Part shown: piece by piece, positions 1 to 41,282 of the stretch
Layout: the number at the start of each line of letters is the position of its first letter
Numbering within the stretch: position 1 is the first letter of the stretch
From: Clostridia bacterium
Lineage (GTDB): Bacteria; Bacillota; Clostridia; Christensenellales; CAG-314
NCBI GenBank assembly: GCA_017457385.1
Contig: JAFTHO010000045.1
Span: forward strand, 1-41,282
Direction: 5' to 3'
Length of the DNA: 41,282 bases
Notes under the pieces: generated by a model
The model's database searches: none
What the model saw: only the letters and a program-made list of their open reading frames with translations
What the model was told of the DNA's origin: nothing
Program-made: the position numbers and the translations under genes

Positions 1-2
1 TG

Positions 3-650
3 TATCAGTCGCACAAAACGTGTGACACAAACGGCATTGCACACGCATTGCTCAAAAAGTTTGGTTCACTCACAGGCATCATCAACGCAGACGTGAGCGA
101 ACTCATGACGGTAAAGGGTGTTGGCGAAAGCACAGCTACCATGATCAAAAACTATCTGGCGGTTTTTCGCAGGTATAAGGTAGAAATGATAAAAAACAAA
201 AAACGTCTGTCTACCTTTCTGGATGTTTTCAATTATACCCACACTTTGCTCGAGGAGTCTGCCAGAGAAGAACTTGTGGTAATTTGTCTTGACGGCAGTC
301 ACGAAATTGTCAACATAAAAACGTGGATTGGCTCGGTAAACAAAGTGAGCGTGCTTGCCCGCGAAATTGTTGGTTTTTGTTATGCATCAAAGGCGGTGGG
401 TGTGATCATTGCGCATTCTCATCCAACAGGTATGGCAAGACCGTCAAACAACGACTTGCTTTTTACAAAAATGTTATACAATGCGTTGCGCACAATTGAC
501 GTATCTCTTATGGAGCACATCATCATTGGCAAAGACGAATATTTTAGTTTTTACAAACAGGATTTGTTGCTAAAATATTGCGACGAATATGACGTGACGT
601 ACAAAGCATTTGGTGTGGCAAAAAATCTGCTCACCTTTACAAACGATTAA
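3..650 (+). CDS. radC: RadC/JAB-domain (UPF0758) protein, 5'-partial at window edge
   Basis: Frame is open from the window start (..DTNGIAHALLKKFGSL..). HhH motif 'VKGVGES' and JAB motif 'AHSHPTG..PSNND..EHIIIG'. Confidence 0.85.
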   Translation, partial: YQSHKTCDTNGIAHALLKKFGSLTGIINADVSELMTVKGVGESTATMIKNYLAVFRRYKVEMIKNKKRLSTFLDVFNYTHTLLEESAREELVVICLDGSHEIVNIKTWIGSVNKVSVLAREIVGFCYASKAVGVIIAHSHPTGMARPSNNDLLFTKMLYNALRTIDVSLMEHIIIGKDEYFSFYKQDLLLKYCDEYDVTYKAFGVAKNLLTFTND

Positions 651-670
651 ACAACCTTATGGAGGGATTT

Positions 671-2113
671 ATGATAAAAGAAGTTCGCACTCGTTTTGCT
701 CCAAGCCCAACGGGATATATGCACATCGGCAACCTGCGCACAGCGCTTTATGCCTATCTTTTTGCACGCAAAAACAACGGCAAGTTTATTTTGCGTATAG
801 AAGACACAGATATGGAAAGATACGTCGAAGGTGCAGTGGACATCATTTTGGACACGCTCAAAACAGTTGGCATGGACTATGACGAAGGCCCAATCGTTGG
901 TGGCGACTATGGTCCATACGTGCAAAGCCAACGCAAAAACGAATATATGAAATATGCTTTGGAACTTGTAGAAAAAGGAGAGGCATATTATTGTTTTTGC
1001 AGCAAAGAAAGACTTGAAAATCTGCCTGACGTAAACGGCGCACGCAAATATGACAAACATTGTCTGCACCTGTCTAAAGAAGAAATTCAGGCAAAACTTG
1101 ACGCAGGCGAACCTTTCGTTATCCGTCAGAATATGCCAACAGAGGGCAAAACAAAATATCACGATATGGTTTTTGGCGATATCGAAATTGACAACAGCGA
1201 GCTTGAGGACAACATTCTCATCAAGTCAGACGGTATGCCAACCTACAACTTTGCCAACGTAATTGACGACCACCTTATGAACATCACTGTGGTTATGCGT
1301 GGCATCGAATATTTGTCATCAACGCCAAAATACAACCTTTTGTACAAGGCTTTCGGCTGGGAACAACCAATGTATATGCACTTGCCACCAATCATGAAAG
1401 ATGCACAGCACAAACTTTCTAAACGAAACGGCGACGCAAGTTTTGCAGATCTTTTGGAAAAAGGCTTTTTGACAGAAGCTATCGTAAACTATATTGCTCT
1501 TCTCGGCTGGTCACCAAAAGGCAACGAAGAAAAACTTTCTATGGACGAACTCAAACAGATGTTTGGCGTAGAGGGCATTTCTAAATCACAATCTATCTTT
1601 GACGAACAAAAACTCCGCTGGCTCAACGGCAGATATATCAAAGAACTCGACTTTGACAAGTTTGTGTCTATGGCAACACCTTTCCTCGACAAATCAAAGG
1701 TGGCAGGCAAATATGACTATATCAAACTTTGCAAACTCATCCAGTCACGCATTGATACTTTGGGCGACATCCCTGACCTTGTAAACTTCCTCGAAGAGTT
1801 TGAGGCTTTTGACAACGAACTTTATACTCACAAAAAACTCAAAACAAACCCGGACGTTGCAAAAGACGTGTTGCCAAAAGTGAGAGAAAAACTTGCCTCT
1901 CTTGACGACTGGAACGAAACGTCAATTCACGACACACTCATTGGTCTTGTTGGCGAACTGGGTGTAAAAAACGGCATCGTATTGTGGCCTGTTCGTGTGG
2001 CACTCAGTGGCAAAGCAAGCACACCTGGTGGCGCAACAGAACTTGCCGACCTTTTGGGCAAAGAAGAATCTCTCCGCAGACTTGATTTTTCTATGGAATT
2101 GCTTAATAAATAA
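671..2113 (+). CDS. gltX: Glutamate--tRNA ligase
   Basis: RTRFAPSPTGYMHIGN (HIGH) and KLSKR motifs. GGAGGG SD precedes ATG 671. Confidence 0.97.
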   Translation: MIKEVRTRFAPSPTGYMHIGNLRTALYAYLFARKNNGKFILRIEDTDMERYVEGAVDIILDTLKTVGMDYDEGPIVGGDYGPYVQSQRKNEYMKYALELVEKGEAYYCFCSKERLENLPDVNGARKYDKHCLHLSKEEIQAKLDAGEPFVIRQNMPTEGKTKYHDMVFGDIEIDNSELEDNILIKSDGMPTYNFANVIDDHLMNITVVMRGIEYLSSTPKYNLLYKAFGWEQPMYMHLPPIMKDAQHKLSKRNGDASFADLLEKGFLTEAIVNYIALLGWSPKGNEEKLSMDELKQMFGVEGISKSQSIFDEQKLRWLNGRYIKELDFDKFVSMATPFLDKSKVAGKYDYIKLCKLIQSRIDTLGDIPDLVNFLEEFEAFDNELYTHKKLKTNPDVAKDVLPKVREKLASLDDWNETSIHDTLIGLVGELGVKNGIVLWPVRVALSGKASTPGGATELADLLGKEESLRRLDFSMELLNK

Positions 2114-2136
2114 AACACACTTACAAAGTATAATAA

Positions 2137-2166
2137 AAAAAGCACAGGAAAATTCCTGTGCTTTTT
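2137..2166 (+). terminator. Intrinsic terminator after gltX
   Basis: AAAAAGCACAGGAA-aa-TTCCTGTGCTTTTT hairpin with T tract. Confidence 0.8.
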
Positions 2167-2207
2167 GTTTGTAAAATTTGTTAAAATTAGGTCATAAAAA
2201 TAAAAAA

Positions 2208-2275
2208 CCTCCATCGGAGGAGGGAGGTGGATGCGAGTTTACGAGCAGACGGAGGGAGTCGAAAGTAAAAACCCT
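2208..2275 (+). repeat. Left inverted-repeat arm of cassette 1
   Basis: CCTCCATCGGAGGAGGGAGGTGGAT-GCGAGTTTACGAGC-AGACGGAGGGAGTCGAAAGTAAAAACCCT, a GC-rich island in AT-rich DNA. Confidence 0.9.
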
Positions 2276-2311
2276 CTTTTTTTATTATAAAAAATAGTGT
2301 AAACTAATGCT

Positions 2312-2668
2312 ATGAAAAAATATAATGAAAAAGGGACTCAACTTGCAAAACAATTGCGAAAAAACTCAACCCCGTGGGAAAGAAAACTATGGTATGAGTT
2401 TTTAAAAGATTATTCCACAAGATTTACACGACAAAAACCATTGGGGAATTATATTGCAGATTTTTATTGTTCCAAGGCAAAATTGGTTATAGAACTTGAT
2501 GGCAGTCAACACTTTTTGCCACAAGAAAGTCAAAAAGATTTGCAACGAACAAATGAGTTAGAAAAAACAGGTCTTTTGGTTTTGCGAATAAACAATGACG
2601 AAATTGACAAAAACTTTAACAACGTTTGTGAATATATAGATATGCAGGTTAAAGCAAGGCTAGGGTAG
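2312..2668 (+). CDS. DUF559 family (Vsr/very-short-patch-repair-like) endonuclease
   Basis: Motifs LRKNSTPWERKLW, FTRQKPLGNYIADFYC, IELDGSQH and D..RT..LE..G..VLRI.N.EI. Confidence 0.9.
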   Translation: MKKYNEKGTQLAKQLRKNSTPWERKLWYEFLKDYSTRFTRQKPLGNYIADFYCSKAKLVIELDGSQHFLPQESQKDLQRTNELEKTGLLVLRINNDEIDKNFNNVCEYIDMQVKARLG

Positions 2669-2732
2669 TTTTATTTTCGACTCCCTCCGTCTTTTCGCTA
2701 CGCTCAAATCCACCTCCCTCCTCCGATGGAGG
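2662..2732 (-). repeat. Right inverted-repeat arm of cassette 1
   Basis: Reverse complement of the left arm except for a 15-nt central spacer. Overlaps the DUF559 stop codon. Confidence 0.9.
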
Positions 2733-2803
2733 CTTTAAACAGAATGTTTTAAAATTTAGCAATTTATTAAATTGTAATAGTGTTGCTTTTTATACAAAGT
2801 AAC

Positions 2804-2838
2804 AAAAAAAAGACACGAGAAAAGCACGTGTCTTTTTT
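2804..2838. terminator. Bidirectional terminator-like hairpin
   Basis: AAAAAAGACACG..CGTGTCTTTTTT between the convergent DUF559 and SDR genes. Confidence 0.65.
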
Positions 2839-2856
2839 GTTTTGTTTTTTAGTTGC

Positions 2857-3082
2857 GTCACCACTACAACAAGTCAGCACCATAAAGGCTTTGTTTTACA
2901 ACTGCACCTCATACAGAGCCAACCTTTGGTGACTTTTTACTCGAAGTGGTGCAGTTTACATACCAGCATTTGCAAAGTTTGTTTCAACAAACAAAGTTGC
3001 ATTTTACTCGTGTTTGTCACCACTACAACAAGTCATCACCATAAAAGTTTTGTATAACAACTAAACTTTATACAGAGCCAAC
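2857..3082 (-). repeat. Tandem non-coding repeat (period 159 bp), homologous to 18011-18232
   Basis: 2857-2923 and 3016-3082 match at 58/67 positions without gaps. The reverse complement shares several ordered blocks with 18011-18232. Confidence 0.85.
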
Positions 3083-3109
3083 TCGTTCGCGCGAACTTTT
3101 GAAGTTCGC

Positions 3110-3868
3110 TTATGGACGCAATGCAGAGCCACCTTGGAGTTCGATTGTCTGACCTGTGATATAAGCAGATTCGTCACTTGCAAGGAACACGCAAACACGA
3201 CCGATATCTTCCTGTGGATCGCCAAAGCGGTGAAGTGGGATAGCAGAAAGTTGTTTTGCATACATTTCAGGGAAGGCTTCTTTCCATTGTGCAAGACCAG
3301 GTGTCATTGCGAGTGGGCAAACAACGTTTACACGAATGCCAAATTCGCCCCATTCTGTTGCAGCAGTACGGCTGAGACCACGGATGCCTTCTTTTGCAGC
3401 GCCGTATGATGACTGACCAGGTCTGCCGTGCAAACCGGCACCAGATGCAAAGTTGATGACTGTGCCTTTGCTTTCTTTAAGATAAGGGAAAGCCTCTCTC
3501 ATATACCAGAAAGAAGCATAAAGACCTGTGTAGATAGCAAGGTCAAAATCTTCGGTAGTGTGCTCTACAAGTGTGAGACCAGATTTAGAAGTTTGTGCAT
3601 TGTTTACAATGCTGTCAATGCGACCATAGTGTTCTGCAATTTTTGCAACTGCGTTTTTTACGTCAGCTTCTTTACTGCCGTCTGCAGAAACGCAAAATAC
3701 AGGCACGTTGTAGTCAGCTGTGATTTGTTGTGCTGCTTTTTCAAGTTTGTCAAGGTTGCGACCAGTGATAGCAAGGCTTGCGCCTTCTGCCGCAAAAGCA
3801 CGTGCAATGCCAAGACCAATGCCTTGACCACCACCTGTGACAACAACTACTTTGTCTTTCATTTTCAT
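3110..3868 (-). CDS. Short-chain dehydrogenase/reductase, hydroxysteroid dehydrogenase-like
   Basis: TGGGQGIG NAD(P)-binding motif, NNA and catalytic YGAAK. AAGGAG SD before ATG 3868. Confidence 0.9.
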   Translation of the reverse strand: MKMKDKVVVVTGGGQGIGLGIARAFAAEGASLAITGRNLDKLEKAAQQITADYNVPVFCVSADGSKEADVKNAVAKIAEHYGRIDSIVNNAQTSKSGLTLVEHTTEDFDLAIYTGLYASFWYMREAFPYLKESKGTVINFASGAGLHGRPGQSSYGAAKEGIRGLSRTAATEWGEFGIRVNVVCPLAMTPGLAQWKEAFPEMYAKQLSAIPLHRFGDPQEDIGRVCVFLASDESAYITGQTIELQGGSALRP

Positions 3869-4176
3869 AGGCGTGTTCTCCTTGTGGATAATATAGATAA
3901 CAAAATTATATTGTAAAAAAGTGCAAAAAGCAAACAAAAACAGGGTGTGTTGCAAAACGTTATCTTTTTGACAGATTGAAACAAAAACAAAAAAAGTGTT
4001 TCATATGAACAAAACCTTGTTTAAACAAAAAAACAGATGGATATTAACAAAAGACACAAATTTGAACAAAAAATCTATACAAAATTTATACAGCGGTATG
4101 AATAAAATTGCAAACAATAAAAAAATATCGACAAAAGTCGACAAAGTGTAGTATAATGACGCAACAAGGTGTAAAA

Positions 4177-5796
4177 ATGACGTTTATACAAAAAGCACAA
4201 AATTTTATAAACAGCCTTTCTTTTGTATATGCAGTGGCACTTGCCGTTGCGTTGATATGGCTCATAGGGTGGGAGATTGCCGGCTTTTTTATGCTGGTGG
4301 CTTTTGCATGCACAACGTTGCTTTTGCAACGCAATGCAACGCCATTTGTGGTGATAACAAGCCTTGTTACATATTGTCTGTCACTCAAACAGGTGCCTGC
4401 ATCTATCGAGACAGGCCGTGTGCCGGCAGATTTTGTGTGGCTTGCAGTTGCTCTCATGGTGCTTTTTGCATATATGATTTTTTGCGTGGTATATCACAAG
4501 AAAAAATATCCACGTCAAAACAACAAATTTTTAAACCTTGGCACAAGTTTTGCTTTTTGTCTTGTTGCACTTGCACTTGCAGGTCTTTTTTCTGACCAGT
4601 TCAGTTTTGGCAACAACGCAATAGTGGTTGTGCTTTATGCATTGCTTTTTGTTATATATCTTGTGTTGTCATCAGGTGACATACCAGATTATAAAAAACT
4701 GATTGCTCACATTATTGTGGCGGTGGGCCTTGTTATCAGTTTTGAAGTTATCGTCACAATTGCAAACTGCCCTGACCCAATCACTTACGTGGCACGCAAA
4801 ATGTGGGTTGTTGGATGGGGTGGCCCAAACAACGTTGCAACGACAATGTGTTTTTGCATCATGATGGCATTTTATCTTTGCCTTTCAAACGAAAACCCGT
4901 TGTATCTTGTGCTTGCGGCATGTTTTGTGGTGATAGAGTTGCTCACAGTGAGCAGAGGCAACATATATTCTTTGTTCCTTATCATGCCGTTTGTGGGTGT
5001 GTATGGTTTTGTAAAAACAAAACGCAAAAAAGCAATGGCACTCACCTTGCTGGCAATAGTGGCAGTAGTGGCATTGTTTGTATATACAAATCAGTCGCTT
5101 ATTGACAAACTGTTTGAGGTGATGAGAGAAAAAGGTCTGGAAAACACACCACGACGTGCTTTGTGGGGATATTTTGTAGACTTGTTCAACAACAACAAAC
5201 TGTTTGGTGCAGGCTTTTTCGATCCTGTTTCAAGCACAATGTACAAACCTCATGCAATACTGGTGCACATTTTGTCAGGCATGGGCATTTTTGGTCTGCT
5301 TGTGTTTGGCTATCATTATTATCGCAAATATATCATATTGCTCAGCCATGGCTCTGCATTTCGTTTTTTTGCAGTGATGGTTTGCTATCAGTTGTTTATG
5401 TACAGCGTGATAGATATGGATTTTTATATGATATATCAAAACTTTCTGGTGCTTGGCGTGCTTGAGGCTCTCAAACAAGAGAGAGAAGAGCTTGGCAAAA
5501 CAACACCTATTCTGCACGTGCCGGTGTGGGCAAACGTTGTCATCTGTCTGCTTGGCATAGCCCTTGCAATCGTTGGCACGGTGTTTGTGTCAGACGCCAT
5601 CGTGTGGGAAGAAGGTCTTGGATGGTGCCTGTGGGAAATTGACTATATCATCACCTTTGCGTGTTACGTAGTGGGTGGTGTGGCATTGTTTATCAGCTGG
5701 GGCAACCTGTGGCGCAACAACCTTAAACCGGTTGTAAAACCAAAACTAAAACAACTGCTCGCAAAAATTTTTGGCAACAAACAGACAAACAAATAA
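4177..5796 (+). CDS. Polytopic membrane protein, O-antigen ligase/Wzy-like
   Basis: Many hydrophobic segments plus 'GWGGPNN', 'TVSRG', 'R..LW..F..N.LFGAG', 'H..LVHIL..MGIFG'. Confidence 0.7.
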   Translation: MTFIQKAQNFINSLSFVYAVALAVALIWLIGWEIAGFFMLVAFACTTLLLQRNATPFVVITSLVTYCLSLKQVPASIETGRVPADFVWLAVALMVLFAYMIFCVVYHKKKYPRQNNKFLNLGTSFAFCLVALALAGLFSDQFSFGNNAIVVVLYALLFVIYLVLSSGDIPDYKKLIAHIIVAVGLVISFEVIVTIANCPDPITYVARKMWVVGWGGPNNVATTMCFCIMMAFYLCLSNENPLYLVLAACFVVIELLTVSRGNIYSLFLIMPFVGVYGFVKTKRKKAMALTLLAIVAVVALFVYTNQSLIDKLFEVMREKGLENTPRRALWGYFVDLFNNNKLFGAGFFDPVSSTMYKPHAILVHILSGMGIFGLLVFGYHYYRKYIILLSHGSAFRFFAVMVCYQLFMYSVIDMDFYMIYQNFLVLGVLEALKQEREELGKTTPILHVPVWANVVICLLGIALAIVGTVFVSDAIVWEEGLGWCLWEIDYIITFACYVVGGVALFISWGNLWRNNLKPVVKPKLKQLLAKIFGNKQTNK

Positions 5797-5811
5797 ATAT
5801 CGGCAAAAAAT

Positions 5812-5843
5812 AAAAAACGGACGTGATTTCACGTCCGTTTTTT
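5812..5843. terminator. Bidirectional terminator
   Basis: AAAAAACGGACGTGA-tt-TCACGTCCGTTTTTT between convergent genes. Confidence 0.8.
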
Positions 5844-7228
5844 TATTTTTTGTTTTCTTTCATTTGGCGTTTTGTTATTTTTGCTCTGGCTTTTTTTACA
5901 AACTTGGTGTTTTTGCGACCTTTTCTCACACGTTTGCGGTGGTGTTCCAATGCATGGCGCATGTTCTTTTTGCCTTTAAAAATTGGGTTTTGCTCGTTTT
6001 TGGCAATTACGTCCATATATATTTCGTATGCCATCAAAGCAATTTCGTTCCATTTTTTATACAGCGTCTGTTTTGCACACAAGCCAACTTTTTGCAAAAG
6101 GTCTTTGTCTGCCATGAGTGTGGCTATCTTTTTTGCCATATTGACAGGGTTGTCGTCACACAAAAATCCGTTTGTGTCGTCTGTCACACCGCATGCGGCA
6201 TTGCTGCCCGCAAGCAAAAGACTTGGTGTTTCAAATGCGGCTGCCTCATATTTTACCACGCCGTCGCTGTCGTATACGCTAGGGAACAAAAACAAGTCTG
6301 CCCTGCAATACAACGATTTGAGCAAGGTCTGGTCAAGCACTTTGCCTGTCATCAAAACTTTGTCCTGCAGGTTGTATGCTTTTATTTTTTCTTTAAGACG
6401 GCTTTTTTCGTCACCGTCGCCGACGTATATCATCCTGAAGTTTGTTTGCGTTTTTGACAGGTGATAAATTGCATCAAGGATGAGATATATGTTTTTTGGT
6501 TTTATCAGTCTGCCAACAAACAGCAACACAGTTTCGTCAGGTGACAAACCATACGTCTGGTTGCAGATGTTTTTCAGTTCGTCAAGGTCGCCGTCGTAAG
6601 ACATATCCGTGCCGTTTGGCAAAATTTTTACGTCTCCGTTAAAGCCATATGACCTCAAAGTGTCACGGGTGGCTGTGTTCATTGTGAGCACCACGTCAGA
6701 CAAGTGAAAAACTTTCATGATAGCGTCAAGTGCAACGTTTTTGAGGCTGTCAAGCTTTAGCACACGTTTGAGATCCTGGTGATATTGCGTGTGGAAAGTT
6801 GACACAACGGGTATATGCCTTTCGTTGGCATATTCTATCATAAACCTGCCCGTAAAGTATGGGCTGTGTATATGTATAAGGTCAATGTTTAGTCTGTCAA
6901 GCAGACGACGGAATTTTTTGTCGTTTTTTGCATGGCTGTAGTCATATCTCAACGGATGAAAATAGGTTGAGTTGCAAAACAAAACTGCAGTGTCACAAAG
7001 TGGCACCTTCCATCTGTGGGTAGGGGCGCACACAAGCACGTTGACCTTGTCTTTAAGGTTTTTTGCATAGTTGTCAATAACAGTCAGCACGCCGTCAACT
7101 ATTGGATAATAGTTGTCGTTTACAATGACTATTGTTTTTTTGCCATTGTTGTTAAACTCATCAATGACTTTTTCCATCTCAAGGTAATATTGTTTTTTGC
7201 CTTGACTGTCCAGTTTTTTGTATTCCAT
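5843..7228 (-). CDS. GT4 family glycosyltransferase (glycolipid synthase-like)
   Basis: DNYYPIVDGV, HIHSPY, TFHTQY, LFVGRL..KN and DLFLFPS.YD..GVV..EAAA motifs. Confidence 0.88.
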   Translation of the reverse strand: MEYKKLDSQGKKQYYLEMEKVIDEFNNNGKKTIVIVNDNYYPIVDGVLTVIDNYAKNLKDKVNVLVCAPTHRWKVPLCDTAVLFCNSTYFHPLRYDYSHAKNDKKFRRLLDRLNIDLIHIHSPYFTGRFMIEYANERHIPVVSTFHTQYHQDLKRVLKLDSLKNVALDAIMKVFHLSDVVLTMNTATRDTLRSYGFNGDVKILPNGTDMSYDGDLDELKNICNQTYGLSPDETVLLFVGRLIKPKNIYLILDAIYHLSKTQTNFRMIYVGDGDEKSRLKEKIKAYNLQDKVLMTGKVLDQTLLKSLYCRADLFLFPSVYDSDGVVKYEAAAFETPSLLLAGSNAACGVTDDTNGFLCDDNPVNMAKKIATLMADKDLLQKVGLCAKQTLYKKWNEIALMAYEIYMDVIAKNEQNPIFKGKKNMRHALEHHRKRVRKGRKNTKFVKKARAKITKRQMKENKK

Positions 7229-7318
7229 ACTACCTCTTTATTTCAAATACACATACAATATTATATCACGCACTTGAAAAGTATGCAAGGGTGGTTTTTG
7301 GTTAAACAAAACAAACAA

Positions 7319-7462
7319 TCAGCTCACAAAGTGGGTGGGGTTGTAGCAGGTTGGGCAAAGGTGATGATTTTGTTTTGAGCAGTCGGGGCATACCACGTCG
7401 TTGCATTTGTTGCACACACAAAAGTCTTTGTCCAGTTGTTTTTTGCAGTTAAAACACTTCAT
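7319..7462 (-). CDS. 47-aa Cys-rich putative zinc-finger microprotein (absent from ORF track)
   Basis: Manual translation: MKCFNCKKQLDKDFCVCNKCNDVVCPDCSKQNHHLCPTCYNPTHFVS*, with four CxxC motifs. Confidence 0.7.
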   Translation of the reverse strand: MKCFNCKKQLDKDFCVCNKCNDVVCPDCSKQNHHLCPTCYNPTHFVS

Positions 7463-7593
7463 GTCAAAAGGATATCCTTTTTTTGCAAAATCAAACAAAA
7501 CAAAAACTTTGTTGACACTATCAACAAAATTTGCACGGTATTTGCAAAACGTATGGACTTTTGAAAAAAAATAAACTATAATTAATTAACTAT

Positions 7594-8823
7594 ATGAAAG
7601 AAAAACAAAAAACGGTTGAACAAGAGTCTTTCGAACAAAAGATGACCATAGCCGAGCAGGAGTTTAAACTCAAACAGGCAGACAACACGGCAAAACAGTT
7701 AGAAGACAGAAAGAGCAAAGCAAACAAATTTGGCTATTTCTTTTTGTTGCTTACCGTAATTGCGCTTGTTGTCATTGCCGTGAGTGAGTTTAACAACAAC
7801 GAAGAGTATCCTTTGTCACTTGTGCTCAGCACCTGGGGACAAAACTGGCATTATATTCTGGCAGCAGTGGGATGCATTGTTTTATTGCTGTTTTTTGACG
7901 GTTTTCGTCAGTCTGTGCTTTTGCGTGGTTCAACGGGCAAGTGGCGTTTAAAGCTCACCTTTAAAAGCATGATTCTCGGCAGATATTTTGACAATATCAC
8001 ACCGTCTGCTATTGGCGGACAACCTTATCAGGTGTATTATCTGCACAAACACAAAGTGCCTGCAGGCATTGCAACAAGTTTGCCTGTGGTGTGCTTTTTT
8101 ATGCAACAGTTTGCATTTTTTGTGCTTGTTGTCATTTGCTTTGCGGTGTTTGGCCCAATTGTAGACAATCCATGGCTCAAAGTGGCAATCTATTTTGGCT
8201 CTTTGTGTATGATAGCAATGCCGTTGTCTATCATGATTTTTGCCTTTATACCAAAAACTGCACAAAAAATTGTTCGTGGCATTATTTTGCTTTTAAACAA
8301 AATAAAAATCGTCAAAAACAAAGAGGTTTTGATGTACAAATTTGACAACTACGTCAACGACTACAGCAAAAGCCTCAAAATCATAGGTGGACACAAAAAA
8401 ACACTCATCACAAGTTTTTTGTGTGCGCTTGTTTGTCAGTTGCTCAACTATTCGGTAGTATATTTTATCGTGCTTGCCAGTGGCGAAAGTCTGCCATGGT
8501 TTTACGTAATTGCACTTATGGCATATACTTCTGCCGCAAGTGCCTTTATACCAACACCTGGTGGCTCTGGTGCGATGGAAGGTTTCTTTTATCTCATCGT
8601 GTCTGTGCTGGTGGGTGGCTTTAGGTTCTGGGGCATGCTGTTGTGGCGTATACTCACCTTTTATATCCCGACAATCGTTGGTCTGGCAGTGCTTGTCAAC
8701 AACACAATCAAAGACAAAAGTTATCGCAGAAGGGGGTTGTTGCGCACCTCTTCGGATGACGACGATCAAAGTTTGATTGCAAGTGCCAATCCAGACGAAA
8801 AACAAGAAAATCAAGACGGCTGA
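7594..8823 (+). CDS. Lysylphosphatidylglycerol synthase TM / flippase-like membrane protein
   Basis: GRYFDNITPSAIGGQP, IPTPGGSGAMEG and LLWRILTFY motifs. Confidence 0.85.
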   Translation: MKEKQKTVEQESFEQKMTIAEQEFKLKQADNTAKQLEDRKSKANKFGYFFLLLTVIALVVIAVSEFNNNEEYPLSLVLSTWGQNWHYILAAVGCIVLLLFFDGFRQSVLLRGSTGKWRLKLTFKSMILGRYFDNITPSAIGGQPYQVYYLHKHKVPAGIATSLPVVCFFMQQFAFFVLVVICFAVFGPIVDNPWLKVAIYFGSLCMIAMPLSIMIFAFIPKTAQKIVRGIILLLNKIKIVKNKEVLMYKFDNYVNDYSKSLKIIGGHKKTLITSFLCALVCQLLNYSVVYFIVLASGESLPWFYVIALMAYTSAASAFIPTPGGSGAMEGFFYLIVSVLVGGFRFWGMLLWRILTFYIPTIVGLAVLVNNTIKDKSYRRRGLLRTSSDDDDQSLIASANPDEKQENQDG

Positions 8824-8903
8824 CCGCCGTCTTTTTTTGTGTCAAAAATAGCAAAAAATATTTTGTTTGTGTGCGGTCTGCTTTTTGTGTGGGTTTTTAA
8901 AAA

Positions 8904-9659
8904 TCACATGGTCACACAAGACAGCAAAAATGGCAATACCATATATGGGGCAAATTTTGCAAACTCGCCTTTTTGAGATATTTTTTTGAGCAAGCCAAGT
9001 GACAAAAAACCAAAAACAAAACTTGTGACAACACCCACCGCAACGGCAGGGATATCCACAGTTGCGTTTGTGCTCAAAACGTCTGGCAGGGTCAAAACTA
9101 TACTGCCCAGAATTACAGGTATGCTCATAAGAAAAGACAACTCGGTTGCGCTGTCGTTTTTTGTTCCACACCACTTTAGCAGGCATATTGTTGCGCCACT
9201 GCGTGACAACCCGGGCAACACGGCAATGCCTTGCACCACACCGCACAGCAATGCAGTTTTGTATTTTGTGGTCAGCAAATTGTGTTTTTGTTTTGTGGCA
9301 AACTGACTTGTGCACAACAAACCAAAAGTGAGTGCAAAACCAACGGGCAACAAAAGCCCATCCAAAAGGGATGGCAAAAAAAGTTTGGCAAGCAACCCGA
9401 TGGCAACTGTGGGTATGGTTGCAAGGTATACAAGTTTTGCTTTTTTGCAAAAGGGGTGAGTTAGCAACTGCCACACCTGTTTTTTATAAAACAACAAAAC
9501 TGCCACCAGAGTGCCAAAATGCAAAGATACGTTCAAAAACAAATCCGGCGACAAACCAAACAGTTTTTGCACCAAAATCAAATGCCCACTGCTTGATACA
9601 GGCAAAAACTCTGTCAAACCTTGCACAACACCAAGCACAAAACTGCAAAAAACTGACAT
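8904..9659 (-). CDS. uppP: Undecaprenyl-diphosphate phosphatase
   Basis: QGLTEFLPVSSSGHL and PGLSRSGAT motifs. Confidence 0.93.
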   Translation of the reverse strand: MSVFCSFVLGVVQGLTEFLPVSSSGHLILVQKLFGLSPDLFLNVSLHFGTLVAVLLFYKKQVWQLLTHPFCKKAKLVYLATIPTVAIGLLAKLFLPSLLDGLLLPVGFALTFGLLCTSQFATKQKHNLLTTKYKTALLCGVVQGIAVLPGLSRSGATICLLKWCGTKNDSATELSFLMSIPVILGSIVLTLPDVLSTNATVDIPAVAVGVVTSFVFGFLSLGLLKKISQKGEFAKFAPYMVLPFLLSCVTM

Positions 9660-9802
9660 ATACCACCCTAACAAATAGTCAAAACAAATTTTTTTTGATA
9701 TAATAAATCTATATATGGTCAATTTTTGCCTTTTTTGCAAAAACAAAACCATATTAAATTATATTAGTTAAAACAAAACAAAATGTTTTTTGGGAGAGAA
9801 AT

Positions 9803-10900
9803 ATGAAACTTGGCGTAGTAGGTTTGCCAAACGTTGGCAAAAGTACACTTTTTAATGCAATCACACACGCAGGGGCAGAAAGCGCAAACTATCCGTTTTG
9901 CACAATCGAGCCAAACGTTGGCATCGTTGACGTGCCGGACGAAAGACTTGACAAACTTGCGGCACTTTACAACAGCAAAAAAATCACTCACACTTTTTTA
10001 AAGTTTGTTGACATTGCCGGTCTTGTAAAGGGTGCATCAAAAGGCGAAGGTCTTGGCAACAAGTTTTTGAGCCATATCCGTGAGGTTGACGCTATCGTGC
10101 ACGTTGTTCGTTGTTTTGAAGACAGCAACATCACTCACGTAGAGCAATCTGTTGACCCGGTGAGAGATATGGAAATCATCAATCTCGAACTTATCCTTGC
10201 CGACCTCGAAAGCGTCACAAAATATCTCGACAAAGCAAAAAACATGCAAAAAACAGGTGACAAAAAATACAAAATCGAGGCAGAAATTTTGCAACGTCTG
10301 CTTTCTGCACTCGAACAAGGTTTGCCTGTGCGCTCAGTAGAGCTTGACGAAGAAGAAAAAGCATACGTAGACGGATTGTTTCTCATCACAGACAAACCTG
10401 TCATCTATGCCGCAAACATTGCCGAAAGCGATCTTGCCACAGACGAAGACAGTTTGCCACTTGTTGCAAAACTCAAAGAACAAGCCGCTAAAGAAAATGC
10501 AGAAGTTTTGGTAATCTGCGCCAAGGTAGAAGAAGACTTGTCTATGATGGAGGATGACGACCGTGCAATTTTTTACGAAGAGTTTGGCATTAAAGAGTCT
10601 GGCCTCAACCGTCTTGTAAAAAAATGCTACACTTTGCTTGGTCTCATTTCTTATCTCACTGCAGGCGAGCCAGAAACACGTGCATGGACAATTGCAAACG
10701 GCACAAAAGCACCACTGGCAGCAGGCAAAATCCACAGCGATTTTGAGAAAGGCTTTATCAGGGCAGAGGTAGTGCCATATGAAGTTTTGCTTGAATGTGG
10801 AAATTACAACAATGCAAAAGCAGAGGGCAAGGTGCGCAGCGAAGGTAAAGATTACGTTATGAAAGACGGCGACGTCGTCTTGTTCCGCTTTAACGTATAA
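9803..10900 (+). CDS. ychF: Redox-regulated ATPase YchF
   Basis: [39 protein letters not shown] and C-terminal FRFNV. Confidence 0.97.
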
Positions 10901-10998
10901 TAATCAAAAAAACACAGCCATACATGGCTTTGTTTTTTGAAAAATAAAATTGCGCAAAACAAACTTGCATACACAATTATCCAAAGAAAAGAAGAGTT

Positions 10999-11523
10999 AT
11001 GTTAGAAATCAGAAAAGCAAAAACAGAAGAGATCCAAAGAGTTGTCAATTATTATCACAACGTTATCGACGCTATGGAAGGCTCGATGTACAACCCTTGC
11101 TGGAAAAAGAACATTTATCCAAGTGATGCCTATATCGAAAAAGCAATCATCGACCAAAACATGTTTTTGGGTTTTGACGATGGTCGCATTGCAACTGCAA
11201 TGATGCTTGACAACAAGGCAAACCCGGGCTACGTTGACGTCGACTGGCAAAGAGAGTTTCCTCAGCACGAAATTATGGTGGTGCACATTTTTGGCGTGCA
11301 TCCATATTTTACGGGCAAAGGTTATGCAAAAAAAATGCTGGCAAGGGCTATCGAATATGCCAAAGAAAAAAATCAAAAAGCATTGCGTCTTGACGTTTTG
11401 AGTGGCAGTGTGCCTGCAAAAAGACTTTACGAAAAAATGGGCTTTAAAGAAGTGCAGACAATAGACATGTTTTACGAAGATACAGGCTGGACAAAATTTG
11501 ACCTGTATGAATATCTTTTGTGA
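10999..11523 (+). CDS. GNAT family N-acetyltransferase
   Basis: VHPYFTGKGYA motif A and A.RLYEKMGF motif B. Confidence 0.88.
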   Translation: MLEIRKAKTEEIQRVVNYYHNVIDAMEGSMYNPCWKKNIYPSDAYIEKAIIDQNMFLGFDDGRIATAMMLDNKANPGYVDVDWQREFPQHEIMVVHIFGVHPYFTGKGYAKKMLARAIEYAKEKNQKALRLDVLSGSVPAKRLYEKMGFKEVQTIDMFYEDTGWTKFDLYEYLL

Positions 11524-11553
11524 TTGATTTTTAACTTTTTTATACATAAAACC

Positions 11554-11580
11554 AAAGCACGGCAAAAGCCGTGCTTTTTT
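11554..11580 (+). terminator. Terminator hairpin, copy 1 of an identical 27-bp repeat
   Basis: AAAGCACGGCAAAAGCCGTGCTTTTTT. Confidence 0.85.
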
Positions 11581-11637
11581 GTGTTGAAAACACACGCAAA
11601 CAGTGATAATATATAAAAAAACGATATAGGTGTTGAT

Positions 11638-12141
11638 ATGAAAAAAGTTTTGATTGTAATTGATATGCAAAATGATTTTATAACAGGTGCACTTGCAAAC
11701 AAAGATGCACTTGCCATTGTAGAATCCGTTGCGCAAATGGTGGCAAATTTTGATGGCGACGTTATTGCCACGAGAGATACTCATGGGGCAGATTATCTCA
11801 ACACGACAGAAGGAAAACTTTTGCCAGTAGAACATTGTATTGCTGGCAGTGACGGTTGGCAAATTGTTGACAAAATAAAAACAGAAATTGACAAAAAGGG
11901 TGGAATAGTGATAGACAAGCCAACTTTTGGATACAAAGACTGGCAACTTGACGGCTATGACGTTGCAGAAATAGTCGGCACTTGCACAGATATTTGTGTT
12001 GTCAGCAATGCACTTATTTTAAAGGCACTTTATCCGGATATGCAAGTGGTGGTGCACGGAAGTTTGTGTGCTGGGCTTACTCCACAAAAACATGCACATG
12101 CACTTGACGTAATGGCAAGTTGTCAATGCAAAGTGATTTAA
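11638..12141 (+). CDS. pncA: Cysteine hydrolase, nicotinamidase/isochorismatase family
   Basis: IDMQNDF, TRDTH, PVEHC..GS.GW, DKPTF and GTCTDICV. Confidence 0.8.
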   Translation: MKKVLIVIDMQNDFITGALANKDALAIVESVAQMVANFDGDVIATRDTHGADYLNTTEGKLLPVEHCIAGSDGWQIVDKIKTEIDKKGGIVIDKPTFGYKDWQLDGYDVAEIVGTCTDICVVSNALILKALYPDMQVVVHGSLCAGLTPQKHAHALDVMASCQCKVI

Positions 12142-12268
12142 AACAAAAAACCAATCGCTAAAAGGTATTTTTTAAGTTTGTTTTGTTGCGATTGGTTTAA
12201 ATTAGTGTTAAAATTTTTGGGCATAGTTTAAAATTACCCTGCTTTTTGCAGGTTTTTGGAGAAATATT

Positions 12269-13672
12269 ATGGAAAGAGAAAAACTTGGCAGTCGTCTTGG
12301 CTTTATTTTGCTCAGTGCCGGCTGTGCAATTGGTGTTGGCAACGTGTGGAAGTTCCCATGGATGGTTGGCCAATACGGTGGTGGTATATTTGTTCTTATT
12401 TATTTGTTCTTTCTTGTCGCTATGGGCATTCCTGTAATGACAATGGAGTTTTCGCTTGGTCGTGCAAGTCAAAAAAGCCCTGTCAAACTTTATGACGCAC
12501 TTGCTCCAAAAAACAGCAAATGGAAGTTGCACGGTTGGGCAGCGCTTGTGGGCAACGTTGTGCTCATGATGTTTTACACAGTTGTTACAGGCTGGCTTTT
12601 GCAATATTTTGTAAAAATGATAAAAGGCGACTTTAAAGGTCTTGACAGTGCTGGCGTAAGTGGTGAGTTTGGCAATATGGTCAGCGACCCTGGCATGATG
12701 ACTTTGTTTGTTGCTATCGTTGTTGTGGTTGGCTTTTTGGTGCTTTCTTTCGGCGTTAAAAACGGTTTGGAAAAAGTAACAAAGGTAATGATGCTTGCTT
12801 TGCTTGCAATTATGGTGGTGCTTGCCTTTAACGGATTTTTCCTTGACGGTGCGGCAGAAGGCCTCAAATTTTATCTCATACCAAACTTTGACACAATGGC
12901 AGATGCCGGTATAAATATTTTTCAGGTTATAACTGCTGCAATGAGTCAGGCATTTTTTACTTTGTCACTTGGCATTGGCTCTATGGCTATTTTTGGCAGT
13001 TATCTTGGCAAAGACAGATCACTCATGGGCGAATCTGTAAACGTTGCTATTTTGGATACTTGCGTTGCTTTGGTTGCAGGCCTTATTATCTTCCCTGCAT
13101 GCTTTACTTACAACAACGGCAACGTAAACGCAGGCCCTGCACTTATTTTCGAAACTTTGCCAAACGTGTTCAACCATATGCCACTTGGTCAGTTGTGGGG
13201 CAGTTTGTTCTTTTTGTTCCTTTCTTTTGCGGCACTTTCTACAATCTTTGCCGTGTTTGAAAACATCCTTGCATGTATACAGGACATTACAAACTGGTCA
13301 CGCAAAAAAATCTGCATAGTTGCAGGTATAGGTTTGTTTGTGTTGTCAATCCCATGTGTGCTTGGCTTTAACCTGTGGGCTGGTTTTGAACCTTTTGCCT
13401 TTGTAAAACCTGGCACAAACATTATGGATCTTGAAGACTTTATCGTGTCAACTTTGTTGTTGCCAATTGGCTCGCTCATTTTTGTGTTGTTCTGCACAAG
13501 CAAAAAAGGCTGGGGATGGGACAACTTTGTGGCAGAGGCAAACACAGGCAAAGGTTTTAAAGTAAAACCTTGGATGAAAACTTATATGAAATACGTTTTG
13601 CCAGTGCTTTTATCAATCTTTATCGTCATCAGCATAGTCACTTTCTTCTGGCCAAACATTTTTGCATTTTAA
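12269..13672 (+). CDS. Sodium-dependent transporter (NSS/SNF family)
   Basis: GCAIGVGNVWKFP and QAFFTLSLG motifs; multiple TM segments. Confidence 0.93.
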   Translation: MEREKLGSRLGFILLSAGCAIGVGNVWKFPWMVGQYGGGIFVLIYLFFLVAMGIPVMTMEFSLGRASQKSPVKLYDALAPKNSKWKLHGWAALVGNVVLMMFYTVVTGWLLQYFVKMIKGDFKGLDSAGVSGEFGNMVSDPGMMTLFVAIVVVVGFLVLSFGVKNGLEKVTKVMMLALLAIMVVLAFNGFFLDGAAEGLKFYLIPNFDTMADAGINIFQVITAAMSQAFFTLSLGIGSMAIFGSYLGKDRSLMGESVNVAILDTCVALVAGLIIFPACFTYNNGNVNAGPALIFETLPNVFNHMPLGQLWGSLFFLFLSFAALSTIFAVFENILACIQDITNWSRKKICIVAGIGLFVLSIPCVLGFNLWAGFEPFAFVKPGTNIMDLEDFIVSTLLLPIGSLIFVLFCTSKKGWGWDNFVAEANTGKGFKVKPWMKTYMKYVLPVLLSIFIVISIVTFFWPNIFAF

Positions 13673-13683
13673 TATAACAAATT

Positions 13684-13710
13684 AAAGAGTGTCTTTCGAC
13701 ACTCTTTTTT
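13684..13710 (+). terminator. Intrinsic terminator
   Basis: AAAGAGTGTC-tttc-GACACTCTTTTTT. Confidence 0.85.
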
Positions 13711-13723
13711 GTTGCCTTTTGTG

Positions 13724-13752
13724 TTGCAAAAAAGCGTATATGGTGCTAAAAT
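13724..13752 (+). promoter_or_regulatory. Sigma-A-type promoter of the riboswitch leader
   Basis: TTGCAA-17 bp-TAAAAT with extended -10 TG. Confidence 0.6.
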
Positions 13753-13773
13753 TTTGTCAAACAAAACAGTGCA

Positions 13774-13951
13774 TAAAGAAGACGCACCTTTTGAGTGCGT
13801 GACTCAACTGCGGTTGAGCCCAGGGAATGCAGTGCAAATCTGCAACAGCCCCCGCTACTGTATGTGGCTACGTGTTTTTATATCCATTGCCCCTTTGGGG
13901 TGAGAAGGCAAAAACGTCGGCTATGCCACAAAGTCAGGAGACCTTTCTTTA
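13774..13951 (+). ncRNA. Cobalamin (AdoCbl) riboswitch
   Basis: GGGAATGCAGTGCAAATCTGCAACAGCCCCCGCTACTGTA core and AGTCAGGAGACC B12 box. P1 is TAAAGAAG/CTTTCTTTA. Probable attenuator hairpin at 13999-14029. Confidence 0.92.
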
Positions 13952-14068
13952 AACAATGCACAAAGATACTATCTTCGGAGGGAAGAGGGTGCTTTTTTGA
14001 TGGACGTATGCGTGGTAGTCCGTCTTTTTGCAACTGCTCTTTCGGGCAGTTTTTTTGTTTATCCGTTT

Positions 14069-14151
14069 AAAGGCTCCAGTTGCGTTTTGCTAAAGCAAAT
14101 TCGCAATATTGCGAAGGAGGGAGCTGTCGCGCAAGCGACTGAGGGAGTCGA
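14069..14151 (+). repeat. Solo arm of the DUF559-associated repeat family
   Basis: AAAGGCTCC...GGGAGCTGTCGC-gcaa-GCGACTGAGGGAGTCGA matches the left arm of cassette 2. Its 3' end matches the left arm of cassette 1. Confidence 0.85.
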
Positions 14152-14212
14152 TATGACTCAAAAATTTTGTTTTATGCCCGAAACAACCTCTCCATATTTT
14201 GGAGGAAATTTT

Positions 14213-14689
14213 ATGAAAACTTTTACAAAAAAACTTTTGGCACTTTTGCTTGTTGTCTTGTCTGTGTTTGCTTTTGCAGGTTGTGGCGACAGCTATGCAC
14301 TCAAAGGAGATGCAACTGTGATTATTCATGGCGAAACAGACGTGGTATACGAGGTTGACCTTGACGAAGCAGAGTTTACAACGCAAAACACCGTGCTCGA
14401 TTTGCTTGCTTATCTGTGTGAGCAAGACGACCTTGCTTTCAGTGCGGGTGCAAACGGCTCTGCAGAGTGGGGTTACAGTGCTTTTATCAACAGCATTGGC
14501 GACCTCGTCCCAGGTGGCAACCAGTACGTAGCGTTTTTTCACAACAAACAAAGCGACAAAGATGTGTCTGCCTATGCATTGCCAGACAGACAATATGGCG
14601 ACACAACTTTGTATTACAGCGGACTTGGCGTTGGCAGTGTAAAACTTGTTGATGACCTTGTGGTATATTTTTGTATAGAAAGTTTTTGA
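14213..14689 (+). CDS. Lipoprotein, putative cobalamin-binding (transcobalamin C-terminal/DUF4430-like)
   Basis: GGAGG SD, lipobox FAG-C, 'TVLDLL' and 'FINSIG' segments. First gene behind a B12 riboswitch. Confidence 0.65.
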   Translation: MKTFTKKLLALLLVVLSVFAFAGCGDSYALKGDATVIIHGETDVVYEVDLDEAEFTTQNTVLDLLAYLCEQDDLAFSAGANGSAEWGYSAFINSIGDLVPGGNQYVAFFHNKQSDKDVSAYALPDRQYGDTTLYYSGLGVGSVKLVDDLVVYFCIESF

Positions 14690-14690
14690 T

Positions 14691-15212
14691 ATGAAGTCAG
14701 CAAAAGGCATAGCAACAATTGCCATTATGGCGGCAACAATGTCTGGTGGCAAACTTGCAATGAGCGTGTTGCCAAATATCGAGCCGGTCACAATTTTGAT
14801 TGCAGTGTATGCAAGTGTTTTTGGTTTTGCATACGTTTTGCCTGCGTCGGTGGTTTTTGTGGTGCTTGACGTGTTGGTATATGGCCTCAACACGTGGGTG
14901 ATATCTTATCTGATATACTGGCCGTTGGTTGCACTTGTTTTTGCAACGCTAAACGTCAGACAAAGGGGTCTTGTGGCAAACCTTGTCACGGCAGTTTTGC
15001 TCACTTTGTTTTTTGGTGTGCTGACAAGTCTGGTAGACGTTGGCTTGTTTTTGGGTGCATTTGACAACTTTTGGCAAAGGTTTGGCGTCATGTATGCACG
15101 TGGCATTCCGTTTTTTGTCACACACGTTGTGTCTAACTTTGCCATATTTTTGCTTTGCTACAACCCGCTGTGCAAAGCGCTGGGCAAGGTTAGAAAGGTG
15201 GTTTTAGATTAA
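14691..15212 (+). CDS. ECF transporter S component, cobalamin (CbrT-like)
   Basis: LPNIEPVT, WVISYL..W and 'G.PF..THVVSN' motifs; six hydrophobic helices; riboswitch context. Confidence 0.8.
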   Translation: MKSAKGIATIAIMAATMSGGKLAMSVLPNIEPVTILIAVYASVFGFAYVLPASVVFVVLDVLVYGLNTWVISYLIYWPLVALVFATLNVRQRGLVANLVTAVLLTLFFGVLTSLVDVGLFLGAFDNFWQRFGVMYARGIPFFVTHVVSNFAIFLLCYNPLCKALGKVRKVVLD

Positions 15213-15430
15213 AAGAAAAGTTTGTTGCTTTTGCAACAGGTCAGAGCTATAACGTGATTGATTTTTGTTGATACAAATTAAAAAAGCCTTCCTCTTAAAA
15301 AAGGATAAGGCTTTTTTTGTTGCATATTGACATTGGTTTTTATATTTTATAAAATAATTAAAAACAATCCTGATATTTGCGACAATTTTTGTTGGGCAAA
15401 TTAATACCGTGTTATTAAGGAGGGGGATAA

Positions 15431-16348
15431 ATGAAAAATAAAATAAAATCATTGTTGATACTGTTGCTTTCGTTTATTTGTATTTTTGCATTTTGTGCCT
15501 GCAACAATGACCCACCGCCTGACAACGATGGAGGGTCAGACTCTGGCACACAAAGTGGTACTTCGTCTGAAAGTGGTTCTGCATCAGGCAGTGGTTCATC
15601 ATCAGGCAGTGGTTCTGCATCAGGCAGTGGTGCGTCATCAGGTGGTGGTACGTCGTCTGATAGCACACAAGGTGGTACGGTTGTACCAAATTTCTCTGAT
15701 TTTGATTATACAATAACAGACGGCAAGGTGACTATTACTCAATATATAAGGACAAAAACAGTTGTTGAAATTCCTGCAACGATTGAAAACAAACCAGTTG
15801 TTGCCATTGGTGAAGACGCATTTGAAAACAAAGACCACGTGACAAACGTGACTATTGCAAACAGTATAACAACAATCGGAAAAAGTGCATTTGAGGATTG
15901 CGATAACTTGACGTCAGTTGTTTTTGCAAATGGCAGTCAACTTGAAACTATTGGCGAATATGCTTTTTATAACTGCAAAAAACTTGCAGACTTAACGTTG
16001 CAATCAGGTCTTAAAACAATAGGTAGAAGTGCTTTTTCATATTGTGCTTTTGATACAATGACATTGCCAAATGGTGTCGAAATTATTAATGCCTTTGCTT
16101 TTTCTGACTGTAGCAAACTTGAATATATCGTTATACCTGAAAGTGTTGTGACAATAGATGAGTTTGCTTTTTTCAACAATCCAAATCTTACAATATACTG
16201 TATGGCAACAAGCAAACCTGCATCGTGGGGTGATAGTTGGAATCATACGGCACTTACGTACTGGTATAGCGAAACTCAACCAACAACTGCGGGTAACTAC
16301 TGGCATTATGTCAATGGTGAGCCAACAGTATGGGGAGTTGCAGATTAA
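15431..16348 (+). CDS. BspA-type leucine-rich-repeat lipoprotein
   Basis: Lipobox FCA-C, Ser/Gly linker and repeated 'IG..AF..C..L..V.I' units. Confidence 0.88.
   Translation: MKNKIKSLLILLLSFICIFAFCACNNDPPPDNDGGSDSGTQSGTSSESGSASGSGSSSGSGSASGSGASSGGGTSSDSTQGGTVVPNFSDFDYTITDGKVTITQYIRTKTVVEIPATIENKPVVAIGEDAFENKDHVTNVTIANSITTIGKSAFEDCDNLTSVVFANGSQLETIGEYAFYNCKKLADLTLQSGLKTIGRSAFSYCAFDTMTLPNGVEIINAFAFSDCSKLEYIVIPESVVTIDEFAFFNNPNLTIYCMATSKPASWGDSWNHTALTYWYSETQPTTAGNYWHYVNGEPTVWGVAD
15554..15661 (+). repeat. Six imperfect 18-bp tandem units encoding the Ser/Gly linker
   Basis: AGTGGTTCTGCATCAGGC-like units at 15554, 15572, 15590, 15608, 15626 and 15644. Confidence 0.85.
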
Positions 16349-16370
16349 AACAAAAAAAACAAAAACAAAA

Positions 16371-16395
16371 AAAAGGGACGATTTTTCGTCCCTTT
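16371..16395. terminator. Bidirectional terminator
   Basis: AAAGGGACGA-tttt-TCGTCCCTTT between convergent genes. Confidence 0.75.
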
Positions 16396-16401
16396 AGTTT
16401 T

Positions 16402-17523
16402 TTATAACAAAAACGAAGTTGCAACAAGCACTGCCAAAAAGCCAAAGTTTAGTGCGTGTGCAAGCAAAAGATATCCTTTTGCTTTGCCAGGCTGATAAAG
16501 CGTAAAGTGCTTGAATGTGATGAGGCTGGCAAGTGAAGAAATGAGCGATCCGCAACCGCCAATGTTTACTGCCACAAGCAGGTTTGCATAGTCTGCAGTA
16601 AAGCCAGACAACAAAATTGCACTTGGCACGTTGCTTATCACCTGACAGGACAGCACGCCTGTGAGCAATGTGTTTTTGTCAAGCAGACCTGCAAAAAAGT
16701 CGTTTACCGCAGGGATTCTTGTCAGATTGCCCGAAAACACAAAAAACATGCAAAAGGTGAGCAACAAAACGTAGTCAACGTCAAACACCGCCTGTCTGTC
16801 CATAAAATAAAGCACGGGTATCACAAGCAAACCCGTCCAGTATGGCACCACACGAAAAACAATTATTATTGCATAGGCAAAAAAGGCAAAATAAACAAGT
16901 GCTTTTTTTACGTCAAGTTTTTTGTTTGTTGTTTTGCCACACTCCAGCGGTTCGTTTTTGATGAACATACAGCAAATTACAATCAGCACTATTGATACCA
17001 CGGTTGGCTTCCACATGATTGCAAAAAACTCTGCTGTTGCAATGTCAAACGTGTTGTAAAGATAAAGGTTTTGTGGGTTGCCAAAAGGTGTTATCATGCC
17101 ACCAAGGTTTGCCGCAATCGTCTGCATAATGAATGTAAACGCCATATACTTTTCTTTTTTGGTGGTTGCAAGCACAAAATAGCCAAGTGGCAAAAAGGTC
17201 ACAAGTGCCATGTCGTTTGCAATCAGCATAGAGGCAAAATAGGTGATAAACACAAGTGCCGTTATTGCAGAGCGTGTGGTCTTGAACACCTTTATTATTT
17301 TGTTTGCCAAAATGCGAAAAAAGCTTATGTGCCTGAGGGCAGAAATAACTGCCAGCATTACAAACAGACTGACAAGTGTTTTAAAGTCGAAATAGTCTAT
17401 ATATTGTGCATCAGGCAACACAAAAAAGCATGACAAAATTGCCGCAAAAGTTGCGATAGAAAACACAATGTTCTTTTTTATAAATGCCAAAACAAAGTTT
17501 GGTTTTTTTGCAATATTTTCCAT
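16402..17523 (-). CDS. ArsB/NhaD/CitMHS-type (SLC13-like) anion transporter
   Basis: NDMALVTFLP, AANLGGMITPFGNPQNL and SQ.ISNVP-like motifs. Confidence 0.85.
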   Translation of the reverse strand: MENIAKKPNFVLAFIKKNIVFSIATFAAILSCFFVLPDAQYIDYFDFKTLVSLFVMLAVISALRHISFFRILANKIIKVFKTTRSAITALVFITYFASMLIANDMALVTFLPLGYFVLATTKKEKYMAFTFIMQTIAANLGGMITPFGNPQNLYLYNTFDIATAEFFAIMWKPTVVSIVLIVICCMFIKNEPLECGKTTNKKLDVKKALVYFAFFAYAIIIVFRVVPYWTGLLVIPVLYFMDRQAVFDVDYVLLLTFCMFFVFSGNLTRIPAVNDFFAGLLDKNTLLTGVLSCQVISNVPSAILLSGFTADYANLLVAVNIGGCGSLISSLASLITFKHFTLYQPGKAKGYLLLAHALNFGFLAVLVATSFLL

Positions 17524-17634
17524 ATCAATTTTTCCCCAAAAAGTTATACACCCACGCAGTTTAAATGTCAAACAAAACAACAAAAAAAGACGGAGTTTTT
17601 ACTCCGTCTTTTTGATTTGTTTTTTAGTTTTTAT

Positions 17635-17937
17635 TTATTTTTTTTCTGCAAAAGTCACTTCAACTTCTTTCAGTTCGCCGTCTGGGTCGTCGATTGCAGG
17701 CACGTGTGCTTTGTATACCTTTATTTCGCTGTTTTTGTTGTGCACCAAAATGCATACAACAGGGCCAACGACAAACAAAAGTTGCACCACAAAATGCCAA
17801 ACAACAACAGGCAAGCCTTTGTTTTTGTATTTCAAAAGTCTCATTACACTAATCATTGCAAGTGGATAGTGTATTATCAAAACGGCAATAATGCCAATCA
17901 AAAGTGGTACTTTTTCTGGTGAAATCGCAAGCAACAT
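17635..17937 (-). CDS. Small hypothetical membrane protein
   Basis: GAGGT SD, two hydrophobic helices, acidic tail and a downstream terminator hairpin at 17582-17612. Confidence 0.7.
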   Translation of the reverse strand: MLLAISPEKVPLLIGIIAVLIIHYPLAMISVMRLLKYKNKGLPVVVWHFVVQLLFVVGPVVCILVHNKNSEIKVYKAHVPAIDDPDGELKEVEVTFAEKK

Positions 17938-18010
17938 ATATTTTACCTCAAATTTTATTGTGCCTAAATTATACAGTCAAAAATGATATTTGTAAATAGG
18001 GCACACTTAC

Positions 18011-18232
18011 AAAGTGTGCAAAAGTATGCTTTGAATATGGTTTCTTTGTGAAACAAAGCTTTTATAGTGCTGACAAATTGCAGAGGCACACGAACACGAG
18101 TAAAAGGTTTGTTAACAACACACAGCAAGGGCTGATATGTTGCTATACCACTTCGAGTTAAAGTGTGCAAGAGTTGGCTCTGTATATAGTACCATTGATA
18201 CACAAAACTTTTATGGTGCTGACAAATTGCAG
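18011..18232 (+). repeat. Tandem non-coding repeat (period 149 bp), homologous to 2857-3082 (minus)
   Basis: 18011-18083 and 18160-18232 match at 59/73 positions without gaps. Confidence 0.85.
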
Positions 18233-18263
18233 CGACTCACAAGATGAACACATTATTAAAAAA

Positions 18264-18781
18264 GGCTCCTCCTGACGGGGGAGCTGTCGCACGAATGGGC
18301 GACTGAGGGAGAGATAACCTGCACAAAAACAATAAAATATGTTATACTTTAACTATGAAAGAATACAACAAAAACAACACCAAAAAAGCACAATATCTTC
18401 GCAAAAATGCAACCCCATGGGAAAGAAAGTTGTGGTATGAATTTTTGAAAGACTATCCAATACGTTTTCAGCGACAAAAACCAATAGACAATTTTGTGGC
18501 AGATTTTTATTGTGCAAAGGCAGGCATTGTTTTAGAACTTGATGGTGGCGAACATTTTTCGTCGCAAACGTTGCAATATGATCAGATGAGAACAGAAATA
18601 TTGCAAAAAAAAGGTGTAAAAGTAGTCAGAATTTGCAACAACGAAATTGACAAAAATTTTGAAGGTGTTTGCGAATATATAGATGATATTGTAAAACAAA
18701 ATTTAAAGAGCAGATAACAAGCATACGTCATCTCTCCCTCAGTCTGGCATACGCCAGCCAGCTCCCCCGTCAGGAGGAGCC
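18264..18781. mobile_element. DUF559 cassette 2: endonuclease gene bounded by long inverted repeats
   Basis: 18264-18286 is the perfect reverse complement of 18759-18781 (23 bp), and 18301-18315 of 18730-18744 (15 bp). Mobility is inferred. Confidence 0.6.
18355..18717 (+). CDS. DUF559 family endonuclease, paralog 2
   Basis: LRKNATPWERKLW, FQRQKPIDNFVADFYC and LELDGGEH. 73/118 residues identical to 2312-2668 by manual ungapped alignment. Confidence 0.9.
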   Translation: MKEYNKNNTKKAQYLRKNATPWERKLWYEFLKDYPIRFQRQKPIDNFVADFYCAKAGIVLELDGGEHFSSQTLQYDQMRTEILQKKGVKVVRICNNEIDKNFEGVCEYIDDIVKQNLKSR

Positions 18782-18879
18782 CTTTTTATTTTGTCTTTGC
18801 TGTTGGTTTTGTTGTCAGTTTGCAATTTAAGGACAATATCGTTTATGCGAGGTTTTTGAAATCCTGCCTGCATAAAAAT

Positions 18880-19389
18880 TCAAACAAAAAACAAACGGCA
18901 AAACAAACAGCCAAGGGCAGATGACAAAACACTGCAAAACAAACCGATTGCCATTGCCCAACCAAGTTTTTTTATGCTTGTGCCACCAAAATATACTGTG
19001 GATATATAAAAAACAGTTTCGCTTGTGCCATATACAACGCAGGCGCACCTGCCCACAAAACTGTCGGTGCCGTGCGTCAAAAGCAAATCGGTCAGCATTG
19101 CAAGCGAGCCACTGCCACTAAACGGCTTTAGCACCACAAGCTGGCACAACTGTTGTGGTATGCCAAGCAAAGTCAGCAAAGGCTCAAAAACAAACTGCAA
19201 CAGGTTGTATACTCCGCTTGCTTTTGCAAGTTCAACCGCAACAAGCATGCAGGCAAGATATGGCAACAAATCTTTTGCCAGGGGCAATGCCTGTTTTGCT
19301 CCGTCGATAAAAGACGTGTATGCATTTTGTTTTTTGGCAAAGGCCAGTGCAAAAACACACAGCAACAAAAGGGGCAAAATATACTTCAT
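18880..19389 (-). CDS. spmB: Spore maturation protein B
   Basis: Y.SFIDGAK, KPFSGSGSL and GTSETVFY motifs. Overlaps the stop of spmA. Confidence 0.85.
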   Translation of the reverse strand: MKYILPLLLLCVFALAFAKKQNAYTSFIDGAKQALPLAKDLLPYLACMLVAVELAKASGVYNLLQFVFEPLLTLLGIPQQLCQLVVLKPFSGSGSLAMLTDLLLTHGTDSFVGRCACVVYGTSETVFYISTVYFGGTSIKKLGWAMAIGLFCSVLSSALGCLFCRLFFV

Positions 19390-19943
19390 TTTTTGTCACC
19401 ATACAGCAAAGATACAAGCAAAATGCCAACGAGAGTGGTTGTGAGTGACGTCAAAAAACAAGGCAGAATTATACTTGTGGGGTTTGCCGAGCCAAGACTT
19501 GCCAGAATGCCCGTTGTTGTGGTGGGCAAAAACTGCAGACCGCATGCGTTTGTTACAAACAGCATTGCCATGCCTTTTGTCATTTTGCCGTCACCTTTGT
19601 CCATTTGTTTTGTTGCCACAATTGCAGGCGGGGTGGATGCATTGCCAACTCCAAGCAGATTTGCAGACAGGTTTAGCGACAGATTGTCGCATATTTTGTC
19701 GTCATCCACACCAAACAGTTTTTTTGTCAGTTTTTTTGTTTTGCGTGACAAAGCCTTTACGACACCGCAGTTTTTTGCAACGTTTATCACGCCAAGCCAA
19801 AGGGCATATACACTTGTGAGAGAGATGCAAAGCTCAACCGCAGTTTGCGTTGCCGTCGCCATAGAGGTGACCACAAGGGTTGGATTTGCAAACAACAAAA
19901 AAGACAAACTTGCCAAAATCAAAAAAAGTCATATATATTGCAT
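19386..19943 (-). pseudogene. spmA: Spore maturation protein A with in-frame TGA at codon 5 (alternative TTG start at 19922)
   Basis: NLSANLLGVGNASTP and GSANP motifs. ATG 19943 reads MQYI*LFLILAS in frame with the ORF. Confidence 0.6.
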
Positions 19944-20046
19944 ACTAAAACCTATTAAAAAAAGTTGTTTAATAGACAAGTTTTTTTTAAAGTGTTATAC
20001 TAAAACATAATGTAGTTAAAAATATATATTTTTATAGAGGTAAAAT

Positions 20047-21993
20047 ATGAAAGAAAAGTATTACATCACCACACCGATTTATTATCCAAGCGGAAACTGG
20101 CATTTGGGCCACTGCTATACAACAGTCATTTGTGACGCAATCGCTCGTTTCAAACGTATGGACGGCTTTGATGTTTTCTTTTTGACTGGCACTGACGAAC
20201 ACGGTGTAAAAATAGAAAAACGTGCTGCCGAACACAACACAACTCCAAAAGCGTTTGTTGACGGTCTTGTTGACAACATCAAAGATTTGTGGAAAGTTTT
20301 GGGCATCAGCTATGACAAATTTATCCGCACAACAGACGACTATCACGTAGAGGCCGTTCAAAAAATGTTCAAGCGTCTTTATGACCAGGGCGACATTTAC
20401 AAGGCAGAATACGAAGGCAACTATTGCACACCTTGCGAATCTTTCTGGACAGAAAGTCAGCTTGTTGACGGCAAATGCCCTGACTGTGGCAGACCTGTAG
20501 AAAAAGCCAAAGAAGAAAGTTATTTCTTCCGCCTTTCTAAATATCAGGACAAACTCATCGAGCTTTATAACAAAAACCCAGAGTTTATCTCTCCAAAATC
20601 ACGTATGAACGAGATGATAAACAACTTTATCAAACCTGGCTTGCAGGACCTTTGCGTATCACGCACTTCTTTCAAATGGGGAATCCCTGTTACTTTTGAC
20701 GACAAACACGTCATTTACGTTTGGGTAGACGCCCTCACAAACTATATCACTGCTCTCGGTTACGAAGGCAAAGACGACAGTTTGTTCAAAAAATACTGGC
20801 CTGCAAACCTGCATATGGTTGGCAAAGAAATCGTACGCTTCCACACAATCATCTGGCCGGCAATTCTTATGGCACTTGGCATCGAAATGCCACAAAAGGT
20901 ATACGGCCACGGCTGGTTGCTCATTGGTGGCGACAAAATGAGCAAATCAAAAGGCAACGTTGTTGACCCATTTGTTTTGTCAGAAAGATATGGCGTAGAC
21001 GCTGTGAGATATTTCCTGCTGAGAGAAGTTCCTTTTGGCAGTGACGGTGTTTATACAAACGAGGCACTCATCACTCGCACAAATGCAGACCTTGCAAACG
21101 ACCTTGGCAACCTTGTATCACGCACAACTGCAATGATCACACAATATTTTGGTGGCGTTGTGCCAGCACATGACGCAAAAGAAGATATCGACGACGAACT
21201 TATCGGTTTGTGCAAAGACGCTTTGGCAAAAGTGCGCAGTCACATCGACAATCTGCTTGTGCCAGAGGCTTTGGTAGAAATATTCCGCCTTGTTCAGCGT
21301 GCAAACAAATATATCGACGAAACTATGCCTTGGGTACTTGCAAAAGACGAAAGCAAAAAAGCACGTCTTGGCACAGTGCTTTACAACCTTGCAGAAACAA
21401 TCAGATATTCTGCAGTGCTTCTCAGCCCATTTATGCCAACAACTGCTCAAAAAATCTTTGACAGTCTTCAACTTGGTGCTTTGCCAGCTGACTTTGAGTC
21501 AATCAAAGAGTTTGGCGGTCTTGCCGTTGGTGGCAACGTTGTAAAAGGCAATGCTTTGTTCCCACGTCTTGACATGAAAAAAGAACTTGCCGAACTTGAA
21601 AAACTTGCAGAAGCACAGGCAAAAGCAAAAGAACAACCAAAACAAGAGGTTGTTGAAGAACAACCAAAGGCAGAAATCACAATTGACGATTTTGCCAAAG
21701 TAGAACTTGCAACTGCAAAAGTGCTCACATGCGAAAAAGTTGCAAAGAGTGACAAACTTTTGAAGCTCACTCTTGACGTTGCAGGCAAAGAACGCACTGT
21801 TGTTAGTGGCATTGCACAACACTATACACCAGAATATATGGTTGGCAAAACTGTGGTTATCGTAAAAAATCTCAAACCAGTAAAACTGCGTGGCATTTTG
21901 AGCGAAGGTATGATTTTGTGTGCATCAAACGGCAAAGACGTTGTGTTTGTTACACCAGAAAAAGAAATTGAAAGTGGCAGTGGGGTTAACTGA
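20047..21993 (+). CDS. metG: Methionine--tRNA ligase
   Basis: YITTPIYY, HLGH, KMSKS and a C-terminal tRNA-binding OB domain. Confidence 0.97.
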   Translation: MKEKYYITTPIYYPSGNWHLGHCYTTVICDAIARFKRMDGFDVFFLTGTDEHGVKIEKRAAEHNTTPKAFVDGLVDNIKDLWKVLGISYDKFIRTTDDYHVEAVQKMFKRLYDQGDIYKAEYEGNYCTPCESFWTESQLVDGKCPDCGRPVEKAKEESYFFRLSKYQDKLIELYNKNPEFISPKSRMNEMINNFIKPGLQDLCVSRTSFKWGIPVTFDDKHVIYVWVDALTNYITALGYEGKDDSLFKKYWPANLHMVGKEIVRFHTIIWPAILMALGIEMPQKVYGHGWLLIGGDKMSKSKGNVVDPFVLSERYGVDAVRYFLLREVPFGSDGVYTNEALITRTNADLANDLGNLVSRTTAMITQYFGGVVPAHDAKEDIDDELIGLCKDALAKVRSHIDNLLVPEALVEIFRLVQRANKYIDETMPWVLAKDESKKARLGTVLYNLAETIRYSAVLLSPFMPTTAQKIFDSLQLGALPADFESIKEFGGLAVGGNVVKGNALFPRLDMKKELAELEKLAEAQAKAKEQPKQEVVEEQPKAEITIDDFAKVELATAKVLTCEKVAKSDKLLKLTLDVAGKERTVVSGIAQHYTPEYMVGKTVVIVKNLKPVKLRGILSEGMILCASNGKDVVFVTPEKEIESGSGVN

Positions 21994-22763
21994 TGATTGA
22001 TTGTCATACACACCTTGACGACGAAAGGCTCATTTGCGATATCGACCAGATTGTTGGCGATTTTGACAATGACGGCATAGAGTTTGTCATAGATGCATCT
22101 GCAGACTACGTCACAATGCAACAGGCATTTGCCTTGTCACAAAAATATGACAGGGTTTTTGCCACAATCGGTTGCCATCCAAACGATGCACTCACTTTTG
22201 ACCACAAGATGGCTGACCTTATGGCAGAATATGCAAAAAACCCAAAGGTTGTTGCCGTTGGCGAAATTGGTCTTGACTATCACTACGACGAGCCAGGCAA
22301 AGAGGTGCAACACAAAGCATTTGTAGAGCAACTTGCATTGGCAAACGATTTTGGCTTGCCGGTGCAACTGCACGTCCGCGATGCATACGGCGATGCTTTG
22401 CAGGTTTTAAAGGCAAACAAAGGTTTGCTCAAAAACGGTGTTTTGCTCCATTGCTATTCTGGCAGCAAAGAGATGGCGCAGGAGTTTTTAAAGTTTGATG
22501 CCTTCTTTTCTTTTGGCGGTGCAATCACCTTTAAAAACGCAAAAAAGGAAGAAATCATACAGTCTATCCCTGTGGAAAAGTTGCTGACAGAAACTGATGC
22601 ACCATATATGACGCCACATCCTTTCCGTGGAAAGACAAATTATCCAAAATTTATCAAATATACTTATTTAAAAATGGCAGAGGTGCTTGGCATGAGTTTT
22701 GAACAACTTGAAGACCAGGTGAGAAAAAACACTTTTGCTTTGTTTAAAAGGACAAATATATGA
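21993..22763 (+). CDS. tatD: TatD family hydrolase
   Basis: DCHTH, GEIGLDY and ETDAPY motifs. Confidence 0.93.
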   Translation: MIDCHTHLDDERLICDIDQIVGDFDNDGIEFVIDASADYVTMQQAFALSQKYDRVFATIGCHPNDALTFDHKMADLMAEYAKNPKVVAVGEIGLDYHYDEPGKEVQHKAFVEQLALANDFGLPVQLHVRDAYGDALQVLKANKGLLKNGVLLHCYSGSKEMAQEFLKFDAFFSFGGAITFKNAKKEEIIQSIPVEKLLTETDAPYMTPHPFRGKTNYPKFIKYTYLKMAEVLGMSFEQLEDQVRKNTFALFKRTNI

Positions 22764-23350
22764 ACAACTACGTATATGAGGTTGGCAACAACCTTTATAT
22801 CAACCTGACAAATCAATGCTCAAACGATTGCTTTTTTTGCATCCGCAACGGTCACGACGAAATGAACGGAACAAACCTGTGGCTGGAAAAAGAGCCAACC
22901 GTTGCCGACGTTTTGGCACAATTGCCAGACGATTTGTCTAAATATGACGAAGTGGTATTTTGCGGTTTTGGCGAACCAACGTACAAAATTGATATGCTCC
23001 ACGAACTTGGCAAATTTTTCAAGTCAAAGGGCAAAGTCACACGCATCAACACAAACGGACAGGCAAACCTTGTGTTTGGCGAAGACGTTTGCGAAAAACT
23101 CGTTGGTGCAATAGACAAAGTCAACGTCAGCCTCAATGCATCAAACGCCAAAGAATATCAGCGCATTTGCAAAAGCATTTTTGGCGAAGACTCTTTTGAG
23201 GCAATGCTTGAGTTTGCACATCGTTGCCAGGACCTTGGCATGGACGTGATTATGTCAGTTGTGGATATCATCGGCAAAGACGAAGTCGATGCTTGTCAAA
23301 AACTTTGTGACGAGCGTGGACTCAAACTTCGTGTAAGGGCTTTTGAATAA
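22760..23350 (+). CDS. TatD-associated radical SAM protein
   Basis: YINLTNQCSNDCFFC (CxxxCxxC) and VFCGFGEP. Translationally coupled to tatD. Confidence 0.88.
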   Translation: MNNYVYEVGNNLYINLTNQCSNDCFFCIRNGHDEMNGTNLWLEKEPTVADVLAQLPDDLSKYDEVVFCGFGEPTYKIDMLHELGKFFKSKGKVTRINTNGQANLVFGEDVCEKLVGAIDKVNVSLNASNAKEYQRICKSIFGEDSFEAMLEFAHRCQDLGMDVIMSVVDIIGKDEVDACQKLCDERGLKLRVRAFE

Positions 23351-24177
23351 TGGAAATCAAACAGGTATTGCAGGCAAACAACTTTAGGTTTAACAAAAAG
23401 TTTGGTCAAAACTTTATTTCGGACACAAACCTGCTCAATGCCATTGTGTCTGATGCCCAAATTTGCAAAGACGACGTCGTTATCGAAATTGGTCCGGGCG
23501 CAGGCTCGCTCACCTATGCCATTGCACAGCAGGCAAAAAAGGTGGTTGCGTTTGAAATTGACACAAACCTTAAAGACGTGCTCAAAACAACTTTGCTTGG
23601 TGTGAGCAACGTCGAGGTCATTTTTAAAGACGTGATGGACGTTGATATGGCAGAGATAGAAAAAATTGCAGGTGGCCCATACAAAGTGGTTGCAAATTTG
23701 CCATATTACATCACAACGCCAATTCTCATGCGCTTTTTAGAAGAAAGCACAAATATGACGTCAATGTCTATCATGATTCAAAAAGAAGTGGCAGACAGAC
23801 TCACAGCCAAAGCAGGCACAAAAGACTATGGTCGTGTGACCGTGGCGGTGGACTATTTTGGCAATGCAAAACTTGCACGCAACGTGTCACGACAAATGTT
23901 TTATCCACAACCAAACGTAGACAGTGCGGTTGTGCGCATCGACCGTGACAAAAAATATACCTGCAGTGACGAAAAGTTGTTGCGTCAGGTTGTCAAAAGT
24001 GCTTTTGCCATGAGACGCAAAGTATTCAGCACCTGTCTTGCAAGTGGTCTTGGCATAAGCAAAGACAAAGCGGTTGAATATATTACTTCACTTGGCAAAC
24101 AGGCTACAATCCGTGGCGAAACGCTCACAACGCAGGAGTTTGTTGACCTTGTGGAAATCATCAAAAAAGACAGATAA
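23350..24177 (+). CDS. rsmA: 16S rRNA m6,2A dimethyltransferase
   Basis: KKFGQNF, EIGPGAG and ANLPYYIT motifs. Confidence 0.95.
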   Translation: MEIKQVLQANNFRFNKKFGQNFISDTNLLNAIVSDAQICKDDVVIEIGPGAGSLTYAIAQQAKKVVAFEIDTNLKDVLKTTLLGVSNVEVIFKDVMDVDMAEIEKIAGGPYKVVANLPYYITTPILMRFLEESTNMTSMSIMIQKEVADRLTAKAGTKDYGRVTVAVDYFGNAKLARNVSRQMFYPQPNVDSAVVRIDRDKKYTCSDEKLLRQVVKSAFAMRRKVFSTCLASGLGISKDKAVEYITSLGKQATIRGETLTTQEFVDLVEIIKKDR

Positions 24178-24288
24178 TCAAAAGGCATCGTGCGATGCCT
24201 TTTTTTGTTTTTAAAACTCTTTAAAAAATACAAAAACATACACAAAACGACACCCCGCATAAACTAAAATTGTGCAGGGTGATTTTTT

Positions 24289-25125
24289 ATGACAGAGTTT
24301 ATCAAAAAGGTGCTTGTGTTTGACCAGATTGCAACTGGTTTTGGTGTTGGTGACAAAAAAGTGTCAGGTGTGGCAAGGGTGCAAAAAAACGGCAACAAAA
24401 CCCATGCCGGCATATACGTCACAAATTTTTGCAAAAGCAGGGCAGACGTGATAGAGTGCGTGTTGCTTGTTGGCAAAAATATATATACAAAACAAAGTGA
24501 CAGGCTTGATTTTTGCGTGGATATAAAAGACGTCAGGCAAAGTGACGACGTTGCCTGTCTGTTGTGTGGCATAAAGGGTGGCTGTGGCGTGCCTTTTGCT
24601 TTTGCCACCACAAACAAAAGCATTGTGGCAGACGACCTCGCAAAACGTCTCACCTGCGAGCAGGTCACGCAATACGAGCAGTTTGTGTGTGCCACCGACA
24701 ACTATTTTAAAGAGGATTTCGATCTGGAAAAAATAAAACAAAAATCCATTTGCAAATTCAAACCGATAGAGTTGCTTTCACAATACAAACAGACGCAGGA
24801 CAAAACTTTTTTTGCAAACGCCAAGGAGATGCTTGTCAAAATTTTTGAGACCTATCCGCCGTGTGACGAACTCAACGAAAACATGGCAGACAGTTTTTGG
24901 GTTAAAGTGCCTTTCAAAAACCAAAAATATTTTTCCGTAGGGCTGTTGCAAAAAGACGGCAAACCTTTTTACGTTGCATACGGCGTGCCCGGTCGACTTG
25001 ACCGTCCGCCTGACGAAGATGGCTTTGCTTTTTTTGCCACAAAAAACAAACAGGTGGGTTTTTGGATAATTTGTCAGGATGCAAACACCGGTTTTGCTGC
25101 AAAACAACCATATTTTTGGGTATAA
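24289..25125 (+). CDS. Hypothetical protein
   Basis: 278-aa ORF filling the intergenic space, with a GGGTG SD-like site. No motif recognised with confidence. Confidence 0.65.
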   Translation: MTEFIKKVLVFDQIATGFGVGDKKVSGVARVQKNGNKTHAGIYVTNFCKSRADVIECVLLVGKNIYTKQSDRLDFCVDIKDVRQSDDVACLLCGIKGGCGVPFAFATTNKSIVADDLAKRLTCEQVTQYEQFVCATDNYFKEDFDLEKIKQKSICKFKPIELLSQYKQTQDKTFFANAKEMLVKIFETYPPCDELNENMADSFWVKVPFKNQKYFSVGLLQKDGKPFYVAYGVPGRLDRPPDEDGFAFFATKNKQVGFWIICQDANTGFAAKQPYFWV

Positions 25126-25239
25126 AAAATGTGCCTATACTACCTGTTGTGTATGTGTTTTTAGTGCCTTTTTGTGTTGCCAAATTGACAAAAGAGTGGT
25201 ACAATAACAAACGATTAAAGTTATATATAGGAGCATTTT

Positions 25240-26697
25240 ATGTCAAAAAAACTTTTGGCAGTTATCGCACTTGTGGTAGCATCTTTGTTTGTGTTTACTG
25301 CATGCGGTGGCGAAGACTACAAATTTGACGCACTTGAAAACAACCCTGCAGCATCTGCAACAGTATACAGCAATGGTGGCAGTTACGTACAAAAAGGCGA
25401 ATACAGCTATTTTATCAACGGTGCAGAAGACGGTGCAGGCAAAAACACTTTTGGCGATTATCACAAAGGCAGTATCGTGAGAGTAAAAACAAGTGATCTC
25501 ACTAAAAAAGACCGTGTGGTAGAAACTGTTGTTCCAAAAATCATTTATGCAGAAGATGCATCTTCATCTGGTCTTTATATTTTTGGTGACAAAATCTATT
25601 ATACAACACCAAACAACGGCAAAGACGCACAAGGCAACGTGTTGTTGACAGAACTTGACTTTATGGTGGCAAACATTGATGGCACAGGCACACAAAAAAT
25701 TGCTACTATCGAGGACAACACTCAACCTTTCCGCTTTGTACAAAAAGACGGCAAAGTATATATTTTGTACGTTGGTGTTGCAGACGTGACAATCGATGGA
25801 CAGGAAACAAGCACTACTGCAATTTATGAAATTGACTGCGAAAGCAAAGCAGAAAAACTCGTTGCTGACAACGTAGATACAGTTGTTTTTGACAGCTATG
25901 CAAACAGCACTTCTGTTGCATATACTCAAAAAGTTGTTACTGCAAACGGTTTTGACGGCAAAGAAAGCATCGATGCACGTTTTAACAAACTTTGTCAGTA
26001 TACAGCAGGCAGCGAAAGTGCAGTTGTTATTGCAAACGGCGACGATGCACAAAACCTCAACTTTGCAAAATATACACCGGTTGTACTCAACAAAGACGTT
26101 GTATACTTTAACAGCACTTTGCAAGGTCTTTCAACAGGTGACACTTTCAACAAAGCAAAAGGCACAACTGTAACAAAACTTGCAGACGGCACTTATACAA
26201 ACGTTATGGTGTCAGCTGACAGCGAAGACGTAATCTTTACGCAGGATTCTGGCTATATCACAAAAGTGGCTTTCACTCAAAACAACCTGCCTGCAAAAAC
26301 AAAAATCTGTGCAGAAACAGCAGACATCAAGTTTGAAATTGCAACAGACAAATACGTATACTACTCTTTGACAGAAGGTTTCACTTTGCACAGAGCAGAC
26401 TATACAGCAGGCAAACTTGTACAAAGTGTTCAGGCAGTTTCTGGTCAGATGAAATCAACACTCTGGTCATCATATGACTTTGCAGTTGTTGACGGCAAAA
26501 TGTGCGCATTCTATTTTAACGATGCGGACAACATTTCATACGTCAACTATATGTATATCAACTATTTTGCAGAGGACGACGCAACAGACCTTTCAACATA
26601 TCGCATTGGTCTTCTCAGTCAGGTCGAACAAGACCTTGTTGTTGACAACCAAAAAGACGACAAAGGCGCAGTAGAAGATTTTCTTGCAAAAGAATAA
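25240..26697 (+). CDS. Lipoprotein with beta-propeller-like (DUF5050-like) repeats
   Basis: AGGAG SD, lipobox FTA-C, 'SNGG..VQKGEY.YFING' and 'G..IYY..ANIDGT' segments. Confidence 0.75.
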   Translation: MSKKLLAVIALVVASLFVFTACGGEDYKFDALENNPAASATVYSNGGSYVQKGEYSYFINGAEDGAGKNTFGDYHKGSIVRVKTSDLTKKDRVVETVVPKIIYAEDASSSGLYIFGDKIYYTTPNNGKDAQGNVLLTELDFMVANIDGTGTQKIATIEDNTQPFRFVQKDGKVYILYVGVADVTIDGQETSTTAIYEIDCESKAEKLVADNVDTVVFDSYANSTSVAYTQKVVTANGFDGKESIDARFNKLCQYTAGSESAVVIANGDDAQNLNFAKYTPVVLNKDVVYFNSTLQGLSTGDTFNKAKGTTVTKLADGTYTNVMVSADSEDVIFTQDSGYITKVAFTQNNLPAKTKICAETADIKFEIATDKYVYYSLTEGFTLHRADYTAGKLVQSVQAVSGQMKSTLWSSYDFAVVDGKMCAFYFNDADNISYVNYMYINYFAEDDATDLSTYRIGLLSQVEQDLVVDNQKDDKGAVEDFLAKE

Positions 26698-26717
26698 TCA
26701 TTTGCAAAAGCAAATTT

Positions 26718-26744
26718 AAAGCACGGCAAAAGCCGTGCTTTTTT
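26718..26744 (+). terminator. Terminator hairpin, copy 2 of the identical 27-bp repeat
   Basis: AAAGCACGGCAAAAGCCGTGCTTTTTT. Confidence 0.85.
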
Positions 26745-26840
26745 GTTTGTCCAAAAGTTGTCTGGCCATGCATGCAAACAGTCTGCAATGCATGGGCAAC
26801 AAAAAAGTCATGGCAAAAGGGTTTGTTTCTTTTTTTTGTG

Positions 26841-26847
26841 TGTCGAA
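26841..26847 (+). promoter_or_regulatory. Spo0A (0A) box upstream of spo0A
   Basis: Perfect TGTCGAA, with near matches TGTCAAA at 26851 and 26871. Confidence 0.5.
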
Positions 26848-26940
26848 TTGTGTCAAAAAAACAAAACAATTGTCAAAATACAACATCTTGCATTTTGAAT
26901 ATTGACATATACCATATTATGTGATAGGGTATAGTTGCCC

Positions 26941-27084
26941 CAAAAATTGTACAATTTTTGATAAATTTTGCCAAAACAACAGGCTTGTTATGCCCTGTTT
27001 TTGCTTTTTTGTACAAAAAATTGCATTTTTGACGACATTTTGCGACAAATTATGTTTTTATCTTTAAAAATTGTACAATTTTTG
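26941..27084. promoter_or_regulatory. Three phased TTGTACAA-centred palindromes
   Basis: 26941-26960, 27005-27020 and 27066-27083. Centres are exactly 62 bp apart. Confidence 0.6.
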
Positions 27085-27164
27085 TAAGTATAATAAAAAA
27101 AAGAAACGGGCAAGCAGTTTTTGTCTGTATCTGTTCAAAAAACGACTATTGGGGGATTTTGTAT

Positions 27165-27941
27165 ATGGCTAAAATAAGGTGTCTTGTGGTGGACGACAAC
27201 AACGACGTGAGAGAAGAACTTGCTTCTGCCTTTGAAAACAACGACAGCATAGAGATTGTTGACCTTGCAAAAGACGGAGTTGAGGCAATCACAAAAATAC
27301 AGGACAAACATCCGGACGTTGTTATACTCGATCTTGTTATGCCCGTGCTGGATGGCTATGGCGTGCTGGAGTTTTTTAAAAACAATCGTTACAAACCAAA
27401 GTTTTTGGTATATTCTGCCGTCAGCATGGACGAATTTGTCTTTAAGGCATTTGGGCTTGGTGCAGACGACTACGTTGCAAAACCTTGCAGAACAGAACTT
27501 TTGGCAAAGCACGTGGTGACTTTGTGCCAGCAAAGTGGCATTGCAAAACTTGCCTCGCTTGAAAAACCAGATATAAAAAACGTATATCGCAACAAAACTC
27601 TGGACGAAAGGATAACAAGTGTTTTTTTGACGGTGGGCATACCCGCACACATCAAAGGATATCAGTATCTGCGTGAGGGCATCAAAATGGCGGTAGAAAA
27701 CCCTGTTGTCATCAACAGCATCACAAAACAGCTTTATCCGTCAATTGCACAAAAATACGAGACTTCTGCAAGCAAGGTAGAGCGTGCCATAAGGCATGCC
27801 ATCGAGGTATCGTGGAACAGGGGCAAGATAGAAAACATCAACACCCTGTTTGGTCTTAAAGTATACGGCGCAAAAGAAAAACCAACAAACGGCGAGTTTA
27901 TTGCCCTTGTTGCAGACAAAATGCTGATAGAAGGTATCTGA
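27165..27941 (+). CDS. spo0A: Sporulation master regulator Spo0A
   Basis: Receiver domain plus [25 protein letters not shown] and KPTNGEFIA. Confidence 0.96.
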
Positions 27942-28036
27942 TAGAAAAAAAGGACAAAACAAAAACAGATAAAACAAAAAATTTAACTGAATAAAAAAGA
28001 GTATTTAACAAAAAATTGTATTAAACAAAAAGTTGT

Positions 28037-28066
28037 ATTCACCTCCCTCGCCAGAGGGAGGCTTTT
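28037..28066 (-). repeat. Truncated arm of the DUF559-associated repeat family
   Basis: ATTCACCTCCCTCGCCAGAGGGAGGCTTT versus cassette 1 right arm ATCCACCTCCCTCCTCCGATGGAGGCTTT. Confidence 0.7.
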
Positions 28067-28156
28067 ATTTTCTGCTTGTATTGCGTTATATCTTTTATTC
28101 TTGCTTTAATTTGGTCTGGCCCACGAGGGGTATCTCTCGCAATTACATACAAAATC

Positions 28157-28226
28157 GCAGGGGCGAGCATTGCTCGCCCGCCGTGATGAGTGCGTTGTTA
28201 TGCGGGCGGTCAATGACCGCCCCTGA
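28157..28226. repeat. REP-like inverted doublet (REPIN-like)
   Basis: GCAG-GGGCGAGCA-t-TGCTCGCCCG (28157-28180) and CGGGCGGTCA-a-TGACCGCCC-CTGA (28203-28226). Confidence 0.75.
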
Positions 28227-28488
28227 TGGCTTGATACAAGACTTTTCGCAAGGGAGGCTTTTGTATTGTCTGAAAACATATTCTGGATTTAAAAACTTGT
28301 GCCAGACGCCGTGATTTTGCTTGTGAGTGGCAAAAGGTTTTTGTGGTCGTGTCTTCAAACGGTTTTGCGCCTTTTGCGGTGGCTCAAACAAAAGGGAGTG
28401 GGTGTGATTTTTTGCAAACTGTCGTGTGGATTGCACTTGTTTTGTGTTGCCTGCATATATTTAAACGTAATGCAAAAAGGGGTTGTGC

Positions 28489-29349
28489 ATGAAAGACAAA
28501 ACGCTTGTTATCGTTATGCAGACAGACAAAAACAATTTTGATTTTGTGGGCAAAAAAATCGTTGGGCTGACAAGTGACGAGTGGATAGAGTTTCGGCTCG
28601 GCAAAAATTTTAAAAAGGTTGTGCGAAGTCAAAGGTGGGGTGATGACAAAAACTGTGTATACGTGTGCTGGGATGACACTCTGGCAGACATCCACTCGCT
28701 AAAACAAGGGTGTTGCAAAACAAAACTGTGTATGGCAACTTTTGCCTATATTCAAAAAACTCTGCAAAGTTTTGTGCTTGACAACCTTGTGGCAAAAGGC
28801 GTCACTCTGCACGACAGACGGGGGCTTTATATCGACCAGAGGGCAGAGGTGCAAAGCGGTGTGGAAATTTTTGCGCCAAACGTTATTTGTGGTGGTGTAG
28901 TGCTAAAAAAAGATACCGTTGTTTATCCGTATTGTTTTTTGCACGGGTGCGTTGTGGGGCAAAACTGCTCGATAGGGCCTTTTGCAACCATACGGCCAGG
29001 CTCTGTTGTTGACGACAATTGCAGGGTTGGCAATTTTGTAGAGATAAAAAACAGCAGACTTGAAAGTGGCGTAAAGGTGGCTCATCTGTCATACGTGGGT
29101 GATGCAAAGGTGGGGCAAAACACAAACGTGGGTTGTGGGGTTGTGTTTGCCAACTACGACGGCAAAACAAAGCATTTCACCCAAGTGGGCAAAGATTGTT
29201 TTTTGGGGTGCAACGCCAATCTGGTGGCTCCACTTTCGATAGGCGACGGATGTTTTGTTGCGGCAGGCACAACTGTCACACGCAATCTTGACAAAAACAC
29301 TTTTGCCATTGGCAGGGCAAAACAAACAACAAAAAACAGGAGTGATTGA
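28489..29349 (+). CDS. glmU: GlmU-like protein, acetyltransferase (hexapeptide) domain only
   Basis: GPFATIRP, GNFVEIKNS, HLSYVGDA and NYDG are present. There is no LAAGxGTRM pyrophosphorylase motif, and only ~90 diverged residues precede the linker helix. Confidence 0.75.
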   Translation: MKDKTLVIVMQTDKNNFDFVGKKIVGLTSDEWIEFRLGKNFKKVVRSQRWGDDKNCVYVCWDDTLADIHSLKQGCCKTKLCMATFAYIQKTLQSFVLDNLVAKGVTLHDRRGLYIDQRAEVQSGVEIFAPNVICGGVVLKKDTVVYPYCFLHGCVVGQNCSIGPFATIRPGSVVDDNCRVGNFVEIKNSRLESGVKVAHLSYVGDAKVGQNTNVGCGVVFANYDGKTKHFTQVGKDCFLGCNANLVAPLSIGDGCFVAAGTTVTRNLDKNTFAIGRAKQTTKNRSD

Positions 29350-29351
29350 TT

Positions 29352-30644
29352 TTGGCTTTATATTTTGGAACAGACGGCATACGTGGTGTTGCAAACGTGC
29401 AGATCACGCCAGACCTTGCAACAAGGTGTGGCAATGCAATATCGCAGATGGGTGGCAAAAAAGTTTTGATAGGTCGTGACACAAGGGTGTCCGGCAACAT
29501 GCTTGTGTGCTGTGTTGCAGGTGGTCTCACGTCAGGCGGATGCGACGTGATTGACGTGGGTGTGTTGCCAACTCCTGCCGTGGCATATCTCACAAAAAAA
29601 TACGGTTGCGATTTTGGTGTGGTTGTGAGTGCATCGCACAATCCGCCCGAATACAACGGCATAAAAATTTTTGACAAAGACGGGTTTAAACTGTGTGACA
29701 AAAAAGAACAAAAGGTCGAGGAGTTTATGGCGAGCATGCACCTTGTGGAAAACTCAAAAATGGGCAGATATATCCACAAAGACGACATGGCAGACTATAT
29801 ATCTTTTTTGTGTGACTGCACGAATGCAAGGTTGTGTGGGTTAAAAGTTGCAATAGATTCAAGCAACGGTGCAACGGGCAAAAGTGCAAAAGCCGTGTTC
29901 GAAAAACTCGGTGCAAGGACGTTTGCTTTTTTCAACAAAGACAGCGGTGTGGATATCAACTGCGGTTGCGGTGCAACAAACCCTCAACAACTGTCGCAAA
30001 AGGTTGTGTCACTTGGTTGCAACGTTGGTTTTTGTTTTGACGGCGACGGCGACAGAGTGATTGCCGTTGACGAAAAAGGCTGTGTGGCAGACGGCGACAA
30101 ACTGTTGTATATTCTTGCAAAAAGCAGGCTTGAAGGCGGATGTGATCAAAAGGTGGTTGTTGGCACGCACCACACAAACCTAGGGATAGAGCATGCGTTA
30201 AACAGACTTGGCATATCACTCATCCGCAGTGACGTGGGTGACAAATACGTTGGCAGTATAATGAAGGCAAAAAATCTGTCGCTTGGTGGCGAACAGTCGG
30301 GACATATTGTGCTTGGCGATTTTTTGCCAACGGGTGACGGCACTCTGGTGGCTTTGCAGATAGCAAAACTTGTGCAAAAAACTCCTTTGTCAACTCTTGC
30401 CCGTGTGGATACCTTTTGTCAGGCAAACCTTGACGTTGTGGTCAAAGACAAAATGCAGGTTATCAACAATCAGGTGTTGTGGCAGGCGATAAAAGACGAA
30501 CAGCAGACTTTTGACGGACGCATTTTTGTTCGTGCAAGTGGCACAGAACCAAAGGTACGTGTGCTTGCAGAGTGCAAAAACAAAAGTATGGCAAAAAAGG
30601 TGGCAAACCGCATTGCAGGAGTGATAAAAAGTATAGAGGGCTGA
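29352..30644 (+). CDS. glmM: Phosphoglucosamine mutase
   Basis: YFGTDGIRG, SASHNP, FDGDGDR, GGEQSGH and RASGTEP. Likely TTG start after AGGAG. Confidence 0.93.
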   Translation: MALYFGTDGIRGVANVQITPDLATRCGNAISQMGGKKVLIGRDTRVSGNMLVCCVAGGLTSGGCDVIDVGVLPTPAVAYLTKKYGCDFGVVVSASHNPPEYNGIKIFDKDGFKLCDKKEQKVEEFMASMHLVENSKMGRYIHKDDMADYISFLCDCTNARLCGLKVAIDSSNGATGKSAKAVFEKLGARTFAFFNKDSGVDINCGCGATNPQQLSQKVVSLGCNVGFCFDGDGDRVIAVDEKGCVADGDKLLYILAKSRLEGGCDQKVVVGTHHTNLGIEHALNRLGISLIRSDVGDKYVGSIMKAKNLSLGGEQSGHIVLGDFLPTGDGTLVALQIAKLVQKTPLSTLARVDTFCQANLDVVVKDKMQVINNQVLWQAIKDEQQTFDGRIFVRASGTEPKVRVLAECKNKSMAKKVANRIAGVIKSIEG

Positions 30645-30645
30645 T

Positions 30646-32430
30646 ATGTGTGGAATAACGGGATACATCGGCAAAAGAAAGGCATGTCAGGTTGTTCTGG
30701 ACGGGTTGTGCATGCTTGAATATCGAGGATACGACTCCGCCGGCATTGGGTTGTTTGACGAAAAGGGCAAAATGCAGGTTGCAAAAAAGGCAGGTTTTGT
30801 CAGTGGGTTAAAAAAACTGGCATATGACAGGCAGGGTTGTTGTGCAGTTGGTCACACAAGATGGGCAACGCACGGACTGCCAAACACGGCAAATGCTCAT
30901 CCGCACAAATGTGGCAGGTTTTGTCTTGTGCACAACGGCATTGCCGAAAACTTTGCAGGACTAAAAAGTGATTTGCAAAAAAAAGGCAAAAAGTTTTTGT
31001 CACAAACAGACAGCGAAGTGATTTGTGCTTTGCTTGACGATCTTTATGACGGCGACGTGCTTGACACAATGGGCAGGGTGGCAAAAATGATAAAAGGGTC
31101 GTTTGCCATTGCTTTTTTGTGCAACGACTTTAAAGACAAAATTTTTGTCATCAAAAAAAATTCGCCTTTGGCAATAGGGCTTGGCAAAGACGAAAGTTTT
31201 GTGGCAAGCGATCCTGTGGCGTTTGCAAAATATACAGACAAAACCGTGTACCTCAAAGACAACGAAATGGGGATTGTGGACAAAAACGGACTGCAACTTT
31301 TTGATTTTTGCAAAAACAAAAAGACGGTGCATATACAAAATACAAATTTGTTTTGTGACGGCGATGGGCAAAAGGTCAAAAGTTTTACCAAAAAAGAGAT
31401 TTTCGAAATCCCCCGTGCACTAAGGCACACTGCAAATGATTTTTTTGCAGATGACAAGATAATTTCAAAGACTATTGACATTTTTTCAAAAAATGATAAA
31501 GTGATATTGACAGGATGTGGCACTGCATACAATGCATGTCTTGTTGGCAAATACACGTGGGAAAAAGTTTTGCGTCTGCCCGTGCAGACAGAACTTGCAA
31601 GTGAGTTTAGATATCAAAACCCCATTGTAGACAAAAACACGGTGGTTGTTGCAGTGAGCCAGAGTGGCGAGACGGCAGACACTTTGCAGGCAACAAAACT
31701 TGCAAAAAGCCGTGGGGCAAAAGTTGTGGCAATCACAAACGTATCTCACTCGTCCATCACAAAAAATGCAGATCTGGTGTTGCACACAAAGGCAGGGCAG
31801 GAGGTTGCCGTTGCCGCAACAAAAAGTTACGTCACGCAGATACTTTTGTTTTTGTGCGTTGCATCCGTTTTGTGCAAACAAAGCAAGGCGGTAAAAGAAA
31901 TTAAAAAGCAGATAGACGATTTGCCATATCTTGCATCAAAGGCACTTTTGCTTGACGACAAAATATCAAAACTGGCAAAAGAGCATTGCAAAAAACAAGG
32001 TGTGTTTTTTGTGGGTCGTGGTCTTGACTATCCGCTTGCGACAGAGGGGTCGCTAAAACTAAAAGAAGTGACCTATATGCACAGTCAGGGGTTTGCCGCA
32101 GGCGAACTAAAACACGGCAGTCTTGCACTTGTGGACAAAAACGTGCTTGTGGTTGGCATTGTCACACAAAAAAAGGTGGCGGACAAAACTTTTAATGCAT
32201 TGCACGAGGTGTCTTCTCGTGGTGGAAAGGTGCTTGTCGTCACACAGTTTGAAAAAATGGCAAAAGAGTTTGGTGCAGACGGATTGTTGTGTCTTCCTGG
32301 CGCAACCGATCTGCTCATGCCAATGATAGCAGTCATTCCGTTGCAACTTTTTGCATATCACGTGAGCGTGGCAAGGGGCATCAACCCAGACAAACCACGC
32401 AACCTTGCAAAAAGCGTGACGGTAGAATAA
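30646..32430 (+). CDS. glmS: Glutamine--fructose-6-phosphate transaminase
   Basis: MCGI, LEYRGYDSAG, HTRWATHG and PRNLAKSVTVE. Confidence 0.96.
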   Translation: MCGITGYIGKRKACQVVLDGLCMLEYRGYDSAGIGLFDEKGKMQVAKKAGFVSGLKKLAYDRQGCCAVGHTRWATHGLPNTANAHPHKCGRFCLVHNGIAENFAGLKSDLQKKGKKFLSQTDSEVICALLDDLYDGDVLDTMGRVAKMIKGSFAIAFLCNDFKDKIFVIKKNSPLAIGLGKDESFVASDPVAFAKYTDKTVYLKDNEMGIVDKNGLQLFDFCKNKKTVHIQNTNLFCDGDGQKVKSFTKKEIFEIPRALRHTANDFFADDKIISKTIDIFSKNDKVILTGCGTAYNACLVGKYTWEKVLRLPVQTELASEFRYQNPIVDKNTVVVAVSQSGETADTLQATKLAKSRGAKVVAITNVSHSSITKNADLVLHTKAGQEVAVAATKSYVTQILLFLCVASVLCKQSKAVKEIKKQIDDLPYLASKALLLDDKISKLAKEHCKKQGVFFVGRGLDYPLATEGSLKLKEVTYMHSQGFAAGELKHGSLALVDKNVLVVGIVTQKKVADKTFNALHEVSSRGGKVLVVTQFEKMAKEFGADGLLCLPGATDLLMPMIAVIPLQLFAYHVSVARGINPDKPRNLAKSVTVE

Positions 32431-32446
32431 ATTTTAGGAGCATATT

Positions 32447-33316
32447 ATGAAAAAGGTCAGCAAAGCGGTCATTTTGGCTGCCGGCAGAGGAACAAGATTT
32501 TTGCCTTATACAAAAGCATGCCCAAAAGAGATGTTGCCCGTTGTGGACACTCCTTCTTTGCAACTTATCCTGCAGGAAGTGATAGATGCAGGCATAAAAG
32601 ACGTATTGTTTATCATCAGCCCTGACAAAAAAATGATAGTAAAACATTTTTCTGTCGACAAAGAGTTTGAAGACTTTTTGATATTCAACGGCAAACATCA
32701 GGATGCAAAAGCAATACACGATATTGGCAAAATGGCAAATGTAAAATTTGCATATCAGTTTGTTGCAAACGGCAGTGGCAATGCAGTTTTGCTTGCGCAG
32801 GAATTTTTGGCAGGCGAGCCTGGTGCAATTCTCAATGGCGACGACCTTGTATACGGCGACGTCAGCGTGACAAAACAACTTGCCGACGTATACGAAAAAT
32901 ATCAAAAAACTGTCATTGGCGTGCAAAAGGTGCAGGCAAAAGCAATCAGCAAATACGGCTCTGTCGACATTGCCGAAAGAAAGGACGACAAAACCTTTTT
33001 TATCAATCGCATTGTAGAAAAACCACCTGTGACAGAGGCTCCAAGCCTTTATGCCGCACTTGGCAGATATATCATTTCGCCAGATTTTTTCGATTATCTC
33101 AAAAAGACCCCTGTGTCAAAAAACGGCGAGTTGCAGTTTACAGACGCACTCAATTTGCAGGCTATGCAAAAGGGCATTTGTGCATACAATTTTGACGGCA
33201 CACGCTATGACCTTGGCGACAAACTCGGTTATCTTAAAGCCACGGTAGAATATGGCCTGCGTGACAAACAACTCGGTGCAGATTTTGCACAATATTTAAA
33301 AAATCTGGATATCTGA
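32447..33316 (+). CDS. galU: UTP--glucose-1-phosphate uridylyltransferase
   Basis: KAVILAAGRGTRFLP.TKA.PKEMLP, VEKP and GELQFTDA. Confidence 0.92.
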   Translation: MKKVSKAVILAAGRGTRFLPYTKACPKEMLPVVDTPSLQLILQEVIDAGIKDVLFIISPDKKMIVKHFSVDKEFEDFLIFNGKHQDAKAIHDIGKMANVKFAYQFVANGSGNAVLLAQEFLAGEPGAILNGDDLVYGDVSVTKQLADVYEKYQKTVIGVQKVQAKAISKYGSVDIAERKDDKTFFINRIVEKPPVTEAPSLYAALGRYIISPDFFDYLKKTPVSKNGELQFTDALNLQAMQKGICAYNFDGTRYDLGDKLGYLKATVEYGLRDKQLGADFAQYLKNLDI

Positions 33317-33327
33317 CACAACACACA

Positions 33328-33358
33328 AAAAAAAGACGGACGTTGTCCGTCTTTTTTT
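33328..33358 (+). terminator. Intrinsic terminator
   Basis: AAAAAAGACGGAC-gtt-GTCCGTCTTTTTT. Confidence 0.8.
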
Positions 33359-33495
33359 ATGCTCTTTTGCAAAAAAATGGCACAAAAAAGGCCAAAAGGC
33401 ATTTTTGTGATTTACAATATGCCTGCGAAACTGACAAAACAAAACTGCCAAAAAAAACGAAACTTCACAAAAAATATCAAAAAAAGGAGCAGAAA

Positions 33496-36400
33496 ATGTC
33501 TTTAAAAAACATCATAGCCCATCTTGACAAAAACGGCTTTCTTGTCGTTACAAAACTGCCTTGCATAAGCCATGGCGAAAACGTGTCGGTGGGCATAAAC
33601 GTTTCGGCAGAACAAAATTTTTTGTCACAAATGCCGGATGGCACAAACTTTTATTTTGAGTTTAAAAGTGCCGATGGACAAAAGCAGGTGTGTGGCCCTG
33701 TTTTGCCACAAAACAACGAGCTTGCCTGCGCAGTTACAAACTCGGTGCTGTGTTGCCCGGGCGAGGCACAGGTGCAGATTGTTGCCACCGACAAAAACTC
33801 AGACTATATCTTTAAGTCGTCTGTTGCCAGCTTTTTTGTATCTCAAAGCATAAATGCAACGGACAAAGATTTTGTGCGTGACGATTTGCTTGCCAACATA
33901 AACAAACTTTTGGATGAGATGTACAAAACAAATCAAAACACGGCACAAACGGGCGAGCAGTTGCAAAGCCTTGTGGACGATGTAAATCAAAAACTCAGCG
34001 ACGGCGAGTTTGTTGGAGAAAAGGGCGAAAAAGGTGACAAGGGCGACGTGCCTTTGTTTCAACTTGAGGATGGTCATCTTTATACACGTGACAACTATGG
34101 CGAGCCAAAAAAACTCATTGGTCGTGCACAGGGCGCAGGCGTGTTTACCACAACGTCGCCAAGTTCTGTTTTTACAAGGGTGCCACGAGACACCCTTTAT
34201 CCAGTGTATGTAACTCCGCTTGACGGCGACTGCCTTATTTTTCCTGACGGCTCGTTGCACGTGATAAACGACGTTGGCAGTAGTGACACAATTGGTTGCA
34301 GGGCAGAGGCCTTTTCAATCAAGGGTGCAAAAGGTGACGATGGCAAAGACGGTGTGAGCATCACCGACGTAAGACAACGCACCATCACTGACAATGGCGA
34401 AGAGGTGCATCTTATCACCTTTTATTTTTCTGACAACACAACACGCACCGTCAACGTAAAAAACGGCGAAAACGGCAAGGACGGTATGGCTGGCGGGGCA
34501 AACGGTCTTGTCGTGCAAAACCAAAACGACGACAACGTGTTGCATCTCACCCAGGACGGACAAATTTTGGGCGAGGGCATTGTTTTGCCACAGGGTGGTG
34601 GAGCAGGCAGTACAAACTATCTTGTCAACAGCAACTTTGCAATCAATCAAAGGGGACAAAGTGTATACGATCAGGTGGGACAAGGTCGCATTTACACCGT
34701 GGACAGATGGGCAAAAAACAATGCGTCGGGCAACGTTGTCGTCAAGCCGGTGACAAATGGTGTGCATATTGACGGCATGGTTACACAAAACGGCGAACTG
34801 TTTGTGCAACCTGTCGAGCCATCCTGCGTGTCAGGCAAAAAAGTCACTTTGTCGGCAAAGGCAACAAAAGCAAAAGGGCCGTGCAGACTTGGCATTGTTG
34901 CACAGGGCAGTGGACAAAGTGGCACGCCAGTACCAAACGACGGCACTGTTGTGGACAGAATATATTTCAACACTTCATTGCCGGCAGAAGAGGTCATTGC
35001 GGTTTTTGACAGCCTTTCAGACTGGTTTGTAGCCGAAGGGGACGAGAGCGAAGTTGTGCCAATTTATTATCTTGCAATCAATGCAGAGTTTTCTGCAGCT
35101 ATTGTAATTGGCAAAATGCAGGAGGGCTATTCGGTCATGGCAATGAAAGTGCAAGGAGAAAATGAAAACACGACAGAAGTATTTTCTTCGCAGGCAGGCT
35201 GGACTGGCGTAGAATATTTTGATTTTGGTTTTGCGTCTGTTGACGGTGTTGCTCTTGGTGCACCTTTTGTGGCTGGCAGCGAAAACGACAAACTTGCAAA
35301 CGTTATTTCTGCAACGCAAACTTTTGGCTCGGGTGCTGGCAGGACAGAAAAATTTGTCAGCCTGAAACAAGGCGAAAACAGCATCACAGCAGATATTCCT
35401 GACGGGGCAACCTCTGTGGTGTGCGGTGTTTTTGGCAACACCTCTGGTGCAGTTGGCACACCTTTGCCAACAAACGGTCTGCCGGTAGAAAATATTTATT
35501 TCAACCTTAATGCGTCTTTGCAACAGGTTGCACAGAGGTTGTTGCAAATTGCGCCACAGCCTGGCAACGTCAGTTATCTTTTTGCAGACACAAGCGACAC
35601 AATTCGTCTTTGTGTTGTCAATCAGGATGGCGATGCATTGCTTAAAGACGAAAAAAGTGGCACGGTATATTTCAGTTCGCAAAGCGGATGGAGCACGGAT
35701 TTTTCGGGTATTATACCCGTTGGTCTTGGTGGCGTGTCTTTTATAAACGTGGATGGCCTTTCTGTACCGGTTGGTCTGTTTAACGGTGACGTCACCGCTT
35801 TTGTATCTGCCACAAAGTTTTTTGACGGATATGGCAAAGTGGGCGTGCCTGTGGATGGATCGCAACAAAATATCATATATTTTGATCCGACAGTTTCGAT
35901 TGAGGATACGGTAAAAGTTATAAAAAATGCAAATCTGCCATGGGTTGACATGGGAGATGGCGAGACTTTTCGTTATTACGTTGCCGCCGCACCAGAGTCA
36001 AACGGCGAGCAAATGTCCGTTACAATAGTCAAAAACTCAAATGGCTATGCAATTTTGCTCTGGGGCTATATTGACGTGTTTGTATCATGTGACAATTTTA
36101 ACGACACCTATCCTATGTCTGGTGTTGCAGGATGGCAACAAGAAAGGCTGTCTTTGTGGGGTCTTGATAATGCAATGCCATGGCAAAGTGTCACAAACGC
36201 AATCGAGGGTGCAGGCACACACAACGATATGCTTGCTCAAATCATTTACGTCATGGGCAAAACAGATTTGTCGATTGGTCTTGAGTGGGCAAAGCTGGAG
36301 GTTGGCAAAAAGGCGACGGAATATCTTGCGCCACAACCGGCAGGCGAAATGGTTGCATGCCAGAGATATTATCAAAAATTCAGTTGCGACAATCTTGTGG

Positions 36401-36645
36401 GATACGCAAAAGACAATTCTACGCTGAGCCTTGCTTTGCCATTGCCAAACGTGATAAATCAAAATGCAGTGCTTGTTTGTGACGACAATGCACAGATTTT
36501 TGGTGTAAGTGGCAATGCAACGCCAACGCTTGCAAAAATGGACGACAACGTGGTGCAACTTTCTTTTGCAACACAAAACCTTGCGCAAGGCAACGTATAC
36601 GCCGTACAAAACTGTCACGGTGCGCTGGATGCCGAAATTTATTGA
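33496..36645 (+). CDS. Large mosaic protein with phage baseplate/tail-fibre-like segments and short collagen-like GXY runs
   Basis: AAGGAG SD. BppU-like N-terminus; GEKGEKGDKGD; NYLVNSNFAINQRG..YTVDRW; KLEVG..AT..EMVACQRYY; three internal repeats. Confidence 0.7.
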   Translation: MSLKNIIAHLDKNGFLVVTKLPCISHGENVSVGINVSAEQNFLSQMPDGTNFYFEFKSADGQKQVCGPVLPQNNELACAVTNSVLCCPGEAQVQIVATDKNSDYIFKSSVASFFVSQSINATDKDFVRDDLLANINKLLDEMYKTNQNTAQTGEQLQSLVDDVNQKLSDGEFVGEKGEKGDKGDVPLFQLEDGHLYTRDNYGEPKKLIGRAQGAGVFTTTSPSSVFTRVPRDTLYPVYVTPLDGDCLIFPDGSLHVINDVGSSDTIGCRAEAFSIKGAKGDDGKDGVSITDVRQRTITDNGEEVHLITFYFSDNTTRTVNVKNGENGKDGMAGGANGLVVQNQNDDNVLHLTQDGQILGEGIVLPQGGGAGSTNYLVNSNFAINQRGQSVYDQVGQGRIYTVDRWAKNNASGNVVVKPVTNGVHIDGMVTQNGELFVQPVEPSCVSGKKVTLSAKATKAKGPCRLGIVAQGSGQSGTPVPNDGTVVDRIYFNTSLPAEEVIAVFDSLSDWFVAEGDESEVVPIYYLAINAEFSAAIVIGKMQEGYSVMAMKVQGENENTTEVFSSQAGWTGVEYFDFGFASVDGVALGAPFVAGSENDKLANVISATQTFGSGAGRTEKFVSLKQGENSITADIPDGATSVVCGVFGNTSGAVGTPLPTNGLPVENIYFNLNASLQQVAQRLLQIAPQPGNVSYLFADTSDTIRLCVVNQDGDALLKDEKSGTVYFSSQSGWSTDFSGIIPVGLGGVSFINVDGLSVPVGLFNGDVTAFVSATKFFDGYGKVGVPVDGSQQNIIYFDPTVSIEDTVKVIKNANLPWVDMGDGETFRYYVAAAPESNGEQMSVTIVKNSNGYAILLWGYIDVFVSCDNFNDTYPMSGVAGWQQERLSLWGLDNAMPWQSVTNAIEGAGTHNDMLAQIIYVMGKTDLSIGLEWAKLEVGKKATEYLAPQPAGEMVACQRYYQKFSCDNLVGYAKDNSTLSLALPLPNVINQNAVLVCDDNAQIFGVSGNATPTLAKMDDNVVQLSFATQNLAQGNVYAVQNCHGALDAEIY

Positions 36646-36691
36646 CAACTTTTGCAGGTGAGCAAACTTTTTTAAAAATTTTTTTGGTGTT

Positions 36692-36721
36692 TAAAGGAGT
36701 GGTTTTGCCACTCCTTTTTTT
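36692..36721 (+). terminator. Intrinsic terminator
   Basis: AAAGGAGTGG-tttg-CCACTCCTTTTTT-like hairpin. Confidence 0.75.
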
Positions 36722-36763
36722 GCATTGACTAAAATTTGTTGTGGATATATAATTTATACCGTT

Positions 36764-37660
36764 ATGGAAAAATCTAAAAAATACGGTCTGCTTGCAAAAA
36801 TTGCATTGCTCACGGCAACACTAATCTGGGGCAGCACTTTTGTTATACTAAAAAACGCACTCGACGCTGTGCCAACATATTTTATTTTGTCTTTCAGGTT
36901 TTTGACGGCAACTTTGTTGCTTTCTGCCATATTTTACAAAAAGTGGCGTCTGGTCAACAAAACATATCTGTGGCAGGGTTGCCTGATTGGCGTGTGTCTT
37001 GCACTTGCATATATCTTTCAGACGGTGGGTCTTGCAAACACAACGCCTGGCAAAAATGCCTTTCTCACGGCTACATACTGCGTGCTTGTGCCTTTTATGA
37101 TGTGGATGATATATGGCAAAAAGCCAGACAAATTCAACGTGATTGCAGCATTTACCTGCATTGTGGGCATTGGCCTTGTGTCGCTTGACGGACAGTTTGT
37201 CATTCAGTTTGGCGACTGGATGACGCTCGTTTGCGGTATATTTTTTGGTTTGCAAATTGTGTTTATATCTGTGTTCAACAAAGACAAAGATGCCATTTTG
37301 ATGACTATCATACAGTTTTTTACGGCAGGCATAATCACAGGCATTTTGTCACTTTGCTTCGAGACAATGCCACAAAGCATACCAACAGATGCGTGGATAG
37401 AGGTGATATATCTCACTTTGTTTGGAACAACTGTTGCAATGCTGTTGCAAAACCTCAGTCAAAAACACATGTTGCCATCTGCGGCGGCAATCATACTCAC
37501 GCTTGAGGCGGTGTTTGGCACGGTGTTCAGCGTGTTGTTTTATGGCGAGGTGCTCACGCTAAAACTGGTTGCAGGTTTTGTGGTCATCTTTTTTGCAGTG
37601 CTCACGTCAGAAACAAAGCTTGAGTTTTTGCGAAAAAAACGTATGCCAAAAGACAAATAG
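36764..37660 (+). CDS. DMT/EamA family transporter
   Basis: LIWGSTF, FQTVGL..TTPGKNAFLT and LEAVFG motifs; about ten TM helices. Confidence 0.9.
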   Translation: MEKSKKYGLLAKIALLTATLIWGSTFVILKNALDAVPTYFILSFRFLTATLLLSAIFYKKWRLVNKTYLWQGCLIGVCLALAYIFQTVGLANTTPGKNAFLTATYCVLVPFMMWMIYGKKPDKFNVIAAFTCIVGIGLVSLDGQFVIQFGDWMTLVCGIFFGLQIVFISVFNKDKDAILMTIIQFFTAGIITGILSLCFETMPQSIPTDAWIEVIYLTLFGTTVAMLLQNLSQKHMLPSAAAIILTLEAVFGTVFSVLFYGEVLTLKLVAGFVVIFFAVLTSETKLEFLRKKRMPKDK

Positions 37661-37773
37661 TTTAGTCACCTTTTTAAAGCCGGGCTTTTGCCTGGCTTTT
37701 TTTATATAAAAACACAAAAACGTCTTGCTAAATTGACAAGTCAAAAAAATTTTAAAAATTTTTTAAAAATGTG

Positions 37774-37802
37774 TTGACAAATCAAACAAAAGCCTGTATT
37801 AT
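37774..37802 (+). promoter_or_regulatory. Sigma-A promoter
   Basis: TTGACA-17 bp-TATTAT. Confidence 0.8.
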
Positions 37803-37803
37803 T

Positions 37804-37830
37804 TTAGCAATCTATCAACAAGAGTGCTAA
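37804..37830 (+). promoter_or_regulatory. CIRCE element (HrcA operator)
   Basis: TTAGCAATC-N9-GAGTGCTAA, one mismatch to TTAGCACTC-N9-GAGTGCTAA, immediately after the -10. Confidence 0.88.
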
Positions 37831-38014
37831 CACTACTTTAAATAGATTGCAAAAAACATCGACTCTCACCTGGTGTTTTTTGCAATACAACGGATAATTG
37901 CTCATTATACAAGTTTCCCCAAAAAATCCACACACATATTGAAGTCCAAAAAACACAAAATACGTTGCATATCCGTTGTATCATCAAATCTCCCACCGCA
38001 GGGAGATTTTTTTT
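37808..38014 (+). ncRNA. Candidate HrcA-regulated structured small RNA
   Basis: Promoter and CIRCE, then stems 37846-37860/37872-37886 and 37885-37896/37970-37981, then terminator 37986-38014. No credible ORF. Confidence 0.55.
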
Positions 38015-38116
38015 GTTTTGTTGACTTTGCAAAATAATATCAAAAAACACTTTAAAAAATCTCTCGTATGTGATAAAATTTTGTCATCAAAATTTAATGA
38101 AAGGGGAAAGGTTTTT

Positions 38117-38665
38117 ATGAAAAAATTTTTCAGCGACTTTAAAAAGTTTATTGCCCGTGGCAATATTCTTGACATGGCAGTCGGCGTTGTTGTCGGTGGT
38201 GCGTTCAGCAAAATCGTAACAAGCCTTGTTAACGACATCATCATGCCACTTGTAAGCCTTGCAATGGGTGGCGCAAGTGTTGCAGACTGGAAATGGGTCA
38301 TCAAAGAGGCAACTTATGATGCAAACGGCATTTTGCTCACGGCAGAAACTGCACTCAAATATGGCAACTTTATCCAGCTCATCATCGACTTTTTGATTGT
38401 AGCGTTTTGCATTTTTATCGTTTTGCGCTTTATGATGAAAGCACAAAACATGCGCAGAGAGTGGACGCTTTCAAAGGCAGAAATCAAAGCACTCCGCAAA
38501 CAAGGCAAATCTTTTAAAGAGATTGAGGCTATCGACGACGCAAAGAAAGCAGAAATCAAAGCGGCAGAAGAAGCAGCAAAGGCAGCACAACCAAAACCAG
38601 AAACAGTTGAGTCTTTGTTGAAGGACATCAAAGTGTTGTTGGCAGAAGACAAGAAAAAAGAATAG
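38117..38665 (+). CDS. mscL: Large-conductance mechanosensitive channel
   Basis: FKKFIARGNILDMAVGVVVGGAF..IV.SLV.DIIMP, YGNFIQ and LL.DI..LL. Confidence 0.95.
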   Translation: MKKFFSDFKKFIARGNILDMAVGVVVGGAFSKIVTSLVNDIIMPLVSLAMGGASVADWKWVIKEATYDANGILLTAETALKYGNFIQLIIDFLIVAFCIFIVLRFMMKAQNMRREWTLSKAEIKALRKQGKSFKEIEAIDDAKKAEIKAAEEAAKAAQPKPETVESLLKDIKVLLAEDKKKE

Positions 38666-38679
38666 TTTTAAACAAAATT

Positions 38680-38706
38680 AAAGCACGGCAAAAGCCGTGC
38701 TTTTTT
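38680..38706 (+). terminator. Terminator hairpin, copy 3 of the identical 27-bp repeat
   Basis: AAAGCACGGCAAAAGCCGTGCTTTTTT. Confidence 0.85.
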
Positions 38707-38708
38707 TG

Positions 38709-39083
38709 TTATACAACAGAGTCAAAACCAACGTTCAGCCGTGCAACGTTGTGATAGTCAGGCGAGTGCACAAAAGATGCAGATACCGGTCTGTCAAAGG
38801 CAAAGTTGTTTGCAAAAAACCTTGTGTGTCTGCAACAATTTGCAAAAACGTTGTTGTTTTGCCACGTGCCTGCATTTTGACCACCATATTGTGCGTTGTA
38901 TGGCACAAAACCATTGCCAAAAGCCGTCTGGTTGTTTGCAAAACCGCAGTTATATGGCATTTGCCAGTTTGCATATCCGTTTGCACCAAAAGGTGCGTGG
39001 CATTGTCTGTTGTTGCAACCAATGCTTATTGTCAGGCAACAGTTGTCGTTTTGTGCGCAACGCCTGTTTAAAAAGCAACACAT
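38709..39083 (-). CDS. Small Cys/Asn/Gly-rich protein, possibly a spore coat protein
   Basis: Perfect AAGGAGGT SD before ATG 39083. Sequence starts MCCFLNRRCAQNDNCC and is low complexity. Confidence 0.65.
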   Translation of the reverse strand: MCCFLNRRCAQNDNCCLTISIGCNNRQCHAPFGANGYANWQMPYNCGFANNQTAFGNGFVPYNAQYGGQNAGTWQNNNVFANCCRHTRFFANNFAFDRPVSASFVHSPDYHNVARLNVGFDSVV

Positions 39084-39254
39084 ATCAAAAACCTCCTTTT
39101 TTGGTATGTAAAAACAAACGTCACTGTTGTATATTATGTCAAAACGCACATTTTTGTTTCACGATGGCAATATTTTGTTTCATAATGCTTATATATTGAT
39201 TTTTTTATATTATATGTTAAAATAAATAATATAAAAGACAAGTTGGAGGAAAAA

Positions 39255-40880
39255 ATGAAAAACCAATTAAACAAAATAAAAACAGTTTTGGTTGTTGTTT
39301 TGTGCCTTGCACTGACGTTGCTTGTTGCTGCATGCTCGACAACACAATATCAACTGTCTTATACAGCCGGCACAGGTGGAACAATAACGGGTGAAGTGAC
39401 ACAAACTGTCGACGAAGGAAAAGACGGCAGTGCAGTTACTGCCGTTGCCAACAGTGGCTATGTGTTTGTAAAGTGGAGTGATGGTCTCACAACAGAAACC
39501 CGCACTGACAAAAACGTGCAAAAAGACATTTCTGTTACAGCCGAATTCACGGTTGACACACAAGGCAGTGGTTCTGGTTCTGGTGGGGGCACAGGTGATT
39601 CTTCTGGTGACAATACAACAGAAGTTCCTGCTTCTTCGTTTGAATACGTTTGTTCACCAAGTGACGTTACAATAACAAAATATATTGGCAACCAAGCAGA
39701 GGTTGAAATTCCTGCAAAAATAGACGGCAAAACTGTTGTCGCCATTGGCAACAATGCATTTGCTATGAATATGGATGTTACAAGCATTTCTATTCCTGAC
39801 AGTATCAAAACCATTGGTGACTATGCTTTTTATGACTGCTTTGCACTAAAAAACGTTTATATAACAAATCTTTCTGCCTGGCTTGACATTTCGTTTGCAA
39901 GTGGTTTTTCAAACCCAATGCACAACGGCGCTGATTTGTATCTTGACAATAAAAAAGTGACAAGCATCAGTTTTCCTGACGACGTAACAAGTGTTGGCGA
40001 TTGTGTTTTTACTGGTTGCACAAGCCTGACAAGTCTTTCATTGCCAGACAAGGTGACAAGCATTGGTTTTAATGCCTTTTCAAGCTGTAAAAATCTTGCT
40101 GAGGTTTCGCTTTCAAACAGCATGACAACAATTGGAGATACAGCATTTTTTAATTGCTCAAGTCTGCAAAGCATTGCAATACCAAGTGGAATAAAAACAA
40201 TTGACAGAAATGCTTTCGCAAATTGCACAAGTCTGTCAAGCGTGACTTTTGGTGCAGACAGCCAACTTTTGAGCCTTGGCGAATATGCTTTTGCCGACTG
40301 CACAAGCCTGCAATCAATTTCGTTGCCAAACAGCCTGTCAACAATGGATACACACGTGTTTGCAAACTGCACAGGTTTGGCAAGCATTGCAATTCCAGCA
40401 GGTATTACGACAATTGCACCATCAACTTTTTATGAATGTACAGGTCTTGAGAGTGTTTCAATACATGCCGGTGTGACTGCAATTGGCAATAATGCTTTTC
40501 ATGGTTGCCAAAACCTTTCAAACGTAACGTTTGCCCCAAACAGTCAGCTTGACAGCATAGGTAATTATGCATTTTATCTGACAGGTATAACAAGCTTTTC
40601 TGTTCCTTCAGGTGTGACATCTATCGGTGACCATGCGTTTTTCTTTTGTGGCGATATTGAAAAAATCACTATTCCTGCCAGTGTGACTTTTGTTGGTGAC
40701 AGTGCGTTTTATATGTGCGAAAAACTGACAATATATTGCGAGGCAACAAGTTTGCCTGACGGCTGGCATGTCAATTGGGATCATGGCGAGGGTTTTTGGT
40801 TTAGCCAAAATCAACCGACAACAGATGGTAACTGGTGGCACTACGTTGATGGTGTGCCAACAATCTGGCCAAAAGAATAA
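39255..40880 (+). CDS. BspA-type LRR lipoprotein with N-terminal InlB-B-like repeat
   Basis: Lipobox VAA-C, 'AVTAVANSGYVFVKWSDG' domain and many 'IG..AF..C..L.S' repeats. Confidence 0.9.
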   Translation: MKNQLNKIKTVLVVVLCLALTLLVAACSTTQYQLSYTAGTGGTITGEVTQTVDEGKDGSAVTAVANSGYVFVKWSDGLTTETRTDKNVQKDISVTAEFTVDTQGSGSGSGGGTGDSSGDNTTEVPASSFEYVCSPSDVTITKYIGNQAEVEIPAKIDGKTVVAIGNNAFAMNMDVTSISIPDSIKTIGDYAFYDCFALKNVYITNLSAWLDISFASGFSNPMHNGADLYLDNKKVTSISFPDDVTSVGDCVFTGCTSLTSLSLPDKVTSIGFNAFSSCKNLAEVSLSNSMTTIGDTAFFNCSSLQSIAIPSGIKTIDRNAFANCTSLSSVTFGADSQLLSLGEYAFADCTSLQSISLPNSLSTMDTHVFANCTGLASIAIPAGITTIAPSTFYECTGLESVSIHAGVTAIGNNAFHGCQNLSNVTFAPNSQLDSIGNYAFYLTGITSFSVPSGVTSIGDHAFFFCGDIEKITIPASVTFVGDSAFYMCEKLTIYCEATSLPDGWHVNWDHGEGFWFSQNQPTTDGNWWHYVDGVPTIWPKE

Positions 40881-40894
40881 TTAAAAACAAAAAC

Positions 40895-40922
40895 AAAAGG
40901 ACGAGGTTTTCTCGTCCTTTTT
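40895..40922. terminator. Bidirectional terminator
   Basis: AAAAGGACGAG-gtttt-CTCGTCCTTTTT between convergent genes. Confidence 0.8.
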
Positions 40923-40927
40923 ATTTG

Positions 40928-41282
40928 TTATCTTATTGTTTTTATTGCCTCAAGTGCCTGATCAATTTCGTCCTCTGTGTTGGTGTATCCAAAACTAAAC
41001 CTCACAACACCTTGTGGATAAGTGCCAATTGTTTTGTGAGCGAGAGGAGAGCAATGCAGACCGCTTCGCGTCATAATGCCAAACTCGTCGTCAAGACGAT
41101 ATGAGGCCTCGCCGTGGTCAACCAAAGTAAAGTCAAGTGCAGTCACGGCACAACGGTTTTTGGCTTTGTTTGCAACCTGTTTTACGTTGTCAAAGTTTTT
41201 GAGACCATCTTCAAACCTTTTTTGCAAGGCTTTTTCTTTTTCAAAAATTTTGTCAATGCCAATTTTGTTTATGTATTGCAAA
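40928..41282 (-). CDS. Class-V aminotransferase/cysteine desulfurase family, C-terminal part (5'-partial)
   Basis: RSGLHCSPLAH and GVVRFSFG..NT.DEID motifs. Confidence 0.85.
   Translation of the reverse strand, partial: LQYINKIGIDKIFEKEKALQKRFEDGLKNFDNVKQVANKAKNRCAVTALDFTLVDHGEASYRLDDEFGIMTRSGLHCSPLAHKTIGTYPQGVVRFSFGYTNTEDEIDQALEAIKTIR

Follow-up and report, generated by a model that had tools for sequence, protein, structure and literature searches.

A dispersed intergenic repeat of gut Clostridia, associated with DUF559 nuclease genes, covaries as a putative triplex-hairpin fold of single-stranded DNA

Introduction

The closest described relatives of the repeats studied here are the intrastrand triplex motifs BoxC, PIT and TM_ECO (Holder et al., 2015, PMC4666352; Hoyne et al., 2000, cited there), which have been catalogued since the 1990s and which the available part of the 2015 survey describes from hundreds of genomes. 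According to the same part of that text, the TM motif folds as a single-stranded DNA (ssDNA) triplex by CD and NMR, TM_ECO gave no in vivo DMS protection, and purine-motif triplexes cannot form in RNA; it names no enzyme for the TM repeats and the word 'endonuclease' does not occur in it. The other relevant system is the 'REPtron', in which REP/REPIN repeats are associated with a RAYT (TnpA-REP) gene (PMC8266576; PMC3733652, as far as the accessible portions describe it). DUF559 proteins, which concern us here, belong to the same clade as Vsr and the EDxHD homing endonuclease I-Bth0305I (PMC3424549).

The window (the whole 41,282-nt stretch of Clostridia DNA that was analysed) carries two cassettes, each a DUF559 gene between a pair of inverted arms, and one solo arm. 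To our knowledge, no role is known for DUF559, a very large family of small nucleases. Here we describe the anatomy, covariation and distribution of the arms and their association with DUF559 genes.

Results

Anatomy of the arms

Each arm has the order Y-block (CTCCCTC), loop, R-block (GAGGGAG), P2 hairpin and second R-block (Table 1); Y and R form the stem P1. Loop 1 is 3–4 nt and loop 2 is a hairpin of 11–33 nt. The initial annotation had listed spacer strings from both cassettes and the solo copy, and all of these are present where it placed them. The arm pairs are genuine inverted repeats, with identities of 84–91% across both cassettes (2204-2237/2703-2736 at 91% and 2242-2270/2669-2697 at 90% in cassette 1; 18257-18318/18727-18788 at 84% in cassette 2), and the two arms of one cassette fold on opposite DNA strands. 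It had taken the spacer for the whole hairpin, which is correct as to the hairpin but not its extent, as P2 is longer and takes in the shared GGAT...AGAC or GKC...GAC closing pairs. For the cassette 1 left spacer, the 2-nt TT loop it gave is better read as a G-C pair closing TTTA.

The cassette 2 left arm has a two-hairpin minimum-energy fold of −12.8 kcal/mol (z −3.59), the fold of its right arm has z −3.33, and the solo arm folds at −17.1 kcal/mol (z −3.44). The G.A-rich P2 of cassette 1 is not predicted by the nearest-neighbour DNA energy model; this hairpin is assigned from its register homology with the arm family. In the solo arm P1 is full but a 38-nt inserted module, which recurs at C72 and C27, sits in the P1 loop. 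No complementarity between the P1 loop and the 3' flank was found by eye.

Table 1. Positions of the arms, their parts and the associated genes in the window
Feature	Position	Strand	Remarks
Cassette 1 left arm	2203..2264	+	match to model R1, E 3e-4
Y strand	2207-2215		
Loop	2216-2219		
R strand	2220-2228		GAGGGAGGT
P2 hairpin	2229-2250		
Spacer	2233-2246		GCGAGTTTACGAGC; inside P2
Third block	2251-2258		GGAGGGAG; flank TCGAAA
Promoter-like site	2259..2288	+	TCGAAA-18-TATTAT; between left arm and ATG; consensus match only
DUF559 gene	2312..2668	+	118 aa; Vsr-like PD-(D/E)XK nuclease; Pfam PF04480 E 1.5e-31; PDB 3hrl E 1.1e-12
Cassette 1 right arm	2675..2737	-	folds on minus strand
Third block	2681-2688		
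P2	2689-2711		
Spacer	2693-2707		TTGAGCGTAGCGAAA (minus-strand reading); inside P2; loop GTA
R strand	2712-2720		
Loop	2721-2724		
Y strand	2725-2733		
Solo arm	14072..14153	+	
R strand	14117-14125		
P2	14126-14139		GTCGCGCAAGCGAC
Third block	14140-14147		
Cassette 2 left arm	18260..18317	+	model match E 3.8e-10
R strand	18277-18285		GGGGGAGCT
P2 (spacer)	18286-18303		GTCGCACGAATGGGCGAC
Third block	18304-18311		TGAGGGAG
Promoter-like site	18320-18348		cassette 2; consensus match only
Second DUF559 gene	18355..18717	+	120 aa; 62% identical to first
Cassette 2 right arm	18728..18785	-	
Third block	18734-18741		
P2 (spacer)	18742-18759		GGCTGGCGTATGCCAGAC (minus-strand reading)
R strand	18760-18768		

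The third block mirrors the purine strand of P1

The pyrimidine-purine-purine order on one strand holds in all 153 arms found by pattern and also in the 187 arms used for the triplet test. In that test the third block was placed antiparallel to the purine strand of the duplex and scored by the code G*G.C, A*A.T and T*A.T; with the alignments, here and for P2 below, fitted to a model and many of their arms related by descent, 6.52 of seven triplets are compatible in the mirror register. For the 61 arms whose heptamers are not their own mirror, the mirror register scores 6.13 and the direct register 3.95 (mirror greater in 53, tied in six and direct greater in two). With permuted blocks the score averaged 4.89 over 1000 trials and never exceeded 5.23. 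The purine types number at least eight, and each of them has a matching mirror, for example GGGAGAG/GAGAGGG, AGGGGAG/GAGGGGT, AAGGGAG/GAGGGAT, GAGGAAG/GAAGGAG and GAGGGGG/GGGGGAG. The arms of cassette 2 itself reach only five of seven triplets, with mirror and direct registers equal. At the eighth triplet C.G goes with T in 107 and G.C with G in 62 of the 187 arms, the search pattern having admitted all four S/K combinations. This covariation of three strands adds evolutionary evidence, beyond that of oligonucleotides in vitro, that selection keeps a triplex-capable fold. Pairing of the Y-block with the last purine block, as in a switch or attenuator, was considered and rejected as the non-self-mirror families show a mirror and not a direct repeat.

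P2 covaries and its mismatches are strand-specific

P2 pairing was assessed on 142 distinct spacers from 181 distinct arms. At stem positions 4–7, 3.47 of four positions are paired within an arm compared with a mean of 1.67 between arms (maximum 2.07 in 1000 permutations). Among 1050 stem cells 914 are Watson–Crick, 117 G.A or A.G, 12 G.T, one A.C, one C.T and five other, so that the mismatches are asymmetric between strands (G.A/A.G 117 versus C.T 1; G.T 12 versus A.C 1). In the model-fitted alignment of 150 arms, 95.8% of cells are paired as against 84.6% in shuffles, two-sided changes are seen at 13 of 15 pairs, and there are 227 compensatory cells where 54.8 are expected (8–22 with partners slid), although cells are not independent events because many arms are related by descent. 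The initial annotation had proposed that covariation across many homologous arms would be the check on its claim that spacers differ in sequence yet conserve a hairpin, and compensatory change across the 142 distinct homologous spacers agrees with that claim. The two details it had singled out also recur: tandem G.A pairs have the order 5'-GA/5'-GA 34 times and the reverse order never, and GNA is the most frequent P2 loop (56 of 142), the commonest tops being C-GNA-G with GAA (22), GCA (17), GTA (12) or GGA (5). P1 terminates with a G.T pair in 133 of 146 arms. As G.A/A.G far exceeds C.T and G.T exceeds A.C, and given the terminal G.T of P1, the single order of tandem GA and the GNA loops, strand-specificity of the fold is supported. 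Selection on the arm as a folded, strand-specific single strand is thus supported by the alignments; the annotation had pictured two hairpins, and there is more to the arm than these since the purine block after the spacer mirrors the purine strand of P1.

The arms are dispersed and insertion-polymorphic

About 24 arms are present in the source genome, and 51 and 58 in two others (G027 and G039). All are intergenic, many lie downstream of convergent genes, and they occur solo, in head-to-head pairs and in clusters. The arrangement seen most often, in 35 of 62 neighbour pairs, is head-to-head without a gene, the gap being about −9 to 51 nt (types A+B 18, A+A 9, B+B 1 and untyped 7). In relatives the strict DNA pattern under-counts the arms, finding them in three of 41 genomes compared with nine of 41 with the model. 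Two matches to the arm model (C40:13554 and C62:1668, E 0.8) were discarded as false positives, being tRNA-like by eye (anticodon-arm, long variable arm and T-arm).

A genome of the same genus, G001, lacks both cassettes and all five solo or paired arms tested. Three of the five junctions could be located, with inserts of 87, 119 and about 230 nt, and single arms insert by themselves; an 18-nt direct duplication is present at one of the three and none at the other two, and no transposase was seen. The C13 arm pair and C118:3392 gave no clean junction alignment. At cassette 1 the flanks are collinear but the indel is unclean, 2171-3022 being missing from G001 including a second repeat and a terminator; at cassette 2 the collinear flanks enclose unrelated intergenic DNA. 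Between the C27 solo arm and the left arm of cassette 1, two of 62 bases differ and P2 is identical. Over 1500-3700 in four public runs, cassette 1 is present in X3 and X4 contigs, with depth spikes at the arms, and no contig joining across the cassette was found. By these genome comparisons the arms form a dispersed repeat of gut Clostridia whose insertions are polymorphic.

DUF559 genes and the arms

The two DUF559 proteins score 108.9 and 95 bits against PF04480 (cut-off 20.6), and 12 of the 13 DUF559 proteins that were aligned retain the core motif D50, E61, D63, H67, D50 being invariant and the other three at least 90% conserved. Both DUF559 genes of the source genome are bracketed by arms, and each paralogue has its own arm subtype, which is also found solo in the genome. 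At 25 other stand-alone DUF559 loci in the order, a match to the arm model lies within 130 nt in the canonical orientation at 16 and on both sides at six; flanking inverted repeats with z of at least 8 are present at 11, and a nearby match to the arm model is absent at six. At L178, L179 and L187, and perhaps at further loci, the arms are oriented away from the gene. In about 150 genomes of the order, gene and arms occur together in 21, the gene alone in four, arms alone in seven and neither in about 118. Two arm-rich genomes have no DUF559 match (G053 with at least 38 arm matches and G133 with at least 25, the counts per genome being capped at 38 scored candidates), and G001 has two arms and no DUF559 gene. 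The gene lies within 700 nt of an arm at only five of 133 foreign arm loci, and it is the only recurrent gene between arms. No Y1/RAYT transposase (PF01797) was found in the source genome, which is 95% complete; the control search was positive in six of 14 genomes.

In Escherichia coli the DUF559 protein YcjD is 46% identical, and the stop codon of ycjD falls within a repeat copy whose family occupies 21 places in K-12; the copy at ycjD is BoxC-like and fits the TM_ECO consensus. Our literature search found no paper connecting DUF559 with such repeats. Gene position and co-occurrence suggest a link between DUF559 and the fold, and a 118-aa hydrolytic nuclease alone cannot explain the insertion step.

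Comparison with described systems

Like BoxC/PIT/TM, the arms have on one strand a pyrimidine block, short loop, purine block, second loop and mirrored purine block (class II, purine motif), are G/C-rich, intergenic, dispersed, often in inverted pairs and variably present among close strains, and a BoxC-like copy adjoins the E. coli DUF559 gene ycjD. They differ in their blocks (CTCCCTC/GAGGGAG, 7–9 nt, as against CCCTCNCCC/GGGNGAGGG) and do not fit the TM_ECO consensus CCCTCNCCC...GGGNGAGGG...GGGNGAGGG. Loop 1 of the arms falls within the 3–6 nt of TM_ECO but loop 2 is 3 nt there and in the arms a hairpin that covaries and contains G.A pairs and GNA loops. Their hosts also differ, being Proteobacteria and Cyanobacteria for BoxC/PIT/TM and gut Clostridia for the arms.

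With the REPtron, as described in the accessible parts of the papers cited above, the arms share short structured intergenic repeats acting as folded ssDNA (proposed, for the arms), head-to-head dimers, high copy number, a small single-domain nuclease gene between inverted copies, a subtype for each paralogue and gene–repeat co-occurrence. On the same basis, they differ in flanking a PD-(D/E)XK (Vsr-like) hydrolase and not an HUH Y1 transposase, and in a fold of three blocks plus a connector hairpin; by inspection the arm consensus shows no GTAG or CGTC tag, type-B arms having CCGTC on the C-rich strand with its bases paired. Vsr and I-Bth0305I share the nuclease fold and core motif with DUF559, but neither an intron nor an intein surrounds the cassettes, and no cytosine methyltransferase partner was noticed beside them. 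The T.G mismatch read by Vsr may be compared with the G.T and G.A pairs that the arms conserve where P1 meets P2. The C-GNA-G tops that are commonest in P2 resemble the d(GCGAAGC)-type GNA DNA mini-hairpins reportedly described by Hirao, Yoshizawa and colleagues in the 1990s, although in the arms they cap longer stems within a larger fold.

Discussion

On balance we favour, as the probable best explanation of the whole, ssDNA modules of triplex-hairpin type with DUF559 as their putative enzyme. An arm would be one copy of a 55–60-nt module working as folded ssDNA on its G-rich strand, which in each arm would read 5' to 3' toward the gene. P1 would be formed by the pyrimidine block G-S-CTCCCTC paired with the purine block GAGGGAG-S-T. 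P2, closed by G-C, then G.A or T-A, then C-G, variable in sequence and length and often with tandem sheared-type G.A pairs and a GNA or GNRA loop, would serve as a compact connector by which the strand doubles back. The last purine block, K-GAGGGAG, the mirror of the P1 purine strand, could then occupy the groove of P1 in antiparallel orientation and supply the third strand of a triplex of the purine motif, and such a triplex may form in the cell. The arm would therefore be a hairpin-in-loop-2 variant of the BoxC/PIT/TM intrastrand triplex repeats, and the head-to-head pair around a DUF559 gene, as in both cassettes, its gene-bearing form. The DUF559 protein probably binds or nicks the folded module, comparable with RAYT and REP but with a PD-(D/E)XK nuclease. 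We think it likely, as part of the same explanation and with the same confidence, that the fold acts as DNA rather than RNA, because the available text of Holder et al. (2015, PMC4666352) reports folding of the TM motif as an ssDNA triplex and holds that RNA cannot adopt purine-motif triplexes, the left and right arms of a cassette fold on opposite strands, and a promoter-like site lies between the left arm and the ATG.

The structure could be the same and the relation the reverse, with the repeats spreading or persisting by other means and DUF559 a free-standing gene for a homing-type nuclease, whose target would be the middle of head-to-head pairs and which would enter there through repair with the arms as homology. 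We consider this unlikely, even though the gene sits exactly between the arms, gene-less pairs are the commonest arrangement, G053 and G133 are arm-rich without the gene, and Vsr and I-Bth0305I, an intron homing endonuclease (3r3p, E 0.03; clade, PMC3424549), group with DUF559; high-copy arms without the gene are rare (two of about 125 gene-less genomes), the two paralogues (62% identical) each have their own arm subtype, also found solo, and neither G001 nor the contig comparisons gave a filled/empty allele pair with clean arm-to-arm junctions. A reading of the arms as RNA elements, for example terminators, stabilisers of mRNA or small RNAs, whose covariation comes from RNA hairpins is still less probable. 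Their wholly intergenic position, often after convergent genes, would suit this, G.U and G.A pairs and GNRA loops occur in RNA too, and the C-rich strand of P1 with its T-run is terminator-like (a scan flags 2223-2208 on the minus strand), but the strand carrying G.T and G.A is the opposite one and both arms of a cassette would require convergent transcription. A metatranscriptome contig covers 2332-2476, which is inside the ORF and shows library presence only. Moreover, triloops dominate P2, the mirror covariation of the third block has no rationale in RNA pairing, given also the lack of purine-motif RNA triplexes, and PIT elements had neither terminator nor promoter activity in earlier work (both points from the available text of Holder et al., 2015, PMC4666352). 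The arms have no Rfam match; in that search only a cobalamin riboswitch passes gathering, and the highest score among the remainder is 23.1 bits, where the threshold is 55.

Ordinary terminal inverted repeats of an IS or MITE, read as duplex by a transposase encoded elsewhere and with DUF559 as a passenger, would account for inverted arm pairs, solo and gene-less copies and the 18-nt duplication at one insertion. This is nevertheless very improbable, since hairpins are kept by compensatory change despite drift with strand-asymmetric mismatches, single arms insert alone, duplication is absent from two of the three junctions that could be located, the cassettes neither contain nor adjoin a transposase, no Y1 transposase was found in the genome, and DUF559 is the sole recurrent gene between arms. 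That the arms are recombination sites of a programmed inversion switch flipping the DUF559 gene we find barely credible: 'DUF559 domain-containing protein' is enriched among targets predicted for programmed inversion (with an odds ratio of 14.3; Milman, 2023, PMC9881135, in the part of the paper available), but no invertase gene lies nearby, the arms are dispersed and mostly have no gene between them, and contigs placed on the cassette 1 locus have no opposite-strand joint at the arms.

The triplex-hairpin explanation may be carried further, as a speculation that we think possible but do not expect to hold in full: DUF559 proteins, including E. coli YcjD, would be the missing enzymes of BoxC/PIT/TM, structure-specific nucleases that read the folded triplex-hairpin, with its G.T and G.A pairs, as Vsr reads T.G, and that drive repeat spread and local genome instability across phyla, an HUH-independent counterpart of REP-RAYT. 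Because E. coli K-12 has one DUF559 gene (ycjD) beside one such repeat, the idea is testable with standard genetics and biochemistry.

We know of no function, spread mechanism or partner protein for the BoxC/PIT/TM repeats. The G.A-rich, GNA-capped covarying connector described here indicates that the triplex class extends beyond what motif finders with 3-nt loops detect, and the close positional and genomic tie names DUF559 as a candidate enzyme for BoxC/PIT/TM-like repeats. The association of arms with DUF559 gives a testable role both to the unexplained repeats and to the nuclease gene.

The DUF559 cassettes and the anatomy of their arms

A search of the host genome (a draft of 1.57 Mb in 206 contigs, 40% G+C) gave only the two DUF559 genes of the window, which are 62% identical to one another and each lie between the arms of a roughly 60-nt inverted repeat. 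Residues D50, E61, D63 and H67 are kept in 12 of 13 aligned DUF559 proteins, and among solved structures the nearest are 3hrl (E 1.1e-12) and 3r3p (E 0.03), a domain of an intron homing endonuclease, matches consistent with the Vsr/DUF559 nuclease clade as defined in the text of Steczkiewicz 2012 (PMC3424549). No Y1/RAYT transposase was found in the genome. An arm-flanked DUF559 copy of another genome (G051, locus L194 1501–1797) is without D63 and H67, having IEVMGPLS instead of ELDGxQH, and judging by these residues may be an inactive gene. A second dispersed repeat of about 70–80 nt, unrelated to the arms, adjoins both cassettes as a tandem pair. Further copies of it lie on no fewer than 10 other contigs of the genome, and the congeneric genome G001 has many.

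Read 5′ to 3′ towards the gene, all arms share one order of parts: an A-rich lead, G-S-CTCCCTC, a loop of 3–4 nt, GAGGGAG-S-T, a hairpin (P2), K-GAGGGAG (the third block) and a tail of a few subtype-specific bases (e.g. TCGA, AGATAA, AGCAAA). The first two blocks form a 9 bp hairpin (P1) whose S position covaries (G-C in 95 arms, C-G in 42), and P2 has G-K-C at its opening and G-A-C at its closing. The initial annotation had described a central non-complementary spacer in each arm pair (the span 2233–2707 runs from the left to the right spacer of cassette 1) and had proposed that it folds as a small hairpin. All the spacer strings quoted were found in their places, and the observation stands with three small corrections: the spacer does lie in a hairpin but is only the inner portion of P2, which is longer; for the loop of the left spacer of cassette 1, TTTA is a better reading than TT; and the solo arm has a full P1, though an interrupted one. 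This arm lies between a cobalamin riboswitch, just upstream, and a gene starting near 14213 that is presumably controlled by it.

In some arms the P1 loop contains an inserted module, about 38 nt long and with small hairpins of its own (TTGCG...CGCAA, TTCGCAATATTGCGAA); the module was also found beside the arm inserted on contig C27, which suggests that the repeats are assembled as mosaics. A P1-like hairpin standing alone in the window is a terminator of the usual kind or else an arm that has been truncated. Two sequences of this genome (C40:13554–13604 and C62:1668–1718) have, by eye, the look of tRNA genes, with the shapes of an anticodon arm, a long variable arm and a T-arm. The arm model gives them a weak score (E 0.8), since the anticodon arm resembles P1, the long variable arm P2 and the T-stem the third block.

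Coordinates of features in the window, elsewhere in its genome and in loci fetched for comparison
Feature	Location	Strand	Details
DUF559 gene, cassette 1	2312–2668		Pfam DUF559, E 1.5e-31
DUF559 gene, cassette 2	18355–18717		Pfam DUF559, E 3.1e-27
Second dispersed repeat, beside cassette 1	2857–2923, 3016–3082	+	
Second dispersed repeat, beside cassette 2	18011–18091, 18160–18240	inverted	
Cobalamin riboswitch	13786–13964	+	Rfam RF00174, 84.3 bits
P1-loop module, ~38 nt	window 14081–14118; this genome C72:8573–8667; locus L011 about 1400–1460		
Tandem repeat	15554–15651		18-nt unit, ~5 units, AGTGGTTCTGCATCAGGC-like; probably codes a Ser/Gly-rich stretch
P1-like hairpin alone	28037–28071	+	CCTCCCTC-GCCA-GAGGGAGG then T-run; no P2, no third block
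Insert on contig C40	locus L013 1468–1575		87 nt, one arm; flanked by 18-nt direct duplication of target DNA, present once in G001
Insert on contig C118			119 nt; no clear duplication
Insert on contig C27			~230 nt; also carries another module; no such duplication
ycjD end and two repeat copies	locus L211 4190–4425; E. coli K-12 1351189–1351424		

Covariation and strand specificity of the spacer hairpin

A pattern scan with one genome per species gave at least 124 loci, almost all, among the matches listed, from gut or rumen Clostridia; the 153 arms of the listed loci, together with those of this genome and two relatives, made up a data set of 181 distinct arms with 142 distinct P2 sequences. 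The P2 stem is 4–13 pairs long and Watson–Crick in 914 of 1050 stem cells. At stem positions 4–7, left free by the search pattern, pairing within the same arm is 3.47 of 4, compared with 1.67 when the 3′ half comes from another arm (maximum 2.07 in 1000 permutations), a within-arm versus between-arm test that needs no alignment. It agrees with the result from a covariance model, which was built from 38 arms and found 187 arms in 93 sources. In 150 model-aligned arms the pairing cells reach 95.8% (84.6% in shuffles) and two-sided changes occur at 13 of 15 pairs, so that covariation across homologous arms, for which the initial annotation had suggested such a model, is present, with 227 compensatory cells against 54.8 expected (8–22 with partners slid), although, as the alignment is model-fitted and the arms are kin, these cells are not independent events.

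The non-Watson–Crick stem cells comprise 80 G.A, 37 A.G, 12 G.T, 1 A.C, 1 C.T and 5 others, and on the complementary strand the same mismatch places read C.T and A.C. P1 ends in a G.T pair in 133 of 146 arms. Both of the unusual elements first noticed in the spacers recur: tandem G.A pairs in 32 of 142 P2s, at two different stem depths and in a single order (5′-GA/5′-GA 34, reverse 0), and GNA loops in 56 of the 142 (GNRA 12, GNYA 13). DNA energy parameters give the two-hairpin fold as the most stable one for cassette 2 and the solo arm (z −3.3 to −3.6), and the G-rich strand is favoured by 2.5–2.8 and 1.0 kcal/mol respectively. This model fails to predict the P2 of cassette 1, which is rich in G.A; the hairpin proposed there rests on register homology.

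The third block as a mirror repeat

K-GAGGGAG was at first taken simply to repeat the purine strand of P1, a reading since replaced by a mirror relation. As GAGGGAG is its own mirror image, so that direct and mirror repeats cannot be told apart, the test was confined to model-aligned arms with a purine heptamer that differs from its own mirror image (61 of 187), with a triplet code of G on G.C and A or T on A.T. In the mirror register the third block is compatible at 6.13 of 7 positions, in the direct one at 3.95 (53 wins, 6 ties and 2 losses for the mirror arm by arm), and when blocks are swapped among the 61 arms the mean fit is 4.89 (maximum 5.23). Examples of block and third block are GGGAGAG/GAGAGGG, AGGGGAG/GAGGGGT, AAGGGAG/GAGGGAT, GAGGAAG/GAAGGAG, GAGGGGG/GGGGGAG and AAAGGAG/GAGGATT; the arms of cassette 2 are weak cases (5/7, mirror equal to direct). 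T is the favoured triplet base opposite a C.G inversion, and the base preceding the third block tracks the pair that it faces (T at C.G in 107 and G at G.C in 62 of 187 arms). The mirror covariation rules out an alternative Watson–Crick pairing of the third block. We conclude from these sequence comparisons that selection keeps a three-strand relation in the arms, in which the spacer hairpin would serve as connector, leading the strand back to P1.

A known repeat from the literature on BoxC/PIT intrastrand triplexes, TM_ECO, is described in the text of Holder et al. 2015 (PMC4666352) as a triplex of class II (purine motif), formed by single-stranded DNA oligos with a Tm of 70–82 °C; that text names no enzyme for it. 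In E. coli K-12 the ycjD gene, annotated as a DUF559 protein and 46% identical to the first window gene, has its stop codon inside a BoxC/TM_ECO-like CCCTC...GGGAGAGGG hairpin, with a better copy about 165 nt downstream. The element occurs at 21 places in the chromosome, and agrees with BoxC in length and copy number, the two features compared, in the table of Petrillo et al. 2008 (PMC2267715) and in sequence with the TM_ECO pattern in the text of Holder et al. 2015.

Copy number and insertion polymorphism

The covariance model found about 24 arms in this genome (E < 0.01). Of the 15 arms found by regular expression, 13 are crossed by no ORF of at least 100 aa and the other two by mechanical ORFs only, so all 15 look intergenic. 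Neighbouring arm pairs in fetched loci are head-to-head (35), tail-to-tail (18) or tandem (9). In G001, whose flanks are about 75–92% identical, both cassettes are absent, and so is the arm at each of five tested sites (solo or paired), with the junctions locatable at three. The C27 arm differs from the left arm of cassette 1 at 2 of 62 bases and has an identical P2; single arms have thus undergone recent copying.

Association of arms with DUF559 and the nature of the arms

Among 41 relatives, only three genomes have 16 arms or more, and all three also have a close DUF559 homologue (this genome, G027 and G039, from three different families). Across about 150 genomes of the order, in which kin are not independent, a stand-alone DUF559 gene occurs in 25, arms (E <= 1e-4) in 28 and both together in 21. 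The gene is without arms in four (G035, which is 51% complete, G085, G153 and G170, which may lie outside the second sample), and arms are without the gene in seven, five with 1–6 matches, G133 with 25 and G053 with at least 38; scoring took in no more than 38 candidates per genome. Many arms of G053 (contig C4) and of G133 are clustered on one contig, and neither genome has a DUF559 match (E <= 1e-5). Outside the order, a sample of 250 genomes from the phylum gave the gene in 5. Among 25 foreign DUF559 loci, 16 have an arm-model match no more than 130 nt away and oriented as in the window (six on both sides), two or three have arms pointing away from the gene and six have no match nearby. Flanking inverted repeats reach z >= 8 against shuffled flanks at 11 of 25 loci of the order and 2 of 9 of the phylum, and in these arms the block sequences and P2s are often unlike on the two sides. 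Of 133 foreign arm loci, only 5 have the gene within 700 nt.

That the arms act as RNA would suit their intergenic position and the terminator-like look of P1 with its T-run. However, the terminator-like strand is the one that lacks the G.T and G.A pairs, the arms of each cassette fold on opposite DNA strands, triloops dominate, promoter-like sites (consensus matches only) lie between left arm and ATG, and the arms have no Rfam family. The mirror-repeat covariation also counts for DNA, purine-motif triplexes being unable to form in RNA according to the text of Holder et al. 2015.

The main rival is that the relation runs the other way, a homing-type gene being a parasite of repeats already in place. 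A full-text search, with Milman 2023 and Holder 2015 covered by their main articles, found no published link between DUF559 and such repeats; the nearest hint is the enrichment of DUF559 genes among predicted inversion targets in a table of Milman 2023 (PMC9881135). The best reading is that the arm is a folded single-stranded DNA module acted on by the Vsr-like nuclease; binding, cutting and the step by which the module is copied are inferred, and the gene-bearing arm pair would then be the autonomous form.

Follow-up and report, generated by a model that had tools for sequence, protein, structure and literature searches.

The window, that is the whole stretch of DNA that was analysed (contig JAFTHO010000045.1, 41,282 nt, assembly GCA_017457385.1 of a Clostridia bacterium, CAG-314; the whole genome is labelled G000), contains two DUF559 genes, each of them placed between inverted copies of a short two-hairpin repeat that also occurs dispersed over the genome. 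We lean towards reading these loci as a nuclease-repeat partnership of the REP/RAYT or the Ssn/NTS kind, built on a Vsr-fold nuclease. The candidate module consists of a small single-domain DUF559 gene framed by two inverted repeats of about 58 nt, with the same repeat scattered gene-less elsewhere. Binding and cleavage of the repeat by the protein, its cut site, its preference for single strands and its role in repeat spread are all things that we infer.

The two DUF559 genes and their arms

The first gene (U1, 2312-2668, plus strand) encodes 118 amino acids and the second (U2, 18355-18717, plus strand) 120. With 108.9 and 95.1 bits, respectively, both proteins exceeded the curated cut-off of 20.6 bits for Pfam PF04480 (DUF559). 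They were identical at 73 of 117 aligned positions (62%); the preliminary description had the 73 identities right, but set them against 118 positions. An AlphaFold model of the U1 protein (pLDDT 86.3) adopted a Vsr-like alpha/beta nuclease fold; DUF559 belongs to the Vsr-like PD-(D/E)xK clan. Foldseek found as solved relatives NGO0050 (3hrl, TMq 0.68) and the catalytic domain of the homing endonuclease I-Bth0305I (3r3p, TMq 0.70; also reached by profile, E 6.8e-4), followed by Vsr (1cw0, TMq 0.61). Residues E61, D63, H67, D76, R79 and T80 were unchanged in seven of seven aligned proteins, as judged from sequence conservation. Although they share this fold with I-Bth0305I-type homing endonucleases and with Vsr, the window genes differ from these enzymes in lying outside any intron or intein, in being framed by dispersed repeats and in that no methyltransferase gene was found among the neighbours of either unit. 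These neighbours were gltX, an SDR, a CitMHS transporter and a Gate-domain protein. Both loci lie in intergenic regions that also contain a second, unrelated dispersed repeat.

The left arm of U1 (2204-2270, plus strand) is a single type I unit composed of a P1 hairpin, TGG, a degenerate P2 and GACGGAGGGAGTCGA. It matched the unit model R1 at 2204-2266 (63.2 bits) and equalled an orphan copy on contig C27 at 55 of 55 nt. An AT-rich gap directly before the ATG (2259-2311, plus strand) holds promoter-like hexamers, TCGAAA-18-TATTAT at 2259-2288, by consensus scan only. The right arm (2669-2736, minus strand; R1 match 2673-2736, 66.2 bits), an inverted type I unit, begins directly after the stop codon. 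The left arm of U2 (18257-18319, plus strand; R1 match 18261-18319, 69.1 bits) is a type II unit, GCTCC...GGAGC, TGT, P2 and GACTGAGGGAGAGAT, and was predicted to fold into two hairpins as ssDNA (z -4.05). The gap before this gene (18320-18354, plus strand), likewise AT-rich, carries a promoter-like TGCACA-17-(TG)TATACT at 18320-18348, ending 7 nt upstream of the ATG and again a consensus match only. The right arm of U2 (18726-18788, minus strand; R1 match 18726-18784, 70.8 bits; fold z -3.51) is an inverted type II unit with a T-run after the P1 hairpin.

The arms of U1 are inverted with respect to each other in an outer part (2204-2237 with 2703-2736, 34 nt, 91%) and an inner part (2242-2270 with 2669-2697, 29 nt, 90%), those of U2 over 62 nt (18257-18318 with 18727-18788, 84%). 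The two bracketed units had been reported before with perfectly complementary segments of 25 nt (2208-2232 / 2708-2732) and 18 nt (2247-2264 / 2675-2692) in U1 and of 23 nt (18264-18286 / 18759-18781) and 15 nt (18301-18315 / 18730-18744) in U2; these proved exact, and none of them could be extended. When the upstream flank was locally aligned to the reverse-complemented downstream flank and compared with 500 shuffles, U1 scored 90 (shuffle mean 18.7, maximum 30; z = 28.5) and U2 74 (shuffle mean 17.3, maximum 26; z = 25.8). As one strand, the whole U1 unit was predicted to form a long end-to-end stem of -194.8 kcal/mol, as compared with -110.9 +/- 5.9 kcal/mol for shuffles (z -14.1).

In agreement with what had been noted at the outset, a family profile search gave no transposase match for the DUF559 ORF, no recombinase gene was present among the neighbours of either unit and no target-site duplication was evident at the indels relative to the sister genome G001. 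An insertion sequence or MITE was rejected on the grounds of the missing transposase match and the missing target-site duplication.

A dispersed repeat with two hairpins

Each arm represents a single unit of about 58 nt with the order P1, TGG, P2, GAC(G/T)GAGGGAG, in which the P1 stem is of the CCTCC/GGAGG type, P2 is free in sequence and GAC(G/T)GAGGGAG is unpaired. In the 1.57 Mb of G000, R1 found 34 matches, occurring as singlets and inverted doublets; four of them are the gene arms and the others are spread over at least 20 other contigs. This dispersal as about 30 orphans is the defining REP-like property of the arms. The preliminary description, made from the window alone, could not see this genome-wide family. 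Gene-less inverted doublets were found at C13:15674-15847 and on C71, and units in a further genome (G027) were clustered with alternating orientation. Orphans at the 3' ends of genes were sense in 13 and antisense in 8 cases, with no clear orientation bias. Within the window, and within the span first reported, an orphan type II unit with an insertion of about 30 nt in the P1 loop (14069-14155, plus strand; R1 match, 35.3 bits, E 3.1e-8) has a cobalamin riboswitch on one side and the next ORF on the other, and a contig of run X4 has other sequence in its place (joint 14055/14165). A match at 28017-28065 (minus strand; R1, 21.9 bits, E 0.001) is weak and doubtful.

Both hairpins are conserved with covariation. 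Among 138 distinct units from 80 loci, on an alignment fitted to the model, 95.8% of cells were paired, vs 72.1% after shuffling, the covariation score amounted to 0.557, vs 0.151 for shuffles and no more than 0.164 when partners were slid, and double changes were seen in 10 of the 12 pairs of the unit structure.

Gene and repeat in other genomes

The architecture of the window loci was kept in other species and phyla. Inverted repeats of the arm family bracketed the gene at 50 of 73 usable loci of other species, vs 21 of 148 control ORFs in G000; at a score of at least 38, these counts were 38/73 and 3/148. In other phyla, bracketing inverted repeats with z > 8 were present at 11 of 16 loci. 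The core inference of the preliminary description, a REP/RAYT-like element with a non-HUH nuclease whose homologues would mostly carry flanking inverted repeats, was supported by these counts, even if the repeats were lacking at 23 of the 73 close homologues and at 5 of the 16 distant loci, E. coli included. At least one unit occurred at 76 of 80 homologous loci, 144 of 164 units lay at most 200 nt from the DUF559 gene, and 34 of the 80 loci had the canonical layout of a plus-strand unit upstream and a minus-strand unit downstream. Across phyla the proteins went down to about 33% identity, and the arm motifs were near-identical: the arms of Novosphingobium read P1-TGG-P2-GACGGAGGGG and match R1. 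In other phyla, too, the arms were dispersed, with 7 BLAST matches on the Novosphingobium plasmid and 85 in the S. meliloti record.

One might take the DUF559 protein for an ordinary Vsr-like mismatch-repair nickase whose partner, a cytosine methyltransferase, is encoded at another place in the genome, with the repeats as incidental residents of repeat-rich intergenic regions. Indeed, in Caulobacter the DUF559 protein VsrA has a functional link to a cytosine methyltransferase whose gene is unlinked (PMC12907096), and the intergenic regions of the two window loci do hold the unrelated repeat mentioned above. Incidental neighbours, however, would not yield a ratio of 50/73 against 21/148, nor a layout shared by several phyla, and no methyltransferase adjoins the window units, which makes this explanation quite improbable.

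A type I arm upstream and a type II arm downstream of one and the same gene were found in 23-25 of 32 canonical loci. This contradicts the earlier proposal that each gene keeps its own, co-diverged cognate ends. The U1 and U2 types are rather two old and conserved arm types, the I/I and II/II arrangement of G000 being exceptional. The orientation of the gene relative to the arm types was the same in 23-25 of the 32 loci and reversed in 2, and no recombinase adjoins the units, both of which speak against the earlier label of an invertible system. A programmed inversion switch with the arms as crossover sites that flip the gene is highly improbable for these reasons, and also because a promoter-like site lies inside the arms together with the gene, so that flipping would change nothing obvious. 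In its favour, DUF559 was reported to be enriched (odds ratio 14.3) among predicted programmed-inversion targets (PMC9881135), but such an enrichment is to be expected from the mere overlap of the arms with the ORF ends. The contigs aligned to the region, which cannot reveal rare variants, contained no inversion junction.

Gene and repeat also co-occurred at the level of genomes. Among 151 genomes of the order, 19 had both, 8 the repeats only, 5 the gene only and 119 neither, with an odds ratio of 56.5 over at least nine families, related genomes not being independent. The DUF559 gene was thus present in 19 of 27 repeat-positive vs 5 of 124 repeat-negative genomes, and bracketing inverted repeats were absent in 3 of the 5 gene-only genomes. 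In genome G052, 95 units were counted within 240 kb, and a DUF559 search as permissive as E 0.01 gave no match; G001 contained 11 units and no DUF559 gene. At the syntenic sites, this nearest sister genome lacked both U1 and U2, and it also lacked the orphan at C118:16136. These absences favour the partnership, as does the position of homologues inside operons; the ends of the indels, however, were not clean at the unit borders. Within the genus, the distribution was patchy. Repeats without a gene (8/27) and genes without arms (23/73 and 5/16) count against a partnership of nuclease and repeat, and so do the missing target-site duplication, the unclean indel ends, the age of the gene copies within one genome and the lacking orientation bias of the orphans.

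In many relatives the arms also serve the gene, the left arm as Shine-Dalgarno sequence and the right arm as last codons and stop. The left arm ended 1-5 nt upstream of the ATG in 29 of 43 left-armed loci, with GGAGGG placed as ribosome-binding site, and in 38 of 63 loci the right arm began at -11 to +5 nt, counted from where the protein match stopped. A ribosome-binding site and a terminator-like hairpin within the arms could alone hold them beside the gene, which is a further point against the partnership. The arms may even be modules that act in cis on the expression of a nuclease gene with harmful potential, without being acted upon by the protein itself: they would provide a Shine-Dalgarno sequence within 5' hairpins, stabilise or terminate the transcript at its 3' end and silence translation by long-range 5'-3' pairing, and the orphans would be remnants of decayed gene units or recruited RNA elements. 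The positions of the arms just described, the T-runs after the right-arm P1 hairpin and the end-to-end folding of U1 are in line with this explanation. We nevertheless regard it as unlikely, since gene decay leaves unexplained the 95 units without a gene in G052 and the ratio of units to genes of 15 to 1 in G000. Furthermore, the promoter-like sites of the window are located within the left arm boundary, which means that transcripts of the gene may not include this arm, the near-identical motifs across phyla despite a protein identity of about 33% point to a trans-acting reader, and the orphans have no consistent orientation relative to genes.

Of similarly low probability is a gene that acts as a selfish homing-type passenger, landing in or homing to inverted doublets while something else spreads the repeats. 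Its solved relative 3r3p is the catalytic domain of a homing endonuclease, the gene-less type I/type II doublets with short spacer, as on C13, show the arm order of gene units and could be empty sites, and homologues were found inserted within operons (pntA/pntB, paaD/paaZ); the 8 of 27 repeat-positive genomes without gene and the patchy distribution within the genus fit as well. However, no other candidate repeat enzyme was found in G000: a profile search of this 95% complete genome gave 0 matches for the Y1 transposase PF01797, and the one GIY-YIG match lies in a 377-aa frame, a small GIY-YIG nuclease being absent. The strong co-occurrence of gene and repeat also argues against a passenger, as does the fusion of ORF ends with the arms in many loci, which resembles long co-evolution and not repeated insertion. 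Finally, G000 has about 30 units for only two gene copies, and these paralogues are of old age, copies within one genome sharing 65-72% nucleotide identity. By the same comparison, a recent movement of the DUF559 gene itself appears unsupported.

Proposed mechanism and relation to known systems

In the partnership of nuclease and repeat that we prefer, the DUF559 protein would recognise the folded unit in single-stranded or extruded DNA and nick within or beside the conserved unpaired tract. Host replication or repair might then copy, delete or recombine units, and the enzyme would thereby maintain or control its own repeat population. Alternatively, the protein may cut repeat-bearing DNA in an SsnA-like manner. 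A point against the partnership is that PD-(D/E)xK nucleases are not known to rejoin DNA, so that spreading of the repeats would need host functions.

Partnerships of this kind have precedent in RAYT/REP and in the Ssn nucleases, and it is the Vsr-fold enzyme that sets the window loci apart. With REP/RAYT systems, whose features we took from PMC3733652 and from abstracts, they share a nuclease gene of low copy number between inverted short hairpin repeats, the dispersal of this repeat, which numbers tens to hundreds of copies and occurs singly, in inverted doublets and in clusters, and the co-occurrence of gene and repeats. They differ in the enzyme, which is a Vsr-fold PD-(D/E)xK protein without known joining activity and not a HUH Y1 transposase, in the two-hairpin unit of about 58 nt and in the absence of the GTAG tag, the unpaired tracts of the window being TGG and GAC(G/T)GAGGGAG.

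Ssn GIY-YIG nucleases, described in 2025, cut ssDNA at the hairpin repeats bordering the nuclease genes themselves; 42% of the homologues were flanked on both sides, and of the genomes with over 200 repeats 81% carried the gene (PMC11893778). As in Ssn/NTS-SRM, the window loci combine a small single-domain nuclease, own hairpin repeats on both gene flanks, genome-wide repeats and an association across phyla, and the minus strand of the unpaired tag beside P2 is (C/A)GTC, similar to the CGTC with which NTS starts. The fold, however, is different, the window unit has in addition a P1 hairpin, which is conserved, and a tail rich in G, the present hosts are gut Clostridia, and the ssDNA-specific cleavage that is proven for Ssn is putative for DUF559. 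The main text of that paper mentions neither DUF559 nor Vsr (PMC11893778).

The CGTC-tagged REPs of Di Nocera et al. (2013, PMC3733652) consist of a CGTC tag, a stem of 8-9 bp, a loop of 4-5 nt and a CCA tail. Compared by this description, the minus-strand P2 of the window family is similar, with a (C/A)GTC tag, stem, 4-nt loop, stem and CCA or ACA, and the two families alike often form head-to-head dimers and heterodimers. The stems of the Firmicutes units, however, have 5-7 bp, P1 and the GAGGGAG tail are always present in the window-family unit, and Firmicutes have 0 occurrences in the text of PMC3733652. The arm stem of Novosphingobium, which starts with A/T, fits the published description better.

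Two framed genes and the conservation of their layout

Both DUF559 ORFs of the window, at 2312-2668 in unit 1 (118 aa) and at 18355-18717 in unit 2 (120 aa), matched the Pfam DUF559 profile, with 108.9 and 95.1 bits against a cut-off of 20.6. The proteins are 62% identical to each other (73/117) and were the only DUF559 matches in the genome of the window (G000; 1.57 Mb, 206 contigs, 95% complete). Their bracketing by inverted arms, as claimed in the preliminary description, was confirmed for both units: the perfectly complementary segments of 25 and 18 nt in unit 1 and of 23 and 15 nt in unit 2 lay exactly at the positions described and could not be extended. Alignment of one flank against the other gave a score of 90 for unit 1 (z 28.5) and of 74 for unit 2 (z 25.8), as compared to maxima of 30 and 26 in 500 shuffles. 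An AT-rich gap containing promoter-like hexamers separated left arm and ATG in the window.

Among 600 candidates, one genome per species, 593 relatives were found; the best 80 loci, mostly of gut Clostridia (Acutalibacteraceae, Oscillospiraceae etc.) plus a Bifidobacterium and others, were kept, and many of the homologous loci ended at contig borders. Flanking inverted repeats, for which a search around homologues had been proposed, were indeed present at 50 of the 73 loci with enough flank when a flank score beyond all 60 shuffles and z > 3 were demanded, a criterion also passed by 21 of 148 random G000 ORFs of at most 300 aa. At a score of at least 38, the numbers became 38/73 for the homologous loci and 3/148 for the control ORFs. 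A control with mismatched loci was dropped, since arms share homology from locus to locus (95th percentile 50.6), and shuffles and control ORFs were used instead. With R1, a covariance model of the ~58-nt two-hairpin repeat unit that makes up the arms, 168 matches were obtained in 232,555 bases of homologous loci and 34 in the 1.57 Mb of G000. At least one unit was present at 76 of the best 80 loci and none at the remaining four; 144 of 164 units lay no more than 200 nt from the gene. At 34 of these 80 loci the gene was preceded by a plus-strand unit and followed by a minus-strand unit, the canonical layout. At a further 18, the upstream unit was absent and the first downstream unit was on the plus strand, mostly followed by a minus-strand one, which makes an inverted doublet 3' of the gene.

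The arms reach into the expression signals of the gene. In 29 of the 43 loci possessing a left arm, this arm ended 1-5 nt upstream of the start codon, its GGAGGG therefore being the ribosome-binding site. In 38 of 63 loci the start of the right arm fell in the interval from 11 nt upstream to 5 nt downstream of where the protein match ends, so that the last codons and the stop are encoded by the arm. These overlaps are what the rival explanation of the arms as purely cis-acting expression modules would build on; the gene-less copies of the unit, described below, have to be set beside them.

Two further elements adjoin the genes. A strong hairpin with a T-run immediately 3' of gltX (2137-2166), conserved in the nearest sister genome (G001), is likely the gltX terminator, and unit 1 starts about 35 nt past it. 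A second, unrelated dispersed repeat of ~60-150 nt, occurring in tandem pairs, adjoins both DUF559 units on the minus strand (2861-3010, 3020-3082 and 18107-18223). It gave 11 BLAST hits in G000, including contigs C60, C6, C83, C162, C159 and C140, had many copies in G001 and matched no Rfam family at E <= 1.

A dispersed unit with two hairpins

When all of G000 was searched with the four arms by short-word BLAST, arm copies turned up on many other contigs, and an orphan, i.e. gene-less, copy on C27 was identical to the left arm of unit 1 over 55/55 nt. Four of the 34 R1 matches in G000 were the gene arms; most others lay on more than 20 further contigs. Of 24 G000 units detected by nhmmer, a crude ORF map placed 21 in intergenic regions, with no clear orientation bias. 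Gene-less inverted doublets were also present (C13:15674-15847 and C71). Within the span between the two genes, a third, orphan unit was matched at 14069-14155; a weak R1 match lay at 28017-28065.

The consensus of ~58 nt, derived from an alignment of sixteen copies, begins with AAAG, followed by hairpin P1 with a CCTCC...GGAGG or GCTCC...GGAGC stem, TG(G/T), hairpin P2, in which pairing is kept and sequence is free, and an unpaired GAC(G/T)GAGGGAG that leads into TCGA or AGATAACG. C-G to G-C exchanges were seen in P1 (RNAalifold). Both helices covaried in a set of 138 distinct units taken from 80 other genomes: 95.8% of the cells paired, against 72.1% in shuffles, and the covariation score was 0.557, against 0.151 for shuffled alignments and at most 0.164 for slid partners; this alignment had been made to fit the model, a bias in favour of structure. 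Folding of units as single-stranded DNA gave the two hairpins at z values of -3.5 to -4.5; the arms of unit 1, whose P2 is degenerate, folded less well (z -2.3 and -0.5). Scanning 2000-19000 against Rfam at E <= 1 returned no family for the arms, the sole real hit being a cobalamin riboswitch.

The preliminary description had each gene keeping its own matched pair of ends. This could not be upheld: a left arm had a median identity of 0.76 to its own right arm and of 0.72 to those of other loci, and ranked its own partner first in only 3 of 32 canonical loci. The arms fall instead into two types. Type I, to which the arms of unit 1 belong, has a CCTCC stem, TGG and GACGG; type II, that of unit 2, has a GCTCC stem, TGT, GACTG and a well conserved P2. 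A type I left arm and a type II right arm framed one gene at 23 of the 32 loci, or at 25 with two unclear calls. The window, with I/I around unit 1 and II/II around unit 2, is thus unusual; elsewhere, two loci were I/I, two II/II and two II/I. Since the two types normally flank one gene and no clear preference for the own partner was observed, the arm difference in the window is not evidence of co-evolution between genes and ends. Own bracketing inverted repeats with z > 7 were found in 11 of 18 paralogue tests in four multi-copy genomes, with P1 stems that differ among the paralogues (CCTCCC, CCCCCC, CCCCTCCCC), and some matching of arms to gene lineages is possible.

Several observations concern single copies. 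Some units contained large insertions, either ~100 nt replacing P2 or 30-45 nt within the P1 loop (G000:C177:343-488, C72:8574-8669 and a copy on C140); the repeat element tolerates or acquires inserts. In a related genome (G027:C27:23402-24214), eight alternating units formed a BIME-like cluster of four convergent pairs, with partners 4-29 nt apart. The orphan unit at 14069-14155 lies ~100 nt downstream of the cobalamin riboswitch (13786-13964, plus strand; Rfam RF00174, 84.3 bits), and its GAGGGAG is 6 nt upstream of an ATG at 14153. This ATG is in frame with an ORF at 13997-14689, the product of which has a lipoprotein-like signal sequence.

Contigs of sequencing runs varied at the units. 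In those of four runs compared with 1500-19500, which are short, the right arm of unit 1 showed small indels at 2696 and 2705, and in a contig of run X4 the orphan site (14055-14165) was replaced by 186 other letters. Some joints between units in run contigs resemble assembly paths through repeats; these repeats break metagenome assemblies.

Co-occurrence and turnover

Gene and repeat were compared over 151 genomes from the order of the window genome, each with a completeness of at least 90%, using thresholds of E <= 1e-4 for R1, counted from at most 36 scored candidates per genome, and E <= 1e-10 for DUF559. R1 matched in 27 genomes and DUF559 in 24; both were present in 19, repeats only in 8, the gene only in 5 and neither in 119. 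The odds ratio was 56.5, with a naive Fisher p of 1e-13, related genomes not being independent, and the double-positive genomes span at least nine families. In two of the five gene-only genomes, arms of this family are present but had escaped R1; the other three have none.

The main counter-example is a 98% complete related genome (G052): a 240-kb stretch of one contig contains 95 units, and DUF559 was not matched in the genome, 1,806 bases excepted, with the threshold relaxed to E 0.01. The conserved flanks shared by these units indicate that what is repeated there extends beyond the unit itself. One 2.3-kb segment with inverted units at its ends held a HAD hydrolase and otherwise unmatched ORFs only. 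Between 80 and 230 kb of G052:C4:1-240000, nearly all units lie on one strand, in a stretch of strongly negative GC skew (20-kb bins of -0.08 to -0.19); the ORF map, which placed 42 of the 95 units inside ORFs, is crude and unreliable in this genome, and no conclusion on replication or transcription bias is drawn from it.

Empty sites, as had been suggested, were found in part. G001, with flanks 76-89% identical, has 11 units and no DUF559 gene, and lacks both units at the syntenic sites as well as the orphan at C118:16136 of G000. The sites are not clean: borders are ragged, the indels (~830, 865 and 116 nt) exceed the units in size, and no clear target duplication was seen at them. In three more genomes of the genus (G002-G004) only gltX was shared at the first site; none has a DUF559 gene, and one has a single weak unit match (E 9.4e-4). 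Recent transposition of the gene was rejected, the paralogues in the four multi-copy genomes being only 65-72% identical. Near one orphan site, the copy number of a tandem GC-rich segment differs between the sister genomes (G001:C92:1230-1400 and G000:C177:9870-9970).

A nuclease and its candidate substrate

The AlphaFold model of the DUF559 protein was confident (pLDDT 86.3). The solved relatives found, by profile as well as by fold, are NGO0050 of N. gonorrhoeae (3hrl; profile E 8.7e-20, TMq, the Foldseek score, 0.68) and a homing endonuclease, I-Bth0305I, represented by its catalytic domain (3r3p; E 6.8e-4, TMq 0.70), with Vsr next (TMq 0.61). E61, D63, H67, D76, R79 and T80 were invariant among seven proteins. 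Two rival explanations meet these relationships: an ordinary Vsr-type repair nuclease, to be weighed against the arms that frame the gene, and a homing-type passenger gene targeting pre-existing repeats, to be weighed with the gene-less units of G052 on one side and the conserved layout on the other. No Y1 (RAYT/IS200) transposase was matched in G000, and the single GIY-YIG match there lies within a 377-aa frame, so that neither known type of repeat-associated nuclease is present in this genome.

The arrangement is not confined to Clostridia. A tblastn search of a plasmid collection, which includes some mislabelled chromosomes, gave 32 records, and 11 of the 16 fetched had bracketing inverted repeats with z > 8. 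These are S. meliloti, with 114-nt arms that are 97% alike, Novosphingobium, Sphingobium, two Sphingomonas plasmids, Qipengyuania, Azospirillum lipoferum, Deinococcus psychrotolerans, Pseudanabaena, Picosynechococcus and N. gonorrhoeae. Such repeats were missing in E. coli, Photobacterium, Sinorhizobium K101, A. brasilense and Synechocystis (z 3.4). The arm stems in these records, too, were C-run/G-run hairpins. In Novosphingobium, the arm has the form P1-TGG-P2-GACGGAGGGG and matches R1, with a protein match only 33.7% identical to the window protein. Arms were likewise dispersed in such replicons, BLAST giving 85 matches within the S. meliloti record and 7 within the plasmid of Novosphingobium.

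A framed low-copy nuclease gene, a dispersed repeat, a conserved layout and a co-occurrence with patchy gain and loss together fit the pattern first defined for RAYT/REP (PMC3733652, in the part available). The GIY-YIG Ssn nucleases, as described in 2025, cut single-stranded DNA at hairpin repeats flanking their own genes (PMC11893778, likewise in part). We lean slightly towards regarding the two loci of the window as a third version of this kind, built on a Vsr-fold nuclease. More tentatively, stand-alone small DUF559 proteins in general may be nucleases specific for both structure and sequence, with the two-hairpin repeat around their own gene as the natural substrate. Together, protein and repeat would form a nuclease-repeat symbiosis of independent evolutionary origin, the third after RAYT/REP and Ssn/NTS, spanning at least Bacillota, Actinomycetota, Pseudomonadota, Deinococcota and Cyanobacteriota and producing the REP-like repeats that populate many gut Clostridia and alpha-proteobacteria.

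Most likely, the protein would recognise the folded unit and nick at or near its conserved unpaired tract. Spread of the unit would then depend on host replication and repair, because such nucleases do not rejoin DNA. An SsnA-like role, the cutting of repeat-bearing DNA, would be equally possible. An inversion switch is a further, improbable rival explanation. The annotation 'DUF559 domain-containing protein' was enriched among predicted programmed-inversion targets, with an odds ratio of 14.3 and no remark on it in the main text (PMC9881135, in the part available), an enrichment that is explained by the overlap of the arms with the ORF ends.

The tag of the window unit, on the minus strand beside P2, is (C/A)GTC followed by a CCA or ACA tail and resembles both the CGTC tag that Di Nocera et al. 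described for REPs and the start of the NTS, likewise CGTC. The idea that DUF559 might be the missing enzyme of CGTC REPs is largely pre-empted, CGTC-tagged NTS/SRM repeats being already partnered by Ssn (PMC11893778, available part). Subscription journals and supplements aside, the literature searched yielded no account of repeats, flanking or dispersed, that accompany DUF559 genes, and neither DUF559 nor Vsr is mentioned in the available main text of the Ssn paper (PMC11893778) or in a 2026 preprint on mining non-coding elements. Known, then, is the kind, a nuclease with its own repeats; new are the enzyme family, the two-hairpin unit and the Clostridial hosts. The REP survey does not mention Firmicutes in the part available (PMC3733652), and REP-like repeats in gut Clostridia now count 30 copies in G000 and 95 in the 240 kb of G052. 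DUF559 is a large family of many phyla with a crystal structure released in 2009 (3hrl) and without an assigned substrate, for which the flanking repeat is a concrete candidate. If confirmed, the pairing of a small nuclease with its own dispersed hairpin repeat arose on three unrelated folds, HUH, GIY-YIG and PD-(D/E)xK, and such enzymes might, as with Ssn, become site-specific reagents for structured or single-stranded DNA.

Another observation concerned the surroundings of two plasmid loci. A Sphingomonas plasmid carries the DUF559 gene and its arms between the transhydrogenase subunit genes of one operon (pntA, pntB), and the Deinococcus plasmid between paaD and paaZ, again of one operon; in both, gene and arms look like an insertion into an intercistronic spacer.

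What the first reader, a model, noticed from the sequence alone, without database searches (positions are those of the whole stretch)
2857..3082. A ~150-160 bp non-coding tandem unit sits beside both DUF559 cassettes and shows a covarying stem
Seen: 2857-3082 (period 159) read on the minus strand and 18011-18232 (period 149) on the plus strand share these blocks in the same order: ACAAAACTTTTATGGTG(C/A)TGAC, AACACGAGTAAAA (13/13; 3002-3014 vs 18093-18105), GCTG.TATGT, ACCACTTCGAGT.AAA and GTTGGCTCTGTAT (13/13), separated by variable segments. The conserved core is enclosed by a stem whose sequence differs while pairing is kept: AACTGCACC/GGTGCAGTT (2900-2908/2948-2956) versus TGCTATA/TATAGTA (18141-18147/18185-18191). 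I found this unit nowhere else in the window. Inference: a structured ncRNA or ssDNA repeat that is either part of the DUF559 system (guide, scaffold or antitoxin) or its preferred landing site. It could also be an unrelated MITE sharing the same intergenic hotspots.
Basis: partly seen in the sequence, partly recalled or inferred. Interest (0 to 1): 0.82.

Follow-up and report, generated by a model that had tools for sequence, protein, structure and literature searches.

The report
Dispersed 3'-UTR hairpin repeat, not DUF559-linked
The ~150-base unit beside both DUF559 genes is one array form of a repeat family scattered through this gut Clostridia genome and one sister species, usually wedged between a gene's stop codon and its terminator, and it occurs independently of DUF559.

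Summary
Two tandem arrays (2857-3091 minus strand, 18001-18240 plus strand) share ordered blocks and occur nowhere else in the window. The unit is a ~75-nt core (M1) plus a ~70-85-nt linker (M2). The core has 39 nhmmer or 43 covariance-model matches at 28 loci in this 1.57-Mb assembly. A congener has 36 matches and no DUF559 gene. Four relatives with DUF559 have no repeat. At both orthologous loci the congener carries the repeat without the cassette. In 13 of 27 copies here and 9 of 16 in the congener, H1 starts 0-5 nt after the stop codon of a same-strand ORF (null 2.6%). Strong terminators follow 13 of 27 arrays. Congeners without the repeat have stop codon then terminator at the same genes. 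Best reading: an old, lineage-restricted REP/BOX/ERIC-like repeat carried in 3' UTRs. It shares intergenic regions with the DUF559 "arm" repeats more often than chance (6 regions, p=7e-5).

The parts
3091..3109 (-). H1 hairpin of the first copy at locus A (8-bp stem, 3-nt loop), directly abutting the TAA stop (3110-3112) of the SDR gene
   Evidence: Sequence read; stop ends 2 nt before the first paired column; H1 covariation
3016..3090 (-). M1 core, copy 1 of locus A
   Evidence: nhmmer 3020-3091, E 1.5e-14; covariance model 3009-3122, E 2.8e-17
2936..3015 (-). M2 linker of locus A. It starts with the CACGAGTAAAA block, has its own internal hairpin, and ends in a long-loop H1 variant that contains the CTTCGAGT block
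   Evidence: Alignment; fold; internal-copy listing
2857..2935 (-). M1 core, copy 2 (internal) of locus A
   Evidence: nhmmer 2861-2935, E 8.6e-17; model 2848-2947
2808..2840 (.). Intrinsic terminator hairpin flanked by A and T runs, 25 nt downstream of the locus A array in the array's orientation
   Evidence: Custom terminator scan; sequence
3110..3955 (-). Short-chain dehydrogenase gene whose 3' UTR carries the locus A array
   Evidence: ORF; Pfam adh_short_C2, E 4.5e-56
18001..18019 (+). H1 hairpin of the first copy at locus B. It lies next to the -35 box of the divergent promoter of gene 17635-17937
   Evidence: Sequence; promoter-like site 17996-17968 on the minus strand, 11 of 12
18012..18091 (+). 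M1 core, copy 1 of locus B
   Evidence: nhmmer 18012-18086, E 2.3e-15; model 17988-18098, E 1.1e-19
18092..18159 (+). M2 linker of locus B
   Evidence: Alignment; listing
18160..18240 (+). M1 core, copy 2 (internal) of locus B
   Evidence: nhmmer 18161-18234, E 6.5e-19; model 18133-18247
2198..2736 (+). Neighbour, not part of the repeat: DUF559 gene (2312-2668) between inverted 'arm' repeats (2198-2270 and 2669-2736)
   Evidence: I5 and I13; Pfam DUF559, E 1.5e-31; absent at the G001 ortholog
18257..18788 (+). Neighbour, not part of the repeat: DUF559 gene (18355-18717) between inverted 'arm' repeats (18257-18318 and 18727-18788)
   Evidence: I2; Pfam DUF559, E 2.9e-27; absent at the G001 ortholog

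Best explanation
The 149/159-nt 'unit' is one array form of a modular, structured, dispersed repeat family confined, among the genomes searched, to this species and one sister species. A ~75-nt core (M1) opens with a 7-bp hairpin (H1; conserved inner stem, variable covarying outer stem). The core stands alone or alternates with linker modules (M2 and others) to give arrays of 2-3 cores. Shown: the copy number, the distribution, the independence from DUF559, the covariation in H1, and the typical placement. In that placement H1 starts 0-5 nt after the stop codon of a same-strand gene and the gene's intrinsic terminator follows the array. Congeners without the repeat have stop codon then terminator at the same genes. 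Inferred: the element entered the stop-to-terminator gap in the common ancestor of the two species. Paralogs are only about 62% identical, while the best between-species pairs are 79-90% identical. Also inferred: the element is now co-transcribed as part of the 3' UTR. Its hairpin is kept either because the terminating ribosome must melt it (as for E. coli REPs within 15 nt of a stop codon) or because it shapes mRNA 3'-end stability. It lies beside both DUF559 cassettes because those cassettes, bounded by a second dispersed 'arm' repeat family, were added later in this species into intergenic regions that already held the repeat.
For: Copy number: 39 nhmmer hits at 28 loci and 43 covariance-model matches. 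Distribution: BLAST and the model hit 2 of 41 genomes, G000 and G001. An exact-pattern scan of the species-representative genome collection hit only contigs of one other Clostridia MAG. Independence from DUF559: there are 2 DUF559 genes in G000 and none in G001-G004 by protein and by Pfam, and the 4 relatives with DUF559 lack the repeat. G001 orthologs: locus A has a solo M1 right after the SDR stop and no cassette; locus B has H1 plus about 35 nt of M1 and no cassette. H1 structure: pair 16:36 is GC 21/CG 16, pair 17:35 is AU 23/GC 14, pair 18:34 is CG 34/UA 6. Over H1 plus S2 together, 66 cells changed on both sides against 28.3 in shuffles (0 of 500 shuffles as high), and 83% of cells pair against 40-47% when partners are slid. 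RNAalifold predicts H1 on its own. Strand hint: G-U 40 versus A-C 18 in stem S2 on the given strand. Placement: 13 of 27 copies in G000 and 9 of 16 in G001 have an ORF of at least 80 codons whose stop ends -5 to +1 nt from H1, against 2.6% of random intergenic positions. A terminator with a stem of at least 8 bp lies 12-70 nt after 13 of 27 arrays. Empty sites: for two genes with identical C-termini, G002-G004 have the stop followed by a terminator within 4 to about 40 nt, whereas G000 and G001 have the stop followed by H1. Age: mean paralog identity is 62% (maximum 81%), and the best G000-G001 pairs are 79-90%. Analogy: REPs within 15 nt of a stop codon stall ribosomes (passages of PMC12306157 citing Liang et al. 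2015), and ERIC repeats are co-transcribed and affect transcript stability (passages of PMC2229807).
Against: No transcription data exist: no RNA run holds the locus, so co-transcription and any RNA-level role are inferred from position only. About half of the copies are not next to a stop codon. In intergenic regions between tandem genes I count by hand roughly 6 sense, 5 antisense and 1 mixed locus, so orientation is not strictly tied to transcription. Locus B itself is antisense to both host genes. H1 is weak (mean -5.5 kcal/mol). No transposase candidate was found (Y1/RAYT family, 0 of 5 genomes). Neither terminal inverted repeats nor target duplications could be defined, so mobility rests on presence/absence and copy-number differences only. 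Covariation among 43 related copies may partly reflect a few founder subfamilies. Gene calls come from my own crude ORF and codon-usage caller. Both repeat-bearing assemblies are fragmented (206 and 190 contigs), so counts are lower bounds. The significant co-occurrence with arm repeats leaves a physical link possible.
Confidence: 0.75

Rival explanations
1. Landing pad: the arm-bounded DUF559 element integrates preferentially next to M1 arrays. The nuclease or the arms would recognise the repeat or its hairpins, so the adjacency is mechanistic even though the repeat does not depend on DUF559.
For: Both cassettes are G000-specific additions beside M1 copies that also exist at the G001 orthologs. 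Arm repeats and M1 share 6 of 702 intergenic regions (27 with M1, 21 with arms; Fisher p=6.7e-5; p=2.3e-4 among regions of at least 250 nt). In 5 of these 6 regions the arm's outer end faces the 3' end of the M1 array (my reading of coordinates).
Against: 15 of 21 arm-bearing regions have no M1 and 21 of 27 M1 regions have no arm. Spacing ranges from 19 to 345 nt with no fixed junction. At locus A a terminator and about 120 nt separate arm and array. Both families favour gene 3' ends, and repeats lengthen the regions they sit in, which inflates co-occurrence. Arm copies are present in G001 without any DUF559 gene.
Confidence: 0.1
2. Purely selfish, decaying MITE-like DNA with no RNA-level role. 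The hairpins would be relics of what an unknown, now lost transposase recognised, and stop-codon proximity would reflect only the narrow harmless gap between stop codon and terminator.
For: The family is old and diverged (62% mean identity, none above 81%). Truncated and internally deleted copies exist: G001 locus B, a G001 remnant after gene A and C60:707. Empty sites show that the stop-to-terminator gap is only about 4-40 nt, so few positions are tolerated. Copies occur in both orientations.
Against: After that much divergence, the seven H1 pairs from columns 16-22 still form standard pairs in most sequences, with compensatory changes. That argues for continuing selection on the hairpin. The 5' junction lies within 0-5 nt of the stop in 22 copies, while the 3' side lies 12-70 nt from the terminator, which a merely permissive gap does not predict. 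No transposase candidate was found.
Confidence: 0.12
3. ncRNA or ssDNA partner of DUF559 (guide, scaffold or antitoxin).
For: Both of the genome's DUF559 genes lie within about 120-190 nt of an array. At locus B the array is on the same strand and upstream of the cassette.
Against: There is a double dissociation across genomes. About 26 further loci have no DUF559. At locus A the array is on the opposite strand, behind a terminator, in another gene's 3' UTR. The repeat predates the cassettes.
Confidence: 0.02

Closest known systems
REP/BIME elements of enterobacteria, in particular REPs lying within 15 nt of a stop codon
   Same: These are high-copy extragenic hairpin repeats, mostly at gene 3' ends inside transcription units. 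A large fraction lie within a ribosome footprint of the stop codon. That placement is reported to stall terminating ribosomes and lower translation, and REPs are also reported to stabilise upstream mRNA (passages of PMC12306157).
   Different: No sequence relation was seen. No RAYT/Y1 transposase was found (0 of 5 genomes). The unit is about 75-160 nt and modular rather than a 20-40-nt palindrome. H1 is shorter and weaker than typical REP stems. The host is a Clostridia lineage.
BOX elements of Streptococcus pneumoniae (recalled from my own knowledge, not seen in any call)
   Same: Both are modular Firmicutes intergenic repeats built from distinct boxes, with a variable number of internal modules, and are predicted to fold into stable structures.
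   Different: There is no evidence of sequence homology. BOX elements are not known to me to abut stop codons. The module order here is hairpin-core-linker-core.
ERIC/IRU and Correia/NEMIS miniature insertion sequences
   Same: They are about 100-170-nt dispersed repeats that are co-transcribed with flanking genes. Their RNA stem-loops alter transcript stability, and for ERIC a ribosome-dependent conformational change has been proposed (passages of PMC2229807).
   Different: Those elements have terminal inverted repeats and, for Correia, TA target duplications. Neither could be shown here. They are proteobacterial.

Membership tests
Any Rfam RNA family | Match to a curated covariance model at or above its gathering score | tested here: not met
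   The only gathering-level hit in the window is a cobalamin riboswitch at 13786-13964. Permissive scans of both loci gave only sub-threshold chance-level matches (best 23 bits against a 55-bit cut-off).
DUF559-associated RNA or DNA component | Co-occurrence with DUF559 genes across loci and genomes | tested here: not met
   28 loci against 2 DUF559 genes in G000. G001 has 36 matches and no DUF559. Four genomes with DUF559 have no repeat.
REP/REPIN (RAYT-mobilised) | Short imperfect palindrome in high copy number in extragenic space | tested here: met
   H1 is a 7-bp hairpin with 43 model matches, all outside called genes but for one doubtful ORF extension.
REP/REPIN (RAYT-mobilised) | A cognate Y1 (RAYT) transposase gene in the genome | tested here: not met
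   PF01797 found in 0 of 5 genomes of the genus, while the control rang in 6 of 14 reference genomes. The assemblies are about 95% complete.
MITE | Terminal inverted repeats and target-site duplications | tested here: inconclusive
   By eye, the 3' end repeats the 5' arm of H1 in direct orientation, so it is not a classical terminal inverted repeat. The 3' boundary is fuzzy. Filled and empty sites are too diverged to read duplications.
MITE | Presence/absence polymorphism at orthologous sites | tested here: met
   For genes A and B, the sites are filled in G000 and G001 and empty in G002-G004. G000 and G001 also differ in presence and copy number.
BOX-like modular repeat | Distinct modules combined in variable number and order | tested here: met
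   18 loci are solo cores and 10 are arrays. Start-to-start spacings range from about 67 to 272 nt, and at least two linker types are used.
BOX-like modular repeat | Sequence homology to boxA, boxB or boxC | not tested
   No BOX sequence was available from a tool, so the comparison is by architecture only and the BOX description is recalled.

The most novel reading that the evidence does not exclude
The family is a domesticated, genome-wide 3'-UTR module that senses translation termination. H1 sits inside the footprint of the ribosome reading the last codons, so each termination event melts it. That would switch the folding of the downstream core and linker, and so set mRNA decay or the protein yield of some twenty genes at once. 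The arm-bounded DUF559 element would exploit the same sites.
Probability: 0.15. Interest if true: 0.6.

Novelty: new member of a known kind. Interest (0 to 1): 0.3.

Why it matters
It removes a tempting but wrong link between an uncharacterised nuclease family and a 'guide-like' RNA. It also documents a previously undescribed structured repeat family in an uncultured gut Clostridia lineage. The family's placement is unusually tight, with a hairpin 0-5 nt after the stop codon and the terminator following the array. That makes it a natural test bed outside E. coli for how hairpins next to stop codons affect termination and mRNA stability. Such repeats also fragment metagenome assemblies: the two genomes that carry the repeat have about 200 contigs, against about 20 for their repeat-free congeners. 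They can also be mistaken for system-specific RNAs.

Tried and rejected
Tandem Repeats Finder at minimum score 30 did not list either array.

Rfam gave nothing for the loci.

RNA evidence: no RNA holder was listed among 20 runs.

Laying Logan contigs of 4 DNA runs on window 1-20000 gave only short pieces and ambiguous repeat-associated joints, for example 18028 to 18202 in one run with a 27-letter side. I draw nothing from this.

The Y1 transposase search found none. Other transposase families were not searched.

A third helix (GTGC...GCAC around the TTGCAG block) and pairing of the core's 3' end with the 3' arm of H1 were considered by eye. I dropped them because the all-pairs covariation scan gave them no convincing support.

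Whole-array folds are stable on both strands (z -2.2 to -3.8), so they do not identify the functional strand.

RNAalifold on a first 56-row alignment that included internal copies returned no structure. After restricting to 43 copies with canonical H1 it returned H1.

The exact insertion boundaries could not be read from G000-G001 comparisons because the intergenic DNA is too diverged.

Literature: a paper on Enterococcus faecalis repeats that I recalled was not found in the library. The term 'REP sequences' had no occurrence in the held text of PMC5009743. Liang et al. 2015 was seen only as cited in PMC12306157. Supplementary files were not consulted.

Full report
**Observation.** Every coordinate and string in the finding checks against the sequence.
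- The repeat finder reports the two tandem pairs: D17 at 2857/3016 (67 nt, 87%, spacing 159) and D9 at 18011/18160 (81 nt, 79%, spacing 149). It also reports the inverted matches between the two loci (I1, I3).
- The reverse complement of 2840-3110 aligns to 17990-18255 with 81% column identity and the named blocks in the same order.
- Tandem Repeats Finder lists neither array.
- Rfam has no family for them. The window's only gathering-level hit is a cobalamin riboswitch at 13786-13964.

**Anatomy.** Iterated nhmmer over the laid genome (1.57 Mb, 206 contigs, 40% G+C) shows that the repeated thing is a ~75-nt core, which I call M1.
- M1 has 39 copies on 20 contigs, in 28 loci. A covariance model later found 43 matches. 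Only four copies lie in the window.
- Copies shown in register reveal a hairpin, H1, at the 5' edge. It is followed by a conserved GGCTC-containing block, a second weaker stem (S2), and a conserved GGTGCTGAC block before a TTGCAG block at the 3' end.
- 18 loci are solo cores and 10 are arrays of 2-3 cores joined by linkers.
M2 starts with the CACGAGTAAAA block and ends in a long-loop version of H1 that contains the CTTCGAGT block. Other arrays use a different linker and have other spacings.

**Structure.** I aligned 43 copies with canonical H1 from this genome and its congener (A2).
- H1 covaries strongly: pair 16:36 is GC 21/CG 16, pair 17:35 is AU 23/GC 14/CG 2, pair 18:34 is CG 34/UA 6, and pair 20:28 is CG 36/UA 5.
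- Over H1 and S2 together, 66 cells changed on both sides against 28.3 in shuffles (0 of 500 shuffles as high). 83% of cells pair, against 40-47% when partners are slid.
- RNAalifold independently returns H1 and nothing else.
- S2 has moderate support (pair 65:82 is UA 21/CG 10/UG 8).
- S2 shows more G-U than A-C cells on the given strand (40 versus 18), which is a weak hint that this strand is the one that folds.
It is excellent at locus A (-16.7 kcal/mol) and ordinary at locus B (-7.3). Over nine internal copies, cognate partners beat non-cognate ones only marginally (p=0.056).
- Whole arrays fold stably on both strands.

**Independence from DUF559.**
- The assembly has exactly two DUF559 genes, both in the window (tblastn; Pfam).
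- Among 41 related genomes, the repeat is found only in G000 and in G001 of the same genus, by BLAST (23 and 18 matches) and by the covariance model (43 and 36 matches).
- G001 is 95% complete and has no DUF559 by protein or family search.
- G024, G027, G035 and G039 have DUF559 homologs but no repeat.
- An exact-pattern scan of the species-representative genome collection hit only contigs of one other Clostridia MAG (L100-L103).
- At the G001 ortholog of locus A, the gltX terminator is followed directly by a solo M1 that abuts the SDR stop codon, and there is no cassette. At the ortholog of locus B there is H1 plus about 35 nt of M1 and no cassette.
- So the repeat was present at both sites before the cassettes.

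**Genomic placement.** Gene calls here come from my own crude ORF and codon-usage caller.
- 13 of 27 canonical-H1 copies in G000 and 9 of 16 in G001 have a same-strand ORF of at least 80 codons whose stop codon ends between -5 and +1 nt of the first H1 pair. All three stop codons are used. The same is true of 2.6% of random intergenic positions.
- A strong intrinsic terminator (stem of at least 8 bp plus a T run) lies 12-70 nt after 13 of 27 single-orientation arrays, and I see two more by eye.
- Two genes with conserved C-termini give clean filled-versus-empty comparisons. In G002-G004 the stop codon is followed by a terminator within 4 to about 40 nt. In G000 and G001 the same stop position is followed at once by H1. 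For one of these genes, G000 and G001 carry different H1 variants at the same site. For the other, G001 retains only a ~24-nt remnant.
- The other half of the copies lie elsewhere. Some are antisense to their neighbours, and three, including locus B, lie next to the -35 box of a divergent promoter.

**Age and mobility.**
- Paralogs are on average 62% identical (maximum 81%), while the best G000-G001 pairs are 79-90% identical. The family therefore spread before these two species split and after they split from G002-G004.
- Copy number and presence differ between orthologous sites.
- No Y1/RAYT transposase was found in the genus.
- Terminal inverted repeats and target duplications could not be established.

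**Why it sits beside DUF559.**
- The cassette 'arms' are themselves a dispersed family of 26 copies at about 22 loci. Two inverted arm pairs have no gene between them (C13:15673-15848 and C71:372-537). Arm copies also occur in G001.
- Arms and M1 share 6 of 702 intergenic regions (27 with M1, 21 with arms; Fisher p=6.7e-5).
- This is real clustering, but 15 of 21 arm regions lack M1, the spacing varies from 19 to 345 nt, and both families favour gene 3' ends.
- I read it as shared permissive territory (about 0.75-0.8). A true landing-site preference is a minor rival (about 0.1).

**Mechanism.**
- Shown: a structured, dispersed repeat, unrelated to DUF559, that typically occupies the gap between stop codon and terminator.
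- Inferred: it is co-transcribed as 3' UTR. H1 lies within the footprint of the terminating ribosome and is kept by selection. It may modulate termination or translation, as reported for E. coli REPs within 15 nt of a stop (passages of PMC12306157 citing Liang et al. 2015). It may instead affect transcript stability, as proposed for ERIC (passages of PMC2229807).
- No RNA data were available.

**Verdict.** This is a new member of the known class of small structured intergenic repeats. Its one noteworthy property is the tight abutment to stop codons.

Noticed in passing
window 2198-2736 and 18257-18788; G000 C13:15673-15848 and C71:372-537: The ~56-70-nt 'arms' flanking each DUF559 gene belong to a dispersed family of 26 copies at about 22 loci. 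Two inverted arm pairs are only about 60 nt apart with no gene between them, like non-autonomous derivatives of a DUF559-carrying element. The outer end of each arm looks like an outward-facing terminator hairpin. Arm copies also occur in G001, which has no DUF559 gene.
   Followed up: partly
window 2167-2856 versus G001:C164 (locus L020): Relative to the congener, this genome's extra DNA at locus A runs beyond the arms. It includes about 30 nt to the left of the left arm and about 100 nt to the right of the right arm, with a second terminator (2808-2840) and a second M1 copy. So the arms may not be the exact ends of what was inserted, or several events occurred.
   Followed up: partly
G000 C110:10341-10675: Two M1 cores lie in inverted (convergent) orientation about 200 nt apart between two same-strand genes. 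This REPIN-like arrangement is unlike the head-to-tail arrays elsewhere.
   Followed up: no
G001:C57:14050-14160 (locus L096): One congener copy starts 1 nt after a TATAAT box with a suitably spaced -35-like hexamer. The orthologous G000 site has the promoter-like boxes but no repeat, so this copy may be transcribed as a leader or as a stand-alone RNA.
   Followed up: no
window 13786-13964: Cobalamin riboswitch on the plus strand (84 bits) upstream of ORFs 13997-15212.
   Followed up: no
window 11540-11600, 26704-26764, 38666-38726: Three copies of the same terminator hairpin with similar flanks (D3). Closely similar terminator hairpins also follow several M1 arrays on other contigs. Terminator sequences in this genome look like a repeat family of their own.
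   Followed up: no
G000 and G001 versus G002-G004: The two repeat-bearing assemblies have 206 and 190 contigs, while three repeat-free congeners of similar size have about 20 each. Several M1 copies lie at contig ends, which suggests these repeats break short-read assemblies.
   Followed up: no
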